From: a virus | IMG/VR virus record: IMGVR_UViG_3300025162_000016 | Location: 1-64,000 of that record | Length of the DNA stretch: 64,000 nt | Reading direction: 5' to 3' (one strand) | Shown: positions 1 to 64,000 of the stretch, in pieces | Layout of the letters: each line of letters starts with the position of its first letter | Position numbering within the stretch: the first letter of the stretch is position 1 | Translations under genes and position numbers: made by a program | The notes under the pieces: model-generated | Seen by the model: the letters and a program-made list of their open reading frames with translations, nothing else | Told to the model about the DNA's origin: nothing | The model's database searches: none

Positions 1-166
1 ATTCTTCACCGGAAAAATATATTAAAACAAGCGATTTATTGACAGAATTTCACTTCGGTTGCAGTTTTAATGTTGACGCAGTGGACACCACCTACTCGTC
101 AACCCACAACTGTTTATTTTATTAGAACTGAAGTTACTATAGCAGAATTTCTATAAATGTCAACAT
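1..166. repeat. Inverted repeat, left arm (partner 6806..6971). It touches the window edge, so true length is unknown
   Basis: Reverse complement of 6806..6971 matches 1..166 with 3 mismatches by manual alignment. Confidence 0.9.
136..163 (-). promoter_or_regulatory. sigma70-like promoter inside the left IR arm, firing leftwards out of the cassette
   Basis: Minus strand reads TTGACA-16nt-TATAGT, mirroring 6809..6836. Confidence 0.4.
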
Positions 167-206
167 TTTTCAATAAAATGTTTGCTCTTTTCTGATACTT
201 ATAAAC

Positions 207-707
207 ATGAAAACAAAATTTATATTTCTTATAATAAGTTTCTTACTGTTGGTAGGATGTAACACCGTTCCTAGTTTTACTTCTAATAATATTCTTAATT
301 TAAGAGTGGTAGATGCTTCTCAAAACATACTGAGAGGTGGTCAACCAGATGCGAAGGGATTTATATATTTGAAATCACTTGGTATAACTAATATTATTAA
401 ACTTAATTTAGAAGATAATGAGGATGCGGAGGCAACTGCATTAGGAATGACGGTGGTTTATATTCCTATTAACACATATGATCAGGTAATTCATTTGGAA
501 AAGTGGAAGTTCGAGGTTGCGGTAATTGCTATAACTCCGAACACTTTCATTCATTGTGCGCATGGACAAGATCGAACTGGGTTGGTTGTAGCGGGATATA
601 GGATGGCGAATGGAATGTCTAAAGCAGATGCAGAAAAAGAAATGCTGGCGAATGGATTTCACAAAGAATTGATTGGGTTATGGGGATTTTTTAAAAAAAT
701 AAATTAA
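207..707 (+). CDS. Lipoprotein, Cys-based (PTP/dual-specificity-like) phosphatase
   Basis: Signal peptide with lipobox LLLVGC. CX5R P-loop HCAHGQDRTG. Confidence 0.6.
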   Translation: MKTKFIFLIISFLLLVGCNTVPSFTSNNILNLRVVDASQNILRGGQPDAKGFIYLKSLGITNIIKLNLEDNEDAEATALGMTVVYIPINTYDQVIHLEKWKFEVAVIAITPNTFIHCAHGQDRTGLVVAGYRMANGMSKADAEKEMLANGFHKELIGLWGFFKKIN

Positions 708-740
708 TGATTTATCTTTTTCTGTTGATATTTAAGATAT

Positions 741-2459
741 ATGACAGAAAAACAATCACTCCCATCAAGCGTTTATAATTGGAAGAGACAAAAGCCAGAT
801 TCTCGTGATTATAAATTTGCAGAAATACCTTCGGTGAAACGATTAAAAGTAACAACTCCACCACCGGTTGTTAATTTACGAAAATGGTGTTCTGAAGTAG
901 AAAATCAAAAATCTTTAGGTAGTTGTTTTACCGGCGATACTTTAATTCCTCTTTTGAATGGAAAGATAGCTACACTGAAAGAACTTACAGATGGGATGTA
1001 TGGGAAAACTTTTTGGGTATATGGAAATAAAAATGGAAGAATGGTTCCTGCGTTAGCATCCGCATCTCTTACACAGTATATCGCACCCATTTATAATGTC
1101 ACATTAGATAATGGGAGAACAATAAAATGTACTGCTGATCATCAGTTTTTGATGCGAGATGGTAATTACAAAAAAGCAATGGAATTAGTATCTGGGGATA
1201 GTTTAATGTCATTTAGAAGAAAATATAATAAATTGGGATATGAGTATGTTTTTTGCCACAGTGACCACAAATATCATCTTACACATTGGTTAGTCGGAAG
1301 TTATATACATGATTATTCTGTTAATAAAAATGGAGTAGAAGTGATACATCATAAGGATTTTATTAAAAATAATAATACTCCGGAAAATTTGGTAGGAATG
1401 ACAATACAAGAACATTCAATATATCAAAATAAAACGGCGGAATGTAAATTAAAACGTTTTATCGCAGCGAAAAATAGATGGAAAGATATAACGCCGGAAG
1501 CTATGAGTCGTGTTGTAGATTCCGCAGAAATACGTTTGGGGGCAGTGGGAACACGAAGTCAGATAGCAAAAACAGCAAACGAGGTATTTCTTAAATGTGG
1601 AAATATTTCTAAAGAACAATGGGAAACGACGGACGTAACAAAACGATTTAAGTTTGAAACGGCGATGAAATATTTTGGAAACCAAGACGAGTTATTGATT
1701 GCTGCACAAAATTATAATCATAAAGTCGTATCGGTCATTAATAGTAATACATCCGAAGATGTTTATTGTCTCACGGTACCAGATACTCAAAATTTTGCAC
1801 TTAATGATGGAGTTTATGTTCATAATTGTACCGGCCAGGCGTGGGTGGGTTTAATGGAGTGGCATGAGAATTTCATGGGAAGAGGAGGAAAGGCATTTCA
1901 AAATCTTAGTCGGTTGTTTGTTTATTATAATGAACGGGAACTTGAAGGAACCATCAATGAGGATGCCGGTGCCGAATTAAGAAGTGGAGCAAAAGCATTG
2001 GCTACGTGGGGGGTTTGTTATGAAAAAAGTTGGCCTTATAACATTGATACTTTCACACAAAAACCAAGTCCAATATGTTATCAGGATGGAGCTATTCATA
2101 AAATTAATAGTTATTATTCTATCAGTACATTTAATCATCTTAAAATGTGTTTGGCAAACAATTTGCCGGTGGTATTTGGATTTATGGTATATTCGAGTTT
2201 TGATTCCGATGTGGTTGCTAAAACCGGTATAGCTTCTATGCCAGATATTAAAAACGAGGAATTGCTGGGGGGACACGCCGCAATGATTGTGGGATATAAT
2301 AATTATGAGAAGCGATTTTTAGTAAGAAATTCGTGGGGGAAAAATTGGGGACTTAAAGGAATTAATGCCGGTTATTTTACGCTTCCCTACGATTATGTGG
2401 CTAATCCCAATCTTGCCAGTGATTTTTGGACGGTGGTTCGTATTGTCGAAGACGCATGA
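741..2459 (+). CDS. Papain-like (C1 family) cysteine peptidase precursor interrupted by an intein
   Basis: Joined exteins give NQKSLGS|CTGQAWV (Gln...Cys active-site block). Downstream GGHAAMIVGY and NSWGKNWG blocks are typical of C1 peptidases. Confidence 0.7.
   Translation: MTEKQSLPSSVYNWKRQKPDSRDYKFAEIPSVKRLKVTTPPPVVNLRKWCSEVENQKSLGSCFTGDTLIPLLNGKIATLKELTDGMYGKTFWVYGNKNGRMVPALASASLTQYIAPIYNVTLDNGRTIKCTADHQFLMRDGNYKKAMELVSGDSLMSFRRKYNKLGYEYVFCHSDHKYHLTHWLVGSYIHDYSVNKNGVEVIHHKDFIKNNNTPENLVGMTIQEHSIYQNKTAECKLKRFIAAKNRWKDITPEAMSRVVDSAEIRLGAVGTRSQIAKTANEVFLKCGNISKEQWETTDVTKRFKFETAMKYFGNQDELLIAAQNYNHKVVSVINSNTSEDVYCLTVPDTQNFALNDGVYVHNCTGQAWVGLMEWHENFMGRGGKAFQNLSRLFVYYNERELEGTINEDAGAELRSGAKALATWGVCYEKSWPYNIDTFTQKPSPICYQDGAIHKINSYYSISTFNHLKMCLANNLPVVFGFMVYSSFDSDVVAKTGIASMPDIKNEELLGGHAAMIVGYNNYEKRFLVRNSWGKNWGLKGINAGYFTLPYDYVANPNLASDFWTVVRIVEDA
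924..1826 (+). mobile_element. Intein (301 aa) with HNH homing-endonuclease domain, inserted at the catalytic Cys of the peptidase
   Basis: Starts CFTGDTLIPL and ends VYVHN followed by Cys+1. Internal HNH motif VIHHKDFIKNNNTPENLVGMTIQEH. Confidence 0.75.
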
Positions 2460-2995
2460 AAATAGCGTTTTATAAAGGAACTAGTTGGTTTAGTAAAGCA
2501 ATCATGCGAATTTCCCGTGGGGGTTATTCTCATGCGGCGGTTCAATTAAACGACGGAACCATTGTTGAAGCGGGTGTAAAAAATGGGGTATGTCTGAGAA
2601 AAAGTTTATTGGACGACGTGGATATTAATACTACGGTCGATGTATTTGATGTTCAAACTACGCCGGAAGAAGATGAAATTATTTGTGATTTCTTGATTCG
2701 ACAAATGGGGAAGGGGTATGATTTCTGGAATATAATTGGGTTTGTATTATATTCATCTAAAGAAGGAAGAAAAGGATATGATCGGTGGTTTTGTAGTGAA
2801 TTGGTAGTGGCGGCTTTTCGACAAGCCGGAATCAATCTACTCACACGAGTTGACGCATGGAAAATATCACCCACGATTTTATCTTATAGTCCTCTCCTAA
2901 AAAGCGGACAGAGAATGCAGATTACAAAAAGTAAACGATTCGGTGGCATAAAACACTCAAATTCAATACATACGACAACTGAAAACTTAGGATAA
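2456..2995 (+). CDS. Permuted papain-fold / NlpC-P60-like hydrolase (His before Cys)
   Basis: GGYSHAAV ... WFCSELVVAAF. The ATG overlaps the upstream TGA (ATGA). The ORF track gives a longer 2426 start. Confidence 0.4.
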   Translation: MKIAFYKGTSWFSKAIMRISRGGYSHAAVQLNDGTIVEAGVKNGVCLRKSLLDDVDINTTVDVFDVQTTPEEDEIICDFLIRQMGKGYDFWNIIGFVLYSSKEGRKGYDRWFCSELVVAAFRQAGINLLTRVDAWKISPTILSYSPLLKSGQRMQITKSKRFGGIKHSNSIHTTTENLG

Positions 2996-3078
2996 TAGTT
3001 TATTTGCGGGCACAAGGACATCATTTTAATGGTTTTTGAATAATTTGAACTATTTATAGGATGAACTATAGATAAAAT

Positions 3079-4470
3079 ATGCATATCATTACACCGTATA
3101 ATCCGTGGGCTCCTAAAAAGAAAAAAACTTGGCAGGAAGAGTTGTGGGAACAGCAAACCATTGCGGAGGCTGAAGCAAGAATGTTAGCAGAAGCTAGTAG
3201 CAGGACATTACCCAATAATTCTCCTAATACTTCAATGGCAACGGTTGGACCAATGGCAAATACTATGGCAGGCGGTGGCGGTAAACCCGTTTATGCATTT
3301 TTTAGCGCCGGTTCAGACGTGGTAAATTTCGATCGGAGTCCTGCTAGTGGAGATGGCCCAGTCACGGTCAATTTTATAAATTTAACTACAACTCCTCAGT
3401 TCGATTCATATAAATGGAGATTTAGTGATAATACTACTAGTACGGATGTAAATCCGGTTCATATATTTCAAAGCGGAAGTACTAATTCAACCATTTATAT
3501 CGCATCGTTGGAAGTAAGTAATTCTGTAACCGGTGCGCCGGGTGGAAGAAGTCCAGATGTTTTTATTGTGGTAGGAGTTCCTAGTGTAACTGCCAGTTAT
3601 ACGTATACAACTACATCCAAGGTAGCGCCTTTCTCGGCGTCGTTTACTAATACTTCGATTAATACAAGTCAAACAAAAACGACTTCGTATGTTTGGATAA
3701 TCAAAAACGACAATAATACATACACGTCTACGGCGACCGATTTTGAGGTTAGAATTGATAGTGGAAGTGTTACCGCATCGCTCGGAATGACTGGATCGTA
3801 TGGATTAACTAGTTTGACTAATTCAATGTTTAAGGCGGCAGCACCCACATTATTAGTATCCTACACCGTGGTCACTTCGTCTAAATATGCTCCCGCTAAT
3901 GTAACGTTATCAAGTTCATATAGCTATACCGGAATCGGAACTCTTAGTGGACTCTGGCGTGAAGGAGAGTATCAGGAAAATGGCACGGAATATGTGGTTG
4001 GATATCCCGGTGCAAAAGTTATTGGGCCGGAAGTTTTCAATACGAAATCGATTTCGGGCGGTGATGGAAAATTCACCTCATCATTAGCAATTACTGAGTC
4101 TATATACGGAATTACCGCTTTCTATACTCAGAGTTTCCAGCTTAAATTGCCAACGTTGGAACTGTCATTCGTCACTCGTTCATTTGGTAACGGTGGAATA
4201 GAGAATTCTTATATGGAGCCGGTTTCAATGTCGTACACTTCGAGTATCGTTACGGAAGGTATGTATGGGGCGAATTACACATTCCTTTGGGATTTCGGTG
4301 CGGCAAGTTTCACAAACTCTCAAGGAGTTTATGCTGGGACTGCAACAACTCAAGGACCGCATTTCCGATCTGATTATGCTCCCGGTTCATACACGGCATC
4401 ACTGGAAGTTACATCGAGCATTTATGGATTGTCGGTGAGATCAACTCAAAGTTTCGTTGTCGGATCTTAA
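3079..4470 (+). CDS. PKD-like repeat protein
   Basis: Repeated modules such as PVTVNFINLTTTPQFDSYKWRFSDNTTSTDVNPVHIF...IASLEVSN. Confidence 0.45.
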   Translation: MHIITPYNPWAPKKKKTWQEELWEQQTIAEAEARMLAEASSRTLPNNSPNTSMATVGPMANTMAGGGGKPVYAFFSAGSDVVNFDRSPASGDGPVTVNFINLTTTPQFDSYKWRFSDNTTSTDVNPVHIFQSGSTNSTIYIASLEVSNSVTGAPGGRSPDVFIVVGVPSVTASYTYTTTSKVAPFSASFTNTSINTSQTKTTSYVWIIKNDNNTYTSTATDFEVRIDSGSVTASLGMTGSYGLTSLTNSMFKAAAPTLLVSYTVVTSSKYAPANVTLSSSYSYTGIGTLSGLWREGEYQENGTEYVVGYPGAKVIGPEVFNTKSISGGDGKFTSSLAITESIYGITAFYTQSFQLKLPTLELSFVTRSFGNGGIENSYMEPVSMSYTSSIVTEGMYGANYTFLWDFGAASFTNSQGVYAGTATTQGPHFRSDYAPGSYTASLEVTSSIYGLSVRSTQSFVVGS

Positions 4471-4498
4471 TTTAAACACTCATTATAAAATCAAAGAC

Positions 4499-4531
4499 AA
4501 GGCGTTAGTAAAATAACGCCTTTTCTTTTTT
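4499..4531 (+). terminator. Rho-independent terminator
   Basis: AAGGCGTTA-gtaaaa-TAACGCCTT followed by a T-rich run. Confidence 0.7.
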
Positions 4532-4550
4532 GTAACATAATCGTAACATA
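4532..4550 (+). promoter_or_regulatory. Pho-box-like direct repeat (GTAACATA x2, 11-bp phasing) upstream of the OMP-pstS pair
   Basis: GTAACATAatcGTAACATA about 50 nt before the ATG at 4602. Confidence 0.4.
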
Positions 4551-4601
4551 GATTCATCAATTTCGTTTGCGGTTCTTCATAGTTATTTGCAAATTAAAAT
4601 T

Positions 4602-5288
4602 ATGATGAAAAATCTAAAAGTATATGTTTATGTCGCCGCCCTGATCATGGTCGGTGTTTTTAATGTTAATGCTCAAACTAATGTTGTATCAACGGGTTCC
4701 ACAAATAAACCTGTACATAAAACATTTAAAACCTTTGATTTGAGTAATTTCGTCTTTACAGTTGAAAACGAGTTCCGTGCTAAAGACACGGGCACCTCCT
4801 TCTTCTATGAACATAATGATATTCAAGCTAAATATCTTTTGATAGACAAATATTTTGATATCTTCACTGATTATCGACTTATTTTTAAAAACAGTGCCGA
4901 AGGTAATAATTGGAAAAATCAAAGTATGTTTCTTGAAGGCTTTAATATAAAATATCCCGAACAAACGTGGGGTAAAATTAACCTCCGTCAACGACTTGAA
5001 ATTGGACTGAACCATGCTCCTACAAAAGACACTTATCAGTGGAATGTGTTTCCCAAATATAATACCCCATGGAAACTTACTAAATATGAAATCAATCCAT
5101 TCGTAGCCGATGAATCCTTCTTTGACACCCAGCAATCTATGGGCTTTGTAAAAAATCGAGTCTATGCTGGTATAGATTATAAGTTTACTCCCAAAATCAA
5201 AGGTGGTACTTGGTACTACTATGAAACCGCTGCTCATTCATCATCAACCGCAAATGTCCTCGTTACCCAGATTAAATTCGAATTTTAA
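4602..5288 (+). CDS. Outer-membrane beta-barrel-like protein
   Basis: Signal peptide ending NVNA|Q, aromatic-rich alternating pattern, C-terminal ...QIKFEF. Confidence 0.4.
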   Translation: MMKNLKVYVYVAALIMVGVFNVNAQTNVVSTGSTNKPVHKTFKTFDLSNFVFTVENEFRAKDTGTSFFYEHNDIQAKYLLIDKYFDIFTDYRLIFKNSAEGNNWKNQSMFLEGFNIKYPEQTWGKINLRQRLEIGLNHAPTKDTYQWNVFPKYNTPWKLTKYEINPFVADESFFDTQQSMGFVKNRVYAGIDYKFTPKIKGGTWYYYETAAHSSSTANVLVTQIKFEF

Positions 5289-5294
5289 ATTAAT

Positions 5295-6170
5295 ATGAAA
5301 TATCTTTTTATAAGTGCTATTCTCAGTCTGTTAATGGTAGGTTGTAATAAATCTAATAACATCGTGACAACCCCAACCACTACCATCCAAGTAAAAGGCT
5401 CAGATACAATGGTTAATCTGGCTCAAGCATGGGCAGAAGAATATGTAAAAACAAATCCTGCCATCAATGTGGAGGTTTGTGGCGGCGGGTCTGGTGTTGG
5501 TATTGCTGCCCTCGAAAAGGGAATCATTGATATAGCGAATAGTAGCCGTAATATGAAACCCGACGAAATTGATGCTACTAAAAAAATAACAGGTAAGTTA
5601 CCAGTGGAGTTCGTAGTCGGTTATGACGCTCTTGGTGTATATGTTCATATTGATAATCCCATTAATGAAATTACCATCGAACAACTCGCCCAAATCTATG
5701 TGGCAAATGGTAAAATTAATAAATGGTCGGATATTGGTATCAAAATTCCCAATGGAGAAGATAACATTGTCCTCGTCAATAGACAATCTAGTTCGGGAAC
5801 ATATGAGTTCTTCAGAGAACATGTTCTAAACAAAAAAGACTTCCGCCTCGGTTCGAGGGATATGAATGGTTCAAAAGAAGTGGTTGAATTAGTTTCATTT
5901 ACAAAAGCCGCTATCGGCTATAGTGGTATGGGGTATAATATACCGGGAAAAGTAAAAATGTTGAAAATAGCTAAAGCTGCCGGTATCCCATCCGTCGAAC
6001 CTACAATGATAAATGCATTAAATAAATCATACCCTCTATCTCGTTCACTATTATGTTATACTCTAGGAGAACCCGCTGGTGAACTGAAAAAATATCTTGA
6101 TTGGTGCGTATCTCCTCCCGGTCAAAAAATAGTAGAACAAACGGGATATGTTCCACTCCCAATTAAATGA
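5295..6170 (+). CDS. pstS: Phosphate-binding lipoprotein PstS
   Basis: Lipobox LLMVGC. GSDTMVNLAQAWAEEY, GGGSGVGIAAL and SSGTYEFF blocks of PstS-type periplasmic binding proteins. Confidence 0.75.
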   Translation: MKYLFISAILSLLMVGCNKSNNIVTTPTTTIQVKGSDTMVNLAQAWAEEYVKTNPAINVEVCGGGSGVGIAALEKGIIDIANSSRNMKPDEIDATKKITGKLPVEFVVGYDALGVYVHIDNPINEITIEQLAQIYVANGKINKWSDIGIKIPNGEDNIVLVNRQSSSGTYEFFREHVLNKKDFRLGSRDMNGSKEVVELVSFTKAAIGYSGMGYNIPGKVKMLKIAKAAGIPSVEPTMINALNKSYPLSRSLLCYTLGEPAGELKKYLDWCVSPPGQKIVEQTGYVPLPIK

Positions 6171-6202
6171 GCGGCAATTATCATTTTGTTTCTATTTATT
6201 TT

Positions 6203-6411
6203 GAAGGAAGCAGAAAACCCATCTGCTTCCAGCGGATGGGATGAATGCGACCCATTGAAAAATAGTTTGATGTTTCTCATTTCTCAAAAATATATATTCT
6301 TGTAGAAAGCAATCTTCGGATTAGCATTCTCAAGGGCTGGAAGAGTCCTATAGAAACTCTAATGTTAGAGACAAGTGGAAACCCACTTGCTTTAGCGGGT
6401 GGGTACTTCAT
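6203..6411 (+). mobile_element. Miniature tnpB-less derivative of the IS200/IS605-type elements at 7490..8709 and 51301..52530
   Basis: LE hairpin CCCATCTGC-ttcca-GCGGATGGG followed by GGGATGAAT. 5' UTR block TTTGATGTTTC..ATTTCTCAA..GTAGAAA matches IS copy 1. RE-like hairpin CCCACTTGC-ttta-GCGGGTGGG at 6382..6403. Confidence 0.6.
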
Positions 6412-6415
6412 AAAT

Positions 6416-6790
6416 ATGATTAAACTAAAAGATATTTTGTTTGAGCTTATTGATAAGAATGCGATATTATATTTAGGATGGGTTAAACGCAATAACCATG
6501 ATGTTATGGGAATGGACATTCAGTCTGGGGAGGATGAGACGCATCATAATTATATGCTCGGATTGCCTCCGGAATGGAGAAATGAATTTGATAGTAATTT
6601 ATTGAGATGGAGATATCGAAAAGATATTAATATTGTCTATTGGTGGGAGTTTGGTAATCCAACCGATGACGAGAAAGAGGCGGTAGAACACTGGATTGAA
6701 AAAAAATTAAATCAAAAAAATCCTTCTCATAAAATTATTCCTACCGATAAAAATAATATGACTTTTTGGAAATCTCATGGAGAAGATTAA
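6416..6790 (+). CDS. Hypothetical protein with MIKLK...L-x-E leader
   Basis: Internal ATG gives MIKLKDILFE, the leader shared with five other ORFs. The ORF track start at 6362 lies inside the mini-element. Confidence 0.5.
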   Translation: MIKLKDILFELIDKNAILYLGWVKRNNHDVMGMDIQSGEDETHHNYMLGLPPEWRNEFDSNLLRWRYRKDINIVYWWEFGNPTDDEKEAVEHWIEKKLNQKNPSHKIIPTDKNNMTFWKSHGED

Positions 6791-6805
6791 CAATGTCAAA
6801 TTTTG

Positions 6806-6971
6806 ATGTTGACATTTATAGAAATTCTGCTATAGTAATTCCAGTTCTAATAAAATAAACAGTTGTGGGTTGACGAGTAGGTGGTGTCCACTGCGTCAAC
6901 ATTAAAACTGCAACCGAAGTGAAATTCTGTCAAAAAATCGCTTGTTTTAATATATTTTTCCGGTGAAGAAT
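6806..6971. repeat. Inverted repeat, right arm (partner 1..166)
   Basis: See the left arm. Contains the long irregular hairpin CAGTT..GTTGACG..GTGGtgtCCAC..CGTCAAC..AACTG. Confidence 0.9.
6809..6836 (+). promoter_or_regulatory. sigma70-like promoter inside the right IR arm, firing rightwards out of the cassette
   Basis: TTGACA-16nt-TATAGT. Confidence 0.45.
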
Positions 6972-7143
6972 ATTAATAAACATAGGTTAATTGACTAACA
7001 AAAAGATGAGAATAGAAATATTCCAGCACGGAGTTTATAGTCCCGAGTGTTTTAAAAACCTAAATTTAGCGAGAATAAATTTCAATAGAACAGGTAACTA
7101 TCTGTGGGTCAATATAGTGTTGACCATAAACAAAAAAAAATAT

Positions 7144-7422
7144 ATGAAAATTCAATCAATCATTTTAGCAGTTTTATTATCTACTAGCACTTTTGCTTTC
7201 GCACAAGATACACCTCAACCTCGCCGACAGGGACCGCCTCCCACCGTTCAATGTGAGGGAATGAAAAACTTAATGAAAGCAATGCAAGATCATAGAAAAA
7301 CATGTGAAGTCTGCAAGACCAATCCTCCTCCGAGAGGAATGTTTGGTCCACGAATGGGCGGTAAACAGGGTCAGGGTCAAGGTAGAGGTCAGGGTAGAGG
7401 TCCGCAGGGTCCGCCTTCTTGA
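7144..7422 (+). CDS. Small secreted Pro/Gly/Gln-rich protein
   Basis: MKIQSIILAVLLSTSTFAFA|Q signal peptide. GQGQGRGQGRG tail. Confidence 0.45.
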   Translation: MKIQSIILAVLLSTSTFAFAQDTPQPRRQGPPPTVQCEGMKNLMKAMQDHRKTCEVCKTNPPPRGMFGPRMGGKQGQGQGRGQGRGPQGPPS

Positions 7423-7595
7423 AAATAAGTTTTAATAGATATTTCGGGATCTGCTCAATTGACATGGGAGTATATTTGAATATTTTAACCTTCCTCCGAA
7501 AGAAATCCCTTTCCTTTAGGTGAGGGATGAATTTCGGAATATAATTAATAATTTTTTGATGTTTCGTATTTCTCAATCATATGTATAAGTAGAAA

Positions 7596-8672
7596 ATGAA
7601 ATTTACTTATAAATATAGAATGTTTCCGACAAAAACCCAACAATCCATTCTAAATGGACAGTTGGAAACTTGTAGATTTCTTTATAATCATTTACTTGAA
7701 ATTAGGAAAAATGCATGGGAAAAAGAAAAAAAATCAATGTCCTGTTATGATACCCAAAATCTAATTCCTAAATTAAAAGAAGAATTTCCTCAACTCAAAT
7801 CTGTTTATTCACAAGTTCTCCAAAACGTAAATGTAAGAATTGATTTAGCATATCAAGGATTTTTTAGAAGATTGAAAAGTAATGAAAAATCTGGATATCC
7901 ACGCTTTAAAGGAAAAGGTAGATATAAATCCATTTGTTATTCACAATATGGAAATGGTTGTAAATTAGAAAAAAATAAATTATCTATTTCTAAAGTAGGA
8001 GATGTTTTCATTAAATTGCATAGACCAATTGAAGGTACACCGAAAACAGTTACTATAATAAAACAACCGACAGGTAAATGGTTCGTTTGTATTTCTTGTC
8101 AAGATGTTTCCAAAAAAATAAAGAATTTTCCCAAAACAAATAAAGAGTGTGGAATTGATGTTGGAATAACTTCGTTTGCTACTTTTGATAATGGTAATAA
8201 AATTGAAAATCCTCATTTTTTTGAAACCGAGGAAAAACAGTTATCAAAAGCACAAAATAAGGAAAAGTGGAAAGCGGTAAAAAGAATACATGAGAGGATT
8301 GGAAATAAGAGACATGAATTTCTTCATAAAATAACGAATGATATTCTTAAACAATATGATTTCATATCTATCGAAGATATTGATGTAAATTCTATTATAA
8401 GAAAAAGATGGAATAAGAAGCGGGTATATGATGTAGCGTGGAGTAATTTTGCAAACATACTTTCTCATAAAGCTGAAAATGCTGATAAGATTGTAGTAAA
8501 AATAAATCCGGCATATACTAGTCAGACATGTAGTGATTGCGGAACGAGAACAGTTATGGAAGAAAAGGATAGAATTTATAATTGTTCTTGTTGTGGGATG
8601 GTAAAAGATAGGGACGTGAATGCTGCAATAAACATTTTGAGATTGGGAACACAATCTCACGTTATTATATAA
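7596..8672 (+). CDS. tnpB: TnpB (IS605 OrfB-type RuvC nuclease)
   Basis: MKFTYKYRMFPTKTQ...LETCRFLYNHLLE N-terminus. GIDVGI, SIEDI, YTSQTCSDCG...CSCCG, DRDVNAAINI. Confidence 0.85.
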   Translation: MKFTYKYRMFPTKTQQSILNGQLETCRFLYNHLLEIRKNAWEKEKKSMSCYDTQNLIPKLKEEFPQLKSVYSQVLQNVNVRIDLAYQGFFRRLKSNEKSGYPRFKGKGRYKSICYSQYGNGCKLEKNKLSISKVGDVFIKLHRPIEGTPKTVTIIKQPTGKWFVCISCQDVSKKIKNFPKTNKECGIDVGITSFATFDNGNKIENPHFFETEEKQLSKAQNKEKWKAVKRIHERIGNKRHEFLHKITNDILKQYDFISIEDIDVNSIIRKRWNKKRVYDVAWSNFANILSHKAENADKIVVKINPAYTSQTCSDCGTRTVMEEKDRIYNCSCCGMVKDRDVNAAINILRLGTQSHVII

Positions 8673-8676
8673 CGAA

Positions 8677-8709
8677 GAAGCCCCTGCCTTTAGGCAGGGG
8701 AGTGTTCAC
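8677..8709 (+). ncRNA. Predicted 3'-terminal hairpin of the TnpB guide (omega) RNA scaffold, copy 1
   Basis: GAAG-CCCCTGCC-ttta-GGCAGGGG-AGTGTTCAC. The stem covaries with copy 2 while the flanks are conserved. Confidence 0.45.
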
Positions 8710-8724
8710 ATGCTATATATCATT

Positions 8725-9150
8725 ATGAAAAAGATATTCCATATACTTCTAGTCAGTTTAACCGTGTTTATATTAGCCGGTTGCACCACTGCTTTACAGT
8801 CAGATAAAATAATATCAATTAAAACTCGTTGTTTTGGGGTTATAATTGAAACCTCATCGATGTCTGCCAACAGTGTTCCAACAGTAAAGCTTGGATTCAT
8901 AAGTCAAGTAGTTCAATTAATTCCTACATCTACGAATGTTTTATATGCTCCAAATTATATGGACACTTTCGATCTAGGTCAGGGTATGAGTCCATTTAGC
9001 ACTACTATATCCGAAGATACCGGGACCGGTAATGTAATGTTAGATCCAGGTACCGCCACCATAATTACTACTAATAAAATGGGATTAGCTACCACTAATC
9101 ACGCTCCTTATAAATTAGGAGCAAGACTTCGCTCGCCTAAGCTGTTATAG
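8725..9150 (+). CDS. Lipoprotein, unknown function
   Basis: MKKIFHILLVSLTVFILAGC lipobox. Alternative start at 8710. The stop codon lies inside the degenerate terminal CRISPR repeat. Confidence 0.45.
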   Translation: MKKIFHILLVSLTVFILAGCTTALQSDKIISIKTRCFGVIIETSSMSANSVPTVKLGFISQVVQLIPTSTNVLYAPNYMDTFDLGQGMSPFSTTISEDTGTGNVMLDPGTATIITTNKMGLATTNHAPYKLGARLRSPKLL

Positions 9151-9612
9151 TAACTGGTCTGTTCCAGCACTTCACCTACTGGTGCGGCGGTTGGGCATGC
9201 CGACAACAAGCGGAGGTGATATAGTAACTGGTCTGTTCCAGCACTTCACCCAAAGCAAGATTTTTATTCGCTAAAGAACAGTGTGGAGGTGATATAGTAA
9301 CTGGTCTGTTCCAGCACTTCACCCTAATATGGGCGGTCCCGCTGGGGTATCCTATGGGGTGATATAGTAACTGGTCTGTTCCAGCACTTCACCCTAATTG
9401 CATTTCCTTTTTCTCGGTATCGAACCTACGGTGATATAGTAACTGGTCTGTTCCAGCACTTCACCCATCTATGAAAGAACGCATAGTAATGAAGTTAGCG
9501 AAAGGTGATATAGTAACTGGTCTGTTCCAGCACTTCACCACGGCGTGCGCCATTTAAGGAATCCCTTAGTTTCGCCGGTGATATAGTAACTGGTCTGTTC
9601 CAGCACTTCACC
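9141..9612 (-). CRISPR. CRISPR array with 7 repeats of 36 nt and 6 spacers of 34-38 nt
   Basis: Repeats at 9141, 9215, 9288, 9358, 9430, 9504 and 9577 (+ strand GGTGATATAGTAACTGGTCTGTTCCAGCACTTCACC). The 9141 copy is degenerate (GCTGTTATAG...), so the leader is placed at the 9613 side and the array on the minus strand. Confidence 0.9.
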
Positions 9613-9657
9613 TGTGTCCCTCGTAACTATCGTATTATCAAAGAACTATGTATCAAT

Positions 9658-9790
9658 TTGCGAGCGGTAGTGTATTCTATCGCCCTCGATTTGTCAACAT
9701 CAAATATCATATTTCGTAAGTTCCACATTATCAGCGAGTTACAAGTTGCGAGCGGCTATGGTATATTTGACACCACCTAACCGCTCGCAA
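9658..9790. promoter_or_regulatory. Three copies of the 10-mer TTGCGAGCGG in the putative leader (two direct, one inverted)
   Basis: 9658..9667 and 9746..9755 are direct. 9781..9790 is the reverse complement. Confidence 0.5.
9669..9697 (-). promoter_or_regulatory. sigma70-like promoter reading into the CRISPR array
   Basis: Minus strand reads TTGACA-17nt-TACACT, about 55 nt upstream of the first full repeat. Confidence 0.4.
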
Positions 9791-9864
9791 ATTAACATAA
9801 AAGTCTCATATGAGAAATCCAAAAATTGTAGACGTTTTATTTTAACCGGCATATATATATGCAG

Positions 9865-10320
9865 ATGATTAAACTAAAAAAACTTATCGAGACCCGAGGT
9901 CTGGAAACGCAGAATGATTATTCTCGGCAAGAAAGCATTGAACTCACTGGACCTGAAGAAACCGATATTGATTATTATGACGATTTAAATAGAATGGAAA
10001 AAGAATCTGGAATTAATATTCTCAGTAACAAAGAATTGAATACTTTAGCGGTTCAAGACGAAAAGCTGGTCGGAGCCCTCTATGTTTCGATGCAGAATGA
10101 CGAATTTTCCTTTGATGTTATTGTCGATAAATTAGCTAGAGGACAAGGAATTGGAGCTAAACTTATTGATACCGCCCTTTCGCAATATCGAGAGATGAAA
10201 AATGATATGAGATTAACGTTGAAATTAGATGTGGTCAATCAATGGGTCGAAAAATATCTTCTAAAAAAAGGACTAAAAATTGTGGGAAAATACGGTACTC
10301 ATACAATAATGACAATTTAA
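9865..10320 (+). CDS. GNAT-family acetyltransferase-like protein with MIKLK leader
   Basis: Motif A-like RGQGIGAKLIDTAL. N-terminus MIKLKKLIE. Confidence 0.45.
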   Translation: MIKLKKLIETRGLETQNDYSRQESIELTGPEETDIDYYDDLNRMEKESGINILSNKELNTLAVQDEKLVGALYVSMQNDEFSFDVIVDKLARGQGIGAKLIDTALSQYREMKNDMRLTLKLDVVNQWVEKYLLKKGLKIVGKYGTHTIMTI

Positions 10321-10435
10321 TTTTTCTTGTTATTTGTAGTTGACAGAAACGACAATGTGTGTTATCAATAAAAAAAGTTTAATTGTTCCTCGTGGAACAT
10401 CTCCACGAGGAATCATATGATATATATTATAACAT

Positions 10436-10981
10436 ATGATTAGATTAAAAAATATAGTAAATGGAATATTAGCCGAGGAGGAAAAAAGTTCGGAGGATAC
10501 GGTTGCGAATAATAAAGGATATAATATAAAAAATATTTATCATGGTACAACCGAGAAATTTAATGTATTCAAGTTTGATACATTAAAAAATGTAAAAGCA
10601 TCCGATACAGATAAGGTTATATATGCTACAGATTCCGAGGAAGAAGCTAAAATCGCCGGTAGTCCTGATAGCAGTCGATCTAAGGTGATGAAATTATATG
10701 GGAAATTAAAAAATCCTATGGTGGTTGATGCTAAAGGTACAGAAAAAAATAAAAGTTTTGGAACAATTGGTTATAAAAAATTAATACAAATGGCTAAAAG
10801 TAGGAATCATGACGGTGCCATTATAAAAAATGTTATCGATTTTGGTAATACTCCACAGACGACATACATATTTTTTGATACAAAGGCAGTTAAACTCGCC
10901 GGAGAAACTAAAGATAATAGCGGCAATTTAATTCCTTTATCACAGCGATTTAATTCAACCGTAGATGATTTGCGGTTTTGA
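10436..10981 (+). CDS. ART-like (polyvalent-protein type ADP-ribosyltransferase fold?) protein with leader. Paralog of 30841..31380
   Basis: MIRLKNIVNGILAEE leader. The IYHGT...F.F...(S/T).(S/E)EEA...LK.NP...HDG pattern is shared with the 30841 ORF. Confidence 0.35.
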   Translation: MIRLKNIVNGILAEEEKSSEDTVANNKGYNIKNIYHGTTEKFNVFKFDTLKNVKASDTDKVIYATDSEEEAKIAGSPDSSRSKVMKLYGKLKNPMVVDAKGTEKNKSFGTIGYKKLIQMAKSRNHDGAIIKNVIDFGNTPQTTYIFFDTKAVKLAGETKDNSGNLIPLSQRFNSTVDDLRF

Positions 10982-11079
10982 ATTGACATTTAGGAAGAAT
11001 GTGATAGTCTATTAAACATTTTAAGAGAAATATAGAAAAATATTGTAATTTGCGGAAAGTTGGTTATATTTATAACCAT

Positions 11080-11649
11080 ATGAAACTATCGAAATGGGCA
11101 AAATTGCAAGGAATAAGTTACAGAACAGCATGGTCTTGGTTTAAGAATAACACATTGCCTATTAAATCTTATCAAACTCCAACTGGAACTATTATAGTAG
11201 ATGACTCGTTGGATGTCAAAGAAAATAATAATGAAGTTGATATTTACTGTAGAGTTAGTTCCTCTAATAAAAAATTGGACTTAGACAATCAACTTAAATT
11301 ATGTGAAGAATATTGTATTTCTAATGGATACAAAATTAGAAAATCACTAAAAGAAATTGCATCGGGAATGAATGATAATCGACCAAGATTGAATTTAATT
11401 TTGGACAATCCATCAAATAAATTAGTAGTCCTTTATAAAGACAGATTAACAAGATTTGGATTTAATTATATAGAAAAACTATTAAAATCAAAAAAGTGTG
11501 AGTTGATAGTAATAAATCAAAACAAAACTGAGGAAGAGGACTTATTAAAAGACTTCATTGCTATTATTACATCGTTCTGTTGTAGAATGTATGGTGCGAG
11601 AAGAGGACAATCAAAAGCATTACGTATGAAACAGGAATTGAAAACATGA
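11080..11649 (+). CDS. tnpA: IS607-type TnpA (MerR-like HTH + serine recombinase)
   Basis: MKLSKWAKLQGISYRTAWSWFK HTH. IYCRVSSSNKK catalytic Ser block. LVVLYKDRLTRFGF. Confidence 0.8.
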   Translation: MKLSKWAKLQGISYRTAWSWFKNNTLPIKSYQTPTGTIIVDDSLDVKENNNEVDIYCRVSSSNKKLDLDNQLKLCEEYCISNGYKIRKSLKEIASGMNDNRPRLNLILDNPSNKLVVLYKDRLTRFGFNYIEKLLKSKKCELIVINQNKTEEEDLLKDFIAIITSFCCRMYGARRGQSKALRMKQELKT

Positions 11650-12890
11650 TTAGGAGTTCCAAACATTCTACAAAATTTACAAATCTTCGGAAAATGAAGA
11701 CATTGGCGTTGTTTATCTCGGAATATAGAAAAATAGGACAAGAAATTGTTGACATAATATGGAATAATGGATATGAAGAATTTAATATTCAGGAGGATAA
11801 ACTAAATTGTCCGAAATATCTCGATTATAAAAAATTCAACATAAATACATCCTTATCGGCTCGGGCATTAAGTTCTTTGGTTACACAGATATGTTTTAGT
11901 TTATCATCGGCAACAAAAAAACGAAAACAAATATTATATGCAAAGAATAAATTAATATCTGAAGGAAAGCCGCTTGGTAGAATTGATAAGATTCTCGATA
12001 AATATAAATTAATTAAACCAAATTTTTCAAACATCAATCCAGAATTGAGTTCAAAATGTTGCGATATTAAGGATGGAAATTCTTTTAATTATTTTTTAAG
12101 AATAAAATCAATAGGAAAAATATACGGATGTATTAAAATACCTATAAAAAATACAAAAGTATCATTAAAATGGTTAAAAAATGGAAAATTATTAAATTCA
12201 TTTTCTATTGGTCAGCAATATATTTCCCTACGATTTAATATTACAAATAAAAATGTAAATGTTGGAACTAAAATAATTGGAATTGATCAAGGACTGAAAG
12301 ATGTCGCAACATTATCAGACCATCAAATAACACCAAAATATGATATTCACGGGCATTCACTTGAATCAATTATAAATACGATATCAAAGAAGAAACGAGG
12401 TTCAGATGCATTTATTAAATCGCAGGAACATAGAAAAAATTTTATTAATTGGGCAATTAACCAATTAAATTTTAATGACGCCAAAGAAATTCGATTGGAA
12501 AAAATATGGAATATAGGATATAAACGGCGTACATCAAGAAGACTTTCACACTGGACGAATACGTTGATACGAGATAAGATTAAACGGAAATGCGAAGAGC
12601 TGGAGGTTCCAGTTATCGAGCAAGATTCCTCTTATCGCTCTCAACGATGTTCTTGTTGCGGATTAGTACGAAAGGCCAATAGAAATGGTAAAATATATAA
12701 ATGTAAAACTTGTAAATTTGAATCAGATGCTGATTATAATGCAAGTTTAAATCATATTGTAGATTTACCCGAAATCAGTTGGCAGTTTCGCAATCAACGA
12801 AATAATCTAAAATGTGGTTTTTACTGGAAGCCAAGTGGATTATTTAGTATTGATGGAGTGGAGCTTAGAGTCCCACTTTCTACCGATTAA
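11646..12890 (+). CDS. tnpB: TnpB-type RuvC nuclease (414 aa), candidate effector for the repeat-derived guide RNAs
   Basis: GIDQGLKD (RuvC I), IRLEKI (RuvC II), SSYRSQRCSCCG...YKCKTCKF zinc ribbon, DADYNASLNHI (RuvC III). Confidence 0.8.
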   Translation: MIRSSKHSTKFTNLRKMKTLALFISEYRKIGQEIVDIIWNNGYEEFNIQEDKLNCPKYLDYKKFNINTSLSARALSSLVTQICFSLSSATKKRKQILYAKNKLISEGKPLGRIDKILDKYKLIKPNFSNINPELSSKCCDIKDGNSFNYFLRIKSIGKIYGCIKIPIKNTKVSLKWLKNGKLLNSFSIGQQYISLRFNITNKNVNVGTKIIGIDQGLKDVATLSDHQITPKYDIHGHSLESIINTISKKKRGSDAFIKSQEHRKNFINWAINQLNFNDAKEIRLEKIWNIGYKRRTSRRLSHWTNTLIRDKIKRKCEELEVPVIEQDSSYRSQRCSCCGLVRKANRNGKIYKCKTCKFESDADYNASLNHIVDLPEISWQFRNQRNNLKCGFYWKPSGLFSIDGVELRVPLSTD

Positions 12891-12986
12891 GATAATTTTC
12901 TATATTTTATCTAACTCTATTAAACAATGAATAAACTAACAGAAAAATCATGATATTAACAATAGTTAGACACCAACTATACACAT

Positions 12987-13022
12987 GGTGAAGTGCTGGA
13001 ACAGACCAGTCACTATATCACC
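12987..13022 (+). repeat. Solo CRISPR repeat, inverted relative to the array (35/36 identity)
   Basis: GGTGAAGTGCTGGAACAGACCAGTCACTATATCACC equals the reverse complement of the array repeat with one T-to-C change. Confidence 0.9.
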
Positions 13023-13092
13023 AACGCATCCAGATTGTAAAAAAATGAGAGAATCGTTAGTAAACAAATAAACAAATAAAAAAATATAAATT

Positions 13093-13251
13093 ATGGGAAA
13101 TTCAAGAACAATAAAAAGAAGTATCGCCCGAAACCCAGAACGAGTATGGGTGGCTAAACAAACAGCAGCTAAACAAGAAGAAGATCGTCTTAATTCATTG
13201 AAGTCGAAGAATAACGTGGAATCTAAAGAAATATCCAAAGATTCTCTTTGA
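13093..13251 (+). CDS. Small basic protein (52 aa), hypothetical
   Basis: ATG...TGA ORF MGNSRTIKRSIARNPERVWVAKQ..., below the ORF-track cutoff. Confidence 0.3.
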   Translation: MGNSRTIKRSIARNPERVWVAKQTAAKQEEDRLNSLKSKNNVESKEISKDSL

Positions 13252-13291
13252 TTTTTCAGAAAAATCAATATAGTTATACATGGTTAAAAGT

Positions 13292-13370
13292 GCGAACGTG
13301 GTACAGTGGCCGACTACGCCTTCTCTACACGGAGGAATCATCGCAGGTTCGAATCCTGCCGTTCGCACCA
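13292..13370 (+). tRNA. tRNA, probably Val(UAC), atypical, with encoded CCA
   Basis: 7-bp acceptor GCGAACG/CGTTCGC + A + CCA. Canonical T arm GCAGG-TTCGAAT-CCTGC. Anticodon stem CCTTC/GGAGG with loop TCTACAC (C at position 33). 7-nt variable region. Confidence 0.6.
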
Positions 13371-13380
13371 GCTTAGTTGT

Positions 13381-13454
13381 CGGTTATAGGTGTTGCGGAA
13401 GCATACAAGTTTTGGGAACTTGTGGGGAGCGTTCAACTCGCTCATAGCCGACCA
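13381..13454 (+). tRNA. tRNA-Pro(UGG), with encoded CCA
   Basis: Acceptor CGGTTAT/ATAGCCG, anticodon arm CAAGT-TTTGGGA-ACTTG, T arm GAGCG-TTCAACT-CGCTC. Confidence 0.7.
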
Positions 13455-13463
13455 AATTTTTGA

Positions 13464-13535
13464 TATAGTTATCTTATAACGGTAATACGCTAGTTTTGCA
13501 GACTAGAAATCGGGGTTCGGCTCCACGGAATTTAA
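13464..13535 (+). tRNA. tRNA-like element or pseudo-tRNA (anticodon-arm-like CTAGT-TTTGCAG-ACTAG, UGC)
   Basis: A T-arm-like CGGGG-TTCGGCT-CCACG is present, but the acceptor pairs only 5/7 and there is no CCA. Confidence 0.2.
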
Positions 13536-13537
13536 AT

Positions 13538-13609
13538 TGCAGTAAGGTGTAAGAGTGCATGTGACTCTCATAAGGTCACGGGCCGGTGCGAATCCGGAAT
13601 CTGCATCCA
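13538..13609 (+). tRNA. tRNA-like, Met/Ile2(CAU), with encoded CCA. Irregular acceptor base and T arm
   Basis: Classic CTCATAA loop on stem TGACT/GGTCA. Acceptor TGCAG/CTGCA plus two mismatches. T loop TGCGAAT. Confidence 0.4.
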
Positions 13610-13655
13610 ATTTTGCTAAACAGCAAATATAAATAAAAAAATAGAAGTTAAAAAT

Positions 13656-14198
13656 ATGAAAAAAATGTTAAATTTGGTAGCGGTTATTGGACTTATTACA
13701 ATGTTGGGCACGGGTTGTTCTACTATTAAAACGTTGACACCGGCACAAGTGTCAATTGGAATTCAACAGACGGCTCAAATTGGTGCAACATATGCTATTC
13801 GACAAAATACCAACAATGTTAAATATTTTGTTTTAGCAGACGCAGCATTGAGTACATTTGTTTTAGGAACGGATCTGTCTCCCGCCTCATTTCAATCGGC
13901 ATTGGCAAATGTCGGATTACAGGATCAGTGGGCACAACTTGCGGTTAGTGCAGTCATTATTGCATATACCGCAACTTATAATCAATATGTCATAAATCAG
14001 GTCAATTCTAATGCGATGGCTAAAGAGTTTTTATTGGCGGTTGATAATGGATTTAAAGTAGCATTGGGAAAACCAGTTGTTCCGATGGTTCCCATTGCGC
14101 TAAAAGGCGAAAGAACGGGAGCAGTTCCTTACTTCCTTAAAGATGGGAAGATAGATAAGAATGCGATTTACACAAAAGTTTTAGTTACTAAAAGATAA
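13656..14198 (+). CDS. Lipoprotein, unknown function
   Basis: MKKMLNLVAVIGLITMLGTGC lipobox. Confidence 0.5.
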   Translation: MKKMLNLVAVIGLITMLGTGCSTIKTLTPAQVSIGIQQTAQIGATYAIRQNTNNVKYFVLADAALSTFVLGTDLSPASFQSALANVGLQDQWAQLAVSAVIIAYTATYNQYVINQVNSNAMAKEFLLAVDNGFKVALGKPVVPMVPIALKGERTGAVPYFLKDGKIDKNAIYTKVLVTKR

Positions 14199-14217
14199 TC
14201 TTTTCTTAATCTCAGAC

Positions 14218-14252
14218 CCCCGATCCGTCAAAAAGATCGGGGAGTTTTCACT
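14218..14252 (+). other. Solo hairpin with the TnpB right-end tail motif (possibly also a terminator)
   Basis: CCCCCGATC-cgtcaaaaa-GATCGGGG followed by AGTTTTCAC. GGGGAGTTTTCAC is identical to the 13-mer at the RE of IS copy 2. Confidence 0.4.
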
Positions 14253-14292
14253 TCTTCGTTCTATTTATAAAGGAATACGGCGGTTTCATTTT

Positions 14293-14430
14293 ATGAAAAA
14301 ATTATTGAATATATTCTTTTTATTTCTATTTATAATTTTATTTGTTGGGTGTTTATCGGCGGGAAAAGGATTATCAAACACGGAGGTTGAATTGATGCGA
14401 GTCAATCCACATATACCAATCAATAATTAA
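14293..14430 (+). CDS. Small lipoprotein (45 aa)
   Basis: MKKLLNIFFLFLFIILFVGC lipobox. Below the ORF-track cutoff. Confidence 0.4.
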   Translation: MKKLLNIFFLFLFIILFVGCLSAGKGLSNTEVELMRVNPHIPINN

Positions 14431-14443
14431 AATATAATATCAT

Positions 14444-14731
14444 ATGAACGCCGATTCCGTAATTGTTTATGCGAAATTATTTTGTATATTTGGTGGTACA
14501 AGTTTGTTATGTCTTCAAACTGGGCTTTCGCAATGGTCAAACGAGGCGGCAACGCCGTCTAAGGTTCAGTGGATAATGATTTTAGGAGGAAGTTTAGGAG
14601 CTGGATTAATGGCAACTGGCGGATTTTTATCTAATGATTATGGGAACTATAGAAAATCGCAGAATGACATTAATAGCAATAGAAGAATGTCTTTAGTTAT
14701 TCGGAAAAAAAGAGATATGGAAAAATCATAA
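14444..14731 (+). CDS. Small membrane protein
   Basis: Two hydrophobic segments and a basic C-terminus. Confidence 0.4.
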   Translation: MNADSVIVYAKLFCIFGGTSLLCLQTGLSQWSNEAATPSKVQWIMILGGSLGAGLMATGGFLSNDYGNYRKSQNDINSNRRMSLVIRKKRDMEKS

Positions 14732-14739
14732 TAAGTTCA

Positions 14740-14768
14740 TTGACTTTTCATTGGACATATGATATATA
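14740..14768 (+). promoter_or_regulatory. sigma70-like promoter for the structured RNA candidate
   Basis: TTGACT-17nt-TATATA. Confidence 0.4.
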
Positions 14769-14774
14769 TGTTAG

Positions 14775-15058
14775 AGTTAAGTGCGGACAGGTGATCCCCG
14801 CAATGATACGGGGCAGTCATAGATAATAATGTAAGTTGTTAAGTTCAACCGAAGACTATGATAGGAGTCGTCACCGTAATAATAATGGCGGCTTTGATGA
14901 TGAGACAAGATTTTCATCTTACACTTAACTTTTTGTGGATAGTAAACTGTGACGGCTCACAGGATAGTCTTGAAAACTATAATGCCGAGAGGCATCTGGA
15001 TCGACACCAGTACTATCCTCCAATTTCATTTCGGTGATAGTAAATTAAAAAAAAAACT
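14775..15058 (+). ncRNA. Structured intergenic RNA candidate (~285 nt, two domains), class unknown
   Basis: No ORF. Long-range pairs GTTAAGTG(14776)/CACTTAAC(14932) and GGATAGT(14972)/ACTATCC(15022). Nested hairpins CCCCG/CGGGG, GACT/AGTC, TGCC-gaga-GGCA and CTGG/CCAG. Confidence 0.45.
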
Positions 15059-15062
15059 ATAA

Positions 15063-15182
15063 ATGAAATATAACCGCATTGTAATTTGGTGTGATGAATG
15101 TGATACACATCTCATCGAACCGGGTAAGAAATGTCCTAAATGTGGTCATAAGAAGGGTGATCCTAAGCGATTTAAAAAATGA
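15063..15182 (+). CDS. Zinc-ribbon miniprotein (39 aa)
   Basis: CDEC...CPKC. Its stop overlaps the next ATG (ATGA). Confidence 0.4.
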   Translation: MKYNRIVIWCDECDTHLIEPGKKCPKCGHKKGDPKRFKK

Positions 15183-15856
15183 GTCATATTAAATTAAAAC
15201 ATCTTATTGAAGAGGGGTGGAGAAATAAACTCGGTGCATTGGGATTAGCGGGATCGCTATTAACTTCACCTGCATCTGCATCGCCGACCACAGGAGCACA
15301 GCATACCCATAATAAACCTGCAATAAAAAAACAAATTACAAAAGCAGTTCCTAATAAATCCGGTAAACCACCTATTGGAAAATCTAAACAGAACGTTGCT
15401 ACAAAAAAGGTTTCTAACAAAACGTCTGGTAATCCGCTTGCAGGTAAGCCGAAGCACGGTTTGGGTACAAAAGGTATCCGTAATAATAATCCCGGCAATA
15501 TTAAAAAGACAACCATTCCTTGGAAAGGAGTAGTAGGAACAGATGAAGAATTTCTTAAATTCGCAACACCGGAAGATGGTATTCGGGCAATTTCACGAAT
15601 TTTAAAAGTATATGTTACTAAATATAATTTAAATACTCCCTCACAAATTATGTCTCGCTGGGCTCCTCCAATTGAAAATCCTACTAAAAATTACATTGGG
15701 TTTGTTGCAGATAAGCTCGGAAAAAAACCAAATGATAAAATTGATATAACTAATGAAAATGAGTTTTCTAAATTAATTTCGGCTATTATTTCATTTGAAT
15801 GTGGTAGTATGCCATATGATAATGATACTATTAAACGAGGAATCAAAAAAGCATAA
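15179..15856 (+). CDS. Hypothetical protein with leader (MSHIKLKHLIEE), Lys/Pro-rich linker and conserved C-terminal domain
   Basis: Leader motif. GIRNNNPGNIKK...FATPEDGIRA block. Confidence 0.5.
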   Translation: MSHIKLKHLIEEGWRNKLGALGLAGSLLTSPASASPTTGAQHTHNKPAIKKQITKAVPNKSGKPPIGKSKQNVATKKVSNKTSGNPLAGKPKHGLGTKGIRNNNPGNIKKTTIPWKGVVGTDEEFLKFATPEDGIRAISRILKVYVTKYNLNTPSQIMSRWAPPIENPTKNYIGFVADKLGKKPNDKIDITNENEFSKLISAIISFECGSMPYDNDTIKRGIKKA

Positions 15857-15863
15857 TCGGCTC

Positions 15864-15892
15864 TTGACATTTCACCCGACATCTGATATGTT
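15864..15892 (+). promoter_or_regulatory. sigma70-like promoter
   Basis: TTGACATTT...17nt spacing...TATGTT. Confidence 0.4.
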
Positions 15893-15913
15893 ATAAACAC
15901 AATAGAAAACATT

Positions 15914-16225
15914 ATGTCACGAAAAACAAATGATACAGAAATGGCCGCACCTGTTGCTCCACAGGTGGTTACGGATAATCGTGAGCAAAGTGATACAAAA
16001 GCAATCAAGTATGTAGTTCTTCGAGATGGATATAGGGTTTCCGCAAATGAATATAATAAACCCAAAGATCCGAAAGCAATATCGGAATTGAAGTTTTGGA
16101 GTAGTGTTGAAAAGAATCATTCGTGGGGAGCCCCCGTGAAGATCGTTCAATATGATAACAAACTCCACCGAGTGTGGGGGGCTAAACCTATTGATGATAA
16201 TGTAGTAGAAACTATTAATAATTAA
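15914..16225 (+). CDS. Hypothetical protein
   Basis: ORF only. Confidence 0.45.
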   Translation: MSRKTNDTEMAAPVAPQVVTDNREQSDTKAIKYVVLRDGYRVSANEYNKPKDPKAISELKFWSSVEKNHSWGAPVKIVQYDNKLHRVWGAKPIDDNVVETINN

Positions 16226-16227
16226 TT

Positions 16228-16434
16228 ATGGGATTAATTGATAATATCAGAGTGGCTTCTAAAGTGGCAGAAGTAGAAAAGCTGTTTGTAGAAGGTAAAG
16301 CATATACCAACGCCTCATTGAAGACTCAACGTCGTTGGAAATATGTAGCAGTTAAACGTCTTAAGGAACTTGACGCAGTTAAAGTGGCTCCAACGAAAGC
16401 GCCGGTCGCTGAGAAACGGAAACCGAAAACATAA
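16228..16434 (+). CDS. Hypothetical small protein
   Basis: ORF only, followed by a terminator. Confidence 0.4.
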   Translation: MGLIDNIRVASKVAEVEKLFVEGKAYTNASLKTQRRWKYVAVKRLKELDAVKVAPTKAPVAEKRKPKT

Positions 16435-16453
16435 TAGTTTAGTATTCATCAAA

Positions 16454-16490
16454 AACGCAGTCCTCAAAAGGGATTGCGTTTTTTTGTTTT
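16454..16490 (+). terminator. Rho-independent terminator
   Basis: AACGCAGTCC-loop-GGATTGCGTT followed by a T run. Confidence 0.7.
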
Positions 16491-16552
16491 TACATTTCTG
16501 TTTGAGATAGTTATTACTGTAGTATGGTAGTGCTTAGTAAAATCTAAGACAG

Positions 16553-16933
16553 ATGCCACATATGAAAAATATCGACCAAGAAAATGAAAGTTATGTTCTT
16601 CCTTCAAATAATGAAGAGTTAAAATCTTTTATCTTCAAATATAAAGTAGACATGACAGAGCAGGTAATTTCCTCAATCGAATTTGCAATAAAACATAAAC
16701 TACCCATTGCGGAAATATTTCAATTTAAGGGGTCTAAATTTGTGGTTACGGTATCCCCGAAAGAATTCGATTGTAATTTAGAAAATATTTATAAATATTA
16801 TATTAAATCTGAGCAATATGAATTGTGCGAAAGAGTAATAAAATTGCGTGAAAAACTCCGTAAAAAACCAAATGAAAAAACGAAAAATTCTGCCACTGGA
16901 ACCCATTGTACAACCACAACTCCCAATTCTTGA
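16553..16933 (+). CDS. Hypothetical protein
   Basis: ORF only. The 3' end overlaps the phoH ORF. Confidence 0.4.
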   Translation: MPHMKNIDQENESYVLPSNNEELKSFIFKYKVDMTEQVISSIEFAIKHKLPIAEIFQFKGSKFVVTVSPKEFDCNLENIYKYYIKSEQYELCERVIKLREKLRKKPNEKTKNSATGTHCTTTTPNS

Positions 16934-17636
16934 TACCAGTCCAATCATTCCTCAAAGAAATAAAATAAAGAATCTTTTAAATATTTATCAACGCCCCGAC
17001 TTTACCGAAAAACAAAAAGAGTTTATAGAATTGGCACTTGATAAAAAAACAAAACTACTATTTGTTAGCGGACCTGCCGGAAGCACAAAAAGTTATTTAT
17101 CGGTTTATTGTGCGTTGAAATTACTTAATGATCGACGGGTTAGCGACTTAATATATGTTAGAAGTATTGTAGAATCTGCTGAATATAAGATTGGGTATCT
17201 CCCAGGGGAAATTGATTCGAAAGTTCTTCCATATATGGAGCCCTTGTATGACAAACTATCAGAGTTATTACCCAAAAATGAAGTGGATTATTTAAAAAAA
17301 GACCACCGAATAACTACTATTCCAGTTTCTTTTCTTAGGGGTCTCAATTTCAATGCGAAATGTGTTATAGCAGATGAGATCCAAAACATGACGATGAAAG
17401 AGTTAATAACTTTAACGACTCGTGTTGGGGAACATTCAAAAATAATACTTGCGGGAGATCCAGAACAATCCGATTTAAAAAATGGCAACAGGGGTGGATT
17501 TGAGAAAATAATGGGTATATTCGATGATGATGAATCCAGACAAAATGGAATTTTTACTTTTAGATTTACTGAAGAACATGTACTGCGAAGTAAATTAGTA
17601 AAATTTATTGTAAAAAAACTTAGAGGTCATAGTTAA
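16848..17636 (+). CDS. phoH: PhoH-like ATPase
   Basis: Walker A VSGPAGSTKS. IGYLPGE, VIADEIQN and LAGDPEQSDL blocks. The start may be the ATG at 16872. Confidence 0.75.
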   Translation: MKNSVKNQMKKRKILPLEPIVQPQLPILDTSPIIPQRNKIKNLLNIYQRPDFTEKQKEFIELALDKKTKLLFVSGPAGSTKSYLSVYCALKLLNDRRVSDLIYVRSIVESAEYKIGYLPGEIDSKVLPYMEPLYDKLSELLPKNEVDYLKKDHRITTIPVSFLRGLNFNAKCVIADEIQNMTMKELITLTTRVGEHSKIILAGDPEQSDLKNGNRGGFEKIMGIFDDDESRQNGIFTFRFTEEHVLRSKLVKFIVKKLRGHS

Positions 17637-18544
17637 AATGTTAAAATTTTTGGAGATTTATCGATTCCTTTTTTAAAACTTTTCCAATCAGATTCCCAAA
17701 TATATTTTATATTATATCCCATAGATTTTAATTTTTTAAATCTATCAAATGTATGATTATACAATTCTCCAAATGTCTTTTTAGATAAATCATTTTTATT
17801 TTCCAAATTATATTTTTTAGGATTTCCATGCCAATAATCACCTAGAAATTCATATATTGTATTATCTTCAATTCCATCCACTATAAACGATTTTATAAAA
17901 ATATTTCTATTAGTGATATTTATATAATTTAAAAATTCGGTTTCTGGTTTAGAAATTCGATGACCCGTGATTTTTTTAACTCCACAATGTTTACATCCTT
18001 TTCCAGATAAATGATTTCCTGGAGTTTGCCAGAACTCCTCATGAATTGGACAAATTATTTTTAATTTAGTTATAGAATTTATATAATTTATTTTGGAATA
18101 ATTATAAAAATTATTGTGAATTTTATTTGACGAATTGACAAATTCATCTTTTGTTAATTTAAGCGTTTTTCCACATTTTTGGCATCCTCTACCCATGAGA
18201 TGTTTATGTGGAGTTTGTAAAAATTCATCGTGATTGGGACAAATTATTTTCACTCTTGTATTAATATTTTTATAATTTACTTTGGAATAATTATAAAAAT
18301 TATTGTGAATTTTATTTGACGAATTGATAAATTCATTTTTTGTTAATTTAAGCGTTTTTCCACATTGTTGACATCCTCTATTATTTAAATGACCATTTGG
18401 TCTTTGTAAAAATTCGCCATGTTTTTTACATATTATTATAACTTTTTTATTAGATTTTTCATAAATTGTTTTTGAATAGTCATATTTATCACCATGAACT
18501 TTTCTTGCTTTTTCGATGAAATCAGTTGTTGTTAATTTTTCCAT
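17633..18544 (-). CDS. Free-standing homing-endonuclease-like protein (three Zn-knuckle modules + Vsr/PD-(D/E)xK-like C-terminal domain)
   Basis: Three copies of H(G/D/E)EF.Q.P..HL..(R/K)GC..CG. C-terminus IYEFLGDYWHGNP...YIWESDW. Confidence 0.5.
   Translation of the reverse strand: MEKLTTTDFIEKARKVHGDKYDYSKTIYEKSNKKVIIICKKHGEFLQRPNGHLNNRGCQQCGKTLKLTKNEFINSSNKIHNNFYNYSKVNYKNINTRVKIICPNHDEFLQTPHKHLMGRGCQKCGKTLKLTKDEFVNSSNKIHNNFYNYSKINYINSITKLKIICPIHEEFWQTPGNHLSGKGCKHCGVKKITGHRISKPETEFLNYINITNRNIFIKSFIVDGIEDNTIYEFLGDYWHGNPKKYNLENKNDLSKKTFGELYNHTFDRFKKLKSMGYNIKYIWESDWKSFKKGIDKSPKILTF
18092..18365. repeat. 189-bp tandem duplication inside the endonuclease gene
   Basis: 18092..18176 and 18281..18365 are near-identical (TTTGGAATAATTATAAAAATTATTGTGAATTTTATTTGACGAATTGA...). 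Confidence 0.85.
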
Positions 18545-18731
18545 GATATCTTTCTAGGTTTTTCTTTTTAATTTTTTCGGAATTTTTCCAATAATAACGC
18601 ATTGACTTTTTTCTATTGGCGTTTTGTTTTTCGTCATCAGTAAAATATTTTGTTTTTCTTCCCATAATTGTATATCCACAAATAGAGTTTGAAGTAAGAA
18701 AGACGTCAGAAAAATGTAAATATTCAATCAT
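18522..18731 (-). CDS. Hypothetical basic protein
   Basis: ORF only, co-oriented with the endonuclease. Confidence 0.3.
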   Translation of the reverse strand: MIEYLHFSDVFLTSNSICGYTIMGRKTKYFTDDEKQNANRKKSMRYYWKNSEKIKKKNLERYHGKINNN

Positions 18732-18909
18732 TTATTAAATGGCGTGTATGTTTTTAGATTCACCGAGGAGGATATTGTAAGAAGTCCATTAACTCGGTTT
18801 ATTGTCAATAGATTAAATAAAGTAAATTGAGTTGCCGTCATTGATCGGTTATTAAGAGATTTAACTGATAAAAACTATTCTTGAGTAATATGTATAAGGA
18901 TAGAACCAT

Positions 18910-20091
18910 ATGGCAAATAAAAGAATAGATGAGCTTAACGAACTACTACGAAATCAAGTAGACGCTAATGATTTGTTTTTGATATCCGATCTGAGTGCAT
19001 TAGAATCAAAGAAAATTCGGGCAGATGAATTACAAGCATATATCATAAATGGCGGGTCAATCACCGGATCATTTAATGGTACCGCTAGTTATGCGATACA
19101 GGCAAAAACAGCGTCGTGGGCTCCTCCTTGTATTTCTGCATCTTATGCTCTTTCAGCATCTTATGCAGATTTAGCAAATACAACATCCTACGTAGTTTCT
19201 TCATCTTATGGTCTAAGTTCTTCTTGGGCGGATAAATCTTATTATTCGGTTACTTCTTCTTATGCGTTGACATCTTCGGTTCAATTAGTTATTTCCAGTG
19301 GAATGTCCAATTTTGCCGATACTGCTTCTTTCATGTGGTATGATACCGGACGTTATAACGGAAGAATCTCCTATGCAGATGCATCAACCGCATCCACATC
19401 TTCATTTACTAGTTCTTATTTGTTATATACCGGAAGACATAATGGGAGTGCATCTTATGCTTTAACTGCATCCAGTGTTAATACATCGAGTTTTTCTAGA
19501 ACCGCTTCTTTTGCTAAAACCGCTTCTTTTGCTGAAACCGCATCTTATGCGACAACTTCTTCCTATGCCGAAACCGCATCTTATGCGGTAACATCTAGTT
19601 ATGTGATAACCTCTAGTTATTCGGAAATTTCTAATTATTCTAATTATTCTTCATTTATTAGTAGACCAATGGGGTGGACTATCATTTCTCCACAGTATTT
19701 AACTCAAACGATGGCTCGTATTAATACTATGAGTTTATTTAAGTCAAATGGAGCAATTCCGACTACTTACATAACGGTTACCGGCACGGTGGATTATAAA
19801 TATATTAATTTTATATCTGAATCTGTAGCATTGTTTGCGGTTAATCAAACAACAACTACTTCTAGTTTTTATGATATGATTCCGATATCATCGAGAATGG
19901 AAAGTACAATGGGCGATACCTTTACGGGGTCAGTTAGTCATTCATTTACCTTGCAAGGAGAGGTAGATTTACCATCTGGAAGTTATAGCGTTTATCTCAC
20001 GGCATCGTCTACTAATTTAACATTCGACGCAACCAGACGAATTAATTTTCGCATTGATAGTAATGCCGACAACTTTTTATATTCAGTATAA
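18910..20091 (+). CDS. Tail-fibre-like structural protein with S/T-A-S-(Y/F)-A repeats
   Basis: TASFAKTASFAETASYATTSSYAETASYAVTSSY repeats. Confidence 0.45.
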   Translation: MANKRIDELNELLRNQVDANDLFLISDLSALESKKIRADELQAYIINGGSITGSFNGTASYAIQAKTASWAPPCISASYALSASYADLANTTSYVVSSSYGLSSSWADKSYYSVTSSYALTSSVQLVISSGMSNFADTASFMWYDTGRYNGRISYADASTASTSSFTSSYLLYTGRHNGSASYALTASSVNTSSFSRTASFAKTASFAETASYATTSSYAETASYAVTSSYVITSSYSEISNYSNYSSFISRPMGWTIISPQYLTQTMARINTMSLFKSNGAIPTTYITVTGTVDYKYINFISESVALFAVNQTTTTSSFYDMIPISSRMESTMGDTFTGSVSHSFTLQGEVDLPSGSYSVYLTASSTNLTFDATRRINFRIDSNADNFLYSV

Positions 20092-20094
20092 TAT

Positions 20095-21999
20095 ATGGCA
20101 AGCATACCCATTACTCAACTTAGCTTTATTCCGCTACCGGTAACAGGATCGGATTTATTGGCAATTGTACAAACCAGTTCGATGACAACTTATAAAGTCA
20201 ATGTGTTTGATGTCATAAGTTCTTATCCGTTTCCACAGCTTGTATCTGCTTCTTTATTTTCATCGAGGTCATTATTTGCATCGCAATCCATTTGGGCAGT
20301 ATCAGCTAGTTGGGCATCCCGCTCATTATTTTCTGAAATCTCTTCTCAATCATTATTTTCAGTATCCGCTAGTTGGGCATCTCGTTCTTTAGTTGCGAAT
20401 AGTGCCTTTTATTCTTCTGCTTCAAAAGAATCGATGTATTCAACGTATTCTTTATATGCGAATTTAACCGGCAGTGAAAATTATTTTCCATATTGGTATA
20501 CCGACAAAACATTGGATGGTGGAAATTTTCAAGTAAATGGAGGGTTACAGAAAAATTCTCTTTTATATAATTATCCTGCCGGTGCGGGTGCGGGGACCGT
20601 AATTTTTGCTCCAGATCCCACTCTTAATCCCGCATCCACGATACCGGGATTTCCCGGCTATTCACAAGCGGGATGGTGGAATCCTTCGGCGGTAGCATGG
20701 GATGGAGAAATTTGGTTTGGCGGAGCGGGGATTTTTACGGCCTTGCCAATCGTTAGTACAGTATTCAATGGGACAGATCAAAAAAAGTGGCCATTCGCCA
20801 CTGCAAGTAATGCAGTTTTCTCCAATCAATATTGGCAAGGGAATTATAATGGAGGGCCTCAAACTATAGGTAGTGCTAGCGATAGTATAGCAACTGCATT
20901 CAATGGCAAATGGGTGCGTATAGCTACTCTTGGGGTGAGAGAAGGTCCAGTAGTAGTAGCAAATGCTTCTAAAGGGGAAGTGAAGATGTTGGATACTGGA
21001 TTAAAAGGGAGAGTTCGGATTAAAATAGCAGATGGCGGGAATAAAAATTACGGAGTTGTTGGATTTTATCAAGATATTGATATGCATCTTGATGCGTCTG
21101 GAAATATTCCACTTGCAACTAATGCAACTATATTTGCGGTAGTTCAAGATGGATGGGATGTAATTCGAAAATTAAGAATATCGGTAGATGGATCTGGTAA
21201 TAATGATCCCATGTTCGCATTGGATATATTTATTAACGATATACCGGATGGAGTATATGGGTTTTATATTGAATGTCAATCATGGGGAGGAGTAAGGTTT
21301 TTGGAAACTCCAAATATTTCCCCGATTGCTTTAGTAGATGCAGATACCGACCCACTTTTTCCGAAATATTTAATTTTCCCACCGGCTCCTGGACATTATT
21401 CAAATAGACCTTTTGATACAGGACAGCCATATGTTATTGGGGGACAAAATGTCATTATTAACCCTAAAGTCAATGAAATTACTGAAAGTGCCGGTTATGG
21501 ACATACCAATTTAATAAATCCTTATTCATTAGATGTAAGTGGGTCAATCAATACTCAACAGTATTATGCCAAAGGGCAGGCAGGATTAAATGCAAATTAT
21601 GTAGCTTATCATCCTAGTGATTCGAAATGGTATAATTTAGAAATAACAGGCGGTATTCCTGTTAAAGCAACGGAGACTACTTCTCCGGTAGCTGGACCTA
21701 CAGGCCCTACTATTATTGCAGCCGGAAATGCGACCTGTCAAAGAGATATTGCTCCTACCGAAAATTATAAGTATGGGTGTAGCATAACAAGAATAGACAA
21801 TCAAAATATCGGGGTAACCGGGGGATTTCCTAGTTCATATGCGGTCACTGCTTTAGCTAGAAATTCCGCTGGAACGGCAGCTACAGGTTGTAGAATTAAT
21901 GATCAAGGGCCAACTGGGTTTACAATTAGTCTGGGAAATTCAATTGAAGACGGATTCAATCCAACGGTTATTCAATTTATTGCGGTGGGCGGCGGATAA
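20095..21999 (+). CDS. Tail-fibre-like structural protein
   Basis: N-terminal SRSLF/SASWA repeats similar to the upstream ORF. Gly-rich C-terminal domain. Confidence 0.4.
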   Translation: MASIPITQLSFIPLPVTGSDLLAIVQTSSMTTYKVNVFDVISSYPFPQLVSASLFSSRSLFASQSIWAVSASWASRSLFSEISSQSLFSVSASWASRSLVANSAFYSSASKESMYSTYSLYANLTGSENYFPYWYTDKTLDGGNFQVNGGLQKNSLLYNYPAGAGAGTVIFAPDPTLNPASTIPGFPGYSQAGWWNPSAVAWDGEIWFGGAGIFTALPIVSTVFNGTDQKKWPFATASNAVFSNQYWQGNYNGGPQTIGSASDSIATAFNGKWVRIATLGVREGPVVVANASKGEVKMLDTGLKGRVRIKIADGGNKNYGVVGFYQDIDMHLDASGNIPLATNATIFAVVQDGWDVIRKLRISVDGSGNNDPMFALDIFINDIPDGVYGFYIECQSWGGVRFLETPNISPIALVDADTDPLFPKYLIFPPAPGHYSNRPFDTGQPYVIGGQNVIINPKVNEITESAGYGHTNLINPYSLDVSGSINTQQYYAKGQAGLNANYVAYHPSDSKWYNLEITGGIPVKATETTSPVAGPTGPTIIAAGNATCQRDIAPTENYKYGCSITRIDNQNIGVTGGFPSSYAVTALARNSAGTAATGCRINDQGPTGFTISLGNSIEDGFNPTVIQFIAVGGG

Positions 22000-22127
22000 A
22001 AAATCACGTTTTTTCTTTTTTTCTGATATATATTCATTGGTAATATAGATATATTATCATAATAGTGCCTTTTGTTAGGGCTATTAAAATTAACAGACAA
22101 TAATTGTTGTTAAAGAAAGAAAATAAT

Positions 22128-22634
22128 ATGAATATAAATAATCTAGTACGTTATAATTCAACTTACACTCCAACATTCTTCACCGATTTTTTCGATGACG
22201 AATTTTTTGCTCCACATGATGTTTTGATGGATAGAGTTTTTACTAAACTTTTCCCGAATACATCTAAAGAATTAGGTGGACCTTTATTTGAATCCCGAGC
22301 GTATCCTAAAGTAGATATTCGAGAAACGGATAAGGAATTTATCCTTGAAGCCGAGGTATCAGGACTTACTAAAAATCAAGTTAAAGTTGAAATTAAAGAA
22401 GATTCACTTGTTATTCGTGGTGAAAAACGAGATGAAGAAAAGAAAGAAGGCAAGTATAATGTAAAAGAAATTAAACGTTCTTCTTTTATTCGGTCATTTT
22501 CACTTCCATCGGATATCGTAGATAAAAATTCTATTAAAGCAAAGTTTCAAGATGGAATTTTAGAAGTTACAATAGCAAAAACGAAACCTATTCCTCCACC
22601 AAAACCGGATGTTAAAGTGATTGACATTCAATAA
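22128..22634 (+). CDS. Small heat-shock protein (Hsp20/alpha-crystallin)
   Basis: DIRETDKEFILEAEVSGL...VIRGEK...SFSLP...GILEVTIAK. Confidence 0.75.
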   Translation: MNINNLVRYNSTYTPTFFTDFFDDEFFAPHDVLMDRVFTKLFPNTSKELGGPLFESRAYPKVDIRETDKEFILEAEVSGLTKNQVKVEIKEDSLVIRGEKRDEEKKEGKYNVKEIKRSSFIRSFSLPSDIVDKNSIKAKFQDGILEVTIAKTKPIPPPKPDVKVIDIQ

Positions 22635-22653
22635 AGTTATACGTAAACACGTT

Positions 22654-22679
22654 CAGCCCCCGAACATCGGGGGCTTTTT
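22654..22679 (+). terminator. Rho-independent terminator
   Basis: AGCCCCCGA-acat-TCGGGGGCT followed by TTTT. Confidence 0.75.
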
Positions 22680-22723
22680 CATTGCAATGATACAATAGGC
22701 GTTATTTGTTATATTTATATGGT

Positions 22724-23566
22724 ATGAAATTTGAACATCTTTTATTAATTGCCGCTCTTTTAATGGCGGTCTGTGGCGGAGCATTTTCCATTATTGGGAT
22801 ATCCACTTTATTTGGAGGAACTCCTATATTAAGCGGGACAATGGCGGGCATTATAGAATTCGCTAAAATAATAGGGACCACGTTTTTATATAGGTATTGG
22901 ACAAAAACGATGGGGTATTTGAAAACGTATTTAATTATATCAGTTTTTATATTAATGGTAATTACATCAGCCGGGATATATGGATTTTTAGGAAGTTCGT
23001 ATCAGGGATCGTCTTTAAAATATAAAGCTCAACAGGAACAAATAGTTTTAACAGAAAAGACTAAAGTATATACTCAAACTAAAATTGATCAGTCTCAAAA
23101 TAGAATGCTTATATTGAATAAAATGCGGGAATCTCAAGAATCTCGTATGTCGGAAGCAATGACAAATTCTTATATTTCAAGAAATCCTATTCAGTTGAAG
23201 CAACTACAAGATCAAACTGCTGAAATGATAAAAACAACTGAAGCGGATACTAAGATAGAACAAAATAAAATAGATACCGCCATTACGGAAATTGCGGGTA
23301 TAGATCAAAAGGTAAATCAAATGAAATATTCGGATACTAGTAAAGATATTAGGACATTTGAATTTATAGCAAAACTTTTTAATACAACTCTTGATAACGT
23401 AGCTAAATGGTTTATTTTTCTGCTTATCATCGTATTCGATCCACTTGCGGTTGCACTTATTCTTGCTTATAATGTAATGATATATAAGGAATCGCAGGAA
23501 TTAGTTCATTTGGACGAAACTCCGTCGAAAGAAATTTCGGTTATCGAACCGTTAAAAAAAGTTTAG
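22724..23566 (+). CDS. Membrane protein with central coiled coil
   Basis: Hydrophobic N- and C-terminal segments and a Gln/Lys-rich helix. The 3' end carries an A7 slippery run. Confidence 0.5.
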   Translation: MKFEHLLLIAALLMAVCGGAFSIIGISTLFGGTPILSGTMAGIIEFAKIIGTTFLYRYWTKTMGYLKTYLIISVFILMVITSAGIYGFLGSSYQGSSLKYKAQQEQIVLTEKTKVYTQTKIDQSQNRMLILNKMRESQESRMSEAMTNSYISRNPIQLKQLQDQTAEMIKTTEADTKIEQNKIDTAITEIAGIDQKVNQMKYSDTSKDIRTFEFIAKLFNTTLDNVAKWFIFLLIIVFDPLAVALILAYNVMIYKESQELVHLDETPSKEISVIEPLKKV

Positions 23567-23596
23567 GAAGGAGAGGAATCACCCCCTTCTCTTTCC
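23554..23596 (+). promoter_or_regulatory. Candidate -1 programmed frameshift signal
   Basis: A_AAA_AAA in frame (23554..23560), 5-nt spacer, then an 11-bp hairpin GGAAGGAGAGG/CCTTCTCTTTCC (23566..23596). The -1 frame stays open to 23715. Confidence 0.3.
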
Positions 23597-23721
23597 AAAA
23601 AATTCCCAAGGTGGAGTCAAAACCGGAACCTATTGTTCCGGTTATAGTCCCCTCTCAAGTAATATCACCGCCCATAGATGACGCCTTTTTTCGAGGATAT
23701 TTTAAATCATATTAAAATTAG

Positions 23722-23750
23722 TTGACATTTTTATGAATAAATGATAATAT
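23722..23750 (+). promoter_or_regulatory. sigma70-like promoter
   Basis: TTGACATTT...17nt spacing...TAATAT. Confidence 0.45.
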
Positions 23751-23804
23751 TAATTTGTATTAAAAAATGAAGAATATATCTTTTGGAAAAATTTATAACT
23801 ATAT

Positions 23805-23978
23805 ATGAGCAATTTAGTTAAATTAAAAGCAACTATGGATCAATCTGATATTTCATATGTAATTGAATTGCTCACTAATGCAATACGAGACGAGGACTGG
23901 GACAGCGCAATTGAAGCCAGAGAATTTTTAAAAGAATATATCGGCGATGATGGCGGGCCTATCGAATTAGAAGAGTAA
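23805..23978 (+). CDS. Small acidic protein (57 aa)
   Basis: ATG...TAA ORF below the track cutoff, tightly packed before the next gene. Confidence 0.35.
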   Translation: MSNLVKLKATMDQSDISYVIELLTNAIRDEDWDSAIEAREFLKEYIGDDGGPIELEE

Positions 23979-23980
23979 TT

Positions 23981-24250
23981 ATGTGGCCAATTTATTTGTT
24001 GATTTTCTTTATCATTTTTTTATTGATAATGGTAGGATTTTTGTCTAAAGCTCTCATCATTCAAATTAAAAAAAATGAAATTCACGAACAGTGGATCATT
24101 GGACTTCAGAACAAGGTTGAAAAAACATATCAAACCATCACCATGTTAGATGATAGGCAAATGTTTGCCAAAGATGATGAGGTGGGAACTGTATTTCAAC
24201 AAATAGTGGAGATTGTAAAATCTCTTAACGAAATCACAACCAAAGAATAA
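23981..24250 (+). CDS. Small membrane-anchored protein
   Basis: N-terminal TM segment. Confidence 0.4.
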   Translation: MWPIYLLIFFIIFLLIMVGFLSKALIIQIKKNEIHEQWIIGLQNKVEKTYQTITMLDDRQMFAKDDEVGTVFQQIVEIVKSLNEITTKE

Positions 24251-24253
24251 GTT

Positions 24254-25132
24254 ATGTCTAAAAAAAAGCGTATAACGCATAAGCACTCTGTACAAAAACG
24301 GAAGAAATTAAAAAAACATATAGGCAAGTCTCGACCCAAAAAAGAATTACCGGCTCCACCGCCGATAGTGCCCGTTCCTAAAAAGAAAAGGGAAAAGAAA
24401 AGGGAAAAGAAAAAAAGCAATATTTATTTTTCACAAGAGACAGAATCTGCCATTGTATTATATAATAATACAGAAAACATGTTAGAACGAAATAAGATTT
24501 ATCATGAAAAGATAGAATATCCTCTTCAGAAATTAGTTGAAAATGTATTTAATCGGTTTGGGTTTACGTATTTTAAAACCAGTCCACATGATGTACAAAA
24601 GGAAGCATTGGCTCATTTAGTTTCTAATATGGGGAAATATGATCCTAACCGTGAAAGTAAAGCGTTTGGAAAGAAAATGAAAAGTAAAGCATTTTCTTAT
24701 TTTTCAGTCATTGCTAAAAATTGGTTTATTTTACTTAACAATAATAATTACAAAGAGTTTCGAACAAATGTAGAGATAAGCGAGGAGCGGGGAGAAAATA
24801 CGGTTCAACTTCAGCATGTGGATAAACATCACACTCAAGTTGAAATGGACGAATTCATGACGTTAACCATAGAGTTTTGGGAGACTAATGTTAGGAAAAT
24901 TTTCATGAAACAACGGGATTTAGATATTGCCAATGCCGTTATTGAACTTTTAAGAAATTCTGGTCGAATTGAGGCTTTTAATAAAAAAGCTCTTTATTTG
25001 TATATACGAGAGATTTCTGAATGTAAGACTCAACAGATCACAAAGATTATAAACAAGATGAAGCAATATCATAGAGCTAATTATAAAACATATCTTAACA
25101 CCGGGAATATAGAGCCATACTCAAAAGTGTGA
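24254..25132 (+). CDS. Possible phage sigma-like/late transcription factor
   Basis: Very basic N-terminus. Weak resemblance to sigma region 2 (AFSYFSVIAKNW). Not verified. Confidence 0.25.
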   Translation: MSKKKRITHKHSVQKRKKLKKHIGKSRPKKELPAPPPIVPVPKKKREKKREKKKSNIYFSQETESAIVLYNNTENMLERNKIYHEKIEYPLQKLVENVFNRFGFTYFKTSPHDVQKEALAHLVSNMGKYDPNRESKAFGKKMKSKAFSYFSVIAKNWFILLNNNNYKEFRTNVEISEERGENTVQLQHVDKHHTQVEMDEFMTLTIEFWETNVRKIFMKQRDLDIANAVIELLRNSGRIEAFNKKALYLYIREISECKTQQITKIINKMKQYHRANYKTYLNTGNIEPYSKV

Positions 25133-25219
25133 TCCATTAGATTTTTAGTTATTATAACCGATTTTCGGTTAACCTTCGAGAAACCCTCTCAATTCCTTGG
25201 GAGGTTTCTATTTATAAAT

Positions 25220-25603
25220 ATGCCAGATAACGATTTCGAAATTTTTGAAAATAAATCCTTTACGGGGTTGTGTAAAGATATTTACGATCGGTCAGAAAAT
25301 AAAAAAGATCAATTGGATTTATTGATAAGTGAATTACGACCATATATTCGTAGTTTAGACGACGCCAGAGAAATGGTACCACTTATTCAAGGATATTTAG
25401 AAGTATCGGTTAGAAACGATGAACAGCTTGTTAAATTGGCACAAGTATCTCAAAGACTTCAAACGGCTAAAATGGATAGAGGAGGCGGCGAAGCACTATT
25501 AACGGATGCGGAAAAAGAGGCATTGTGGCAAGAAGTGAAAGAAGTCATTGAAGTAGTAAAAACCCCCGTTTCGATTATAACTAGTTCGATTACTCCAAAA
25601 TAA
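25220..25603 (+). CDS. Hypothetical protein
   Basis: ORF only. Confidence 0.4.
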   Translation: MPDNDFEIFENKSFTGLCKDIYDRSENKKDQLDLLISELRPYIRSLDDAREMVPLIQGYLEVSVRNDEQLVKLAQVSQRLQTAKMDRGGGEALLTDAEKEALWQEVKEVIEVVKTPVSIITSSITPK

Positions 25604-25604
25604 T

Positions 25605-27098
25605 ATGTCATACTGGAATGCGCAAGGAAACAATGGTAGGTCCACTGAAAGCTTTGGACTGGGTGGTTCTACTTCAACGGGTGGCAGTGGGGAGTTTTAT
25701 GAGTTGGAACCTGCGGTAGTTTTAGATATTGTTCTAGATAAGGATCATCCGATTTTTAAAAAAGATTCTAATGTAAAAACCACCATTGATATAGAACATT
25801 GGCCTTCTGATTATACCGGGAAAGCAAAACCAGTCAAAGGAGATATTAACTATACGTGGGTAGGAAGAGCATTGGTTCGGCTTCAATATTCAACCCCATC
25901 TGCTAAAAAAGATGATTTGGTTTGGGCATTTCCTTTGGAAGCAGGAATATCTGAATATCCTCTTATTAACGAAATAGTGATGATACTCAAATATCGCAAT
26001 AAATATTTTTATAGCCGCCGAGTCAATATTGATAATTTTCCAAACGAAGCAGTGGATTTTGGAATTAATCCCATTGTTAGTGGTCAACCTAATACCGAGT
26101 TATATTCCAATGCAGATTATGCAGGGAGAAGCTCAAAAACAAATCACGATGGAACGGCAGGGTATAAGGGAGTTGCCGGAAAATATTATAAAATAAATAA
26201 TCGTATACGTGCGATTAAACGATACGAAGGAGATACTGTTTTAGAAAGCAGATTTGGTCAATCGATTAGATTTTCGGCATATGACGCTATCCGAGCGAAT
26301 GATATAGGAGATAAGAAAAACACGGATTATGACGATTACGGGGGGAATCCAATGATTCTCATTAGAAACCGACAACGGAAATTACTTAAAAAGGGAGAAA
26401 CCCTAAAACTTAAAGATAGCCCTAATCCTGCTATAATTACCGGAACGGAAGAAGAAAAAAATGCGGGGGGATTTATTAAAGAGGATATTAATCATGATGG
26501 GTCTTCAATTCATATTACCACCGGACAAACTGAATCCAATTGGAAACCTACTTGTTACAAAAAGATGTGGGGGAACGGAGAAGAACAACCTCTTTACAAT
26601 GGGATAAGTGATTTTAAATATCCCGCTCCTTTAAATGGCGATCAAATTATCATTCAATCGGATAGATTAATTTTCTCATCTAGATATGGCGAAACGTTTC
26701 ATTATTCCAAAAAAAGATATGCAGTAGTAACCGACAATGAATATACGGTAGATGCTCATCAACAAATTGTTTTAACTACTAATTCAAAAACAGTGCTTAA
26801 TGCCCCGGTTATTTATCTTGGAGCGTATGATGAAACTGCCGAACCAGTATTACTTGGGCAATCAACTGTGACTTTATTAACAAGTCTATGTGATTGGTTA
26901 TTGCGGCATATTCATAAACATGAACATAGCCATGTTAATGCCGGTGCGCCGTCTCCTAAAACCACGCAGGAACCTACAAATCCCATGCTTGAAGATCTAA
27001 AGACTATTAAATCAAATCTTCAAGCATGTTTAAGTCGCAGAGTATTTGTTGTAGGAGGAGGATTGTCTCCCGGTGCCGACGGAGGAAAATTAGGATAA
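25605..27098 (+). CDS. Putative baseplate hub/central spike
   Basis: Position upstream of the gp25-like and J-like genes (P2 V-W-J order). His cluster HIHKHEHSH near the C-terminus. Confidence 0.35.
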   Translation: MSYWNAQGNNGRSTESFGLGGSTSTGGSGEFYELEPAVVLDIVLDKDHPIFKKDSNVKTTIDIEHWPSDYTGKAKPVKGDINYTWVGRALVRLQYSTPSAKKDDLVWAFPLEAGISEYPLINEIVMILKYRNKYFYSRRVNIDNFPNEAVDFGINPIVSGQPNTELYSNADYAGRSSKTNHDGTAGYKGVAGKYYKINNRIRAIKRYEGDTVLESRFGQSIRFSAYDAIRANDIGDKKNTDYDDYGGNPMILIRNRQRKLLKKGETLKLKDSPNPAIITGTEEEKNAGGFIKEDINHDGSSIHITTGQTESNWKPTCYKKMWGNGEEQPLYNGISDFKYPAPLNGDQIIIQSDRLIFSSRYGETFHYSKKRYAVVTDNEYTVDAHQQIVLTTNSKTVLNAPVIYLGAYDETAEPVLLGQSTVTLLTSLCDWLLRHIHKHEHSHVNAGAPSPKTTQEPTNPMLEDLKTIKSNLQACLSRRVFVVGGGLSPGADGGKLG

Positions 27099-27102
27099 AA
27101 CT

Positions 27103-27606
27103 ATGGCATTTACATTACCATCGCCATCATTACCCGTGCCACAAGCGCCACCGCTACCTGCTGTTCCTAAAATATCGCTTCCAAAAGGACCGGCACCTTT
27201 AAAAATAAATACTATAACAGGAAAGGGAGTTCCTGGTGGATTTACGGGCACCAATAAATTAATACCGAAGGTAGCAGCCGCAGGAGTTGCATCTAATATA
27301 GCCGCAATTGCAGCTAAGGTATCTTCTATAAAAGCATCAATACCCGGTGCAACAGCGGCTCAAGCTAAGTTAGCGGGATTAAAAGCAAAGGCGTTATCTA
27401 AAATAAAATCATTAGCTAAAGCTCCGGATTTAAGCAGTAAATTGAAATTACCGGCTCCCCCTAAAATACCGTCGCCACCTGATTTTTCTAGTTTGAATCT
27501 TCCTTCGGTTCCTGCTTTGCCGTCAGTGCCGTCAGTGCCGTCAGTGCCTTCGGTTCCTGCTTTGCCGTCATTACCGTCAGTGCCGAAATTACCAACTATT
27601 GGGTAA
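27103..27606 (+). CDS. Ala/Pro-rich protein with PSVPSVPSVPALPS repeats
   Basis: Low-complexity sequence. DNA tandem repeat at 27502..27584. Confidence 0.4.
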   Translation: MAFTLPSPSLPVPQAPPLPAVPKISLPKGPAPLKINTITGKGVPGGFTGTNKLIPKVAAAGVASNIAAIAAKVSSIKASIPGATAAQAKLAGLKAKALSKIKSLAKAPDLSSKLKLPAPPKIPSPPDFSSLNLPSVPALPSVPSVPSVPSVPALPSLPSVPKLPTIG

Positions 27607-27633
27607 AAAAACTATATTTATAGATACACACAT

Positions 27634-28365
27634 ATGAAAAAAGACGATTTAGTAAAAATAATTCGAGCGATTGTTCAACAGGAACTCAAAAGAGAACTGC
27701 CCAAGGCGCTTGCAAATGTATTTTCCAATTTAATGGGAACTCCACCGTCAGAAGTTCGTAATATGAAGACGGCAACTCCTATTTATAAGGGACAATCATT
27801 ACCACATAAACCATCGGCGGAAGAAATGCCGGACGAAATTGATGAAACCATTCAATTAAAACAGCAACTTCGAGAAATGTTTACAGATGGGGAACCGGCG
27901 AGACGAACTGCTCCTTTGCAAACAGTTCAACCACCGAAGGTTTATACAAAAAATCCAATTTTTAATGAAATTCTAAACCAAACTCGTCCGTTTAATGGAC
28001 AAGAGAGAATGGCGATGGGAGTTGGTGGCTCGGGAATGTCGCCATCAGTTATGATGGCAGCAGAGGGATTTCAATCGTCTACCGCAGCTATGACCGGGGT
28101 CGGAGAACTCATGGATGGTAATGAATTGGGATTTTTAAATAAAGTTCCGACAATGCCAGGAGCTGGTGGTCCGGTTTTAACGGAACTTCCGATGAATGTT
28201 AATACTATACGAGAAGGACAAGTAGGCGGAGCGGCTCCACTGGACGGAGTGTTTGTTGATTCGGCATTGGATTTGAAAAATCATCCTGCGCTTCCCGATA
28301 GCATTAAAGGAATTTTAAATCGTGATTATAGATCGTTAGTTAAAGCAATGAATAAGAAGAAATAA
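27634..28365 (+). CDS. Hypothetical baseplate-module protein
   Basis: ORF only, synteny. Confidence 0.35.
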   Translation: MKKDDLVKIIRAIVQQELKRELPKALANVFSNLMGTPPSEVRNMKTATPIYKGQSLPHKPSAEEMPDEIDETIQLKQQLREMFTDGEPARRTAPLQTVQPPKVYTKNPIFNEILNQTRPFNGQERMAMGVGGSGMSPSVMMAAEGFQSSTAAMTGVGELMDGNELGFLNKVPTMPGAGGPVLTELPMNVNTIREGQVGGAAPLDGVFVDSALDLKNHPALPDSIKGILNRDYRSLVKAMNKKK

Positions 28366-28366
28366 T

Positions 28367-28783
28367 ATGGCAACTAGAAAAATACCACTTGGATTGATGC
28401 TCCCGATTCGAGATGGGAACAGCGGGTATTTTGATCAGGCATACGATACTTTTACACAAAAACGTATGAATATTATCAATTTACTTCGCACAAAAACGGG
28501 TGAAAGAAGATTTCAACCTACATTTGGTTCAAGGTTGTGGACTGTATTATTTGAACAGAACATGGATATCTTACCAGATATTATAACAAATATCGTGAAA
28601 GAGGATATATCTAGATGGATAGATGGAGTAATTGTAAGAAAAGTAGATATTCAAGTGCCACAAATTAGCGAAACAACTGACTATCGAGATATTTATAGTT
28701 TGTTAGTTTCAGTAATTTTTGAGGATACCGCCACTCAACAACAAGGAACCGTTGAAATTTACATTAATAGCGGCAAAATATAA
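28367..28783 (+). CDS. Baseplate wedge protein, gp25/GPW-like
   Basis: INLLRTKTGERRFQPTFGSRLWTVLFEQ block. Confidence 0.7.
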   Translation: MATRKIPLGLMLPIRDGNSGYFDQAYDTFTQKRMNIINLLRTKTGERRFQPTFGSRLWTVLFEQNMDILPDIITNIVKEDISRWIDGVIVRKVDIQVPQISETTDYRDIYSLLVSVIFEDTATQQQGTVEIYINSGKI

Positions 28784-28864
28784 CTTATGGAAAAACATAC
28801 AAAAAATCGTGTCGAGTTCGGGGGTGCGGTCGAACTGATAAACAATGTATTAGGAGATTAAATT

Positions 28865-30844
28865 GTGCCGACTACCACTTCTAAAAATTTCACTCCAAAT
28901 TCTAAAGATATTCGATATCTTAATCGGGACTTTACTCAGTTAAGACAATCTCTTATGGATTTCGCCAAAACGTATTTTCCAAATACGTATAACGATTTTT
29001 CCACGGCATCTCCCGGCACGATGTTTATTGAAATGGCAGCATATGTCGGAGATGTACTTAGCTATTATACGGATTATGCATTTAAAGAAAGCATGATCCA
29101 AAACTCGACTGAGCGTAGAAATATTATATCTCTTGCGAACTATCTGGGATATAAAGTGAAACCAATTCAAGGCGCTATCGGAACCATTGAGCTTTTTCAA
29201 TTATGTCCAGCCAAAGAAAATGCGGTGGGAGTTTATGTTCCGGATACCGATTATGCACTTAGAATAAAAGAAGACATGCAAGTGTCGAATAATGCGGGGT
29301 CGTATTATGTTCTTAATGATTCGGTAGATTTTGCCGTAAGCACTTCATTATCTCCTCGAACGGATGCAGTATATTCCAGAAATCAAGATGGCACCCCACA
29401 ATTCTTTTTGCTTCAGAAAACCGGCAAGATAGCTGCGGGAAAAGTATCTACAAAAACAATTACAGTGAATTCTCCTACCCCGTTTTTTCAAATATATTTA
29501 AATGAAACTAATGTATTGGGAATAATTGATGTGGTAGACTCTAACAACAATGAATGGCATGAAGTCGATTTTCTAGCACAAGAATTAGTTCCGATTGCGA
29601 TTCCTAATGATTCGGAACATGAAGGCACATTGTCTACCTATAAAGATTCGGTTCCATATATTTTGAAGTTTTTGAGAACCCCTAATCGGTTCACTGTAAA
29701 CGTAGATTCAAATAACTTTACTTATTTAGAATTTGGAGCAGGAACAGAAGGATTTTCTGAAGAATTCGTGACATTTGATTCCAAATTAATTGGTATCGGA
29801 TTAAGAAATATTAGTAATTATAATATTCCATTTGATCCTGCTAATTTTCTTAAAAATAAAACCTATGGGGTTGCTCCATCTAACACAACATTGACGATTC
29901 GTTATTTAACGGGCGGCGGAATTAACTCAAATTCCCCCTCAAACGCAATTAGAAATGTAGTGTCAGTAGAGTTTGATAATCCAACAGATGGACTTCCTCC
30001 GGAAAAAAATAATTTATTAAATACCGTAAAAAATTCGTTGCAAGTTAATAATTCAATTGCTACAGTAGGGGGGAAAGAAGGAGAAACTGATAATGAAGTG
30101 AAAATGAATGCAACTGCTAATTTTGCCACTCAAAATCGAGCCGTAACCAAAGATGATTATTTGGTACGTATTTATTCTCTTCCTCCGAAATTCGGTTCTA
30201 TAGCAAAAGCTCAAGTAATTACTGATACCAGTTTAAACGTGGGAGTAAATAGGGTATTATCGGGAACTATAAATTCAGAAAATATTGCAACAGTAACCGA
30301 TAATGCAACTGCTAATTATTTCCGAAAAATATCATATGATTCCTCAAATCCATTTTCCATCAACATTTATTTGTTGGGATATGACGAAAATAAAAACTTA
30401 ACTCCCGTGAATTCGGCTTTGTTAACTAATCTGATTACGTATATGAAACGTTATCGGATTATGACGGATGGAGTAAATCTTATCGATGGTTATATTATTA
30501 ATATTGGAGTGAATTTTGCAATCACCGTATATAAAGGATATACGAAAAAAGATGTTTTATCGGAATGCATTCAAACTATTCAAAACTTTTTTAATATTGA
30601 TAATTGGAATTTTTCTCAACCAATCAATCTTAGTCAATTAGAATTAGAAATCGCCAAAGTCGAAGGGGTTCAATCTATAGTTAATTTAGAGATTATTAAT
30701 AAAACAACGTTAGATGGAAACTATTCTGCGGTGGAATACGATATTTCATCGGCCACCAAAAATAATATTATATATCCATCAACAGATCCTAGTTGCTGGG
30801 AAATAAAATATCCTAATAGTGATATTATAGGGAGATGTTCATGA
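28865..30844 (+). CDS. Baseplate J/gp6-like protein
   Basis: GTG start. FTQLRQSLMDFAKTYFPNTYNDFSTASPGTMFIEMAAYVGDVLSYY block. Synteny after the gp25-like gene. Confidence 0.6.
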   Translation: MPTTTSKNFTPNSKDIRYLNRDFTQLRQSLMDFAKTYFPNTYNDFSTASPGTMFIEMAAYVGDVLSYYTDYAFKESMIQNSTERRNIISLANYLGYKVKPIQGAIGTIELFQLCPAKENAVGVYVPDTDYALRIKEDMQVSNNAGSYYVLNDSVDFAVSTSLSPRTDAVYSRNQDGTPQFFLLQKTGKIAAGKVSTKTITVNSPTPFFQIYLNETNVLGIIDVVDSNNNEWHEVDFLAQELVPIAIPNDSEHEGTLSTYKDSVPYILKFLRTPNRFTVNVDSNNFTYLEFGAGTEGFSEEFVTFDSKLIGIGLRNISNYNIPFDPANFLKNKTYGVAPSNTTLTIRYLTGGGINSNSPSNAIRNVVSVEFDNPTDGLPPEKNNLLNTVKNSLQVNNSIATVGGKEGETDNEVKMNATANFATQNRAVTKDDYLVRIYSLPPKFGSIAKAQVITDTSLNVGVNRVLSGTINSENIATVTDNATANYFRKISYDSSNPFSINIYLLGYDENKNLTPVNSALLTNLITYMKRYRIMTDGVNLIDGYIINIGVNFAITVYKGYTKKDVLSECIQTIQNFFNIDNWNFSQPINLSQLELEIAKVEGVQSIVNLEIINKTTLDGNYSAVEYDISSATKNNIIYPSTDPSCWEIKYPNSDIIGRCS

Positions 30845-31380
30845 TTAAATTGAAAGTATTATTATTTGAAGGTATGACTGATACTCCTGAATTCAAGCAA
30901 TGGTTTGGACAGAGTAAAGTTGTGGATGAACATGGACAACCAAAAGTAGTGTATCACGGAACATCAAAAAGTAGAGATTTTTCAAAATTCAATAAAAAAG
31001 GAGGGGGCTCTTGGTTTACTTCTAGCAAAGAAGAAGCTTCTAAGTATGCAGAACGTAACGATTTTAGCGATATCAGGGGGCACGATGAACATGGAGTTCC
31101 ATATGGGAGTAATGTAAGCAGTAGAATATATCCGGTTTACCTTAAAATAGAAAATCCCAAATTACTTACATCAAAGGAAATTGAATGGTGGAGACATCAA
31201 AAGGATTATCGTAGCGCCAACAAAGAACTTTTAGCTAGAGCATTTGCCGCAGGACACGATGGTATTGATATGGGTAATGGTAATTACGTTGTTCACAAGC
31301 CGGAACAAATCAAATCAGCAATAGGCAATAAAGGAATGTTTGATCCTAAACATCCAGATATAACCAAAGAAACTATTTAA
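30841..31380 (+). CDS. ART-like protein with MIKLK leader. Paralog of 10436..10981
   Basis: MIKLKVLLFE leader. EFKQWFGQSKVVDEHGQPKVVYHGTS block as seen at the N-termini of polyvalent phage proteins. Confidence 0.4.
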   Translation: MIKLKVLLFEGMTDTPEFKQWFGQSKVVDEHGQPKVVYHGTSKSRDFSKFNKKGGGSWFTSSKEEASKYAERNDFSDIRGHDEHGVPYGSNVSSRIYPVYLKIENPKLLTSKEIEWWRHQKDYRSANKELLARAFAAGHDGIDMGNGNYVVHKPEQIKSAIGNKGMFDPKHPDITKETI

Positions 31381-31381
31381 A

Positions 31382-34051
31382 ATGCATCACCACCTATTTC
31401 CAGAATCGGATACATATGTAACGAATGAATCCGGATTCGAAGATAAAAATTTCGGTATAAATGAAATTCTTCGAATTGGAACTTCTACTTCTCCCATGCG
31501 AGTTTTAGAAGACACGAAAGATTATCCTTATTCAAATGTGATATGGACGAATCATTGTATCACAAATTTTACGGGAATCTTAACTGGTTCTTTTTCCGGT
31601 GCAGCGGAGTCTGTATACGGAACAATTATAGCCTCCGCTTCATTTAGTTCTTCTTATTTCAATGGATATTTCGATGGGGTTTTAGTAGAATCCAGCGGAG
31701 GGTTTTCGGGAAGTGTGGATGGAATTGTTTCCGGTTCTTTAACTGCATCCGTGTTTCCAAATTTCGATGGACAATTAACAAGTTCTTATGGAAAAATTAC
31801 AGGAACGGTAACCGGAATAGATACTAGAAATGAAAATCATTGGGTAACTACTGCAACTAAATTAGTTGATAGAACTATAATTAAATTCGATTTAAATACT
31901 ATTTCCGCTTCGGTTGCCAATGGAGAAATTACAAATCCGGAATTTAAATTAAATTTAAAAGTGTGTAATGAATATGAATTACCGATTTCATATGCTATTT
32001 ATGCGTTTCCAGTAAGTCAAAGTTGGGTGATGGGAAATGGTTATTTTTCTGATGGAGGATCTTATACCGGAGCCAGTTGGTATTATCGAGATTACGTTGC
32101 AGGGACGGCATGGTATGCTCCTATTACTACTAGTTTAAGACCAGTCGTTGATTTTTTTAACACCGAAAGTAACGCAACTGCATCTTTTGCATATGGCGGA
32201 GGAACTTGGTATTACGATTCAGCGTCAAAACAAGATTTCTCATATGAATCCGCCGATATTTCGATGGATGTTACAGATATTGTAATGACATGGATAAACG
32301 GAACACTTCCAAATAATGGATTCATTTTGATGTCATCGGATGAAATAGTGGCCAGTGGTTCCGGATTCGCTTTAACGTTTTATAGTAAAGACACCAATTC
32401 CATAAATTCACCATACCTCGATGTAATGTGGAGTGATTGGATAGGAGAATCTGGAAGTGTTGATATATCTAGCGCAAATATAATAACGCCCTATCTCGGC
32501 CTTTCGGGAGAGGTGCAAAATGGGTCGTCGTTATCCGGAAATTCGATTTTATCAGGAGGTTCAACAAATGCAAGTCAACTTAGTGGGAGTTTTTCCGGCA
32601 GTTCATTGGTTAATTTTACTTTGAATTATATTACGGCTAGTAATGCACCGGTAAATAACTTATGTGTATTTCAATTTACGGGAAGTTTAACGGGGTCTTT
32701 TTTAGGAACAGCTTCTTATGCTTTAGGAATAATTTCCGGAGGTATCGTGGATTTTTATACAGATTATTTTACCGGAAATATTGATGGCACTCCTTCCACA
32801 ATAACAAGCGGAAAAGTATTAAGTAATTCTTCTGTTTTAGGATCAATTACGGGCTCGGTAATTACTAGCACATATCTCGGGGATTTTTCCGGATCAATAA
32901 CGAGTTCAAATCTGTATATATCGGGGGGTGTATCTGGCACATACTTAGATACTATATTCCATAATTTCAATGGATTTTTTGCATGTAACGGGTTTACCGG
33001 AAATATAAGCGGAGTTCCAGTTATAGGCAACGTTCAGGGATTGATTACTATAGATCCAGCTTCGGTATATACCCCAACGGACATGACAACGCTGTATCCG
33101 AGCATGCCGTATAATCAATCTCCCTACTCCACGGGATATCAAAATCTTTATTCGGATTCACCTTATAATGGACTTATAAATGTCTGGTATACATGGATGG
33201 GAGACACTTGGACGTCGAATGTGCCGGCATATCCAACCTATCCAATAACCACTTCCTGTGGGAATATTCCTCATCAAGCGCAAACTATGATGGGCACTCT
33301 TACTAGTGGCGTTTTTAGTGGAAGTCATTTTGTAGCATATTATTCAAACTATTCAATTCTTATTGGATCTTTACAAGGATTTTATACAACAGAGGCATTA
33401 CTTAATTCAACCGTAACTATTCCTCTCCCATCCGGTATAGATCCATATGCATATGCATACTTCACCGGAACATATGTCAATGGGACGGCAATGGGACTTT
33501 ATAATTTATATCCCAACAGTCATGATAGCTCTAGTTTTACTGGTCAATTTATAAATGGAGAACTTTTGGGTAGCTATGTTACTATACAATTAAGCGGAAG
33601 TATGTATACTTCAAGTTATTCTTATACGGGAAGTGTAAATTATACCTCCAACACATTTAAGCAACTTGATACTAATAGTCCATTTACGGTGATTGTAAAG
33701 AATCTCAAACCTACTATTAAAAGCGGAGATTTAATTCAAGTAAATGTATTTGGAAGACAAGAATTTCCTCTTAAAACATTTGAAAAGACATCACAACAAT
33801 CAGAATATGTTATTCCTAAATTGTTGCCATCGGCATCATATTATGCAATTAAAGATAATATGAGTGAGGAAATGATTATTGATTTCGATCGGTTTACGCA
33901 AATTAGTTCAAAGTATCCAAACGGAAACTTTTTCGTATTAGATACCACTGGATTAGCGCAAGAAAGATCGTATCGGGTGTTAATACGAATACATAACAGT
34001 TCCTCTATTTATACATTTGATGATAACAATGTATTTAAAATAACAAGATAA
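31382..34051 (+). CDS. Large fibre/baseplate structural protein
   Basis: 889 aa, Ser/Gly/Thr-rich repeats. The N-terminal region (DTYVTNE...NFG...LRIG ... DVTDIVMTWINGTLPNNGFIL) resembles a carbohydrate-binding module. Confidence 0.4.
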   Translation: MHHHLFPESDTYVTNESGFEDKNFGINEILRIGTSTSPMRVLEDTKDYPYSNVIWTNHCITNFTGILTGSFSGAAESVYGTIIASASFSSSYFNGYFDGVLVESSGGFSGSVDGIVSGSLTASVFPNFDGQLTSSYGKITGTVTGIDTRNENHWVTTATKLVDRTIIKFDLNTISASVANGEITNPEFKLNLKVCNEYELPISYAIYAFPVSQSWVMGNGYFSDGGSYTGASWYYRDYVAGTAWYAPITTSLRPVVDFFNTESNATASFAYGGGTWYYDSASKQDFSYESADISMDVTDIVMTWINGTLPNNGFILMSSDEIVASGSGFALTFYSKDTNSINSPYLDVMWSDWIGESGSVDISSANIITPYLGLSGEVQNGSSLSGNSILSGGSTNASQLSGSFSGSSLVNFTLNYITASNAPVNNLCVFQFTGSLTGSFLGTASYALGIISGGIVDFYTDYFTGNIDGTPSTITSGKVLSNSSVLGSITGSVITSTYLGDFSGSITSSNLYISGGVSGTYLDTIFHNFNGFFACNGFTGNISGVPVIGNVQGLITIDPASVYTPTDMTTLYPSMPYNQSPYSTGYQNLYSDSPYNGLINVWYTWMGDTWTSNVPAYPTYPITTSCGNIPHQAQTMMGTLTSGVFSGSHFVAYYSNYSILIGSLQGFYTTEALLNSTVTIPLPSGIDPYAYAYFTGTYVNGTAMGLYNLYPNSHDSSSFTGQFINGELLGSYVTIQLSGSMYTSSYSYTGSVNYTSNTFKQLDTNSPFTVIVKNLKPTIKSGDLIQVNVFGRQEFPLKTFEKTSQQSEYVIPKLLPSASYYAIKDNMSEEMIIDFDRFTQISSKYPNGNFFVLDTTGLAQERSYRVLIRIHNSSSIYTFDDNNVFKITR

Positions 34052-34054
34052 CCT

Positions 34055-34360
34055 ATGATTTATTTAAAAAATTTAATTTCGAAAGTTCTAAATGAAGGAG
34101 TGTTATCTAAATTGGTAAGTATACCAGACCCTCTTAAACAAAAACTAGGAACTGTTATTGCCAAATGGTATTCTGATAAACGTTCACAAGAACAATCGGG
34201 AAAATTGTTGCCGAGTCTGGGAGTTCGGCTGGAAAAAATAAAAGTCACTGTCGAGAAACTTGGATTTACTAAACATCGAGACATGACTGGCGCAACTGAA
34301 ATTGAATTAGCTATAGATATGTTATATCGTTTTCATATGAGGCAATCAAAAAATGTATGA
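34055..34360 (+). CDS. Hypothetical protein with leader (MIYLKNLISKVLNE)
   Basis: Leader motif. Confidence 0.45.
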   Translation: MIYLKNLISKVLNEGVLSKLVSIPDPLKQKLGTVIAKWYSDKRSQEQSGKLLPSLGVRLEKIKVTVEKLGFTKHRDMTGATEIELAIDMLYRFHMRQSKNV

Positions 34361-34836
34361 CAGATTTTAATAAACAAATTCTGGAATTCGAGCAGTATGG
34401 GACGTTTACGTATAAATATGACGAAGTTGGTAATGTCGTCATGAACTCATCTTCGGTGGACTTTGCCCAGAATTATTTAGCATTTCCGTTGGATAATTTT
34501 GTTTATAATAATTCTAAAATACTGGGATTTTATGATCCGGTTTTTTCTGAATTTATTCCAACATCGCAAACGGAGGAACAGCAGGTGACTATTGATGTTA
34601 CCGCATTGCAAGACGAATTGGATGTTGAAAAAGCTAAAAATGCAGCATTAACAGACCAATTGAATTCGATTATAGCCGAGTCTGGTAATACATCTGGTCC
34701 CGATCCATCAGCTACACAACAAGTGGTGTTGGAATTGCGCAAACAGCTTGGACAGGGACGAGTCGATTCGGACTTTTCCGTTGATTTTCCGTATTCTCCG
34801 GTGATAAAACAAACAAATCTGGCAACCGGTACATAA
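34357..34836 (+). CDS. Hypothetical protein (coiled-coil segment)
   Basis: ORF only, start overlaps the preceding stop. Confidence 0.4.
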   Translation: MTDFNKQILEFEQYGTFTYKYDEVGNVVMNSSSVDFAQNYLAFPLDNFVYNNSKILGFYDPVFSEFIPTSQTEEQQVTIDVTALQDELDVEKAKNAALTDQLNSIIAESGNTSGPDPSATQQVVLELRKQLGQGRVDSDFSVDFPYSPVIKQTNLATGT

Positions 34837-34839
34837 TTT

Positions 34840-37800
34840 ATGGCAATTCCATTTCCATTCGTCACATCTAATCCTGAAAATATTAACACTGGTTCGTATT
34901 TGAACCAGAAGGAAACAACTAATTTTGTTTCTAATTTCTTACCGGACTTATGGTATGGTTTTTCAGAGGAGGATGTAATTGAGGTTTCTGTGTTTGATCT
35001 TGATCAGAATCCAATTGGATGGAAGACCATAAACACGGATAAGAATTATCGAACAGTTACGTTATCTTATCTTAATACGCTAGATCAAACCATTACTTAT
35101 TCCTATAAAGAACTTTTAACAGATTTTACTTTATATAAAACCGAGGAAATTCTTGTTAATCCAATCGAACAATTTTCTTCGTCTTTTGGTATTATATCTG
35201 GTAGTTATTTGGCAACTTATAATTTTGTTCGGGAAATGGCGGGGAATTCCTTAACGCCGCTTGTCGTAAAAGACATTTCTCCATCAAGAAAAGAAGTTAA
35301 ACTGGTTCCTCTTTTTAATAATACGGCGAGATACCAAGCATTTTGCACCAAAAAACTTCAAGTTAAAGAGGTTGCACCTTTATTATTAAGATTAACTAAT
35401 CAATGTCCATATGATCAGATATATTCGAGAATTAAAGATAAATATACCAGCCAGATAATATTTCTAAAAAATTTATTATATCTTCAGACCGACGGAGAGT
35501 TCGTGTCGTTTTTAAAAACAATATATGAAGATGTGATAATTTATACATCACCTTCTGATATAACTCAACCACAAGAACGACTCAAAAGAACACAAGGAAT
35601 TCGAAATTACTATCAGAATTATCTTCTATCTAATTATGAAACTATTACGGATTTTATTGAAATAGACAATTCTTATGATTCTTTTGCAACTCATAGAATA
35701 GAGCAACAATTTAAACCTTATGGTTTACAACTTGGTAAAGATTTTATAGATGCAAAACAATTTTTGATCGATTTCTTTACTACCGAATTTTATCATCCTA
35801 TTACGGTAAGCACCAAAGCATCATTTGATGACAAGTACTATTCGCTTTTCAAAAATGCTTTAAATCTAGGTAATAATACCACGTTCATTATTCTTGATCA
35901 TGCATACATGGATGAACGAATTACGCTTTCCGATCCACTTACACTTTTAGTTAAACTCAAAGAAGAACTGCCCGATGATGTTAAAATTCAAAGCCAGTGC
36001 TGGGTTAGTAATATTAGTCTTGCTCCTTTTGTTGTCAATATCATCTTCAAGCAGATGGGGTCTACAAAAACGATTAAAATATCGTCACCTAATTTTACAT
36101 TGGAGTCGGATACAATAAGTTTATACAACGTCAATACTTCATATACGGCGAATGAACTTGTTACTCAACCGGCAGGACAACAAAATATCGATATTAGTAA
36201 AAAAATAAACGAACTTTCCGTTGATTATTCAGATTTCTCAAATTTCGTGATATTTTCATCTGCCAATCAACGGACAGCCAATTTCAAAACAAAAGTAATA
36301 TCGTGGTATCAGTTAAGTTCTTCTTTGATGAGTCTCAACACAATTGCGGCTCAATCAACGCTATCAGGGTCGGCATATCCATATTATTCTACAGAGCGAG
36401 ATACCGTTGAAGGTCAAATGAATGAAATTGTTAATTCATTTGATGGATATGAATCCTATTTGTTTAGAAGTGGTTCATATGAATACAATCCAATTACACG
36501 CAAATTTGTAAATGCCTCTTATGTTTCCGATAAAGATACAGATGCGGCATATTATGATAAATCGAATCGAGATAGTCTGATAAGTAATACTCCGGACCAT
36601 ATTGTTTTAGATAGTGATAATGATGAATATTTAATTTTCTTAAATATGATAGGTCATTTCTTTGATAATATCTATTTGTATATTACCAATCTTCCATCTG
36701 AAAAATTTGTCGTTAATGATCCTACCAAAACATTTTCTAAAAAAGTTATAGATTATATGTTGGATTCGTTCGGATGGAAATTGGGATCTACTTATGAAGA
36801 TTTATCGACGATAGATACTTATACAACGTCAGCGATATCATTGATATCCGCCGAAGATAGAACCAAAGCAATTCGGACCCGAATTCTTACTACCCTTCCT
36901 CAAATATATAAAACGACGGGAACAGAAGAAGCCATAAAATTGTTATTAGCATGTCATGGTATTCCTTCAGATTTATTACAGATTCGAGAATATGGGGGAT
37001 ATGATTATTATACGGGATCAATGGTCACCTACACCAAACGGGAACGGGCATGTATGTTTGGGATTTCGGGGTCCGGCGCAACCATAAATCAGGTATATGA
37101 GCCAAGACCAAATGTTCGAACGGCAGAATTTAAACTAACAATTAATTCTCCGGAGATTTATCCCGAAACAAAAAGATATAGAATTGTTGATTCTAAAGTT
37201 ATTTATTCGGTTAATTGGGGTGGATATCCTGATTCGTTTTTCCCAAATTGGGAAATAGGATTTTGGCGGGAATATGGAAAAATGGGGCGTATTTATGCTT
37301 CTCTTCCAACTCGTTTAAGTTCTTATTCCGGAAAAGATGTTATAGGGTATGGCAATCCAAGGATTTTTTTAACTAGTAGTTTGTTTCCGCTCTTCGATGG
37401 CGACATTTTTAATATCCGACTTCGAAGAAATAATCCAGATCCATATTTTCAATATACGGCAGATGAAGAACTGGTAACAACTCAATATGATTTAACCGTT
37501 CAAAGAAATGAATCGGGAAGAGTTGTTTTCAGAAGTATTGATTCCAAATTGGGATTATTCGAAGATAATATGATTTGGGATGGTATTTCTACTTTTGATC
37601 CTCCATCAACCGTCGGAAGTTTAGGAACTACTAATACGGCTTCAATCAATTGGGGAATACAAGGTAGCAAGGTTGATTTCGCATTCGGAAATGCAATGAT
37701 ATGGGATGTTCCTATCTCCGATACCGATTTTGACATTCATTGTAATGATTATAGCTCGTTTGCATATAGTGGATCAGAGGGAATGATACATCTAATTGCC

Positions 37801-39657
37801 CGAATGGATGCCGATGAAGCAACAAATTTTCTTACTATTTCTTCATCTTATCTTTATCAGACTCCTACGGGAAGTTCAACTTATGGATTTGGTATTGGAA
37901 CTATTTCAAACAAATCAGAATATTATCCCACTTTTATAGATAAGTACGGGGCGTATGTGTTATCATCAAGTTATATGGGGAGTAACATGTCTCTTTATAA
38001 TAAACCCATTATCCCAATTGGATTTTATTATAGTTCTCAAAACTATTTTCCTTTAAATCCAAATATAGTACAGACAACATATTGCCCTAACTTAACGACA
38101 TCGCTCGTTGCTCCTAAATATCCATACGAATACGTGGTAAAAGATATTGAGAAAATATATACAACTCCTTTCTATGGTCCTAATCGGTTTAAAAATGAAA
38201 AAGTAAACAAAAAAGAGCAAGAAATATCTGCCCGGCTGGATGATAAAGATCGTTCAACCTTTGACTCGGGAATGGGAAGTCAAACGGATTCTAATTTACT
38301 CGGATTATATCTCGATCCTCAAGATGCTAAAAATCGAGATATAATTAAATATCTCGGAAATCAAAACCTAATGGAATTGATTGCGGACCCTTCGGATATG
38401 TATTCGTCCTCCTATTCTAACTTAACTGCTCTAAATCGGGAGTATAATTCATTCGGGGATAGGCGGGTATTATATAATGAACTTATTACGCTTTATAAAA
38501 TCTATTTTAATCGATCGATATTCGATACCGTAAAAAATATTGTTCCCGCCCGATCTGCGGTTAGAACGGGTATTTTAATTGAGCCAACCGTATTAGAACG
38601 TTCAAAATATCAATATCAACCTATTTTTTCTGAATCCAATACAGGGTCGGTTGCTTATTTTGATGTTACCGCCAGCCATTATTGGAGAGATCCTATTACT
38701 AAACTATTAAAATTTTCGGGGTCGGTTGGAAATACCAGTAACGGAAAATTAGAAATTCTATATGGGGAATTTAATATTGCGGGCGTTAGTTCTTCAAGTT
38801 TAGATATGTCCACTCTCCCGGTTAATCCGCATTTCGATGTTGATATATCATATATTAACGAAGCTAATTTTAATTATCCTATTAATTATGGCGGAGGATA
38901 TATTACCGATTTAGCGGACGAATTTCAAATGGGAAATTATGGAAGTCTTGGGAATGAATGGGGATATTCCGATGCTATAGGAGTCACTCCTCAAGGAAAA
39001 TTAGAAACACATACACATCCATCTGGCAGTGAAAGAACGTTCATAGTAAAAAAATGGGATAAATACACCATTTATGCTAAAACGGGTCCATATGTCAAAA
39101 CTTCCAACAAATTTGCAGATTTATATACGTCTAGCTCTATTTGGCTGTATTCGCTAGTAGGTATGACTCCCACCGGATATAATAATTTATTCTATACTTC
39201 TAGTAAGAATGAATTATCAGGGTCAGTGTGGGATTTAACTCCTACCAGAAATTGTGATGACGATGGATACTGTTATTATCAACACTATGCAAATACGGCA
39301 AAAAAGACCCCAAATCAACGAATAAATACCATCAAAGCCACGGATATGCATATAGGACCAATAGTATATGCGATAACACCGTATTATGATATAGCGCAAG
39401 ATACATATTTTGAAGTTTTTGGAGGATATCCTAGAAATCACTATACTCATAAGAGAATGCAATTCTCCCCATTGAAAATGCAAACAATTAGCGGCAAAGC
39501 AACCGACCAAACTTATCAGATTTATGTTCGGTCGAGACAGACGGTAGAAACAACAATAGACGATAAATCAGGAATTGGGGATGCTTCGCTCCCAGTTCAG
39601 ACAATTCAAACCAGCAATATTAATTTGATTAAGAGTAACAACGTCATTAATATGTGA
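34840..39657 (+). CDS. Giant virion structural protein (1605 aa)
   Basis: Long uninterrupted ORF in the tail/baseplate module. Confidence 0.5.
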   Translation: MAIPFPFVTSNPENINTGSYLNQKETTNFVSNFLPDLWYGFSEEDVIEVSVFDLDQNPIGWKTINTDKNYRTVTLSYLNTLDQTITYSYKELLTDFTLYKTEEILVNPIEQFSSSFGIISGSYLATYNFVREMAGNSLTPLVVKDISPSRKEVKLVPLFNNTARYQAFCTKKLQVKEVAPLLLRLTNQCPYDQIYSRIKDKYTSQIIFLKNLLYLQTDGEFVSFLKTIYEDVIIYTSPSDITQPQERLKRTQGIRNYYQNYLLSNYETITDFIEIDNSYDSFATHRIEQQFKPYGLQLGKDFIDAKQFLIDFFTTEFYHPITVSTKASFDDKYYSLFKNALNLGNNTTFIILDHAYMDERITLSDPLTLLVKLKEELPDDVKIQSQCWVSNISLAPFVVNIIFKQMGSTKTIKISSPNFTLESDTISLYNVNTSYTANELVTQPAGQQNIDISKKINELSVDYSDFSNFVIFSSANQRTANFKTKVISWYQLSSSLMSLNTIAAQSTLSGSAYPYYSTERDTVEGQMNEIVNSFDGYESYLFRSGSYEYNPITRKFVNASYVSDKDTDAAYYDKSNRDSLISNTPDHIVLDSDNDEYLIFLNMIGHFFDNIYLYITNLPSEKFVVNDPTKTFSKKVIDYMLDSFGWKLGSTYEDLSTIDTYTTSAISLISAEDRTKAIRTRILTTLPQIYKTTGTEEAIKLLLACHGIPSDLLQIREYGGYDYYTGSMVTYTKRERACMFGISGSGATINQVYEPRPNVRTAEFKLTINSPEIYPETKRYRIVDSKVIYSVNWGGYPDSFFPNWEIGFWREYGKMGRIYASLPTRLSSYSGKDVIGYGNPRIFLTSSLFPLFDGDIFNIRLRRNNPDPYFQYTADEELVTTQYDLTVQRNESGRVVFRSIDSKLGLFEDNMIWDGISTFDPPSTVGSLGTTNTASINWGIQGSKVDFAFGNAMIWDVPISDTDFDIHCNDYSSFAYSGSEGMIHLIARMDADEATNFLTISSSYLYQTPTGSSTYGFGIGTISNKSEYYPTFIDKYGAYVLSSSYMGSNMSLYNKPIIPIGFYYSSQNYFPLNPNIVQTTYCPNLTTSLVAPKYPYEYVVKDIEKIYTTPFYGPNRFKNEKVNKKEQEISARLDDKDRSTFDSGMGSQTDSNLLGLYLDPQDAKNRDIIKYLGNQNLMELIADPSDMYSSSYSNLTALNREYNSFGDRRVLYNELITLYKIYFNRSIFDTVKNIVPARSAVRTGILIEPTVLERSKYQYQPIFSESNTGSVAYFDVTASHYWRDPITKLLKFSGSVGNTSNGKLEILYGEFNIAGVSSSSLDMSTLPVNPHFDVDISYINEANFNYPINYGGGYITDLADEFQMGNYGSLGNEWGYSDAIGVTPQGKLETHTHPSGSERTFIVKKWDKYTIYAKTGPYVKTSNKFADLYTSSSIWLYSLVGMTPTGYNNLFYTSSKNELSGSVWDLTPTRNCDDDGYCYYQHYANTAKKTPNQRINTIKATDMHIGPIVYAITPYYDIAQDTYFEVFGGYPRNHYTHKRMQFSPLKMQTISGKATDQTYQIYVRSRQTVETTIDDKSGIGDASLPVQTIQTSNINLIKSNNVINM

Positions 39658-39717
39658 AAAAAGAGGTTCCGAGTAATACTTATAACAAGAGACTAATAAA
39701 GAATAGGAATATAATAT

Positions 39718-40359
39718 ATGGGATATAACGATAATCAAACGGTGACAATAGATGCAATTCTAACTAAAAAAGGGAGAGAATTATTGGCAAAAAATGGAAA
39801 CCTTAACATAACTAGTTTTGCGTTGGCAGATGATGAAATTGATTACTCCCTTTATCAGCCAAATCATCCAAATGGGAGTGCATTTTATGATATTGCACTG
39901 AGAAATATTCCAATATTTGAGCCGTTTACGGATGAAACACAAGTTATGAAATACAAATTAGTTACATTAAATCAAGGAGTGACGTCTATTCCTGTTATTA
40001 CGATTGCCCAAGACAAAATTAGTGTCAATCGAGATTTTACTGGTCAGATTCTTATTTCTCCTTCTACTAATCCCGCCTATAATTTAACCGCCGGATATAC
40101 CGCTATTTTGGGAAATAAAAACGTAGGAATTATTGTAGTTCAAACAAATAATTCTCTTAATTCGGTCTCAAATACAGTGCCAACATTTGCAGGCGATATT
40201 AATACCGCAAGTTCTCAGGTGGTTGTGGGAATGACATTTTTATTCGTTCCTAATTCTCAATTAGGAAGAACAACCACAACGGATTTAACGATTGTTGGAA
40301 ATGAATCGGGGGGAAGCACAAGCATCGAAGTAACTGTTATTGTTCCTACTACAAGTTAA
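39718..40359 (+). CDS. Structural protein candidate
   Basis: ORF only, synteny. Confidence 0.4.
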   Translation: MGYNDNQTVTIDAILTKKGRELLAKNGNLNITSFALADDEIDYSLYQPNHPNGSAFYDIALRNIPIFEPFTDETQVMKYKLVTLNQGVTSIPVITIAQDKISVNRDFTGQILISPSTNPAYNLTAGYTAILGNKNVGIIVVQTNNSLNSVSNTVPTFAGDINTASSQVVVGMTFLFVPNSQLGRTTTTDLTIVGNESGGSTSIEVTVIVPTTS

Positions 40360-40368
40360 AATTGATTT

Positions 40369-41508
40369 ATGATATTCAACACTTTTCAAGATACGGATAT
40401 TGTCACCGGACGAACAACTCGGGTAGCCAGCGGATTTTGGCCAGGCGGCGTGACTAATTGGAGCCAAAGTTTATTTGTGGACGATTTATGGGACTTAACC
40501 GGATCAATTGCTACACCCTCGCCTGCGTACGGGACGTCTCTTTATGATGTTCGGCGAACCATGTATTATGTGAATGTGTTTCCAAATGCGACATATCATG
40601 AACAACACGATCCTTATTTTTCTGCTACATATGGACATATTGCTGGGAGCGGTTCATTTAATATTGAAACTTCGAGTATTTTAGTAAATCCGACTAAAGC
40701 AATTTATACACAATATAAAAATCTGCTTTTGGGAACCGGAGACGTAGATGGAAAATTTAGTTTTAAAATCGGAAGTGCGGGAGGAACTACTAATGCAAAT
40801 GATATATTTGTTTTAACTTTTTCAACCTATAAAATGAAAGATCGGTTAGACGAAGGGATTTTTCAAATTTCATTTTCCGGCTCATATGGATGTAAAACTT
40901 ATATAGATGATTCTATAACTGACACTCAAGTAAAAACGGTATATAATTTAATCTCAGGATCATTAGAATCAGGTGTTGCTCCAAATGCAACATATGATGG
41001 AGTTGGATTATTTTATCCGAATAATGGTATGTTAGTTATTAATGCTCAAAAGTTAGATGATATAATTGGAATGCAGGCGTCAACTACTGTAAATTATAAT
41101 TCCGATGGTGGTGGAAAATATTATTATTCCAGTGCGTCTTTTTCAACCGATTATAGTCAAAATTCTAAAGTTATCGTGGAGGCGATTAAAGCGGCAGGAT
41201 CGAATACCTCGATTCAAATGAAAATACGAAAATCCGAATATGTTCCGGCAAGACATTATTTTATTCGCATTAAAAATAGAGACTTTAATTATAGCAACAA
41301 TCCGACATATGTTTACGATGGGACCGATGGAAACCATGCCAATGGAACTATTCGTAATAGCGATTTTGTAGACAATCCAAGAACTTATCTGACGACAATC
41401 GGATTATATAATAGTGATAATGAATTAGTAGCTGTTGCAAAATTAAGTCGCCCCGCCGTAAAAACTTTCGATAATGAAATCTTGTGCAAAGTTCGAATTG
41501 ATACGTGA
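40369..41508 (+). CDS. Structural protein with C-terminal TIGLY...LVAVAKL module
   Basis: C-terminus TTIGLYNSDNELVAVAKLSRPAVK is homologous to the C-terminus of the 47854 ORF. Confidence 0.45.
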   Translation: MIFNTFQDTDIVTGRTTRVASGFWPGGVTNWSQSLFVDDLWDLTGSIATPSPAYGTSLYDVRRTMYYVNVFPNATYHEQHDPYFSATYGHIAGSGSFNIETSSILVNPTKAIYTQYKNLLLGTGDVDGKFSFKIGSAGGTTNANDIFVLTFSTYKMKDRLDEGIFQISFSGSYGCKTYIDDSITDTQVKTVYNLISGSLESGVAPNATYDGVGLFYPNNGMLVINAQKLDDIIGMQASTTVNYNSDGGGKYYYSSASFSTDYSQNSKVIVEAIKAAGSNTSIQMKIRKSEYVPARHYFIRIKNRDFNYSNNPTYVYDGTDGNHANGTIRNSDFVDNPRTYLTTIGLYNSDNELVAVAKLSRPAVKTFDNEILCKVRIDT

Positions 41509-41592
41509 CAATGAGCCATTAATTAAACTGAGAGCCGATAGTGTTTTGGAAAATGTCATTGATCAATTTTAGATTGATACTTATATTTAACA

Positions 41593-42912
41593 ATGTTAAA
41601 GCAAATTCAACGCAATAATTTTCTTACGGTGCCATTTGTTGCTTCTAAAAAATGGAATTTACGTAATATTGATAATGAGGCTTTAGCTGTTATTGATGAT
41701 GAATACATTGCATTAGAATATGTAGATTATTATGGCAATCCTCTTCTTAATCGTGATTGTAACATAACGCTTGAACAGCAACGTAATAATAATGTTATTT
41801 TTGAAATAGGTAGAAAATCTACCGGAATTTTTTATCCAGATCAGGAAGAAAAAAATGATACTGGAACTTATATTCGACTGGTATATGATCAGACAAAATT
41901 AGCTTTTTATAATGAATATAAGAATCCTTTGAAAATTTTTGGGGTGGAGAATATTGATTTTGGTAATAGTAGAATGTTTCGATATATTGCAGATGAGTTT
42001 CGAATGTTTACTCTTCCAAAAGCATTTTTTGGAGATTCTATTAAAAAGAAAAGCGTATCCTTTATGGATAATGCATTGGATGATTATGTTCAAATAAATG
42101 ATGATGGATATGGAAATTTGATAGCTACAAAAAATCTTTTTTCTAAAATTCAAGAGGTTAGAAAGTTTTCAAATGCTTATAAAGAAGGAGATGCCGCAAA
42201 TGAATGTCCCCCAGTTGTGATTCCTACAACCACTACGACTACATCTACCACGTCTACTACATCTACGACTACTGCACCGACAACAACTACTACGACTACT
42301 ACAACTACTGAAGCTCCTCCACCAACAACTACTACAACAACCAGCACAACTAGCACTACCAGTACTACAAGCACAACATCAACAACCAGTACAACTACTG
42401 AAGCTCCTCCTCCACCAACAACAACAACTACTACGACTACTACAACTACTGAAGCTCCTCCTCCTCCAACAACAACAACTACTACGACTACTACAACTAC
42501 TGAAGCTCCTCCACCAACAACTACTACTACGACTACTACAACTACCGAAGCTCCTCCACCAACAACTACCACTACCACTACGACAACTAGTACCACATCA
42601 ACGACAACAGCGCCTCCTACATGTCCTGAATGTTCCACTTACTCCGCTACAACAGTATATTGTCCGAATACTGTTTTGTTATTCTCAACACAGGCTCAGT
42701 TCTGTCAAGATTTAAAAGATGCTTGGGGATTCGGAAGCGGTCATTCTGTTTTTATTTGGAAACCAATATATGATGGTATTAATGGAGCAACGGTTATTTC
42801 TAATCTTGCTACATTATGTGGAATGACGTTTACCCAAACATCCACTACATTGGGGAATACAACTTGTGAAATAACTCCTCCCGAAACAGAGTTTCGGTTT
42901 ACTGTGCCGTAA
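41593..42912 (+). CDS. Mucin-like Thr/Pro-rich protein with Cys-containing C-terminal domain
   Basis: About 130 aa of T/S runs punctuated by EAPPP(P). Confidence 0.55.
   Translation: MLKQIQRNNFLTVPFVASKKWNLRNIDNEALAVIDDEYIALEYVDYYGNPLLNRDCNITLEQQRNNNVIFEIGRKSTGIFYPDQEEKNDTGTYIRLVYDQTKLAFYNEYKNPLKIFGVENIDFGNSRMFRYIADEFRMFTLPKAFFGDSIKKKSVSFMDNALDDYVQINDDGYGNLIATKNLFSKIQEVRKFSNAYKEGDAANECPPVVIPTTTTTTSTTSTTSTTTAPTTTTTTTTTTEAPPPTTTTTTSTTSTTSTTSTTSTTSTTTEAPPPPTTTTTTTTTTTEAPPPPTTTTTTTTTTTEAPPPTTTTTTTTTTEAPPPTTTTTTTTTSTTSTTTAPPTCPECSTYSATTVYCPNTVLLFSTQAQFCQDLKDAWGFGSGHSVFIWKPIYDGINGATVISNLATLCGMTFTQTSTTLGNTTCEITPPETEFRFTVP
42225..42617. repeat. Tandem/low-complexity coding repeats (ACT/ACA/ACG runs with GAAGCTCCTCC punctuation)
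   Basis: Five GAAGCTCCTCC(N)CCA units at roughly 50-100 bp spacing. Confidence 0.85.
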
Positions 42913-42921
42913 TAAAATAAT

Positions 42922-45165
42922 ATGTTATCTGTTATAATTCCCTGTTGGAGAGATAATTCCAATTTAATTAATACTTTACAATCGATGTATTCAACTTCCA
43001 CATCGGAATTTGAATGTATTATTGTGGACGATGCCTCTCCTATTCCTGTCATTATTCCAAATGAGTATAAAAATAAATTACGACTGATAAGAAATAATAA
43101 ACAACTTGGTTGTGGTAGATCCAGAACATTAGCCGCTAAATTAGCTACTCAGAAATATTTATTTACCATTGACAGTCATACAGACTTCGAACAGGGGTGG
43201 GATGATGTTATAAAAAAGAACTTAAAATTTGTAGATAATAATACTATTATTTATTTTCCTCTTAAAATTAGTAATACTTGGGATCGTAATTTATACGATT
43301 TTTGCGATATACGTTATGGAAGTTTAGCTTATCTATATAATCCCCGAAATAAAAACTTTTTAGGCGTAGAACAAATAGTCAATACAAAAATTGAACCTAA
43401 TTGTTTACATGCATCATATGTTATTAAACGAGATTATTTTTTATATTTAAAGGGTTTACTTGATGTAAAATATTGGGGTTCCGATGAATTAATATTAACT
43501 ATTAAAATATTAATGACAGGAGGAAACATAAAACTAATTCAAGATGTTATATTAACACACGTTGATTTACGGAGTGGAATGCACATTAGAAACTTGTATT
43601 ATATCTATTATAATATTCTACGAATTGCAAAAACACTAATGAGCGTAGAAGAGTATAATGAGTTTTTGAGTTTCATAGATAAAACTCAAATACCCGTTCA
43701 ATCATTTAAATTCTTAGATGATGATGTAGAAGAAATAGAAGAATTTAAAAAGTATTATAAAGAGATTTTTATTCACGATTTTTCTTGGTTAAAAGAAAAA
43801 TTAAATTTTGATTTATCCGACAAAAATAATCCTTTACATTACAATGCATTATTAAATCGAGATACTATAAATAAACGATTAGAAAATCAAAAATTAATAC
43901 ACAAAGAATGGCCTGTAGTCAAAAATACATGGGAAAAGGCAGACGCATTTATAAACTCGGTAGCAAGCCGAGGAATTTTATCGACAACGATGAATTTAAT
44001 TGGGATAGATAATAATTCCGGAGAAAAAGTATCGGAAGAAATTTATACTATAAGGCATAATTCTTGTTTTGGAATAACCGGTTCTAACCAATGTTCTCAA
44101 CTTAAATATGCGGAGAACTTTGGTCATTATTGCGGAGCGTGTGGATGTGGGCAAACAAAATTAGCTAAATTGGATGGAGATGGATATAGATATACAAAAC
44201 TTCATTATCCGTATCTTGAATGTCCATTAAAAAAACATGGATTTTCTAATTATATTGAAAAAAAATCAATTCTTTCAATTATTATAACTTGTTGTAATGA
44301 AAAAAAAGAGTATCTTAATAGAACAATTGATTCTATAAGAAAAACCGCTGGGAATGAACCAGAAATAATTATCATTGACGATGCTTCTATTATTCCTATT
44401 GAAAGCAATGAAAGAGTAATACGAAACGATGTTAGAATTGGGGTAGGAAGATCGAGACATAAAGGGGCTATAGCGGCTTCCAATCAATATTTACTCATTA
44501 CAGATGGTCATATGATTTTCGATAATGGGTGGTATGAAAATTTCATTGAACGGGCAAAGACAGCCAAACTAAATGACATGTTCTGTGGAACCTGTTTGGG
44601 ATTAGACGAAAAAGACAAAGATTTATCCGCCCATAAAGGAGCATACCACGGAGCAAGAATAGAGCTTTACAACGAAAAAGAAAATCAAATATTAGAAGGA
44701 AAATGGATACCCGAAAAAAGTGAAATGGAATATGAAATATCTTGCTTAATGGGAGCGTTATATTTTGTCAGGAAAGACTGGTTTTTAAAGATTCGTGGAT
44801 TATCCGATATTAAAATGTGGGGATCGGATGAGCCGTTTCTAAGTCTGAAAACACTATTATGCGGCGGACATATTTTTTTGCTAAAAAATGTGAGAGCGGG
44901 ACATGTTTTTAGAGATAGTGCGCCATACACTACAGGAGTAGAATATTTGGTCTATAATAAAATTAGAATGGCAAAAACATTATTACCGGATGAATTGGCT
45001 AATAAACTTATAGATAAATTACCGAAGGATGGTAATTTTAATGCAGCAATGAAAATGTGCGAATTGGAGAAAACTGAAATTGAAGAATATAAAACATATT
45101 ATAAATCTATTTTTATAAAAGATTTTTATGAATTTTGTAAAGAATACGATATAAAATTATTATGA
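42922..45165 (+). CDS. Protein with two tandem ppGalNAc-transferase-like (GT2/GT27-type, DxH) catalytic domains
   Basis: Domain 1: SVIIPCW...IIVDDAS...TIDSHTDF...KYWGSDELILTIKILMTGG. Domain 2: SIIITCC...IIIDDAS...ITDGHMIF...KMWGSDEPFLSLKTLLCGG. Confidence 0.6.
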   Translation: MLSVIIPCWRDNSNLINTLQSMYSTSTSEFECIIVDDASPIPVIIPNEYKNKLRLIRNNKQLGCGRSRTLAAKLATQKYLFTIDSHTDFEQGWDDVIKKNLKFVDNNTIIYFPLKISNTWDRNLYDFCDIRYGSLAYLYNPRNKNFLGVEQIVNTKIEPNCLHASYVIKRDYFLYLKGLLDVKYWGSDELILTIKILMTGGNIKLIQDVILTHVDLRSGMHIRNLYYIYYNILRIAKTLMSVEEYNEFLSFIDKTQIPVQSFKFLDDDVEEIEEFKKYYKEIFIHDFSWLKEKLNFDLSDKNNPLHYNALLNRDTINKRLENQKLIHKEWPVVKNTWEKADAFINSVASRGILSTTMNLIGIDNNSGEKVSEEIYTIRHNSCFGITGSNQCSQLKYAENFGHYCGACGCGQTKLAKLDGDGYRYTKLHYPYLECPLKKHGFSNYIEKKSILSIIITCCNEKKEYLNRTIDSIRKTAGNEPEIIIIDDASIIPIESNERVIRNDVRIGVGRSRHKGAIAASNQYLLITDGHMIFDNGWYENFIERAKTAKLNDMFCGTCLGLDEKDKDLSAHKGAYHGARIELYNEKENQILEGKWIPEKSEMEYEISCLMGALYFVRKDWFLKIRGLSDIKMWGSDEPFLSLKTLLCGGHIFLLKNVRAGHVFRDSAPYTTGVEYLVYNKIRMAKTLLPDELANKLIDKLPKDGNFNAAMKMCELEKTEIEEYKTYYKSIFIKDFYEFCKEYDIKLL

Positions 45166-45752
45166 ATGATATAGTAGAAAATATAATTAAAGAAAAACCA
45201 GAATCAATTCACAAATTAATACCATCTGAATTTTTTACGAAGTATGATTCGTATGACTATGTGTGGAGTGGAAATTGTTTTGAATGGTATTATGCCATTA
45301 GCAAAGTGATACAACCAAAAACATTTATGGAAATCGGGGTCAGATTCGCATTTAGTTTTTTACCATCTATGATTGGCGGAGATAAACTTGAATATGCTCT
45401 TGGTTGGGATTTAGAAACGTATGGAAACAATACAATAGCAATTGACAATCTTACAAAATATTATCACGGATCATCTAAATGGGAAATATTACATGTAGAT
45501 TCACAACTACAATCGGAACTTCCTCAATTTTTTGATTTAGTAAGTATTGATGGTTGTCATGAATATGATGGAAAAATTCACGATTTAAAAATGGCAATGA
45601 ATAATTCTAGATATGTTATATTAGATGATTATGATTATCATTCCGATGTTCGTAGAGCAACAGACTTCTTCTTAAAAGAATATAGAGATAGAATTGAATG
45701 GAATGAATATATAAAAACATTTAGAGGAAGTCAACTTATAAAATTTAAATGA
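45162..45752 (+). CDS. Possible class-I methyltransferase-fold protein
   Basis: FMEIGV... and LVSIDGCHEYDG...VILDDYD pattern. Weak. Confidence 0.3.
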   Translation: MNDIVENIIKEKPESIHKLIPSEFFTKYDSYDYVWSGNCFEWYYAISKVIQPKTFMEIGVRFAFSFLPSMIGGDKLEYALGWDLETYGNNTIAIDNLTKYYHGSSKWEILHVDSQLQSELPQFFDLVSIDGCHEYDGKIHDLKMAMNNSRYVILDDYDYHSDVRRATDFFLKEYRDRIEWNEYIKTFRGSQLIKFK

Positions 45753-46417
45753 AATATTTAGACTTTTTTGAAGATGTATATTATATCAATTTAGATTATA
45801 GAATTGATAGGAAAATACTATTTGAAAAAAGAGCATCTGATGTAGGAATTATTCCTAATAGATTTTCAGCAATACAACCAACTGAAATAGAATGTCAATC
45901 GATTACTCCTTTTAAAGAAATAAGAAGATTTAAAGTTGGATGTACAATGTCTCATCAGGCAGTAGTTAAAATAGCTAAAGAAAAAAATTTTTCAAATGTT
46001 TTAATATTTGAAGATGATTGTCTATTTTTGGAAGGATTTCAATCAAAAGCTCAATTATGTGTTAATGAATTAAAAAATTTACATTGGGATATTATATATT
46101 TTGGTGGAGAACCTAATAATCAATGTGTAGATATATCAGATAATTTGGTAAAAATAGAAAATGGCGGAGTTTATTGTTGTCATGCTTATGCTGTTAATAA
46201 TACATTTTATGATAAAATACTAAATGTAAATCCTCATCAGATAGATGTTATAGATATATTTATTTTAAACTATGAATGTTCACGAAGAATATATCTTTTA
46301 AGTAGAGATTTACTAGCTGTTCAAGATGGAATTTTTTCAGATTTAAAACAAGGATTAAATGAAGCTGCAGCTTCTTATATGAAAAAAGGGTGGGATAAAT
46401 ACGTTAATAAAAAATAA
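45749..46417 (+). CDS. Glycosyltransferase family 25-like
   Basis: VYYINLDYRIDR...GCTMSHQAVVKIA...VLIFEDDC. Confidence 0.55.
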   Translation: MKYLDFFEDVYYINLDYRIDRKILFEKRASDVGIIPNRFSAIQPTEIECQSITPFKEIRRFKVGCTMSHQAVVKIAKEKNFSNVLIFEDDCLFLEGFQSKAQLCVNELKNLHWDIIYFGGEPNNQCVDISDNLVKIENGGVYCCHAYAVNNTFYDKILNVNPHQIDVIDIFILNYECSRRIYLLSRDLLAVQDGIFSDLKQGLNEAAASYMKKGWDKYVNKK

Positions 46418-47070
46418 TGGAAAAAATTATACATCAAATTTGGGTTGGTAAATATAAAATGCCAAAAAGAGAAAAATCATTTGTTGAATTAATGAAACAA
46501 AAAAATTCCACATGGGAACATATGTTGTGGACAGATTTAGAAGTATTACAATTAAATATGCCCCCAAATATAAAAAATGCTTATAATTATTTCTTAAAAG
46601 ACGATGATTATGTTGCTCAAGCAGATATTTTAAGATTATTTTTAGTTTATGAATTTGGAGGTATATATCTAGATGTAGATTTTGAAACCAGAAAGGGATT
46701 TGATGAATTAAATCTTTTATCATATGATGGATTCATATGTTATCATGATACAGATATTAGAGTTGATACCATTCCTAATGGTATATTTGGTAGTAAAAAA
46801 GGTAATAAATTATTTGAATTTTTAAATAAAAATATATCATCTAATTATCATACTCCTTATGTTGTAGGAAAATTTATTAAACAATATTACAATTTAAATC
46901 TAGAAAAAACAGAACATCTTGGTGAAAATGGATTGTTAAATTATTTTAAAAGAGATAATATATTTTATATGCCATTTAATGACTTTCATAACAATTATTA
47001 TTTTCATCATGCGTTATATTCTCATTCACCAGAAATGAAACGAAAATTTAAAGAAGGAAAAATAGAATGA
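46417..47070 (+). CDS. Glycosyltransferase with DXD sugar-binding motif (GT32-like)
   Basis: IIHQIWVG...AQADILRLFLVYEFGGIYLDVDFE. Confidence 0.55.
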   Translation: MEKIIHQIWVGKYKMPKREKSFVELMKQKNSTWEHMLWTDLEVLQLNMPPNIKNAYNYFLKDDDYVAQADILRLFLVYEFGGIYLDVDFETRKGFDELNLLSYDGFICYHDTDIRVDTIPNGIFGSKKGNKLFEFLNKNISSNYHTPYVVGKFIKQYYNLNLEKTEHLGENGLLNYFKRDNIFYMPFNDFHNNYYFHHALYSHSPEMKRKFKEGKIE

Positions 47071-47798
47071 CAAATCCAAAAATTACATGCCTCACGTCTA
47101 CTTATGGTAGATTATCAAAATTAAATGAAGCAGTTTCCTGCTTTTTAGATCAAGATTATGAAAATAAAAAATTAATAATTCTCAACAATCATCCAACACC
47201 TTTAATTTGTGATTTACCACAAATTATTGTATATAATGAACCAATATATCCTACTCTAGGAGATTGTAGAAATAGATTAATAGAATTAGCAGACGGTGAT
47301 TTTATCAGGACGTGGGATGACGATGATCTTTATATGCCTTGGACACTTTCTCAAGGAATAAAATATATAAAAGATAGTCCTGCATGGAAACCAAAAAAAT
47401 CTTGGTTTTGGTTAAAAGAAAAAAATCCTGAATTGGCTGAAAACGTATTTGAAGCTGCAATATTAATTAGAATTGACATTGCTAAAAAATATGGATATTT
47501 AAAATCTTCTGGAGGAAATGAACATGAAACTTTATGTAAAGGCATAGAAAAGGAGGGCGGTTGTAGTAACGACGACCTTGGTGATTTAGCATCTTATGTA
47601 TATCGGTGGGGATGGGGAAGTTGGCATATTTCAGGAAGTTTAGGTAGCAATACCATTGAAAATAGAACAAAAACGTGGTGTGAACATAATAATGATGTAC
47701 AAAACGGAATTATAAGAAAAGTAGATTTATCCGAATATTGGAGTCATTTCCCAACGTGGAATCCAAATTTACGAGCTTTCAACAAACAACTAGTTTAA
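47067..47798 (+). CDS. GT2-like glycosyltransferase
   Basis: ITCLTSTYGR...FLDQDYENKKLIILNN...WDDDDLY. Confidence 0.4.
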   Translation: MTNPKITCLTSTYGRLSKLNEAVSCFLDQDYENKKLIILNNHPTPLICDLPQIIVYNEPIYPTLGDCRNRLIELADGDFIRTWDDDDLYMPWTLSQGIKYIKDSPAWKPKKSWFWLKEKNPELAENVFEAAILIRIDIAKKYGYLKSSGGNEHETLCKGIEKEGGCSNDDLGDLASYVYRWGWGSWHISGSLGSNTIENRTKTWCEHNNDVQNGIIRKVDLSEYWSHFPTWNPNLRAFNKQLV

Positions 47799-47853
47799 TT
47801 GGCTCGGTTCTTTTCAAATTAAATAAGCGTCAAGCTGATATGTATTAAGTAGA

Positions 47854-50214
47854 ATGTATATTGAAGTCCACAATGCAAATTACGGATATGCCACTGCCAC
47901 GTATGGGGATTACGTTGCCATCGGTAATCCAGTTTTCCTACGATATACCGGGAGCACTCCTGATGTATACTATACCGGATCGGTAGATGTTTTCCGATAT
48001 AATAAAACAACCGATCAACACGATTTAATTAACACTCTTTTTGTTCACGGGGCGGGATTAGAAACCCTATTAGCCACCGAACTAATTGATCCGTTATTAC
48101 ATACAGAATATGGATCTTACTGGTCGGCAGACTTGGACATCTGGATCGACAGAGAGAAATATTATTCTTCTATAGAAGATGGGACAGGTGTTTCTCTGGA
48201 TATGTATGCCAAAACACTGGTAGCGGGAGTTCCATATTATAGAGTAAGATTTAAGACCGATTATGTTGAATTATTTGCTTCGGGATCCGCCGTCGATATT
48301 TATGATTTCACACGAAAAGAGACAATTCCCGGCACAGACCCTTATGTTGGTTCTTTGATGAATCCACATAGTTATATAACTGAATCATTTGGAATAGGAG
48401 TGGGAATAAATAGCGAATGGATAGCAGTAGGATCTCCACTAGTAAGTTCTTCCTGCGGAATGGTATATGTTTATCAAAATATCTCAACTGGAAGTAATAA
48501 TTTTAGTTGGTCTCTTTTTCAAACAATAACTTCTCCAAATCCCATGCCAGAGCAGCAGTTTGGACGAAGTGTAAAATTAAATAAACAAAGTGGATATTAC
48601 AGTTCTAGTATGGTGGTTGGATGTGGACTATCTTCTTCAAATGAAGCTTATTATTTTGAGTTTATTAGCGGAAGTTGGATTTCCAGTTATACTTTTAAAC
48701 CAACCACCGATATTTACCCTTTAACATTCGGCAATTATCCTCCGTATGCTCCGACGATGAGTCTAAATAGTGGGTTTGGATACGATGTCTCTTTATTTAA
48801 TAATTCGGTTATTATTGGGGCGTATGCAGATAGATTGGTATACGAGTATACCGGCTCCTCTCAATTTCAACAGGGTGCCGTGTATATATTTGAAAAATGT
48901 CATGACGTGCCGTTATCCAAGTTTCGATTGGCGTTAAAAACATATGGAACCCCCCTCACATTAAGAAACAATAGAATGGGATTTTCGGTTGATATGTTTG
49001 ATAAATATGCCGTTGCCGGTATACCCAAAATAGATTCATTAGATATGACGCCTTGTTTCGTTCAAGGTACATTAGGGCAACTTCACTATTGCGATCAAGC
49101 ATTGGAAGACATGTTGCAAGGTCAAGCTATGTTACTTGAAAAGAACACTTCTTCTTTAGATTGGGAAATTATAAATGTTTATCAAAAGAAAAAACGCTTT
49201 TTAAGTCCGCATCGACACTTCGGATGGGATGTTTCCGTTGACGGAAGGTCTATGGTCGTGGGTGCCCCCATGTATTATAGCGGTTCCAGATTTATTAATA
49301 TTGAGACAACTGCCAGCAGTGGAGTTACCATTGATGATATCGCAGGTAAAGCATATATTTATAATTTTCCTAATCTCCGACCCGAATTTCATGTTGGAAA
49401 CGTATTTTACCGAAATGGAAAAATTGTTATAATGACGTCCGGATCGGCATTCAATGGACTGTTTTTAAATCCCGTAAGCAATATAAATTATGAATATGAT
49501 TTAACTTACAACAGTCAAAGAACAATTCATGAACAACAGATTTTATGTAATGTGGAACCGGGAGAATTTAATGTTAGTACAAATCCATCCGCAATAATGT
49601 TACCTTCTTCGACATTAGATCTAAATAAAAATGGGAAATTTGATTTTCAAGATGTAGACGTTCTTTTAAGATATTTACAATATAAACAAGATTCAACCAC
49701 CGACTGGAGTTCTTCTATCTTGTCCGCCGATGATGAAATAAGTTTTTATAACTATAACGCATCACAGTGGAATAACACCGATTCAGTATGGAGTTCGAGT
49801 TTTTATAGATTTGAAAACGTCGATACCACTTTTATAGATTCTTTGGATATCAATTTCGATAATAAAATTAATGGCTCAGATATGATCGTATTGTGGAAAT
49901 ATTTTTCAAATAGATTGGAAGAAAAGAATTACAATACCTGTGTTAATATTAACTGTAAAAGAAAATTGGTAAGTGAAGCGATTAGTTATCTAAATTCAAT
50001 TTCAAAAAGACATTATCTTCCACAAATTTCTCCGGAGTTTTTTAACTATGATACTTTAAGCGCAGGGGATAAAACCGGATCATTTCTTGCACCGATGGTA
50101 TCTACAATTGGGCTATTTGACGGGCTAGATCTAGTTGCAGTGGCCAAATTAGGATCGCCGGTCAAACTCCCTAAAACATTATCAACAAATTTTTGCATCA
50201 AAATGGATTATTGA
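47854..50214 (+). CDS. FG-GAP-like beta-propeller protein with dockerin/EF-hand-like repeats and a TIGLF...LVAVAKL C-terminal module
   Basis: Repeated FG..V.......VVGAP-type motifs (FGWDVSVDGRSMVVGAP and others). DLNKNGKFDFQDVDVLLRYL and DINFDNKINGSDMIVLWKYF. Confidence 0.5.
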   Translation: MYIEVHNANYGYATATYGDYVAIGNPVFLRYTGSTPDVYYTGSVDVFRYNKTTDQHDLINTLFVHGAGLETLLATELIDPLLHTEYGSYWSADLDIWIDREKYYSSIEDGTGVSLDMYAKTLVAGVPYYRVRFKTDYVELFASGSAVDIYDFTRKETIPGTDPYVGSLMNPHSYITESFGIGVGINSEWIAVGSPLVSSSCGMVYVYQNISTGSNNFSWSLFQTITSPNPMPEQQFGRSVKLNKQSGYYSSSMVVGCGLSSSNEAYYFEFISGSWISSYTFKPTTDIYPLTFGNYPPYAPTMSLNSGFGYDVSLFNNSVIIGAYADRLVYEYTGSSQFQQGAVYIFEKCHDVPLSKFRLALKTYGTPLTLRNNRMGFSVDMFDKYAVAGIPKIDSLDMTPCFVQGTLGQLHYCDQALEDMLQGQAMLLEKNTSSLDWEIINVYQKKKRFLSPHRHFGWDVSVDGRSMVVGAPMYYSGSRFINIETTASSGVTIDDIAGKAYIYNFPNLRPEFHVGNVFYRNGKIVIMTSGSAFNGLFLNPVSNINYEYDLTYNSQRTIHEQQILCNVEPGEFNVSTNPSAIMLPSSTLDLNKNGKFDFQDVDVLLRYLQYKQDSTTDWSSSILSADDEISFYNYNASQWNNTDSVWSSSFYRFENVDTTFIDSLDINFDNKINGSDMIVLWKYFSNRLEEKNYNTCVNINCKRKLVSEAISYLNSISKRHYLPQISPEFFNYDTLSAGDKTGSFLAPMVSTIGLFDGLDLVAVAKLGSPVKLPKTLSTNFCIKMDY

Positions 50215-50243
50215 TGATATTTATAGTTAGGAAATAACAACAT

Positions 50244-50576
50244 ATGCCAACACTTAATATTAAAACGGAAAATGCGAGACCCGCATTGACTCAAAATCTT
50301 AAAGACTTATATGCCGCAATGCATGTAGGGGGGACGTATGATGCTAAAGCTCAAGTCATTACAGATGGGACTCATAATGAATTGTTAGATGTGTTTGGAA
50401 CGGGAGAAGCCAGTAAAACCGTTAAAGGATTCAAAACTAAAATGCAAGAATGGGCAACTGAATTCATAATGGCAAAAGACGCACCGAATGAAGGGAAAGA
50501 AACAACTGGATTGTTAACTAGCGTGTTTGGACACCATTCCACTACTCGTTATAGTAATGGCCGAATTCAAGATTAA
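50244..50576 (+). CDS. Hypothetical protein
   Basis: ORF only. Confidence 0.4.
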   Translation: MPTLNIKTENARPALTQNLKDLYAAMHVGGTYDAKAQVITDGTHNELLDVFGTGEASKTVKGFKTKMQEWATEFIMAKDAPNEGKETTGLLTSVFGHHSTTRYSNGRIQD

Positions 50577-50590
50577 AAAACTAAAAAGTT

Positions 50591-51004
50591 ATGTCGGATT
50601 TAGGACATTGGATGCTTCCTGCTGATGCATTACAGGATATTCCTGTAGATTCCATTGGATTTGTTTATTGTATTACTAATAAAACTACTAATAAAAAATA
50701 CATTGGCAAAAAACTATTAGAAAATAAAAAGAAAAGAAAGCCATTGAAAGGTAGGGTTAATTCTAGAAGATATAAAGTAGAATCTAATTGGAAAGAATAT
50801 ACCGGATCATCTCCTATATTAAATGCAGATATAGAAAAATGCGGCAAAGAAAACTTTATATTTGATATTTTATCTTTTCAACCATCTAAACTTCTGTTAG
50901 CATATTGGGAAACTAAAACTATTATAGATCGAAATGCTATTTTTAGTAATGAATACTATAATGAAGTTTGTAACTTACGAATACGCAATAGAAAATCACA
51001 ATGA
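50591..51004 (+). CDS. GIY-YIG endonuclease-like protein
   Basis: GFVYCITNKTTNKKYIGKK motif. Confidence 0.5.
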   Translation: MSDLGHWMLPADALQDIPVDSIGFVYCITNKTTNKKYIGKKLLENKKKRKPLKGRVNSRRYKVESNWKEYTGSSPILNADIEKCGKENFIFDILSFQPSKLLLAYWETKTIIDRNAIFSNEYYNEVCNLRIRNRKSQ

Positions 51005-51303
51005 AATCCGGTTATTTATATATTGTTATAAATCCTGCCTTTCCGTTATGGTGCAAAATAGGCATCACTACCAATCTTAAAGAACGAATTTATTTGTACC
51101 AAACTTGTGATCCCCACCGAGGATACAAACTGGTGTATTCCCTTTATCATCCGGATTACAAAGAAGCTGAGAAAAAAATAAAAAAAGCTATAAAACCATT
51201 CGCAAAATCAATTAAAAACGAATGGGCCGAAATTGATTTGGAAATGTGTAAAAGTCGCCTTCAAGAGTCGCTCGAATCCTATCAATCTGGCGAGTGGATG
51301 TGA
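51001..51303 (+). CDS. T5orf172/GIY-YIG-superfamily domain protein
   Basis: GYLYIVINPAFPLWCKIGITTNLKERI...NEWAEIDL. Confidence 0.45.
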   Translation: MKSGYLYIVINPAFPLWCKIGITTNLKERIYLYQTCDPHRGYKLVYSLYHPDYKEAEKKIKKAIKPFAKSIKNEWAEIDLEMCKSRLQESLESYQSGEWM

Positions 51304-52530
51304 AAACTCCCCTACCCTAAAGGGATAGGGGCTTCTATGCTGTTCACAGCAAGAGATTGTCTTCCCAATCTCAAAATGTTTCTTGCCGCATTTATGTCTC
51401 TATCCATAGATAGACCACACGAACAATTGAAAACTCGATCTTTCAACTCCATTATCGTTCTCGTTCCACATTGGCTGCAAGTTTGACTAGTATAGGCAGG
51501 GTTGATTTTTATCAATATCTTATCAGCATATGCTGCTTTATAAGATATTATGTTTCCAAACATACTCCACGCTACATCATTTATCTGTTTACTACACCAT
51601 CTTTTCTTTAACAATTTATTTGTTTCAATATCTTCTATAAATATAAAATCATATCTGTTTAATATACCATTTGTTGTTTTGTGAAGAAAATCATTTCTCT
51701 TATTTACAATTCTCTCATGAATTCTTCTAGCAACTTTCCATTTTTTCTGTCTCTGTTTTTTTGCTAATTGCTTTTGCTCTTTCTCAAAAAATCGTGGATT
51801 GTTTATTTTAGTTCCATCATCAAAAGTGGCAAAAGATAGAATCCCAACATCTATTCCAGTTTCTTTACCTGTTCTTCTAAATTGTTTTTTATTATTTGGA
51901 ATATCGCAACAAGATATAGAAACGAACCATTTATTTGTTGGGGTTTTGGCTATGGTTATAGTTTTTGGAGTTCCAAATAATTTTCTATGTAATACAATAT
52001 CAACTTCTCCTACTTTTGATAATAATAATTTATTTTCTTTTATTTCGCACCCATTATTATATTGCGGGTAACAAATAGAAAAATATCTACCTTTTCCACG
52101 AAATCTAGGATATCCCGGAGTATCTCCATTTTTCAATCTTCTAAAAAATCCTTGGTATGCTAAATCAACTCTTATTGCTACATTTTGTAAACATTGAGAA
52201 TATACAGAAGTTAGTTGGGGATATGTTTCTTTTAAAATTGGTATTTGTTTGATTGAATCATAACAAGACACAGACTTCTTTTCTTTTTCCCAACTATTCT
52301 TTCTAATTTCAAGTAAATGATTATAGAGAAACCTACAAGTTTCCAACTGGTTATTCAGGATTGTCTCCTGTTTCTTTGTTGGATATATTCTGTATTTATA
52401 TGTAAGTTTCATTTTCTACATATATGTATATCAAAGAATGTGAAAACGTTGATTTATTTTGAATTATTTTTCTCTTGGTCGAATTCATCCCCAAGGCTAA
52501 AGCCGTTGGGGTTTTCTTCTCCCAAGATTA
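51301..52530 (-). mobile_element. IS200/IS605-family element carrying only tnpB (copy 2). Boundaries are approximate
   Basis: The RE (reverse complement GAAGCCCCTATCCCtttaGGGTAGGGGAGTTTTCA) abuts the stop codon of the 51001 ORF. LE hairpin at 52489..52511 followed by GGGGATGAAT. Confidence 0.65.
51312..52412 (-). CDS. tnpB: TnpB (IS605 OrfB-type), paralog of 7596..8672
   Basis: MKLTYKYRIYPTKKQ...LETCRFLYNHLLEIRKN. GIDVGI, FIEDI, YTSQTCSQCG, DRDINAARNI. Confidence 0.85.
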   Translation of the reverse strand: MKLTYKYRIYPTKKQETILNNQLETCRFLYNHLLEIRKNSWEKEKKSVSCYDSIKQIPILKETYPQLTSVYSQCLQNVAIRVDLAYQGFFRRLKNGDTPGYPRFRGKGRYFSICYPQYNNGCEIKENKLLLSKVGEVDIVLHRKLFGTPKTITIAKTPTNKWFVSISCCDIPNNKKQFRRTGKETGIDVGILSFATFDDGTKINNPRFFEKEQKQLAKKQRQKKWKVARRIHERIVNKRNDFLHKTTNGILNRYDFIFIEDIETNKLLKKRWCSKQINDVAWSMFGNIISYKAAYADKILIKINPAYTSQTCSQCGTRTIMELKDRVFNCSCGLSMDRDINAARNILRLGRQSLAVNSIEAPIPLG

Positions 52531-52572
52531 TAAAAAGTTGTGTTTTCTTGAGTTTCTGATAGTGTTTACCTC

Positions 52573-53538
52573 ATGATTTTACAGTCGAATCTCCTTTCTC
52601 TTCTTAATGAATTGATTGGTCAGAATGCCAAACTTCGAAAAGGAGGCACTCAGGCAGTTTATTTTTGTAAATGTGGGCATTACAAGCGAAAACTTGAAGT
52701 TTTATTAGACCCGCCGTTTTATTTTAATTGTTGGGTGTGTCATTTTTCCGGAAATATTTACACGCTGTTCAGAGAATACAATGCCCAACCATCTCATTAT
52801 AATCGGCTACAAGATATCGTCGGAGATTCGGGCGGTTTCCATTTAAAAGGAGACGAAAATAAAAAAACAGACTTGTCTTTACCCGAGGATTTTATATCTT
52901 TGGCCACTCCCCCAAAGCCCGATGCGCTTTATTCAGAACACATGCAGGAGTATCGTAGAGCAATGGCATATTTGAAAGGCCGTGACATAACGATAGAGGA
53001 TATTTGTCGGTATAATATGGGTTACTGTGAAGCCGGAATTTATAGGGATTGTATTATTGTCCCATCTTACGACGATGAAGGAAAACTTAACTATTTCTCG
53101 TCTCGTTATTATTATCCGCATCCGTGGCTGAAATACAAGAATGCCCCGTTTTCAAAGAACATTGTCGGGTTCGAATGCTTCATCAATTATGATGCCGACA
53201 TTGGAGTTACAATAACGGAAGGAGTATTTGACGCAATATCCGTTCGAAACAATGCCATCCCAATGTTTGGAACATTCCCATCAAGAAAACTATTGGATTG
53301 TCTTGGATTACATAGAGTTAAACGTGTTAATATATGTCTAGATTCAGATGCTATTAAAGAAGCATTAAAAATATATGAAAAACTTGTTCTAGACGGGACT
53401 GCATCCGAAAATATTCACCTTCTGGTTCTACCTGAAAAAGATCCATCCGAAATGGGATTTGATTGGATTCATCGTATTATAACTCAATCCAAACCAATTT
53501 CTATGAAAGAGGTTGTGGAATTAAAATCAAAATATTGA
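52573..53538 (+). CDS. DNA primase (Zn finger + TOPRIM)
   Basis: CKCGH...CWVCH zinc finger. ITEGVFDAISV and CLDSDA TOPRIM motifs. Confidence 0.6.
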   Translation: MILQSNLLSLLNELIGQNAKLRKGGTQAVYFCKCGHYKRKLEVLLDPPFYFNCWVCHFSGNIYTLFREYNAQPSHYNRLQDIVGDSGGFHLKGDENKKTDLSLPEDFISLATPPKPDALYSEHMQEYRRAMAYLKGRDITIEDICRYNMGYCEAGIYRDCIIVPSYDDEGKLNYFSSRYYYPHPWLKYKNAPFSKNIVGFECFINYDADIGVTITEGVFDAISVRNNAIPMFGTFPSRKLLDCLGLHRVKRVNICLDSDAIKEALKIYEKLVLDGTASENIHLLVLPEKDPSEMGFDWIHRIITQSKPISMKEVVELKSKY

Positions 53539-53663
53539 TGTAAACGGAAATCTAAGACCCAAAGATGCATTAAGAGAAAAAGAAATAAGAGATCATTTGA
53601 AATGTACATTTGTAAGAATAAAAGAAACCAATTTCAATGAAGAAGACGCAATAAAAATTATTT

Positions 53664-56600
53664 ATGAAAGTATTACAAGTTCGGAATCAAAACTTTAAAA
53701 GAATAATCCATCTGGCAGATGTTCATATTCGTCTTTTAAAACGACATATAGAATATAAAGAAGTATTCGATAAATTTTTTGAAGAGATATCCATATTATC
53801 GAAAGAAGAAACTTGTATCTGTATTCTCGGAGATGTTTTTCATTCAAAAACCGATCTTCAACCGGAATCTATAGAACTATGTAATTATTTTCTGTCGGGG
53901 TGTGCTAATAGGTTTCCAACTATTTTAATAGCGGGAAATCACGACGCTATTTTATCTAATAAAACAAGATTGGATTCGTTATCTCCAATCGTCAAGGCGT
54001 TAAATAATCCTAATTTGTATTATCTTAACAAAACCGATTTATATGGATTTGGAAATATCCTATTTAACAACATGTGTATTTTCGATGATCCAGAGAAATA
54101 CATGAAGGGATATGATATTCCAGAGGTATATCGAAATCAATATTCTCATATTATAGCACTTTTCCATGGAGCAGTGGATGGGTCAGTTACAGATACCGGA
54201 TTTCGAATGAATAATCCCGCTATCATGCCCCCGTTATTTGATTGGCATCATATCGCATTATTAGGAGATATACACAAAAGACAGAATATACAGGAAGCAA
54301 TACCAGAAGAACATAAACCGTGCATTCATTTTTGCGGCTCATTATTGCAACAAAATCATGGAGAATCTTTACACGGTCATGGATATACATTATGGGATTT
54401 AAAAGATTATTCTTATAAACACGTTGAAGTTCTCAATGATTATGGACATTTTACATTAGAATTAAATGGCGGGCAAATATTAACTAATTTAGACGATTTG
54501 CCGAAAAAAACATATCTTCGAATAAAATGTTTAGATACTATACCTTCAGAGGTCAAAGCTACCGAAGCAAAACTTTCATTGCTTACAGAAATAGTTGAAA
54601 CTGCCAGAATTCGTATTGAGTCTGAAACAGATAAACAGGCAAAAAAAGAACGAGTTTGTAAAGATGTGAAATTGGCAGAAATTGCAGATGTCGATTATCA
54701 AAATAAACTTATTACTGAATTTCTAGAAGTTAAAGAGAATCTTCGAGACAAATCTAAGGTTGATAAAATTCTTCTTATTAATAGAGAAGTTAATACCGAA
54801 ATTAAAAAAGATGAGTTTGCTCGTAATATTAAATGGATTCCTATTAAATTCGAATGGTCGAATATGTTTGTTTATGGAGAAAATAACGTTATAGATTTCA
54901 CTCAAATGCGTGGAACCTATGGCGTATTTGGACCAAATACATGTGGCAAATCCAGTATATTTTCCGCATTGTGTTTCTGTATGTTTGATAAATGGGATAG
55001 AGGATATAAATCTATCGTGGCTCGTAATGTTTCTACACAGGGATTTCACTGTAAGTTTGAATTTGAAATTAGTGGTATACGTTACTTTATAGAAAAAACC
55101 GGAGAAACCACTAAGGGTGGGAACGTTCGTGTCGAAGTTAATTTTTGGAGAATAGTGGACAGGGTTGTGCAAGATCTGACAGATGTGATGCGCCGTAAAA
55201 CCAATGATGTTATTCGTGATTATGTTGGAACATTTGAGGATTTTATTGTTACCACGTTGTCAGTTCAAACTGTAACTAAAAACACGATTTCATTTATTGA
55301 TTTAGGAAATACTGAACGAAAAGATCTTTTAGTTCAGTTTATGGGGCTTAATGTTTTTGATAAATTGTATGATGCGGCTTATGCTAAAGGAAAAGAGTTA
55401 ACTATTGAACTTAAACCACATAAAGATAAAAATTATATAAAGGACTTGGATGATACCGAGGCAACATTAAAATACACGCAGTTAGCGATTGGGGAATGTC
55501 AACATGTTGCGGAGGACGTATCTCGACAGGTCAAAGAAGTCAATGATAATATTGTGATTGAAACCACAAAATTAATAAAATTGGATAACGAAGTGCCTAC
55601 TGATATTCTTTTTCTGGAAAAGAAACGTTTATCTTCCATCGCAGAGACGGAAAAACTAATAAAACAGATTGGCATTGATAAACCGAAATTAGAAATTTAT
55701 CGCAAAAAAATGCTGGAGTTGAACGAACAACTTTCAGAAATCATTGCGGCAGATTTGGTTAAAGAACATAAAAAATATAATGAAATTTGTAAGCAATTGA
55801 ATGATGAAACTCGTAAATATGAACTTAAAAAAGTTGAGATTAAAAATAAACTAGATAAATTAAAAAAACTGGAGGAATATAAATACGATCCGAACTGTGT
55901 TTTTTGTGTCGAAAATGTGTTCGTAAAAGATGCCCGACAAACGAAATCCGTTCTAAAAACGGATCAGGAAGAGATGAACATAGCATTTGCCTCTATCACA
56001 AAACTCAAAGAACAACAGAAGGAATGTGATTGGGTAGATGCCGCATATCAGCATTATACTAAATTATTAAATGATCATAGTAAAGCTAAAGATGATTTTA
56101 CTACATTAAATACCAAAATCCTTTTAACCGAGAAAGATGTCGAAAAGGGAACCCAATCACTGTTAGAAACCGAACGTAAAATCGAACTTTATCATCGAAA
56201 TCAAATTGCATTGGAAAATAACCAAAAGATCAACCTAATCATTTTAACATATAAAAATACTCTAAATAAACTTGAATCTACATTTAATTCTAATAATAAA
56301 AAACTACTTGAATTGGTAGGGAAAGAACAAGTTCTAAAGGGAACGGTTCAAACTGTAACGGAAACCATTCAAAAAATGATTGATACTGAGGAAAAAAGGG
56401 AATTATATGAGTATTATTGTAGGGCGGTCGGACGCAATGGCATTCCTTACGTGGTTATTTGTAATACTATACCAGAGATTACTCGGGAAATTAATGCTAT
56501 TTTAACACAAACTACTGATTTTACGGTGGATATAGAATACGATGAGAAAAATATTACCCCTTATGTTAATTATGAAACAAAAGGACGCTGGGTAGTTGAG

Positions 56601-56876
56601 TCTTTAAGTGGGTTTGAACGGGTTATAACTTCAATTGCAATCCGAGTTGCTTTATGTAATATATCTAATCTACCCAGAAATAACTTCCTAATCGTGGATG
56701 AAGGCTGGGGGGCTCTTGATGCTCATAATTTATCATCTGTCCCGGTTTTACTATCGGTGTTAAAAAGTCATTTTGATTTTATAATAATCATTTCACACTT
56801 AAATGTATTGAGAGATTATACGGATAATCAAATAGAAATAAAACAAATAGGAAATTTTAGTAAAGTTACATTTTAG
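53664..56876 (+). CDS. Fused Mre11/SbcD-like phosphoesterase + Rad50/SbcC-like ATPase
   Basis: HLADVH, GDVFH, GNHD, FHG and GDIH motifs. Then Walker A GPNTCGKSS, a long coiled coil with a CVFC hook-like motif, LSGFER signature, LIVDEG Walker B and IIISH. Confidence 0.7.
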   Translation: MKVLQVRNQNFKRIIHLADVHIRLLKRHIEYKEVFDKFFEEISILSKEETCICILGDVFHSKTDLQPESIELCNYFLSGCANRFPTILIAGNHDAILSNKTRLDSLSPIVKALNNPNLYYLNKTDLYGFGNILFNNMCIFDDPEKYMKGYDIPEVYRNQYSHIIALFHGAVDGSVTDTGFRMNNPAIMPPLFDWHHIALLGDIHKRQNIQEAIPEEHKPCIHFCGSLLQQNHGESLHGHGYTLWDLKDYSYKHVEVLNDYGHFTLELNGGQILTNLDDLPKKTYLRIKCLDTIPSEVKATEAKLSLLTEIVETARIRIESETDKQAKKERVCKDVKLAEIADVDYQNKLITEFLEVKENLRDKSKVDKILLINREVNTEIKKDEFARNIKWIPIKFEWSNMFVYGENNVIDFTQMRGTYGVFGPNTCGKSSIFSALCFCMFDKWDRGYKSIVARNVSTQGFHCKFEFEISGIRYFIEKTGETTKGGNVRVEVNFWRIVDRVVQDLTDVMRRKTNDVIRDYVGTFEDFIVTTLSVQTVTKNTISFIDLGNTERKDLLVQFMGLNVFDKLYDAAYAKGKELTIELKPHKDKNYIKDLDDTEATLKYTQLAIGECQHVAEDVSRQVKEVNDNIVIETTKLIKLDNEVPTDILFLEKKRLSSIAETEKLIKQIGIDKPKLEIYRKKMLELNEQLSEIIAADLVKEHKKYNEICKQLNDETRKYELKKVEIKNKLDKLKKLEEYKYDPNCVFCVENVFVKDARQTKSVLKTDQEEMNIAFASITKLKEQQKECDWVDAAYQHYTKLLNDHSKAKDDFTTLNTKILLTEKDVEKGTQSLLETERKIELYHRNQIALENNQKINLIILTYKNTLNKLESTFNSNNKKLLELVGKEQVLKGTVQTVTETIQKMIDTEEKRELYEYYCRAVGRNGIPYVVICNTIPEITREINAILTQTTDFTVDIEYDEKNITPYVNYETKGRWVVESLSGFERVITSIAIRVALCNISNLPRNNFLIVDEGWGALDAHNLSSVPVLLSVLKSHFDFIIIISHLNVLRDYTDNQIEIKQIGNFSKVTF

Positions 56877-56908
56877 CGAAAACGTCGGTTGGAGATATAT
56901 GTATATGA

Positions 56909-59650
56909 ATGAGTTTGTTATCATCATTTGGGAAGCAAGGCGAGACGCTCGGGTTGCTTACCCTTAAAGCGGACATCGAAGATACAGCACAGCTATCTAA
57001 ATATTTCGCATTGACGGAGTTTGACCCTGTTTTTACCGCAGGGAAAAACTCCGTTGCTTTTAATGGATCTAATCTGTTAAAGGATAAATCCGAGGTTAAA
57101 GTCGAATGTATAGATTCTCATGGCAATTCCTTATATATGGAAAATGCCAGAGCAATCAATTCACAGTTCACGGATGCGTCCAAATTTGTTTTAGCGGTTC
57201 ATATCTATGAGGAAGTTTATAATGGACCAGGAAAATTAATCCTTGTAGGAACTACCGTTCGAGGAGAAATCGTCAGATGGATAGGAAACATCACTATAGA
57301 TAAAACCCTCGATAATAGTTCTAAAGTCAGATTTTATTATAAACCCACACTGGAAATCCGTCCTTTATTATATCCACTTATAGATACAGGAGTGGCTCAA
57401 ACAATTTATCCTCCCCTTCCGGCCACAAGAGGCGCAACTGCAATTGCAACTATAACAGGCAAAATCGAGCATATAGAAATTACTATCGGAGGAAGGGACT
57501 ATACATATGCGCAGGTTGGACTTAAGCGTGGTCCATTCTATACACAGTGGGTCAGTGCAGATGTGGTGGTAGATATACATGGAAGTATTATATCCCTTGT
57601 TATAACCGGACAGATGCCACCATGGGAAGGTGTGGTGGAAAGAATAGAAATAAAAGGAGATGGATATGGTGCATTTGGAACTCCAGTCAAGTTAAATCAA
57701 GTTGCGTCTATTATTTTGCAAGATGGCGGAATAGGATATACGTATAACCCTGTAGTTACAATTACCGGAGTTGCTGGAACTGGAGCAACAGCAACCGCAA
57801 CTGTATTTAACAGCGTCGTAACTTCTGTTGAACTCACAAATTCAGGGTCTGGATATACCGCCATTCCTACTGTTAATTTTGAGGTTCCTCCTTATGTTCC
57901 CCCGGCGATATTAAATGTTCCAGTATCTTTTACTGGAAGTTTTTATACGTATGCAACTAATCCGCTTAGAGATGCGGATAAGTTCACACTTAATGCTAAA
58001 CAAACGGAGGTTGATTATCGTCTAATATTATCTGGATCAACCGATGATTTTAAATTAGATTCGCCGACATTTCCTTCTAATTCATTTAATAGTCAAATGG
58101 AAGGACAGACTATTAATTTAAATATAAGTGAAATTTTACTTCCCTTTTCTTATCAAACAGTATCCTCAAGTATAACCCAATCTTTTACAATTAAAAAAGT
58201 AAAGGACAATAAAACCATTCAATTATCGGAACCCTTTTATTATGCGGATGGAAAAAATGAATTTGTTGCTCATATTACTAAAGGAACATTCAATTGTTTA
58301 TATGACTATGTTTTATATAACACAAACCCAGATTCTGTAAAAAAAATAAAAACATCTCCAACTGAAACAGTAAATGTTGAAGAATCTCACGCCGAAATTA
58401 CGTATAGAAATCTCCGAACTTATTCGGGATTTGTAGCTCGACATAAATTATATCGAAAAAGCGCATTTGCTCCGGGCGATTTTCAATTAATTTCAGATGA
58501 ATTATTAGGATCATTAGAGTTATTACAAGACACGGTGACTTTTAATAAATTTTATGATAGAATGGGAGTATTTTATAATCAACTTCATGTTGACAAATAT
58601 TGGTTTACCAGTTCAAACGCTATAAGTGTTCAAGCACAATCTTCTCCTCTTAATTCAATGAAGATTTCGGGAAGTACTCCAACCACGTTTGATGGTCATC
58701 AATATGTTATCATAAAAAATGATTCTACCGGTGGTATTAATGATAATATATATTATCCTTACAACGAAATAGAATTTAATCGACAATCGGGATCATCCTA
58801 CAATGCTAATTTTGTACCTCTTAAGAAAGACGCACTATATGCACTTTCTTTTAATGTGACAATGGAAAAAGAGGCATTGGATACAACTGCCAATGTTGCA
58901 TTCTATTTTACTAGTTCCATTCCCAGTATAAAGTTAGAAAAATCATATGAATCCCCACACGGATTGAAATTAGGAGCGGTATCTACAACAGATAAAACTG
59001 CCATAAAATATTTTACGGATAAACAAGTATTATATTTTACTCCAACTAATGATTATTATGGAACTTTAGTAGTAATACCATATCATTGCAATGTTATATT
59101 ATCGGATATTTCTTTAAAATTGTATGGAGATCATGGGTTTTCTCCGGATATTCTTTTTATTAGAATACCGTTTCCGTTAAAAGTCGCAAATGAAGCATTT
59201 AACTTGAAAGCGGAGTTATTAGATATTAATTCTAATGTGGTTTTTTCTAACATTACATCAACCCAAACGTTTGATACAATTGGCGCTAGTTTGAATGGGG
59301 CTGGAGTTAGTAATTTAAACGCCGTCATTTCAGTTGTACCAACGGACGGCACAACGCCCCCCACGGTTGTAGTTACAGGAACCCCATATCTCCCAGATTT
59401 AGCCGCTGCTACGGATCTTATTAGATTTGTTGGATGGCACATTCCAACCGATGTAGGAGAAAAAGGAAAACTGTGCTATACCAATGTATCTCAATTATTT
59501 ATTGATTCAGACGAATATATTGTATTAAATTCGTATGAAAGTGGAATAGAACATATTGCGAAATCCGTGGCAGTTAGATATGACTTTTCTGTCGGCCAAG
59601 GTCGCAAAATCGTGGTTAATACTCTTGGAGTTAAAGAATCGTTCCCGTAA
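56909..59650 (+). CDS. Large virion structural protein with G.GYT..P.V tandem modules
   Basis: DGGIGYTYNPVVTITGVAGTGATATATV...NSGSGYTAIPTVNFE. Confidence 0.4.
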   Translation: MSLLSSFGKQGETLGLLTLKADIEDTAQLSKYFALTEFDPVFTAGKNSVAFNGSNLLKDKSEVKVECIDSHGNSLYMENARAINSQFTDASKFVLAVHIYEEVYNGPGKLILVGTTVRGEIVRWIGNITIDKTLDNSSKVRFYYKPTLEIRPLLYPLIDTGVAQTIYPPLPATRGATAIATITGKIEHIEITIGGRDYTYAQVGLKRGPFYTQWVSADVVVDIHGSIISLVITGQMPPWEGVVERIEIKGDGYGAFGTPVKLNQVASIILQDGGIGYTYNPVVTITGVAGTGATATATVFNSVVTSVELTNSGSGYTAIPTVNFEVPPYVPPAILNVPVSFTGSFYTYATNPLRDADKFTLNAKQTEVDYRLILSGSTDDFKLDSPTFPSNSFNSQMEGQTINLNISEILLPFSYQTVSSSITQSFTIKKVKDNKTIQLSEPFYYADGKNEFVAHITKGTFNCLYDYVLYNTNPDSVKKIKTSPTETVNVEESHAEITYRNLRTYSGFVARHKLYRKSAFAPGDFQLISDELLGSLELLQDTVTFNKFYDRMGVFYNQLHVDKYWFTSSNAISVQAQSSPLNSMKISGSTPTTFDGHQYVIIKNDSTGGINDNIYYPYNEIEFNRQSGSSYNANFVPLKKDALYALSFNVTMEKEALDTTANVAFYFTSSIPSIKLEKSYESPHGLKLGAVSTTDKTAIKYFTDKQVLYFTPTNDYYGTLVVIPYHCNVILSDISLKLYGDHGFSPDILFIRIPFPLKVANEAFNLKAELLDINSNVVFSNITSTQTFDTIGASLNGAGVSNLNAVISVVPTDGTTPPTVVVTGTPYLPDLAAATDLIRFVGWHIPTDVGEKGKLCYTNVSQLFIDSDEYIVLNSYESGIEHIAKSVAVRYDFSVGQGRKIVVNTLGVKESFP

Positions 59651-59711
59651 ATATTTATAGAAAAATATAGAAAAATATACTTTTTGAATAAGAATGTTCA
59701 TATATACTAAT

Positions 59712-59876
59712 ATGAAACTATCTCATTGGGCAAAAACTCAAGGCATTACTTACCGGACCGCATGGAATTGGTTTAAAGCAGGGAAAATGCCGGTGAAGAC
59801 TATTCAAACTAAAACCGGAACAATATTGGTTGAAATCTCATCTCCAATTAATTGTATAAAAAAGTCAAAGCCATGA
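59712..59876 (+). pseudogene. Stand-alone IS607-TnpA-type HTH (truncated tnpA remnant or domesticated regulator)
   Basis: MKLSHWAKTQGITYRTAWNWFKAGKMPVKTIQTKTGTILVE is close to the N-terminus of the 11080 TnpA and has no recombinase domain. The upstream ATATAGAAAAATAT block is shared. Confidence 0.5.
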
Positions 59877-59921
59877 AATCTGAGTTTTGATGATGTAAAA
59901 TAAGCATATTAAAAAGTAATT

Positions 59922-60569
59922 ATGTATAAGAATAAATCGAATATTTCCATAGTAAAATCTTATTTGGCAGGGGAACGTCCATTTGTGAAGGTAGGATATT
60001 CCGTACCCGAAATTAAACGAGAAATCGGTTCTACCTGGGTTGATAATCAGGATGTAAAATGGGAACAAAAAGATGGATATAAAACCCGAATCAATGAACA
60101 AGCTAATATGATTAAAGCGGCAATGAAACGAAAATGCAAATGTGGACAGGAAATTCAATATGGAAGTAGATTGGATGAAGTATTCTTTTCTAAAACAGGT
60201 AAATGCTTTGATTGTATTATTAAAGAAGAAACCGAATACCGAGTTTTAGGAGTCTATCCTCAATACGAAGCTTTCAAACTTCTATCGAATTATTTAGGAT
60301 TTTTAGAAGATATGAAACAGAAAATTGAAGATAGTATAAAATATTTTCAAACAGAAGATGGAACTTTGCAAATCTTATGTAATAGTGAAGGATTTTTGGA
60401 AAAATTCAAAGGAATAAATACCGAAGAATTATTGGTTTCTGCTAAAAATGATTTGTCCGAAATTACAAAGTTAATTTCAAAAACGTCCAAAGATAAAAAG
60501 AAAGCCAAAAAGACATTTAATGAGGATTTAAAAAAGACCCGAAAGAATTTAACTTCTAGCATAAAATGA
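59922..60569 (+). CDS. Hypothetical protein (small-terminase position)
   Basis: Immediately upstream of and overlapping terL. CKCG...CFDC zinc ribbon. Function not recognisable. Confidence 0.3.
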   Translation: MYKNKSNISIVKSYLAGERPFVKVGYSVPEIKREIGSTWVDNQDVKWEQKDGYKTRINEQANMIKAAMKRKCKCGQEIQYGSRLDEVFFSKTGKCFDCIIKEETEYRVLGVYPQYEAFKLLSNYLGFLEDMKQKIEDSIKYFQTEDGTLQILCNSEGFLEKFKGINTEELLVSAKNDLSEITKLISKTSKDKKKAKKTFNEDLKKTRKNLTSSIK

Positions 60570-61159
60570 GCGATAATACAGTAAAAAGATCTCTTCAAGA
60601 GATCATTAAAGAAGAATATAAAAAATGCTTAATAGATCCGGTATATTTCATGCGGAAATATGTCAAAATTCAGCATCCTATTCGTGGAACTATAGCGTTC
60701 GATCTTTATCCGTTTCAAGCATCTACGCTGAAAGATTTTGCCGATAATGATTTCAGCATCGTATTGAAATCTCGCCAAATGGGAATATCCACACTAGTAG
60801 CGGCATATTCTCTGTGGCTTATGATTTTTCATAAAGATAAAAATGTACTTATCATTTCTATTAAACAAGACGTATCTAAAGAAATTGTATCAAAAATTCG
60901 ATTTGCAAATGATAATCTTCCGTCTTGGATGAGGGTAGAATGCAAAGAAGATAATCGACTATCACTTAAATTAGCCAATGGATCACAAGTATCAGCGGTC
61001 TCATCTGCTACAACCGCAGGGAGATCCGCAGCACTTAGTCTTTTAGTTTTAGATGAATGTTGCGAAAAATCTACAGTGGTGTATATTCGAAACAAGAAAA
61101 CCGGCGAAACAAAACCGGTAAAAATTGGTGAATTATATGAATCAAATATATACGTGTAA
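60566..61159 (+). CDS. terL: Terminase large subunit, N-terminal fragment ending in a 33-aa split-intein N-piece
   Basis: Walker A-like KSRQMGIST, Walker B LLVLDE. CCEKSTVVYIRNKKTGETKPVKIGELYE then a stop. Confidence 0.75.
   Translation: MSDNTVKRSLQEIIKEEYKKCLIDPVYFMRKYVKIQHPIRGTIAFDLYPFQASTLKDFADNDFSIVLKSRQMGISTLVAAYSLWLMIFHKDKNVLIISIKQDVSKEIVSKIRFANDNLPSWMRVECKEDNRLSLKLANGSQVSAVSSATTAGRSAALSLLVLDECCEKSTVVYIRNKKTGETKPVKIGELYESNIYV
61058..61156 (+). mobile_element. Split intein, N-fragment (33 aa)
   Basis: Begins with Cys directly after LDE. T4-type terminases read DECAFI, which is restored by joining to CAFIEK at 62906. Confidence 0.6.
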
Positions 61160-62573
61160 ACTGGATAATAAAGAATGCAAATCGCAGTCAGAATTTGTGG
61201 TTCATTTGAAAAAATGTCATGGATTTAATACGAAAAGTTATTATGATTCGGTGATTAAACCCGGATTAAATGGGAAATGTTTAAATTGTACAAAAGATAC
61301 GATTTTTTTAGGATTGCGGGAGGGATATCAAAAATTTTGTTCTAATAAATGCCGCAGTGAATATTTTAAAAATCACAAGGAGTTGCAAGAGTTACGAACA
61401 CAAAAAATAAAAAAAACTAAGTTAGAAAAATATGGAGACGAAAATTATAATAATGTAGATAAAATGCAGAAAACATGTTTGAAAAAATATGGGAAAATAA
61501 CAGCTACTGGCACCGAAGAATATAATAAAAAACATCGTGAAACTTGTTTAAAGAGATATGGAGTGGAACATCATGCTCAATCCGACGAAGTAAAAAATAA
61601 GTCTAAACAGACATGTTTAAATCATTATGGAGTGGAATATACGTTACAATCAAAGGAAATAAGAGATAGGATAGATAATACTGTTAATGAAAAATATGGC
61701 GGATATACATTGGCATCGAAGACATTATCGGAGAAAATGAAAAATACAATGATAGAGAAGTATGGCGTGGAAAATGCGCTACAAAGTGATGTCATAAAAG
61801 AAAAGCAACGGGCAACCAATCGGGAGAGATATGGAGCATCTGTGCCAACTCAAAATAAAGATGTTATTTTAAAAATGAAGAAAAGTAACATAAAAAAATA
61901 TGGAATTGAGAATACTTTTAATCTTATACAGACAAAAAACACTTTTCTGGAAAAATATAACGTTATAAACCCATCTCAAATACCGGCAGTTCAAGAAAAA
62001 ATTAAGGAAACGTGTCTGGAGAAATATGGTAGTAATACTTTTTTTGCCTCGGATTATGCAAAGGAAAAAATTAAAAATACATGCATGGAACGATATGGAG
62101 TGTCCTGTGTTTTATTGCTCCCCGAAATAAAAGAAAAATCGAAGCAAACCAACATTTTAAAGTATGGAGTTGCACACCCAATGCAAAATTCAATAATTAG
62201 AAACAAAGTAATGTCGGCTATAAATAGAAAGTCGTATAAATTACAACAATATATGACCATTTTTAACGATAATATTGTATATCAATCTCTTCCGGAACTT
62301 GCATTTATTAAGCTGTGCGAATCGAGGGGACTTCGAATTTTAAATGGACCGGTTTTACCGTATATTTTAGATGAAAAAAACAGAATGTATTATTCAGACT
62401 TTTTAATTTCCGACACGAAAAGTCAGCGAATAGTAGAAATTAAAAGAAAGCATGAATGGTGGTTTTCCGGATTAAAATCGGGAGAAATTAAAGCAAAAAC
62501 GAAATGCGCAATAAAATTCAGTAAAGAAAATGGATATTTGCCGTATAAAATCATTTTCGAAAATAAGATATGA
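61137..62573 (+). CDS. Free-standing nuclease between the terL halves (Zn fingers + ~12 tandem ~23-aa repeats + PD-(D/E)xK-like C-terminus)
   Basis: Repeats of type .TCL.KYGVE...QS. C-terminal YYSDFLI...IVEIKRK (D...ExK). Alternative start at 61125. Confidence 0.55.
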   Translation: MNQIYTCKLDNKECKSQSEFVVHLKKCHGFNTKSYYDSVIKPGLNGKCLNCTKDTIFLGLREGYQKFCSNKCRSEYFKNHKELQELRTQKIKKTKLEKYGDENYNNVDKMQKTCLKKYGKITATGTEEYNKKHRETCLKRYGVEHHAQSDEVKNKSKQTCLNHYGVEYTLQSKEIRDRIDNTVNEKYGGYTLASKTLSEKMKNTMIEKYGVENALQSDVIKEKQRATNRERYGASVPTQNKDVILKMKKSNIKKYGIENTFNLIQTKNTFLEKYNVINPSQIPAVQEKIKETCLEKYGSNTFFASDYAKEKIKNTCMERYGVSCVLLLPEIKEKSKQTNILKYGVAHPMQNSIIRNKVMSAINRKSYKLQQYMTIFNDNIVYQSLPELAFIKLCESRGLRILNGPVLPYILDEKNRMYYSDFLISDTKSQRIVEIKRKHEWWFSGLKSGEIKAKTKCAIKFSKENGYLPYKIIFENKI

Positions 62574-64000
62574 GCAATTTTAAAAAAATATCGGATTGGG
62601 AAGTATTAACTCCAAATGGGTGGAGCGAGTTTAAAGGGGTTCAGGTTCGTCAAAAAGATTGTTATATTAAAATGGTATTTGATGATGGAACAATTTTAGA
62701 ATGTTCGGAAAATCATAAAATTAAATTATTAAATGGTAAATTTGAATATGTTAAAAACATTGAACTTGGCACTTCGATTTTAGCATTAAATGGAAATAAA
62801 ATTTTAGTATCTAAAGAGAAGATTGATGGGGAAATTGATTTATATGATTTGATAGAAGTGAAGAAAAACCGGGAATTTTATTCCAACGATATTTTATCAA
62901 GTAATTGTGCATTTATTGAAAAGGCGGAAGAGATTTGGGCGGCAGCCCAGCCCACACTATCTTGTTTAGATAAAAATACACTTATTTTATCCGACATGGG
63001 TTTAATTCGTTTGGAAACTTTTATTAATAGCTCAACTAAACTGGAATTTAATCCTGTAAATATAAAAACACATGATGGCGATAATATGGTTGATGTTTCT
63101 TCTTTTTATAAATCCGAAAAATCGGATTTATATGAAGTGGAATTTGAAAGTGGTGGCAAGATTGTTGGAACCGAGAATCATCCATTAATGACAAAAAGCG
63201 GGTGGAAAACTATTGGGGATTTAAACGAAAATGAGGATGCTGTTTTATGTAAATATTCTCAAAATGTTTTTGGTTCATCTATAGATTATACTAAATTCAA
63301 TCCCAATATTAGGAAGGATGCTATTGTTTATAAATTCTCCAATGAAGAAATTGCTTATTTGTGCGGGATTTGGACCGCTGAAGGTCACATTTGTAAAAAA
63401 ACAGTTGGGATTACTAACACAGATAAAGAAATAACCGATTGGTTAAAAGAAAAAGGATTTAAATGTTATGATGATAGACATTATTATTTAAGTTCGGGTT
63501 GGGTGGTTAATCTTTTAAAATGGATAGGATGTGAAGGAACGGCTCATACAAAACGAATTCCGGAACGAATTCTTGCGGCATCCCAAGAAGAACAAATTGC
63601 GTTTCTTCAAGGATTGTTTGATGGAGATGGTTGTTCATTAGGTTCCAAAGGAATTAAACTTACATCGGGTTCATATGAACTGCTTTCTAATGTGAGAGTT
63701 GTTCTATTGAATATGGGAATAAATTCTTATATACGAAATGCAGTATGGAAATCAACAAAATCCACGGTTATTAAAGATAAAACTAGAATTTTCAGTGGGT
63801 ATGAATTACATATTGGAGGTTTTGACGCCCATTCATTTTATTCTACAATTGGGTTTAGAATTAAAAGAAAACAACTTGGCTGGCAAAAGTTATCAAGAAA
63901 ATCTATTAAACGGATTTTTCCAGATAAGACAATCGTTAAAAACTTAATTCTTGAAAGTGGGATGTCGGTTAGAAAATTTTCAAAAAAACACAAGTGTTAT
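62570..64000 (+). CDS. terL: Terminase large subunit, C-terminal fragment (partial, runs off the window). Starts with the split-intein C-piece and contains a second intein
   Basis: The ATG overlaps the upstream TGA. My translation is open to 64000: MSNFKKISDWEV...DILSSN|CAFIEKAEEIWAAAQPTLS|CLDKNTLIL... Confidence 0.7.
   Translation, partial: MSNFKKISDWEVLTPNGWSEFKGVQVRQKDCYIKMVFDDGTILECSENHKIKLLNGKFEYVKNIELGTSILALNGNKILVSKEKIDGEIDLYDLIEVKKNREFYSNDILSSNCAFIEKAEEIWAAAQPTLSCLDKNTLILSDMGLIRLETFINSSTKLEFNPVNIKTHDGDNMVDVSSFYKSEKSDLYEVEFESGGKIVGTENHPLMTKSGWKTIGDLNENEDAVLCKYSQNVFGSSIDYTKFNPNIRKDAIVYKFSNEEIAYLCGIWTAEGHICKKTVGITNTDKEITDWLKEKGFKCYDDRHYYLSSGWVVNLLKWIGCEGTAHTKRIPERILAASQEEQIAFLQGLFDGDGCSLGSKGIKLTSGSYELLSNVRVVLLNMGINSYIRNAVWKSTKSTVIKDKTRIFSGYELHIGGFDAHSFYSTIGFRIKRKQLGWQKLSRKSIKRIFPDKTIVKNLILESGMSVRKFSKKHKCY
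62573..62905 (+). mobile_element. Split intein, C-fragment (~111 aa)
   Basis: Hint-like ...GTILECSENHKIKLLNGKF...DLYDLIEVKKNREFYSNDILSSN followed by Cys+1. Confidence 0.55.
62963..64000 (+). mobile_element. Second terL intein with LAGLIDADG endonuclease (partial at the window end)
   Basis: Starts CLDKNTLILSD, TENHPLMT block B-like, LAGLIDADG motifs YLCGIWTAEGH and FLQGLFDGDGC. Confidence 0.7.

Follow-up and report, generated by a model that had tools for sequence, protein, structure and literature searches.

Six plus-strand genes in the window, the 64,000-nucleotide stretch of viral DNA analysed here, begin with a common ten-residue N-terminal tag, and this MIKLKxL[LIV]xE leader is probably a signal for capsid targeting and cleavage like that of T4. 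This reading is supported, though not proven, by strong comparative evidence, from which we infer that the tagged proteins are present in the virion, lose the leader and are injected. We read the tag as a T4-like signal with a new consensus, which would be used by an abundant uncultured clade.

Sequence and conservation of the leader

The tag follows the consensus M-I-K-L-K-x-[LI]-[LIV]-x-E or a near variant (MIKLKxLLxE or MIKLKxL[LIV]xE), and it also occurs in a 14-residue long form and in an M-x-x-IKLK form (Table 1). Within residues 7-14, each leader ends in an [L/I]-x-E of the prohead-protease site type (LFE, LIE, LAE, LIE, LFE and LNE), and the Glu at position 9 or 10 is conserved across the instances of the tag family. 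ORF callers sometimes pick alternative upstream ATGs (6362, 9859 and 30835).

Table 1 Tagged genes and landmark late genes in the window.
Feature	Coordinates	Strand	N-terminus	Matrix score (bits)	Description
Tagged protein 1, 124 aa	6416..6790	+	MIKLKDILFE	+21.0	Leader 6416-6445; alpha/beta domain without family match
Tagged protein 2, 151 aa	9865..10320	+	MIKLKKLIE	+14.9	GNAT acetyltransferase domain after leader (PF00583, 3.5e-7; phrog_1249)
Tagged protein 3, 181 aa	10436..10981	+	MIRLKNIVNGILAEE	+9.7	Long-form leader MIRLKNIVNGILAE, then ART-PolyVal ADP-ribosyltransferase domain (PF18760, 8e-10)
Tagged protein 4, 225 aa	15179..15856	+	MSHIKLKHLIEE	+29.9	Leader MSH-IKLKHLIEE; Gly/Ala-rich hydrophobic stretch LGALGLAGSLLTSPASA; basic linker; C-terminal peptidoglycan-hydrolase domain (NNPGNI motif)
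Tagged protein 5, 179 aa	30841..31380	+	MIKLKVLLFE	+20.0	Leader, then ART-PolyVal (PF18760, 4e-20)
Tagged protein 6, 101 aa	34055..34360	+	MIYLKNLISKVLNE	+7.7	Long-form leader; cargo without family match
Late structural genes 5' of and coupled to 30841	28367..30844	+			gp25-like, 28367-28783; gp6-like baseplate wedge, 28865-30844
Large terminase gene, first piece	60566..61159	+			Start of a T4-type head module running past the end of the window

All six N-termini of the original prediction were found at their predicted positions. A regular expression for the tag (^M.{0,2}[ILV][KRY][LI]K.{1,9}[LI].E), run on 2475 Met positions in six frames, matched the six tagged genes and one spurious minus-strand site, whereas 200 shuffles gave a mean of 0.165 chance matches and a maximum of 2. 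In addition, we scored the starts with a position matrix that was trained on leaders of other phages only. Five of the six leaders scored between +7.7 and +21 bits, and that of gene 15179 reached +29.9 when read from its third residue. The best non-member start among 607 Met positions in ~106 kb of this phage scored -9.5, leaving a 17-bit gap between the tagged starts and the next best one. One further N-terminus resembling the tag, at 52573 (MILQSNLLSLLNE), belongs to a DNA primase, scores -15.5 on the matrix and was rejected as a member.

The similarity among the six genes starts at the ATG: 15-22 of the first 30 nt are common, compared with just 6-14 of the 40 nt upstream. At the conserved tag residues (35 instances) the codons vary synonymously, with ATT, ATC or ATA for Ile, AAG or AAA for Lys, and TTA, CTA, CTT, TTG or CTG for Leu, indicating that the tag is conserved at the protein level. 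A DNA-level similarity, which had also been pointed out, is therefore present but secondary, as it results from the protein-level conservation together with AT-rich codon use. The tag is thus real, modular, not due to chance and conserved at the protein level.

These data bear on a different explanation, in which the common N-terminus is a translation or expression device, namely an A/U-rich unstructured start (AUG AUU AAA YUN AAA) for hosts that do not rely on Shine-Dalgarno sequences, with no role in localisation. We found no clear ribosome-binding sites upstream of the tagged genes, many genes of this phage begin with MKK, and the nearest cultured relatives infect Flavobacterium and cyanobacteria, all of which would suit such a device. 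However, the codons vary and include G/C-containing ones (ATC, AAG and CTG) while the residues are fixed, and neither the invariant Glu at position 9 or 10 nor the [LI] two residues earlier serves a role in initiation. Moreover, highly expressed structural genes do not carry the tag, and the tag pattern is linked to head-assembly genes whereas a composition-matched control pattern is not (see below). Taken together, this explanation is very unlikely.

Cargo and location of the tagged genes

The domain calls of the original prediction were confirmed: a GNAT protein at 9865, ART paralogs at 10436 and 30841, an NNPGNI protein at 15179, and two proteins without family match at 6416 and 34055. Its count of six unrelated proteins has to be lowered to five unrelated cargo families, as the two ARTs are distantly paralogous (27% identity).

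The leader is kept in 13 of 13 homologues of the 6416 protein, although the cargo diverges to 54% identity (range 54-72%); L4 is invariant, M1, I2 and E10 are nearly so, and the MIKLK Met is the start in most of them. In an AF2 model of this protein (pLDDT 79) the leader is predicted as a low-confidence N-terminal helix (residues 4-13) before a globular core, and a Foldseek search returned no significant match in the PDB. A homologue of the 34055 protein (P0135) likewise keeps the leader (MISLKALLLETLTE), the relative L006 has a different GNAT-like cargo with the same leader as 9865, and the M-x-x-IKLK subtype of 15179 is also found in the relatives L104 and L126.

The C-terminal domain of the 15179 protein matches PDB entries 7q47 ('Endolysin', 9e-14) and 9vvp (Gp29, 1e-22), and the protein matches phrog_873 (6.6e-44) and phrog_7182, a 'tail injection transglycosylase'. 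Its residues 18-34, which come after a 12-residue tag with the highest matrix score, fit by eye the segment of a SAR or signal-peptide endolysin, so this protein could instead be an exported endolysin with a hydrophobic stretch behind its leader. By extension, the leader itself might be part of an export or membrane-targeting signal. The hydrophobic Gly/Ala-rich segment of 15179 is followed by ASA-SP, and lipoproteins are encoded by neighbouring genes. Nevertheless, no hydrophobic segment follows the leader in the other five tagged proteins. The leader itself carries acidic residues and lacks the length and hydrophobicity of a signal peptide, and the true lipoproteins of the window (207, 5295, 8725 and 13656) begin differently. 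An export function of the leader is hence barely credible.

Two of the tagged genes, 30841 and 34055, lie within the baseplate operon and are translationally coupled to it. Gene 30841 is inserted directly 3' of the gp6-like gene, whose TGA its ATG overlaps as ATGA; it is missing from the close relatives L003-L005, and L006 has a different tagged gene at that site. Gene 34055 sits between baseplate-module genes with a 3-nt gap upstream and a 4-nt overlap downstream. The remaining four tagged genes fall in an accessory region that shows no visible connection to late genes; scans for promoters gave nothing informative.

The head module in this phage and its relatives

If the leader is a prohead-protease signal, the protease should be encoded and the major capsid protein (MCP) should carry the same cleavage motif, a check that the original prediction had proposed and that came out in its favour for the protease of this phage and for the MCPs of relatives. 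In the same contig, the head module continues beyond the window with the portal, small core-like proteins and then a gp21-like protease (L169 11632-12711); the Portal_T4 (PF07230, T4 gp20-like) and Peptidase_S77 (PF03420, T4 gp21 family) domains are found ~6-11 kb past its end. PF03420 is matched on both sides of a mini-intein, and after removal of the intein the protease is collinear with those of relatives and keeps the catalytic His (ELDHP) and Ser (GISSRALGS). A match to the structure of T4 gp21 (5JBL, 2.5e-15) and one to the Pfam family (2e-27) were obtained with the protease of a close relative.

The evidence on the scaffold and the gp23-like MCP comes from relatives only and not from this phage's own genes; in the closest relatives, these two genes are not adjacent to the protease. 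In an alignment of 40 relatives' MCPs to T4 gp23, L-[LI]-x-E is invariant at the gp23 maturation site, and the relatives' capsid proteins have Q-L-[LI]-x-E at the gp23 cut position (FLTE|AE). The nearest MCPs to those of the clade are from Microcystis phage Mel-JY01 and Flavobacterium phage immuto (~51% identity), followed by Rhodothermus phage RM378 (36%). The strict MIKLK form was not found in the regions examined of Mel-JY01 and immuto, and in the literature we found no virion proteome of this clade and no phage paper containing the string 'MIKLK'.

In relatives with 51-86% portal identity, the tag is present on many small proteins interleaved with the portal, protease, scaffold and MCP genes, as exemplified by L126, where other [LI]-x-E N-termini occur as well. 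This arrangement argues against the leader being an N-terminal degron or adaptor tag for a phage ClpP and AAA+ pair that sets the time at which early effectors are destroyed. N-terminal ClpX recognition motifs are indeed short and mix hydrophobic with basic residues, and ClpP (PF00574) and an AAA protein are encoded ~3 kb upstream of the window. The tagged genes are linked to the portal, protease and MCP rather than to the clpP locus, though, and the conserved [LI]-x-E fits gp21-type specificity and the MCP maturation site, making a degron highly improbable.

A blind scan of IMG/VR

We scanned IMG/VR blind for the DNA pattern of the tag, using a codon-permuted, composition-matched pattern as the control. 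Matches coincided with starts of ORFs of at least 60 aa in 106 of 125 cases for the tag pattern and 17 of 80 for the control. Loci with at least two matches, which represent tandem arrays of tagged genes, numbered 15 for the tag pattern and 0 for the control. A prohead protease was present in the same locus (within 15 kb) for 31 of 118 compared with 1 of 120 (p = 7e-10), a portal for 27 compared with 0, and any head marker for 38 compared with 2 (p = 2e-11), while a gp6-like baseplate gene near the matches showed no enrichment (3 compared with 7). The tag therefore co-localises with head-morphogenesis genes across the family.

The 106 tagged proteins from IMG/VR fall into 68 distinct families with a median length of 154 aa. 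Their Pfam domains include ART-PolyVal, GNAT, MPTase-PolyVal (a polyvalent-type metallopeptidase), SprT-like and zeta-toxin-like kinase domains among others, and cell-wall hydrolases are also represented. Scanning relatives with a leader profile, which had been suggested as a way to enumerate further cargo, yielded many more members, in at least 68 unrelated small-protein families that are often in tandem and lie around portal, protease, scaffold and capsid genes. The expectation that cytoplasmic proteins do not bear the tag holds within ~106 kb of this phage, where no identifiable protein of replication, recombination or metabolism has it, but not fully in relatives, where a few tagged proteins are not obviously host-directed and would be expected in the cytoplasm (a CCA-adding enzyme, a Mom-like protein and a DnaQ-like exonuclease).

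The location of the tagged genes would also be compatible with a tag that marks prohead-core or scaffold components, which would enter proheads and be degraded by the protease in maturation instead of being delivered as active effectors. T4 gp22, gp67 and gp68 are core or scaffold components with this fate. In relatives, the tagged families with the widest distribution are conserved proteins of the head module that are small, acidic or coiled-coil-like; the L116/L121 family adjoins the scaffold gene, the L129 family lies just upstream of the portal, and they look structural rather than enzymatic. On the other hand, the tagged proteins of the window and many of those in relatives are enzymes whose chemistry is directed at the host (ART, GNAT, muramidase and metallopeptidase), the tagged genes occupy variable positions, and the folded core is distinct from the leader. 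We consider degradation of the tagged proteins as core components unlikely. The two readings overlap, in that one tag could serve both classes as in T4.

Proposed mechanism and implications

In the capsid-targeting reading, the tagged proteins would be made late, along with the structural proteins, and the N-terminal helix of ~10-14 residues would carry them into the scaffolding core while the prohead assembles. The gp21-family serine protease would cut behind the Glu of the terminal [LI]-x-E, and the mature enzymes would remain free in the head with the DNA. In the next infection, the cargo would exit with the DNA and act on the host ahead of any phage gene expression; that of this phage would consist of two ADP-ribosyltransferases, an acetyltransferase, a cell-wall hydrolase and two unknowns. 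Among these steps, we infer binding to the prohead core, cleavage at the Glu, residence in the virion and injection. The cargo classes also support this scheme, as an ART resembling T4 Alt, polyvalent-protein domains and cell-wall hydrolases all belong to the types of protein for which packaging and injection are known or predicted.

There is an about even chance that the tag is an address label for a very large head-packaged, injected set in an abundant, almost entirely uncultured aquatic clade of the T4 superfamily, with dozens to hundreds of unrelated cargo families made as separate small proteins. If so, the set would take in domains that elsewhere are strung into giant polyvalent proteins, together with unexpected enzymes such as the CCA-adding enzyme, DnaQ-like exonuclease, zeta-like kinase and Mom-like protein. 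In that case, the tag would allow new early-acting effectors of anti-defence and host takeover to be picked out straight from metagenomes by sequence alone. The tag can also serve to catalogue the proteins that phages of this large uncultured group probably inject into their hosts.

Comparison with known systems

In T4, diverse internal proteins have only the conserved capsid-targeting sequence (CTS) in common, which brings them into the scaffolding core (PMC3012670). The CTS of IPI, IPII, IPIII and Alt is likewise an N-terminal tag of ~10 residues on otherwise unrelated small proteins that ends in [LI]-x-E, the gp21 site type. A gp21-family protease and a gp20-type portal are present here as well, with a gp23-type capsid protein carrying the same site in relatives. 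The tagged cargo resembles T4 Alt in including an ADP-ribosyltransferase, with some tagged genes lying among baseplate genes like alt, and resembles the T-even IP locus in that the cargo genes are variable and can form arrays. However, the T4 CTS (MKTYQEFIAE) scores -22.7 on the family matrix and agrees with the present tag only in length and the terminal [IL]-x-E; the present tag is therefore analogous to, or highly diverged from, the T4 CTS rather than the CTS itself. The tag-bearing clade is only distantly related to T4, and its predicted cargo repertoire, with at least 68 families among 106 sampled proteins, is far larger.

In the giant phages phiKZ, 201phi2-1 and SPN3US, many head-internal proteins are matured by a gp21-related protease at x-x-E, and part of them enter the host by ejection. 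Their cleavage motif is S/A/G-x-E and their propeptides are long and unlike one another, in contrast to the one short common N-terminal tag described here. Short peptide signals also steer diverse cargo into an HK97-fold shell in phage P1 Dar and encapsulin. The P1 Dar proteins are injected anti-restriction factors, but they use a hierarchy of packaging partners instead of a common tag, and encapsulin cargo signals are usually C-terminal and not removed.

The closest parallel in cargo is found in polyvalent proteins, whose effector domain set is predicted to be packaged and injected (Iyer, Burroughs, Anand, de Souza, Aravind 2017, PMC5512222); the same study also noted the link of T4 Alt-family ARTs to baseplate genes. 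The same domains recur here (ART-PolyVal, MPTase-PolyVal, GNAT, lysozyme/transglycosylase, SprT-like and zeta-like), in a match that is large but not complete, and the predicted strategy, in which enzymes enter along with the DNA as infection begins, is the same. The repertoire is thus shared (PF18760 and PF18818) but the architecture is not: a homologous ART of Dolichospermum phage Dfl-JY45 lies inside a 2387-aa polyvalent protein, and polyvalent proteins carry 2-15 disparate effector domains per polypeptide, whereas the tagged proteins here have one domain each and a tag of their own.

A peptide leader shared by six genes of the window

Six genes of the window had been predicted to share an N-terminal leader, M-I-K-L-K-x-L...[LI]-x-E (consensus here MIKLKxL[LIV]xE), and each of the six N-termini was recovered at its predicted start. 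When the tag core followed by a downstream [LI]-x-E was searched as a regular expression at the 2475 Met positions in the six frames of the window, it matched the six tagged genes and one spurious minus-strand site, while 200 shuffles of the window gave a mean of 0.165 matches and a maximum of 2. The tagged genes are alike from the ATG on, with 15-22 common positions in the first 30 nt and just 6-14 in the upstream 40 nt. Because the similarity starts at the ATG and the upstream DNA is dissimilar, we rejected a common promoter or ribosome-site cassette. In addition, the tagged genes were not associated with the T4 late-promoter motif TATAAATA, with sigma-70-like sites or with terminators in scans for these elements. 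In 35 non-identical instances of the family, the conserved leader residues are encoded by several synonymous codons, indicating that selection acts on the peptide. A role as a translation-initiation device would leave unaccounted for this codon variation, the invariant Glu and the linkage to head genes described below.

We also scored starts with a position matrix trained on leaders from other phages only. Five window genes scored +7.7 to +21 bits and gene 15179, in register, +29.9, while the next best start among 607 Met positions in ~106 kb of this phage scored -9.5; a leader profile, a check proposed along with the original prediction, separates the six tagged genes from the other starts. 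The look-alike N-terminus MILQSNLLSLLNE was rejected as a member (DNA primase, -15.5), and a 516-aa ORF upstream of the window beginning MRIKLNEIRSVIRE was excluded as uncertain (-3.1).

Coordinates of the features in the window and in metagenome contigs (L084 and L169, same phage, extending beyond the window ends; L126 and L153, relatives)
Feature	Location	Strand	Detail
Leader MIKLKDILFE	6416	+	N-terminus read from sequence
Leader MIKLKKLIE	9865	+	N-terminus read from sequence; GNAT cargo, domain match
Leader MIRLKNIVNGILAEE	10436	+	N-terminus read from sequence; ART-PolyVal cargo, distant paralog of 30841 (27% identity)
Leader MSHIKLKHLIEE	15179	+	N-terminus read from sequence; peptidoglycan-hydrolase domain cargo, domain match
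Leader MIKLKVLLFE	30841	+	N-terminus read from sequence; ART-PolyVal cargo, distant paralog of 10436
Leader MIYLKNLISKVLNE	34055	+	N-terminus read from sequence
Hydrophobic stretch of 15179	15230-15280		residues 18-34
Cargo swap at 6416	6170-6990; L084 15430-16630
Rejected look-alike	52573
Excluded ORF	L084 2782-4332
Internal leader-like sequence	L153 4877-7573
Second N-terminal motif	27634-28365; L126 9062, 14132, 15139, 15432, 18319, 19827; L169 10899, 14517
Intein-interrupted terminase, portal, protease	L169 2778-6914, 6872-9931, 11632-12711
C1 peptidase gene with intein	741-2459
TnpB / DUF7487 genes	7596-8672, 11080-12890, 61125-62573; L169 12806-14500, 16371-18154
TnpB / DUF7487 gene	51312-52412	-
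SbcD-SbcC-like fusion	53664-56876
Auxiliary genes	5295-6170; L084 6377-8120; L169 15025-15981; 22104-22634
Glycosyltransferase cluster	42922-47798
FG-GAP/dockerin-repeat protein	47854-50214

The phage encodes T4-type head genes

Megablast of 14 kb of the window found no match among GenBank phages, and its large structural proteins have almost no PHROG or Pfam matches. The window encodes gp25-like and gp6-like baseplate proteins, and the nearest cultured relatives are Microcystis phage Mel-JY01 and Flavobacterium phage immuto. The largest public contig carrying the exact proteins P0001 and P0121 is 368,758 bp long; the phage may be a jumbo phage, unless this contig is a concatemer or chimera.

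Public metagenome contigs with the same genes were used to read ~10 kb past each window end. The gene order after the window end is large terminase, portal, a conserved 301-aa protein, two small proteins and prohead protease. Inteins interrupt the terminase gene and are also present in the portal, which is of T4 gp20 type (PF07230), while the protease is a Peptidase_S77 of the T4 gp21 family. A mini-intein interrupts the protease gene three residues past the catalytic His; the rest of the protein is collinear with the proteases of relatives that lack the intein, and both ELDHP and GISSRALGS are retained. In a close relative with 84% portal identity the protease has no intein, and it matched PF03420 (2e-27) as well as 5JBL, the crystal structure of T4 gp21 (2.5e-15). 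Because a gp20-type portal and a gp21-family protease are encoded, the head of this phage is, judging from its genes, assembled by T4-type machinery that includes a gp21-family protease.

The gp21 prohead protease cuts after [L/I]-x-E. On the proposed check of whether the protease and the major capsid protein (MCP) show the cleavage motif of the leader, this phage has a gp21-family protease and the MCPs of relatives have [LI]-x-E; tblastn with relatives' proteins found neither its own MCP nor its scaffold in the window and the accessible DNA of the phage and close relatives. The gp23-type capsid proteins of relatives align to T4 gp23, in which the maturation site is FLTE↓AE; at that column, 40 of 40 distinct aligned N-termini carry Q-L-[LI]-x-E with A or S as the next residue. 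An MCP family search matched 2581 phage records, classical T4-likes included; the closest were Mel-JY01, immuto, an uncultured 484-kb phage and Rhodothermus phage RM378.

The leader is linked to head genes in relatives

In relatives, which were IMG/VR contigs picked via gp6-like, portal or capsid proteins, the MIKLKxL[LIV]xE N-terminus was found on many different small proteins, the genes of which lie scattered among those for portal, protease, scaffold and capsid. The portal-to-capsid stretch of one contig (L126) has about a dozen small genes, several of which begin MIKLIDLLFE, MKNIKLKSLLKE or MKSIKLKELLKE, and others have a second helical N-terminal motif, MKxTKKQLxEIIxEE. Leader-stripped clustering gave 16 cargo families in 35 proteins of relatives, with Pfam matches to ART-PolyVal (4.4e-5), GNAT (5.4e-5) and PGDYG (1.9e-4), all below Pfam score cut-offs. 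In Mel-JY01 and immuto, neither the head region nor the baseplate region has the strict MIKLK tag, which for now makes these two cultured phages unsuitable as test systems.

We further scanned IMG/VR with a degenerate DNA pattern for M-I-K-L-K-x-L-x-x-E and with a control pattern of the same codons reordered (M-K-L-K-I-x-E-x-x-L), and compared the two by the properties of the matches listed, not by total counts. The contrast in markers indicates that the leader pattern picks out phages of this clade and, inside their genomes, the head-morphogenesis region. A reading of the leader as a degron for the phage ClpP and AAA pair finds no linkage support.

Leader and control patterns in IMG/VR, among the matches listed
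Property	Leader	Control	p
ORF starts (ORF of 60 aa or more, upstream stop no more than 20 codons away)	106/125	17/80
Loci with two to four matches	15	0
Loci with gp21-like protease (leader-stripped markers)	31/118	1/120	7e-10
Loci with portal	27	0
Loci with 301-aa protein	30	0
Loci with scaffold	18	0
Loci with capsid protein	16	1
Loci with any head marker	38	2	2e-11
Loci with gp6-like baseplate marker	3	7

The 106 tagged proteins among the matches listed (median length 154 aa) belong to at least 68 families. Pfam matches in 36 representatives among the matches listed were MPTase-PolyVal, SprT-like, a zeta-toxin-like kinase, DUF5661 with an RNase T-type exonuclease, a Mom-family protein and a CCA-adding or poly(A) polymerase with an HD domain; clade markers are present in most loci with these cargoes.

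A second N-terminal motif, MK(K)x(S/T)ELxxIIRxxIxEE, is also helical, contains [LIV]-x-E and recurs on small head-module proteins of relatives as well as on a conserved baseplate-module protein found in every relative examined. It may mark another class of targeting or cleavage signal, or be a helix used more generally in assembly. In some relatives (L149, L153, L167 and L168), the leader-like MITLKLKKLKECINEE lies ~110-200 residues inside a ~900-aa ORF and is followed by sequence similar to a tagged metallopeptidase cargo that occurs elsewhere; two tagged genes may have fused here, or the start may have been wrongly called.

Cargo proteins of the window

Domain searches agreed with the cargoes named in the original prediction, namely GNAT, two ART paralogs, an NNPGNI domain, which is a peptidoglycan-hydrolase domain, and two proteins (6416 and 34055) with no match. 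Homologs of 6416 retain the leader although the cargo diverges down to 54% identity, and the AF2 model of 6416 places the leader in a helix of its own, of low confidence, preceding a compact core. Since Foldseek with the structure model returned weak gelsolin/cofilin-like matches alone (TM about 0.4), we give this cargo no function. Other contigs of the same phage have an untagged 203-216-aa ORF in place of 6416, between pstS and the next lipoprotein gene, a strain-level cargo swap.

In the 15179 protein, the leader is directly followed by a Gly/Ala-rich hydrophobic stretch and then ASA-SP. The stretch looks like a signal-arrest-release or signal-peptide segment, and the product may be a membrane-active ejection protein or an exported lysin. 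These features would suit a leader that serves as an export signal, but such a role fits 15179 alone of the tagged genes.

Genes 30841 and 34055 are insertions in the baseplate operon of the window and are absent from three close relatives (L003-L005); at the same baseplate junction, another relative (L006) carries a tagged gene of a different kind, which is GNAT-like. The start codon of 30841 overlaps the stop codon of the gp6-like gene, and 34055 is tightly packed among structural genes, implying late co-expression of both.

Other features of the genome

Inteins are unusually frequent, as the terminase, portal and prohead protease are each interrupted, and a papain-family (C1) peptidase gene has an intein holding an HNH domain. 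The phage has several IS605/IS607-type TnpB genes, one of them paired with a resolvase-like gene, as well as homing endonucleases of the DUF7487 type; a homing endonuclease gene lies at 61125. The positions of these genes vary between samples' contigs of the same phage: a TnpB gene follows the 913-aa gene in L088 and not in the window. A single protein of 1070 aa combines an SbcD-like (Mre11) with an SbcC-like (Rad50) domain, whereas the T4 counterparts are two proteins, gp47 and gp46. Auxiliary genes encode a phosphate-binding PstS with a lipoprotein signal, ClpP and an AAA+ protein, an IMPDH/GMP-reductase family protein and HSP20. A glycosyltransferase cluster, in which the gene for a GT2 protein of 747 aa with two domains is joined by four smaller ones, lies in the lowest-GC stretch of the window (0.285-0.30) and precedes an FG-GAP/dockerin-repeat protein.

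Proposed function of the leader

The best reading of the leader, in our view, is the one originally predicted, a capsid-targeting and protease signal. The leader would act as a T4-like capsid targeting sequence (CTS), bringing diverse proteins into the prohead core; the gp21-type protease would remove it after the Glu of [LI]-x-E, and the cargo would reside in the virion and then enter the host together with the DNA. The sequences directly show the tag and its modularity, the protease, the portal, the capsid site of the family and the linkage to head genes; targeting, cleavage, residence in the virion and injection are inferred. From this comparative evidence, a targeting and cleavage function is probable, and the delivery of active enzymes by injection is somewhat less so. 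Some tagged proteins, especially the conserved acidic ones of the head module, may instead be core or scaffold parts that are merely degraded, which is compatible with the same function of the tag.

Proteins injected with phage DNA act ahead of any phage gene expression and are therefore prime candidates for counter-defence and host takeover, and they are difficult to recognise in sequence. We know of no simple sequence rule for finding them outside the T-even phages. If the tag is a packaging signal, a ten-residue pattern would list injected proteins across a widespread uncultured phage group, including the cargo families sampled among the matches listed, most of which have no assigned function. 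For phage-defence research, this could provide a listing of candidate injected effectors of an abundant uncultured group from sequence alone.

Comparison with known systems

A full-text literature search for the string MIKLK returned nothing on phages, and searches for 'Mel-JY01' and 'ART-PolyVal' returned nothing relevant. The tagged system would work like the CTS/internal-protein system of T4. Sequence-testable defining features of that system present in this phage are an N-terminal sequence common to unrelated proteins, its [LI]-x-E end, a gp21-family protease and a gp20-type portal; a scaffold and a gp23-type MCP with the motif are present in relatives. T4 offers a precedent, in that its diverse internal proteins have just a conserved CTS in common, which brings them into the scaffolding core (PMC3012670). 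The T4 CTS, MKTYQEFIAE, is not homologous to the tag (matrix score -22.7), the clade is distant from T4, and its cargo set is much larger than that of T4. If it is a packaging signal, the tag would add to the T4 CTS an unrelated peptide by which foreign proteins could be loaded into heads of the T4 type. The T4 ADP-ribosyltransferase Alt is packaged and injected, and Alt-family genes adjoin baseplate genes (PMC5512222). Polyvalent proteins differ from the tagged system in architecture, and in Dolichospermum phage Dfl-JY45 a homologous ART domain lies inside a 2387-aa polyvalent protein. The ART here is of the polyvalent type, and the clade therefore seems to deliver such effector domains singly, one tag each, which would join two usually separate strategies.

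Follow-up and report, generated by a model that had tools for sequence, protein, structure and literature searches.

The array, its repeats and its leader

The stretch of DNA analysed here (positions 1 to 64,000 of IMG/VR record IMGVR_UViG_3300025162_000016; hereafter the window) is phage DNA, encoding baseplate wedge proteins, an SbcCD-like nuclease and tRNAs; a terminase gene and a T4-type portal gene lie just past its 3′ end. A CRISPR array occupies 9141..9612 on the minus strand and is read from 9612 towards 9141. It consists of seven repeats of 36 nt and six spacers. The repeat, GGTGATATAGTAACTGGTCTGTTCCAGCACTTCACC on the plus strand, occurs at starts 9141, 9215, 9288, 9358, 9430, 9504 and 9577; in crRNA sense (minus strand) it reads GGUGAAGUGCUGGAACAGACCAGUUACUAUAUCACC. 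Six of the seven copies are exact, and the copy at 9141..9176 has two mismatches (GCTGTT... in place of GGTGAT...). Shuffled sequence gave no repeat matches. The degenerate copy overlaps the final codons and the stop of a 146-aa ORF (8710-9150, plus strand).

Counted from the leader end, the spacers are spacer 1 (9540..9576; 37 nt, 54% GC; the newest, leader-proximal one), spacer 2 (9466..9503; 38 nt, 34% GC), spacer 3 (9394..9429; 36 nt, 39% GC), spacer 4 (9324..9357; 34 nt, 59% GC), spacer 5 (9251..9287; 37 nt, 35% GC) and spacer 6 (9177..9214; 38 nt, 63% GC; the oldest, trailer-proximal one). Each of them is unique, and the GC content of the window as a whole is 34.3%. An earlier note on this DNA had described a phage-borne CRISPR array of this very layout, with seven 36-nt repeats (six identical, that at 9141 degenerate) and six spacers of 34-38 nt. 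It had also singled out spacers 1, 4 and 6 as GC-rich, and had pointed to self-complementary repeat ends (GGTGA/TCACC) and an internal CTGG-N6-CCAG hairpin. All of this was borne out, and covariation supports both pairing elements.

The repeat folds into an interrupted hairpin of 13 bp, with a folding energy of -13 kcal/mol. Across repeat variants, 7 of the 13 pairs were changed on both sides. It was observed that 90.7% of the cells in the hairpin alignment were paired, compared to 19-48% when the partners were slid, and the covariation score was reached by none of 500 shuffles.

Next to the array lies a leader of 196 bp (9613..9808, minus strand) that is conserved across six loci. A promoter scan placed a predicted sigma-70-type array promoter at 9669..9697 (minus strand), with a -35 element TTGACA (9697-9692), a 17-nt spacer and a -10 element TACACT (9674-9669). 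The predicted transcription start is at about 9662, some 50 nt ahead of the first repeat. In all six leaders TTGACA is invariant and is followed, at a spacing of 17 nt, by TAnnnT.

Three copies of a leader motif were read from the sequence. The predicted transcription start falls within the first copy (9658..9667; plus strand TTGCGAGCGG, leader sense CCGCTCGCAA), the core of which is nearly invariant between loci, with one substitution, in the locus L023. Together, the second and third copies make up an inverted repeat with arms of 10 bp, TTGCGAGCGG ... CCGCTCGCAA, and a loop of 25 nt (9746..9790). In cas-bearing loci these two copies come immediately after the cas3 stop codon. The stem that they form never varies, and so covariation can not separate an RNA structure from a DNA binding site. 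At the distal edge of the leader, 9792..9808 (minus strand) is probably what is left of the end of cas3, its final codons with the TAA stop, as 16 of its 17 positions match the cas3 end of the phage contig L020. Homology with the cas-bearing loci ends here, and a GNAT gene comes next.

The array is read on the minus strand because the leader promoter lies within 9613-9808. This orientation is supported by the polarity of spacer sharing between strains, by the arrays of the locus L032, which are co-directional with cas3 and cas12, and by the G-U pairs and lower folding energy of the repeat on the minus strand. With the minus strand transcribed, the degenerate copy (9141) comes last and is the trailer repeat. 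Directly downstream of it, on the transcribed strand, a terminator-like hairpin followed by a T-rich tail (9120..9137, minus strand) was found by consensus scan only.

Two strain relatives, L016 and L017, have flanks 99% identical to those of the window. They share with it the degenerate trailer repeat and the trailer spacer, which is shortened to 27 nt in their haplotype, and no other spacer is common. This comparison of spacer polarity rests on two haplotypes, and recombination could also give such a pattern. The six-spacer array itself was identical across five samples. This phage is present in samples 3300022555, ERZ18624653, ERZ18625277, ERZ27313068, ERZ27313080 and ERZ18650346.

The locus thus has the general marks of a CRISPR array: at least three near-identical direct repeats of 23-55 nt with unique spacers of similar length between them; a conserved leader that bears a promoter, with a degenerate repeat at the opposite end; and a trailer spacer common to related strains whose leader-end spacers differ. 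Judged on these features of sequence, 9141-9612 is a genuine CRISPR array with its own predicted promoter.

Cas genes: apparent absence from this phage and presence in others

When the 64 ORFs of the window were examined with PADLOC, no Cas1, Cas2, Cas4, Cas3, Cascade, Cas9, Cas10 or Cas13 was seen among the best 25 of the 29 matched families. Cas12-like and Cas3 profiles run against six-frame ORFs of the window found nothing, and the 10 kb upstream and 10 kb downstream of the window contained no cas genes. Adjacent cas3 and cas12-like genes are likewise lacking from the window and from 10 kb on either side, apart from the probable 17-nt remnant of the cas3 end in the window. A Cas12j effector, as would be expected beside the array of a type V-J (Cas12j/CasPhi) system, is missing from the window. 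The RuvC proteins of the window are three TnpBs only (7596-8672, 11646-12890 and 51312-52412, the last on the minus strand). Both PADLOC (in the matches listed) and the profiles agree with the earlier note, which had reported neither adaptation genes nor a large effector in the 64 kb and had counted three TnpB-type proteins as its only RuvC nucleases.

The TnpBs near the array belong to insertions that lie outside the CRISPR system. The first is a TnpB-only IS200/IS605-type insertion (7489..8709, plus strand; tnpB at 7596-8672) that is missing in L016. The second is an IS607 block with approximate bounds 11020..13057 (plus strand), comprising tnpA (11050-11649), tnpB (11646-12890), a solitary repeat and 35 further nt; it stands in place of about 250 nt present in L016. 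L016 in turn has an unrelated IS607 about 100 bp from the site of the window's TnpB element, and the array is conserved in both. As the TnpBs beside the array are independent IS insertions, polymorphic between strains, they were rejected as candidate effectors.

That the upstream TnpB (7596-8672) uses the array as its guides, making the locus a minimal intermediate between transposon and type V CRISPR, appears highly improbable to us. Transitions from TnpB to CRISPR do recur (PMC12669027), and in several contexts arrays of this family have a tnpB no more than about 0.5 kb from their trailer end. However, the array lies outside the 7489-8709 indel and is conserved in L016, where this 1.2-kb element is missing, so a TnpB/omega-RNA arrangement does not fit it. 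TnpBs beside different arrays are only 30-38% identical, transcription of the array is convergent with that of tnpB, and in other genomes the repeat and leader track cas3 and cas12-like genes and not TnpB.

Such genes were found beside the same repeat in other phages. The repeat of the window is identical to that of L001/L020 at 36 of 36 positions. In these unrelated phage contigs the repeat goes with a leader directly after cas3, and the window's leader is 92-96% identical to that of L020; the identity falls to 71-76% for the more distant cas-bearing loci L021, L023 and L032. One of the leader comparisons gave 92.3% for L020 and 71-75% for these three. The repeat variants of these three loci keep the hairpin by compensatory changes. 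By its repeat and fold and by its leader, the array of the window is a member of a phage Cas12-like + Cas3 array family.

The cas3 gene of L001/L020 encodes an I-C-like HD-helicase (PADLOC Cas3c, E 1e-88; TIGR cas3_core and cas3_HD). The array there adjoins a gene for a 1003-aa protein with a TnpB/Cas12 RuvC domain. A profile of this Cas12-like protein matches the structures of Cas12j19, Cas12X and Cas12X2 (PDB 8xcc, 8zqb, 8zqc; E 7.6e-11), a similarity to Cas12j19/Cas12X that is limited to about 150 RuvC residues. The RuvC residues D550, E796 and D873 are invariant among the family proteins, which have 984-1035 aa. An AlphaFold model of the Cas12-like protein, built from an alignment of four sequences, had a pLDDT of 39, too poor for a fold comparison. 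No match to this protein was obtained by tblastn among GenBank phages, and in IMG/VR its own contig was the only match.

Every locus of the family that was found (L020, L021, L022, L023, L032 and ERZ1426849) has the cas12-like gene next to cas3, and the same pairing is indicated in deeper relatives. No cas1, cas2 or cas4 was present at any cas locus of this repeat family that was found, and adaptation genes were seen nowhere in the loci examined. A type I-C system was rejected, as no Cascade genes accompany the family cas3 (L020, L021, L022, L023, L032). It may be noted that another locus, L039, is a canonical I-C locus, and that its Cas3 is 30% identical to the family Cas3. Every locus with the repeat beside cas genes is viral-like, one being an IMG/VR contig and another the 107-kb contig ERZ25039590:contig_61255 with a T4 rIIB-like gene.

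The Cas12-like/Cas3 pair, or some other effector, might be encoded by this phage outside the window, with the array as a second, distal one. About 85 kb of sequence was inspected, from a source contig of 116,382 bp (JGI Ga0212088_10000258 of 3300022555, the window being its positions 1-64000) and a genome of at least 116 kb and possibly more than 200 kb, as genes of this phage also occur on contigs of 0.2-1 Mb; moreover, L032 demonstrates that a cas-bearing phage can have two arrays. We nevertheless regard a satellite array as unlikely. In a word-indexed search of 5.8 billion proteins, the clusters of Cas12-like and close Cas3 proteins occurred on 1-5 contigs each, none of them assigned to this phage, and an exhaustive HMM search of 1.84 billion representatives gave the same result for family members. 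In contrast, the phage's own genes are indexed in 25-81 assembly blocks. Besides, the leaders of cas-bearing loci abut the cas3 stop, whereas here homology breaks off at that point and the GNAT gene follows.

The solitary repeat, possible hosts and spacer targets

An eighth copy of the repeat, missing from the earlier note, is present at 12987..13022, on the strand opposite to the array and with its crRNA sense on the plus strand. It starts 97 nt past the stop of the IS607 tnpB and differs from the array repeat at one position (35/36 identical), an A-to-G change that is also the variant of the trailer repeat in the L001 array. As a single repeat-like unit it resembles a Racr or solitary repeat unit (SRU), which the seven-repeat array does not. 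The sequence downstream of it, taken as a spacer, had no match in the window. The cas-bearing phage L020 carries at least eight such solitary units. Solitary repeats were considered as tracrRNA anti-repeats and rejected, since they have the crRNA sense and run in the direction of cas12 or of neighbouring genes; no anti-repeat or tracrRNA candidate was seen. Using Rfam at gathering thresholds, only a tRNA was matched in the whole window, so no known RNA family covers the array, the leader or the solitary repeat.

We searched for the 21-nt core of the repeat in one genome each of 185,579 species. It was absent save for one isolated, dissimilar singleton of the kind expected by chance, and a host-identical repeat, as in viral mini-arrays, was thus not found in these genomes. 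In JGI metagenome contigs the core was found only in arrays of the same phage family. These results bear on the possibility that the bacterial host has a CRISPR-Cas system with this repeat and puts the crRNAs to use. There is precedent for such use in viral mini-arrays and in some huge phages (PMC7162821, PMC11656645), and the genome of the host may be missing from the collection. However, with one dissimilar match in so many species, with metagenomic arrays confined to the phage family and with viral-like sequence around every copy that adjoins cas genes, dependence on the host seems very unlikely.

Protospacers were sought in several collections. The 58 spacers of the family had none in GenBank phages; a lone match of 27 nt, in a phage of E. 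coli, was attributed to chance. None was found in PLSDB for 13 spacers (those of the window, those of L016 and three GC-rich ones), and 24-mers of four window spacers (1, 2, 3 and 4) had no match in IMG/VR. When all spacers were compared with the window and all comparison loci, no protospacer appeared; the earlier note, too, had found no spacer match inside the window. Nor did the spacers of L020, L023, L025 and L032 match the inspected parts of this phage.

The last of these results is relevant to a decoy function. In that case the array, and above all the solitary unit (12987-13022), would act as an RNA anti-CRISPR that soaks up or mis-loads the Cas12-like effector of a rival phage which could otherwise attack this one, the spacers being irrelevant. 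Solitary repeat units of phages that mimic CRISPR repeats do inhibit Cas complexes (PMC10651486; Racr RNAs), and here a phage without the effector in the window carries exact or near-exact repeats in an array as well as in a solitary unit, the repeat being identical to that of a cas-bearing phage. On the other hand, repeats alone would suffice for a decoy, and the locus looks like a working guide array, with a full leader and promoter, six unique spacers of normal length and differences confined to the leader end. A rival whose spacers match this phage was not found among the four cas-bearing or related loci just named. Finally, since L020 itself carries so many solitary units, these are not simply anti-CRISPRs. 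We therefore hold a decoy to be improbable.

The failure to find targets would also suit a module without function, captured by recombination from a cas-bearing phage or left behind after deletion of cas3 and cas12. The 17-nt cas3 remnant at the edge of homology and the fact that the region is a hotspot of IS insertion point the same way. An inert relic would not, however, be expected to retain six of seven repeats identical to each other and to those of the cas-bearing phage, or intact promoter hexamers. Two haplotypes that have since diverged in both spacer and IS content, moreover, retain the locus at one site, and the sequence of the array does not differ between the five samples. We give this explanation little credence.

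Proposed role of the array and comparison with known systems

We consider it moderately probable that the locus belongs, as an orphan array, to a rare phage-borne Cas12-Cas3 system, with array and leader present here but not the cas genes, and that the effectors act in trans. Dependence of the array on effector proteins supplied in trans is most likely: neither protein is encoded in the inspected part of the phage genome, and the repeat was not found in any cellular genome, so the proteins must come from elsewhere. As the same repeat and leader adjoin the Cas12-like/Cas3 pair in unrelated phages, this phage probably borrows, or interferes with, the CRISPR machinery of another virus. The earlier note's reading of an orphan phage array with no target in the window still stands, but its affiliation is no longer open, as the repeat and leader are those of the Cas12-like + Cas3 family.

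According to this proposal, the leader promoter (9697-9669, minus strand), which is conserved and presumably active, would drive a pre-crRNA through the array up to the terminator-like hairpin (9137-9120). Each repeat would fold into its covariation-backed 13-bp interrupted hairpin, and, by analogy with type V effectors, the Cas12-like protein would bind and process it. The resulting crRNAs may then direct cleavage of matching DNA by the Cas12-like protein and its degradation by Cas3. The Cas proteins would most plausibly be provided by a co-infecting phage of the type of IMGVR_UViG_3300009502_000028 (a contig of 84 kb), whose repeat is identical. That this phage and a cas-bearing phage infect one host together is something that we infer only from the module common to them and from sample accessions that are close in number. 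In this way, a phage with the array alone would supply its own guides to the nuclease of a rival, against DNA that includes replicons of higher GC content. In the course of evolution, new spacers may enter at the leader end or may be gained by recombination with the arrays of cas-bearing phages.

More tentatively, and as a possibility that we ourselves doubt, the array may be a 'guide-only' parasite that during co-infection programmes the nuclease of a rival phage with its own spacers, possibly against that rival or against the host. In that case, the Cas12-like + Cas3 pair, with its intact RuvC, its HD-helicase and no Cascade, Cas1 or Cas2, could represent a type V-like subtype of its own, one in which a class 2 effector is coupled to processive degradation by Cas3, and the solitary repeats could add a further regulatory or mobile layer. 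A role of the array and the solitary repeat in conflicts between mobile elements is likely.

The usual explanation for cas-less phage arrays is that they borrow Cas proteins from the host. In the present case, the repeat has no known partners other than cas genes of other phages, which would make guides a currency in a virus-versus-virus conflict where one virus gives the protein and another the RNA only. The Cas12-like nucleases of about 1000 aa form a family that is small and deeply conserved, and they are always paired with Cas3, a hybrid of class 1 and class 2. To our knowledge, such a Cas12-Cas3 hybrid has been noted once, as a rare candidate, and its mechanism has never been studied. A concrete starting set for testing it is available in the repeat, the leader and the guide-only variants that occur naturally.

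Phage arrays lacking adaptation genes, interference genes or both have been described already (PMC7162821, PMC11656645). In the huge-phage survey of Al-Shayeb et al. 2020 the median array had six repeats (PMC7162821). Like those arrays, the present one is compact (seven repeats), belongs to a large phage, has no cas1, cas2, cas4 or effector nearby and contains spacers without a match to the phage's own genome in those parts seen in the window. In that survey, however, any proposed source of Cas proteins was the host, on the basis of shared repeats (PMC7162821), whereas here cognate cas genes were found only on other phages.

CRISPR parts without cas genes on a virus, together with a solitary repeat, are also features of viral mini-arrays, SRUs and Racrs (PMC11656645, PMC10651486). 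Mini-arrays have 1-2 spacers and host-identical repeats, while the array described here has a full leader and six spacers, and its repeat is known from phages alone. Unlike the SRU or Racr case, the cas-bearing phage itself has many solitary units, too.

Cas12j (CasPhi), Cas12j19 and Cas12X systems are comparable in being phage-borne, with 36-nt repeats, spacers of about 35-38 nt, no adaptation module and no anti-repeat or tracrRNA candidate seen, and their RuvC domain is the most similar to that of the cognate effector. That effector differs from those of Cas12j systems in being always paired with Cas3, and the hairpin spans the whole repeat and is not confined to the 3′ end as in Cas12j.

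The related loci resemble the published Cas12-Cas3 hybrid (Altae-Tran 2023, PMC10910872) in having a Cas12-family gene, an I-C-like Cas3 and an array but no Cascade. This gene arrangement is present in L020, L021, L022, L023 and L032; the window has the array only. The published set, from other metagenomes (for example IMG 3300020641 Ga0206884_1077), has cas12 genes of 2.06-2.23 kb (~685-743 aa) that are Cas12m-like, with no known DNA cleavage (PMC10910872). The effector of the present family, compared with that set by description and not by sequence, is longer (984-1035 aa) and has an intact RuvC triad. What is new relative to the known cas-less phage arrays is the cognate Cas12-Cas3 system and the probable dependence of one virus on another.

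Structure and transcribed strand of the array

In the array at 9141-9612, the 36-nt repeat GGTGATATAGTAACTGGTCTGTTCCAGCACTTCACC occurs seven times at intervals of 70-74 nt. The copy at 9141 carries two mismatches, the other six being exact; in shuffled sequence, used as a control, no repeat match was obtained. The six spacers (38, 37, 34, 36, 38, and 37 nt) are all distinct, and those at 9177-9214, 9324-9357, and 9540-9576 have GC contents of 63, 59, and 54%, respectively, against 34.3% for the window. No spacer matched elsewhere within the 64-kb window. When 64 window ORFs were scanned with PADLOC (25 of the 29 matched families make up the matches listed), only three TnpB-like proteins (7596-8672, 11646-12890, and 51312-52412, the last on the minus strand) appeared among the matches listed, and none of these was Cas1, Cas2, Cas4, Cas3, Cascade, Cas9, Cas10, or Cas13. 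Hence, the earlier note had described the locus correctly: seven repeats with a degenerate 9141 copy, six spacers of 34-38 nt, three of them GC-rich and none matching inside the window, no cas genes nearby, and TnpB-type proteins as the only RuvC nucleases. Its interpretation was partly supported, the addition being a cognate Cas12-like plus Cas3 pair.

An eighth, solitary repeat that the earlier note lacked lies at 12987-13022, 97 nt past the stop of the IS607 tnpB, on the strand opposite to the array repeats (crRNA sense on plus). It has one mismatch, and shares an A-to-G variant with the trailer repeat (9792-9827) of the array in L001, a locus on a cas-bearing viral contig.

A leader of 196 bp adjoins the array on its right (9613-9808), and contigs that are not otherwise related carry it, in conserved form, next to the same repeat. 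Its identity is 92-96% to L020 (on the cas-bearing contig) and L016 (a near-identical strain relative of the window phage), and 71-76% to the more distant cas-bearing loci L021, L023, and L032. On the minus strand, the leader has an invariant TTGACA (9697-9692), followed 17 nt later by a TAnnnT box that reads TACACT here (9674-9669) and TATCCT, TATGAT, or TATACT elsewhere. A terminator-like hairpin is found on the same strand beyond the last repeat (9137-9120). The flanks of L016 and of a second strain relative, L017, are 99% identical to the window, and both retain the degenerate repeat with its adjoining spacer, whereas every spacer toward the leader differs. In L032, cas3, leader, array, cas12-like gene, and second array follow one another on one strand, the repeat sense being GGUGAAGUG...AUCACC. 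Promoter, hairpin, spacer polarity, and gene order in L032 thus place transcription on the minus strand and make the 9141 copy the trailer repeat.

In the minus-strand sense the repeat forms a 13-bp hairpin with bulges of 1 nt and 3 nt (-13 kcal/mol). Across six loci, which supplied 14 distinct variants of the repeat, seven of the 13 pairs were changed on both sides, as in the series GGTGA/TCACC to GTTGA/TCAAC to AGTGA/TCACT and CTGG/CCAG to CTCG/CGAG to ACCG/CGGT. Paired cells amounted to 90.7% of the alignment, compared with 19-48% for slid partners, and none of 500 shuffles reached the observed covariation score. The leader also carries three copies of the motif GCTCGCAA/TTGCGAGC (9658-9667, 9746-9755, and 9781-9790), near-invariant with one substitution in L023; two of them constitute an inverted repeat (10 bp, 25-nt loop), and the third lies across the predicted transcription start. 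One L001 spacer has an end, TGCGAGCGGT, similar to this motif. That the array is an inert relic appears unlikely to us.

A Cas12-like and Cas3 family linked to the repeat

When IMG/VR was scanned for exact copies of the repeat, a single viral contig of 84 kb was recovered, IMGVR_UViG_3300009502_000028 (loci L001 to L003 and L020); it bears an array of 14 repeats, and several further copies stand alone. Its cas3 encodes 758 aa with an HD domain and a helicase (PADLOC Cas3c, E 1e-88; TIGR01587 above cutoff), and the leader comes directly after it. Divergent from cas3 is the gene for a 1003-aa protein, the C-terminal third of which is a TnpB/Cas12 RuvC domain; its profile matched the Cas12j19, Cas12X, and Cas12X2 structures (E 7.6e-11, residues 760-906), and RuvC residues D550, E796, and D873 are invariant.

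Homology search gave four protein clusters 55-98% identical to this protein, each adjoining a 753-758-aa Cas3 (split in L023), with related-repeat arrays alongside where the contig permits. A fifth locus, L032, is on a 107-kb phage contig; there, cas3 and cas12 flank the array, and three repeats of a different variant make up a second array after cas12. The cas12-like gene of L032 is split into three ORFs (9511-12418), which may reflect assembly frameshifts or a pseudogene. Exhaustive search of 1.84 billion representative proteins with the Cas12-like profile yielded 121 matches at E ≤ 0.001, ten of them at E ≤ 1e-30. Several deeper relatives are on contigs equal in size to those of Cas3 relatives 31-46% identical, which indicates that the pairing is old. 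The cas12-like/cas3 loci examined showed no cas1, cas2, or cas4.

The window phage and its mobile elements

The window is phage DNA, as judged from its baseplate wedge proteins, SbcCD-like nuclease, three tRNAs (Val-TAC, Pro-TGG, and Met-CAT at 13292-13609, just past the solitary repeat), and PstS-family gene, and from the terminase and T4-type portal with inteins just past its 3' end. In L028, which extends beyond that end, the portal gene and a 1378-aa protein with inteins (Intein_splicing, LAGLIDADG) occupy 12005-19158; within the window, a papain-like (Peptidase_C1) protein at 741-2459 has an inserted HNH-endonuclease intein. The PstS-family phosphate-binding protein (TIGR02136, 229 bits; 5295-6170) adjoins a DUF2490 protein (4587-5288). 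Such auxiliary metabolic genes are typical of phages of phosphate-limited hosts. Together with a weak match to a Microcystis phage, the PstS gene hints at a cyanophage with a higher-GC host. Tandem repeats occur at 18020-18380 (189-nt unit, 1.9 copies, non-coding), at 19496-19624 (18-nt units, near the start of ORF 18910-20091), and at 42224-42589 (9/45-nt, Thr-rich coding, in ORF 41593-42912).

Homology to the cas-bearing loci stops exactly at the cas3 stop codon: 17 nt at 9792-9808 are probably what is left of the cas3 end, and a GNAT gene follows. The GNAT acetyltransferase and an ART-PolyVal ADP-ribosyltransferase (9859-10981), which may be host-takeover or counter-defence genes, stand where relatives have cas3. 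Cas12-like and Cas3 profiles gave no match to six-frame ORFs of the window, and the genes in the 10 kb upstream (L016) and 10 kb downstream (L028) are ordinary for a phage. Positions 1-64000 of JGI contig Ga0212088_10000258 (116,382 bp) match the window exactly. Genes of the window phage are indexed in 25-81 assembly blocks, the largest contigs being of the 0.2-1 Mb class; the Cas12-like or close Cas3 clusters occur on 1-5 contigs each, none matching contigs of the window phage. With the first 64 kb of the source contig searched directly, the case that both proteins are missing from the phage is strong but indirect, and we consider it improbable that cas genes reside elsewhere in the same genome.

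Use of host Cas proteins would be another source. Across 185,579 species of bacteria and archaea, the genomes lacked the repeat core, bar one dissimilar singleton, and among JGI metagenome contigs it occurred only in arrays of the same phage family. A host-encoded partner is therefore unsupported, and we consider it very unlikely.

The TnpBs were rejected as effectors, a role that has hardly any probability: the array is conserved whatever TnpB insertion is present, so they are mobile elements. Compared with L016, window 7489-8709 (with tnpB 7596-8672) is an insertion, and L016 has a different IS607 about 100 bp away; where L016 has a stretch of about 250 nt, the window instead has IS607, the solitary repeat, and 35 nt (about 11020-13057). 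IS200/IS605-type and IS607 TnpB elements adjoin the trailer end of family arrays in four independent contexts. Their sites are window 7489-8709 and about 11020-13057, L016 16859-18998, L001 10205-11401, and L025 from 462 onward. These elements are polymorphic between near-identical strains. Their insertion may favour the repeat region as a target.

Many solitary repeats are present in related phages (L016 20695-20740, L002 about 1855-1900, L010 3872-3917), at least eight of them on the cas-bearing contig (L020 13238-20854). In several, the final 10 nt of the repeat occur a second time immediately after it (CTATATCACC followed by CTATATCACC). The L016 unit lies in an indel of about 95 nt that the window lacks (at 10375/10376), suggesting that the unit is mobile or was aberrantly integrated.

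Targets, mode of action, and known systems

The searches run found no protospacers for spacers of the array family. Every array of the family includes GC-rich spacers (reaching 74% GC), whereas the carriers have 34-46% GC; hence, part of the targets should lie in higher-GC DNA. The L016 leader is 96.4% identical to that of L020 against 93.9% to that of the window. Array modules have thus probably been exchanged more than once, and recombination may contribute to the renewal of spacers as much as acquisition does. Two neighbouring spacers in L032 (9008-9114) are diverged versions of one sequence, as if homologous sites of two variants were targeted. In L001 (9173-9282), one spacer is duplicated in tandem.

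The structure of the array, its leader, the repeat fold, and the link to the Cas12-like/Cas3 family are established by the observations above. Beyond them we infer, with a confidence slightly better than even, that the array would be expressed from its own promoter, that its repeat hairpins would be bound and processed by a Cas12-like protein, and that the crRNAs would steer Cas12-like/Cas3 attack onto matching DNA, both proteins arriving in trans from a co-infecting phage with an identical repeat. That the array is an RNA decoy directed against a rival's system we regard as rather improbable.

Orphan arrays on large phages were already known (PMC7162821, PMC11656645). There is one report of a 'Cas12-Cas3' class 1-2 hybrid, a rare candidate in that study (PMC10910872); its Cas12 is described as about 700 aa and Cas12m-like, and came from other metagenomes. 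What is new is that the cognate system of such an array is a rare phage-borne Cas12-like plus Cas3 pair, and that no cellular carrier of the repeat was found among 185,579 species genomes, bar the dissimilar singleton. Also new is what these findings imply, namely, the dependence of one virus on the CRISPR proteins of another.

Follow-up and report, generated by a model that had tools for sequence, protein, structure and literature searches.

Introduction

Polypeptide GalNAc-transferases of family GT27 catalyze the retaining transfer of GalNAc from UDP-GalNAc to Ser and Thr residues of polypeptides, and in GalNAc-T2 the Mn2+ ligands are D224-x-H226 and H359. Polypeptide α-GlcNAc-transferases are represented by PF11397, which we take to be CAZy family GT60; examples of GT60 are the Skp1 GlcNAc-transferase of Dictyostelium and the mucin-type O-GlcNAc systems of Dictyostelium and Trypanosoma. 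The serine-rich-repeat adhesins GspB and Fap1 possess a Ser/Thr stalk that is glycosylated in the cytoplasm by dedicated, neighboring glycosyltransferases (GtfA/B plus accessory enzymes), and Pro/Thr linkers are found in secreted glycoside hydrolases. Families GT25, GT32, and GT2 are typical of LPS and capsule synthesis.

For the locus described here the closest precedent is the virion glycosylation of the mycobacteriophages Che8, Corndog, and Myrna, which was reported by Freeman et al. (2023, Cell Host Microbe) according to PMC12619734 and PMC13445384. In these accounts the acceptors are reported to be the C-terminal tails of the major capsid and tail-tube subunits, which carry O-linked glycans (PMC12619734; PMC13445384). 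In Corndog, gp35-38 comprise O-methyltransferase, GT2-like, and GT25-like genes within a structural operon (PMC4351075). Another group of phage GT-A enzymes modifies DNA; these carry an R…DDD…EDY/F motif (JGT/TarP-like) and are encoded near C5-MT, 5mYOX, and ThyS genes (bioRxiv 10.1101/2023.12.21.572611).

Here we describe a gene cluster in a stretch of 64,000 nucleotides (positions 1 to 64,000 of IMG/VR record IMGVR_UViG_3300025162_000016; hereafter the window) from an uncultured phage of an AT-rich aquatic myovirus lineage. A first-pass annotation had proposed that it encodes a self-contained pathway for the O-glycosylation of a Thr-rich virion protein.

Results

Organization and genomic setting of the cluster

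The features of the region are, in order:

39718..41508, + strand, two conserved structural genes (213 aa and 379 aa) upstream of the carrier, by which the syntenic slot is recognized
41593..42207, + strand, N-terminal carrier domain (N-domain), ~205 aa, conserved, with 44 homologues; presumed virion anchor
42208..42618, + strand, mucin-like tract of 137 aa rich in Pro, Thr, and Ser; proposed to accept O-glycans and to form a stalk
42619..42912, + strand, C-terminal Cys-containing distal domain ("knob"), ~97 aa, without Pfam match
42922..43896, + strand, GT domain 1, divergent ppGalNAc-T-like (GT27-like) GT-A domain by motifs and PDB matches
43897..44262, + strand, MID module, uncharacterised Cys-rich domain of ~120 aa linking both GT domains
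44260..45165, + strand, GT domain 2, conserved ppGalNAc-T-like (GT27-like) catalytic domain; proposed initiating polypeptide O-glycosyltransferase
45162..45752, + strand, Methyltransf_24-family methyltransferase; proposed sugar O-methyltransferase
45749..46417, + strand, GT25-family glycosyltransferase (PF01755, 1.8e-12); proposed glycan extension
46417..47070, + strand, GT32-type (DXD, Gly_transf_sug) glycosyltransferase (PF04488, 5.3e-11); proposed glycan extension
47067..47798, + strand, GT2-type ("DDDD") glycosyltransferase (PF00535, 4.8e-8)
47854..50214, + strand, FG-GAP/dockerin-like structural protein (PF14312, 1.4e-13); right boundary of the GT insertion

Between 41593 and 47798 the genes overlap or abut, with a 9-nt gap at the first junction followed by overlaps of 4, 4, 1, and 4 nt. 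The carrier gene sits after baseplate-wedge genes, and the GT/O-methyltransferase cluster is embedded in the virion structural block, with baseplate-region genes on one side and the large FG-GAP gene on the other. In almost every related locus the genes for the 213-aa and 379-aa proteins lie ahead of the N-domain gene, and homologues of the 379-aa protein occur in myoviruses of Flavobacterium, Rhodothermus, and Microcystis; in the Flavobacterium phage immuto the homologous neighborhood runs into annotated tail fiber and tail spike genes. In several relatives that lack the tract (e.g., L040, L013, L026, L021, and L010) the FG-GAP gene begins ~2-65 nt past the N-domain gene, while in other tract-less relatives it lies up to ~6 kb downstream. 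The close spacing in the former indicates that the ~4.9-kb GT block (42922-47798) is an insertion relative to them. From synteny and domain architecture we infer that the carrier is a tail-periphery virion protein.

A carrier protein with a mucin-like tract

The carrier (ORF 41593-42912) is 439 aa long, and its tract, which spans aa 206-342, consists of 88 T, 23 P, 11 S, 7 A, and 5 E (64% Thr, 17% Pro, and 8% Ser; Thr and Ser together 72%). The five EAPPP(P) motifs that punctuate it (aa 240, 270, 287, 304, and 319) bear out the first-pass description of this ORF, and a degenerate 45-nt repeat unit (7.6 copies, 76% matches) was recognized by TRF. It is the sole strong Pro/Thr/Ser tract in all frames of the 64-kb window, none was present in ~0.5 Mb of related GT-less control loci, and its occurrence is far above chance expectation. 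The tract has the properties of a mucin-like (PTS) domain, i.e., it is dominated by Thr and Ser with interspersed Pro, is built of degenerate repeats and varies in length, with carrier alleles of 439 and 442 aa in near-identical genomes. Across relatives the tracts keep their composition, not their sequence (T10EAPPP, (TP)n, T21PEP, and PPVTxPP); in four relative lineages the contigs end within the corresponding tract. On the opposite strand, the poly-Val/Gly ORF at 42177-42638 results from the Thr codons of the carrier.

The N-domain is conserved, with 37 invariant columns in its alignment, and the 44 homologues differ in their C-terminal extensions, which may be absent or consist of FN3, Ig, or a Thr/Pro tract. 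A homologue of the carrier was found in no cultured phage, its N-terminus (MLKQIQRNNFLTVPF…) has no signal peptide evident by eye, and the AF2 model of the N-domain (pLDDT 37) is too low in confidence for use. Beyond the tract the protein has a folded Cys-rich domain in the window and in L003, L004, L009, L011, L047, and L049, and a different, β-rich domain takes its place in L048; these distal domains are strongly divergent in sequence. The succession of anchor, tract, and Cys-rich knob would suit a glycosylated spacer or stalk better than the adhesion to mucus or the shielding of the virion that had been suggested earlier.

A tandem glycosyltransferase related to GT27

The adjacent ORF (42922-45165) encodes an enzyme of 747 aa with two GT-A domains, each of which contains, as had been noted before, a DDAS motif (aa 36 and aa 486), a DxH motif (DSH at aa 84-86 in domain 1 and DGH at aa 528-530 in domain 2) and a WGSDE-type block (WGSDELILTIKILMTGG at aa 185 and WGSDEPFLSLKTLLCGG at aa 633, respectively). 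The two domains are paralogous, with 31% identity across 292 aa (E 8e-41). Their resemblance to ppGalNAc-transferases was confirmed, since both are closest to the GT27 polypeptide GalNAc-transferases by sequence, with no other family among their best PDB matches, and domain 2 also by predicted structure; the closest relatives include human GalNAc-T2, T4, T10, and T12, Drosophila PGANT9, and Toxoplasma GalNAc-T3. A closest match to polysaccharide GT2 families, the outcome named in the first-pass annotation as speaking against its reading, was checked for, and the enzyme is not closest to these.

For domain 2, phmmer aligned GalNAc-T2 (2e-14) with an alignment that extends through RaGHVFR. The family profile of this domain retrieved 16 GT27 sequences at 5e-30 to 3e-19, with alignments that span the entire catalytic domain, whereas other GT-A families matched at 2.8e-7 or weaker and in the N-terminal half only. 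The AF2 model of domain 2 has a pLDDT >90, and in a Foldseek search with this model against PDB all of the top 50 matches were GT27, down to 1.7e-20. In 18 sequences D487, D528, H530, G634, E637, G648, G649, G660, H661, F663, and R664 are invariant. H661, the third metal-ligand His, lies in a GHVFR that aligns with the GHVFR of GalNAc-T2, so that the enzyme has the combination of DxH and a downstream His that characterizes GT27.

Domain 1 is more divergent, with 22-32% identity to the relatives retrieved. Searched alone against PDB, its 12 best matches were all ppGalNAc-transferases (best 3.6e-8); it also matched PF11397 weakly (3.1e-4), and it retains a His (THV) at the position aligned to the downstream His. 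Its AF2 model is poor because the alignment rows are non-homologous in this part of the protein.

The WGGEN motif of GT27 aligns as W-G-S-D-E in both domains, with the acidic residue displaced by one position; in domain 2 G634 and E637 of this motif are invariant and S635 nearly so among the 18 sequences. As a consequence of this shift the donor specificity of GT27 is not transferable to the phage enzyme. Pfam detected no Ricin_B_lectin domain in the tandem enzyme, which ends ~85 aa past the catalytic His in a helical segment. At the other end, the alignment to β1 of the catalytic domain begins as early as residues 2-3, leaving no space for an N-terminal anchor or stem. Neither GT domain had a meaningful tblastn match in 50,697 phage genomes.

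The MID module that joins the two domains has the pattern …SCFG…C…FCGxCGCG…LAxLD…YTKLHYPxLECPLKKxGFSN with six invariant Cys and no Pfam match. It was found in 289 representative proteins at E<1e-3, fused solely to enzymes that build or modify glycans: GT9, GT2, GT25, PF11397 GlcNAc, GT90, GT29, GT7C, Methyltransf_24, and sulfotransferase.

Downstream sugar genes

Three of the four downstream genes were assigned to GT25, GT32, and GT2 by Pfam, as had been expected from their motifs. The gene at 45162-45752, which had been described as having a methyltransferase fold, is without a Pfam match of its own, but its >200 homologues at 66-85% identity, many with PF13578 (Methyltransf_24) and one named O-methyltransferase YrrM, agree with that description. 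It heads a widespread, separately mobile MT-GT32-GT2 sub-cassette that also occurs without a GT27-like gene; the GT32 of the window is 34% identical to that of the sub-cassette. The GT2 has 38% identity (E 4e-12) to the N-terminal domain of P0006, and in at least 15 relatives the GT2 "DDDD" domain is fused N-terminally to MID and a GT27-like domain. In L001 and L003 the GT27-like gene adjoins GT25 and is accompanied by DDDD-type GT2 and Methyltransf_24; in L048 its companions are other GT2-type genes and Methyltransf_24. Since genes for nucleotide-sugar synthesis are absent from the cluster, host donors are required, and calling the pathway "self-contained" was too strong.

Coupling of tract and glycosyltransferase across phages

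Tract and GT genes are found together in the 28 independent, de-duplicated, and assessable loci having the N-domain gene (4/4 vs 0/24; Fisher p = 4.9e-5). In a neighbor-joining tree of the N-domain, which carries no support values, the tract-bearing genes are dispersed, each beside a tract-less sister (window/L010, L009/L023, L049/L026, and L018/L031), which suggests repeated joint gain or loss of tract and GT. Seven lineages possess a GT that shares 42% identity or more with domain 2 (window, L001/2, L003, L004, L047, L048, and L049), and in each of them an ORF with a Thr/Pro tract ends ~10-900 nt upstream of the GT. Three unrelated carriers are involved, as in L047, a lambda-like siphovirus in which gpM/L/K/J adjoin, and in L048 the tract is borne by unrelated proteins. 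L009 has a (TP)n version of the carrier followed by a different enzyme with the same MID module, PF11397 "Glycosyltransferase (GlcNAc)" (2.3e-57). In GT27-like relatives at a greater distance (33-38% identity) a neighboring tract is often missing, or there are just short Thr linkers 6-9 kb off, and in L011 the tract is present with just a GT2-MID gene ahead of a sequence change. Accessory enzymes are freely shuffled among relatives (GT29, GT6, GT9, GT90, and CTP-transferase). The enzyme-substrate link suggested by the first-pass annotation thus gains comparative support from the strict co-occurrence, the joint gain or loss, and the position of the GT after poly-Thr tracts in unrelated carriers.

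Discussion

Comparison with known glycosylation systems

The phage enzyme shares with GT27 the GT-A fold, DxH, the metal-binding His in G-H-x-F-R, and the W-G start of the sugar-contacting motif, and the carrier resembles mucins in its long Thr/Pro-rich tandem-repeat tract, the presumed acceptor. However, identity to GT27 enzymes is just ~20-25%, the sugar-contacting motif is WGSDE instead of WGGEN, and the phage enzyme has two catalytic domains per chain, linked by a novel Cys-rich module, and no ricin-type (CBM13) lectin domain. It also lacks the type II membrane anchor and stem, and would act in the bacterial cytoplasm, whereas GT27 enzymes act in the Golgi lumen. Unlike in the GT27/mucin system, the genes for enzyme and acceptor are adjacent in one operon.

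As in the window, glycosyltransferases and an O-methyltransferase lie within the structural gene block in the mycobacteriophages, and the enzymes belong to the same broad families only (MT24/TylF, GT2-like, and GT25-like): gp35 of Corndog matches TylF/Methyltransf_24, gp37 is GT2-like, and gp38 is GT25-like. Pairwise, the best match between window and mycobacteriophage enzymes had an E of 7e-5 over 48 aa, and a GT27-like enzyme was not found in Corndog (hhalign probability of gp36 0.9%). The proposed acceptor in the window is an internal tract of an accessory 439-aa protein, unlike the capsid and tail-tube C-termini reported for the mycobacteriophages, and the latter infect Actinobacteria.

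With regard to PF11397/GT60, the L009 enzyme with its MID occupies the slot right after the (TP)n carrier that the GT27-like enzyme takes in the window, while the window domains score far better against GT27 structures than against PF11397. The GspB/Fap1 loci and the window, as interpreted here, would have in common a long, low-complexity Ser/Thr stalk that separates a distal binding domain from an anchor and is glycosylated in the cytoplasm by dedicated enzymes of neighboring genes. They differ in the initiating enzyme (GT-B GtfA/B vs GT27-like GT-A), in the accessory Sec system, which the window lacks, and in the destination of the product (bacterial surface vs phage particle). A phage DNA-hypermodifying GT (R…DDD…EDY/F GT-A or T4 βGT-like GT-B) was also considered as a counterpart and rejected, as motifs and fold differ.

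A proposed pathway and its alternatives

We consider it probable that the region is a phage cassette by which one of the tail-periphery proteins of the phage itself is O-glycosylated in the cytoplasm, in a mucin-type-like manner. The interpretation of the first-pass annotation is thus supported overall; its computationally testable parts all held and none was refuted. The 439-aa protein would consist of an anchor domain, a 137-aa Thr/Pro stalk, and a small, Cys-rich distal knob. Late in infection the soluble tandem enzyme, with its two GT27-like, presumably Mn2+-dependent DxH GT-A domains joined by the Cys-rich MID, would put the first sugar from a host nucleotide-sugar on Thr hydroxyls of the tract; by analogy this sugar is most likely a HexNAc. 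The glycan would then be extended by the GT25, GT32, and GT2 enzymes and O-methylated by the Methyltransf_24 enzyme. Dense glycosylation may produce a stiff, protease-resistant stalk of ~30 nm (at ~0.25 nm per residue) that keeps the knob clear of the tail or the baseplate, in the role of an accessory adhesin or a spacer. Support for a polypeptide acceptor of the tandem GT comes from its coupling with Thr tracts in the genomes. Against this reading, with WGSDE in place of WGGEN and without a lectin domain, the rules for donor and acceptor may differ from those of GT27.

The five enzymes need not form a single pathway, since MT-GT32-GT2 is widespread without a GT27-like gene. The tandem enzyme could glycosylate the Thr tract while MT, GT25, GT32, and GT2 form a separate module with another target, e.g., another virion protein, a host envelope glycan, or a small molecule, having merely an insertion hotspot and late expression in common. 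The sub-cassette in its widespread form, MT(196 aa)-GT32-265 aa-(epimerase)-GT2-(APS kinase), and the free exchange of accessory enzymes agree with such a division. We nevertheless regard it as unlikely, as the five genes of the window overlap or abut, GT25, DDDD-type GT2, and Methyltransf_24 travel with the GT27-like gene in L001 and L003, L048 has its own set of GT2-type and Methyltransf_24 companions, and the DDDD-type GT2 domain is fused to MID and the GT27-like domain in the relatives mentioned above. Moreover, in L071 the sub-cassette directly follows two large proteins with Thr/Ser tracts, and so it too tracks PTS-type proteins.

Should the target instead be non-protein, i.e., host LPS, capsule, teichoic acid, or phage DNA, the tract would be an unglycosylated flexible linker, a role that Pro/Thr linkers can fill, and the purpose would be superinfection exclusion or receptor masking (envelope) or anti-restriction hypermodification (DNA). 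GT2, GT25, and GT32 are classic envelope-glycan families, but the weak similarities to WcaA, TuaG, and PgaC are far under the NCBIfam curated cut-offs, and the cluster is without flippase, polymerase, or GtrA/B-type genes and sits within the tail gene block. DNA-glycosylating GT-A enzymes of phages are abundant in viromes (bioRxiv 10.1101/2023.12.21.572611), yet their motifs, fold, and C5-MT, 5mYOX, and thymidylate-synthase-like (ThyS) partner genes are absent among the window ORFs scanned. A non-protein target leaves unexplained why tract and GT were strictly and repeatedly gained or lost in common, unrelated carriers included, and the nearest relatives of the GT act on polypeptides; we judge it quite improbable. 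It is more doubtful still that the glycosylated Thr-rich protein is a non-virion product, i.e., a soluble decoy or matrix protein of mucin-like type, set free by lysis or presented at the surface of the infected cell. The lack of a carrier homologue in cultured phages and of a usable N-domain fold would allow for this, but the position of the carrier is conserved, with baseplate-region genes on one side of it and the gene for a large FG-GAP structural protein on the other, the corresponding neighborhood in immuto leads to tail fiber and tail spike genes, and no signal peptide is evident. Furthermore, tract-less family members bear FN3 or Ig domains, which in phages are reportedly almost confined to structural proteins.

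Implications

The stalk and the enzyme that come and go jointly point to a largely undescribed route by which phage particles may be coated with sugars. A wider reading, which we put forward tentatively and with a little more doubt than confidence, is that cytoplasmic GT27/GT60-like Thr-O-glycosyltransferases, mucin-like tail stalks, and recruitment through MID together constitute true mucin-type O-glycosylation in tailed phages; as a component of this, MID may recruit mix-and-match GT9, GT2, GT25, GT29, GT90, methyl-, and sulfotransferases to one acceptor. If this is true, a family of enzymes seen as a hallmark of eukaryotic mucin biosynthesis would have a deep and mobile reservoir in phages, which would bear on the question of how GT27 and GT60 originated, and the locus would provide a compact pair of enzyme and acceptor for the production of mucin-like glycoproteins in bacteria.

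The threonine-rich carrier protein

The first-pass annotation pointed to a mucin-like, threonine-rich ORF with EAPPP(P) motifs starting at 41593, and this ORF is indeed present in the sequence. It spans 41593-42912 and encodes 439 amino acids, with a tract of 137 residues (aa 206-342) that contains 88 Thr, 23 Pro and 11 Ser and is punctuated five times by EAPPP(P). At the DNA level the tract is a degenerate 45-nt repeat of 7.6 copies, and it is the sole strong Pro/Thr/Ser tract, in any frame, within the 64-kb window. A 153-aa antisense poly-Val/Gly ORF (42177-42638, minus strand) mirrors its Thr/Pro codons and is not a gene. The tract (42208-42618) sets the window apart from the otherwise identical genomes L005-L008, with carriers of 439 and 442 aa, respectively, by an extra STT and a Pro/Thr shift. 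In four related lineages contig ends fall inside the tract, so that such genes are probably under-assembled in metagenomes. Elsewhere in the window, a weaker Pro/Ser-rich segment (PSPPDFSSLNLPSVPALPSVPSVPS, 60% P/S/T) occurs at 27469-27545 in ORF 27103-27606, which encodes a 167-aa protein among the tail genes, and may serve either as an additional, minor acceptor or simply as a linker.

The first 205 residues of the carrier (N-domain) are conserved in 44 homologues, while the part C-terminal to it is variable and consists of nothing, FN3, Ig, or a Thr-Pro tract with a small Cys-rich end domain. An AF2 model of the N-domain from a 15-sequence alignment had a pLDDT of 37, and the distal Cys-rich domains did not align convincingly between lineages. 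The slot of the gene is fixed, with two conserved genes (213 and 379 aa) on its 5′ side and a large FG-GAP protein gene on its 3′ side. Homologues of the 379-aa protein occur in Flavobacterium, Rhodothermus and Microcystis myoviruses, and the corresponding slot of Flavobacterium phage immuto is flanked by the baseplate wedge gene on one side and by the annotated tail fiber and tail spike genes on the other. Slot position and the FN3/Ig variants together suggest that the carrier is a virion protein of the tail periphery. A multi-stalk architecture was seen near a distant GT27-like gene, where a 487-aa protein (L064, 4179-5642) has several small Cys-rich modules with long (PPTTA)n and (PTPS/APTP)n linkers between them.

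The tandem glycosyltransferase is GT27-like

The following ORF (42922-45165, 747 aa) had been described as containing two complete catalytic domains, and all motifs named were recovered, i.e., DDAS at aa 36 and 486, the DxH motif as DSH at aa 84 and DGH at aa 528, and WGSDE..L..K.L..GG at aa 185 and 633. The halves are paralogous to each other, with 31% identity over 292 aa (E 8e-41). Pfam labels both as Glycos_transf_2, which is non-discriminating since this model also spans the N-terminal half of genuine GalNAc-transferases; PHROGs and NCBIfam provided generic or far sub-threshold GT labels only. The proposed likeness to polypeptide GalNAc-transferases holds for both domains. When the full protein was compared with all PDB sequences, the first 16 matches were polypeptide GalNAc-transferases (best 2e-14), and the alignment passes through the Gal/GalNAc-T motif and RaGHVFR (RvGHVFR in GalNAc-T2). 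Domain 1 alone had only ppGalNAc-Ts as its top 12 matches (best 3.6e-8). A profile built from 18 family members matched GT27 chains along the entire catalytic domain (5e-30 to 3e-19), whereas the next families on domain 2 (PglI, TagF, DPMS) reached a strength of at most 2.8e-7 and covered the nucleotide-binding half only. The AlphaFold model of domain 2 (pLDDT >90) agrees with this, since the best 50 Foldseek matches in the PDB were all GT27 (human, mouse, fly, Toxoplasma; down to 1.7e-20). Invariant across the family are D487, D528-x-H530, G634, E637, G648/G649 and G660-H661-x-F663-R664. In contrast to GT27, the phage protein has no lectin domain and no membrane anchor, its chain beginning at β1, and it has WGSDE where GT27 has WGGEN. 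We therefore call it GT27-like and assign no donor sugar.

Approximately 17 full-length relatives were found, all metagenomic. None occurred among 50,697 GenBank phage genomes, against which nucleotide and protein BLAST of the region resulted only in a chance 118-nt match and trivial N-terminal GT2 matches. In IMG/VR, the single tandem sequence yielded no matches and alignment-derived patterns did. A scan of genome contigs returned four MAG contigs only, at 25-27% identity, and identified no host. The usual architecture of the relatives is GT2 (“DDDD”), a module that we call MID, and a GT27-like domain; their N-terminal GT2 resembles the product of the window's separate gene at 47067-47798 (38% identity, E 4e-12). 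In the window lineage a second, divergent GT27-like copy (22-32% identity to anything fetched) replaces this N-terminal GT2. As the relatives' N-terminal domains are of a different GT2 type, domain 1 and MID had low confidence in the AF2 model of the full protein.

MID (43897-44262, aa ~326-447) is Cys-rich (…SCFG…FCGxCGCG…YTKLHYPxLECPLKKxGFSN), has no Pfam match and contains six invariant Cys. It was found in 289 representative proteins, where its partners are glycan-building or glycan-modifying enzymes only (GT9, GT2, GT25, PF11397, GT90, GT29, GT7C, Methyltransf_24 and sulfotransferase). With at least nine kinds of such fusion partners, MID may be a new targeting or assembly domain.

Co-occurrence of the enzyme and the tract

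Among de-duplicated, assessable loci with an N-domain gene, all four that bear a tract (window, L009, L011, L049) have, no more than 2 kb downstream, a GT gene that includes MID, while GT or MT genes occur within 6 kb in 0 of the 24 tract-less loci (Fisher p = 4.9e-5). The FG-GAP gene begins only ~2-65 nt after the N-domain gene in several loci without a tract (up to ~6 kb downstream in others), which indicates that, by comparison with them, the ~4.9-kb GT block has been inserted. In a neighbour-joining tree (without support values) the tract-bearing genes are scattered, and every one has a tract-less sister (WIN, i.e., the window, with L010; L009/L023; L049/L026; L018/L031), so that the tract and the GTs appear to have been gained or lost jointly several times.

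The reverse comparison gave the same picture, with a Thr/Pro-tract ORF ending just upstream in every lineage whose GT shares at least 42% identity with domain 2. In L001/2, L003 and L004 the contigs break within the tract; L049 has a carrier with N-domain, 120-aa tract and Cys domain. L047, a lambda-like siphovirus in which gpM/L/K/J adjoin, encodes a protein of 640 aa with a poly-T66 stretch and a Cys-rich end, and its GT starts 7 nt later; the L048 carrier comprises FN3, ~90 Thr and a β-rich domain. Since L047 and L048 have carriers from outside the N-domain family, it is the tract rather than the carrier that the GT follows. The L009 carrier contains a (TP)n tract, and the adjoining enzyme belongs to another family (PF11397, 2.3e-57) with the same MID. 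For distant GT relatives (33-38% identity) the link is only loose; it amounts to short Thr linkers within large proteins at a distance of 6-9 kb, or is missing.

Downstream enzymes and expression

The earlier assignment of GT25-like, GT32-like (DXD) and GT2-like genes and a methyltransferase-fold gene was confirmed; these four genes after the tandem GT overlap or abut. The methyltransferase ORF (45162-45752) had no match of its own in Pfam and none among PDB sequences, and was assigned to the Methyltransf_24 family; >200 homologues share 66-85% identity, many with PF13578 and one named O-methyltransferase YrrM. In L001 and L003 the GT27-like gene is accompanied by GT25, DDDD-type GT2 and Methyltransf_24 genes, in L048 by other GT2-type genes and Methyltransf_24, and relatives additionally carry GT29-, GT6-, GT9- and GT90-like enzymes and a cytidylyltransferase-like gene. 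The MT-GT32-GT2 portion of the window is a sub-cassette that is widespread in phages without any GT27-like gene, e.g., on the AT-rich phage contigs L069-L073, which carry homologues of 45162-45752 in the order MT (196 aa)-GT32-265 aa-(epimerase)-GT2-(APS kinase). In one of these (L071), Thr/Ser tracts are present in the two large proteins (652 and 796 aa) encoded immediately upstream; in another (L069), PKD and CHU_C domains of the upstream protein hint at a Bacteroidota host.

Promoter-like sites were at chance level (63 versus 64 expected), as were terminator-like sites in the region (8 versus 5.5 expected). A GC-rich hairpin with a T-run behind it (CCGAAACAGAGTTTCGG TTTACTG; 42881-42897, plus strand) lies within the last codons of the Thr-rich ORF, just before the GT gene; it might reduce transcription running on from a highly expressed structural gene to the enzyme genes.

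Genomic setting

The window belongs to a divergent myovirus of T4-like architecture, with genes for a baseplate wedge, an SbcCD-like nuclease and a T4-type terminase. Other genes include:

207-707, 5295-6170, 9859-10981 and 16848-17636: auxiliary set of DSP-type protein phosphatase, PstS-like phosphate-binding protein, GNAT acetyltransferase, ART-PolyVal ADP-ribosyltransferase and PhoH
7596-8672 (plus), 11050-12890 (plus) and 51312-52412 (minus): three TnpB/IS605-OrfB-type genes (Cas12f1-like TNB domain)
50591-51303 (plus): two adjacent homing-endonuclease-type genes, SegE-like GIY-YIG and T5orf172/MUG113
60566-62573 (plus): T4-type terminase large-subunit N-terminal fragment (197 aa), then an overlapping 482-aa DUF7487 ORF

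PstS and PhoH suggest an aquatic, phosphate-limited setting, and from the nearest cultured relatives our guess is a Bacteroidota host. Three TnpB-type genes is an unusually high number for a phage sequence of 64 kb; a serine-resolvase gene lies ahead of the second one (IS607-like). The homing-endonuclease-type pair lies just downstream of the structural and GT block, with equivalents in the same place in L001, L003 and L004. The DUF7487 ORF has homologues that occur in several copies in Lak and other huge phages and carry annotations as endonuclease-domain proteins; a mobile endonuclease may have split the terminase gene.

Proposed function and alternatives

We consider it probable that the soluble tandem GT27-like enzyme would O-glycosylate the Thr tract in the cytoplasm from host nucleotide sugars, that GT25, GT32 and GT2 would extend the glycan and the methyltransferase cap it, and that the glycosylated tract would form an extended, protease-resistant stalk presenting the distal Cys-rich knob. 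The repeated joint presence of tract and GT is consistent with this. The occurrence of MT-GT32-GT2 without a GT27-like gene and the varied accessory enzymes show that the cluster is composite, and its enzymes might have separate targets, which we regard as rather unlikely. That the GTs act on a non-protein target, either an envelope glycan or DNA, is improbable. DNA-modifying phage GT-A enzymes differ in motifs and partner genes (bioRxiv 10.1101/2023.12.21.572611), and such partner genes are absent among the window ORFs scanned; DNA glycosylation was rejected on both counts. A glycoprotein that functions outside the virion seems highly improbable, given a slot that points to the tail periphery.

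The nearest functional precedent is the virion glycosylation of mycobacteriophages (Freeman et al., 2023, as cited in PMC12619734 and PMC13445384), the only experimentally documented case by phage-encoded enzymes within the literature searched. That system shares its logic and some broad enzyme families with the window cassette. In Corndog, gp35-38 are TylF/MT24, an unknown protein, GT2-like and GT25-like, without the GT27-like enzyme of the window; gp36 was rejected as a GT27-like homologue (hhalign probability 0.9%). As cited in PMC12619734 and PMC13445384, the mycobacteriophage acceptors are the C-termini of capsid and tail-tube proteins, not a mucin-like tract. The literature searched contained no account of a poly-Thr tract that is paired with a phage GT27-like gene, but its limited coverage leaves the absence of such an account unproven.

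Implications

If our reading is correct, virion glycosylation extends to another host range, another acceptor (a dedicated mucin-like stalk) and another initiating enzyme family. As metagenome assemblies break at such tracts, the system is systematically under-sampled. GT27 is regarded as a eukaryotic signature of mucin-type O-glycosylation. The phage family has the GT27 enzymes as its closest relatives and is genetically tied to Thr-rich acceptors, so that where mucin-type glycosylation came from, and the minimum that it requires, can be tested directly with two genes in bacteria. Glycan-coated tail appendages would alter adsorption, particle stickiness, protease resistance and immune recognition, with relevance to phage ecology (aquatic particles, mucus) and phage therapy.
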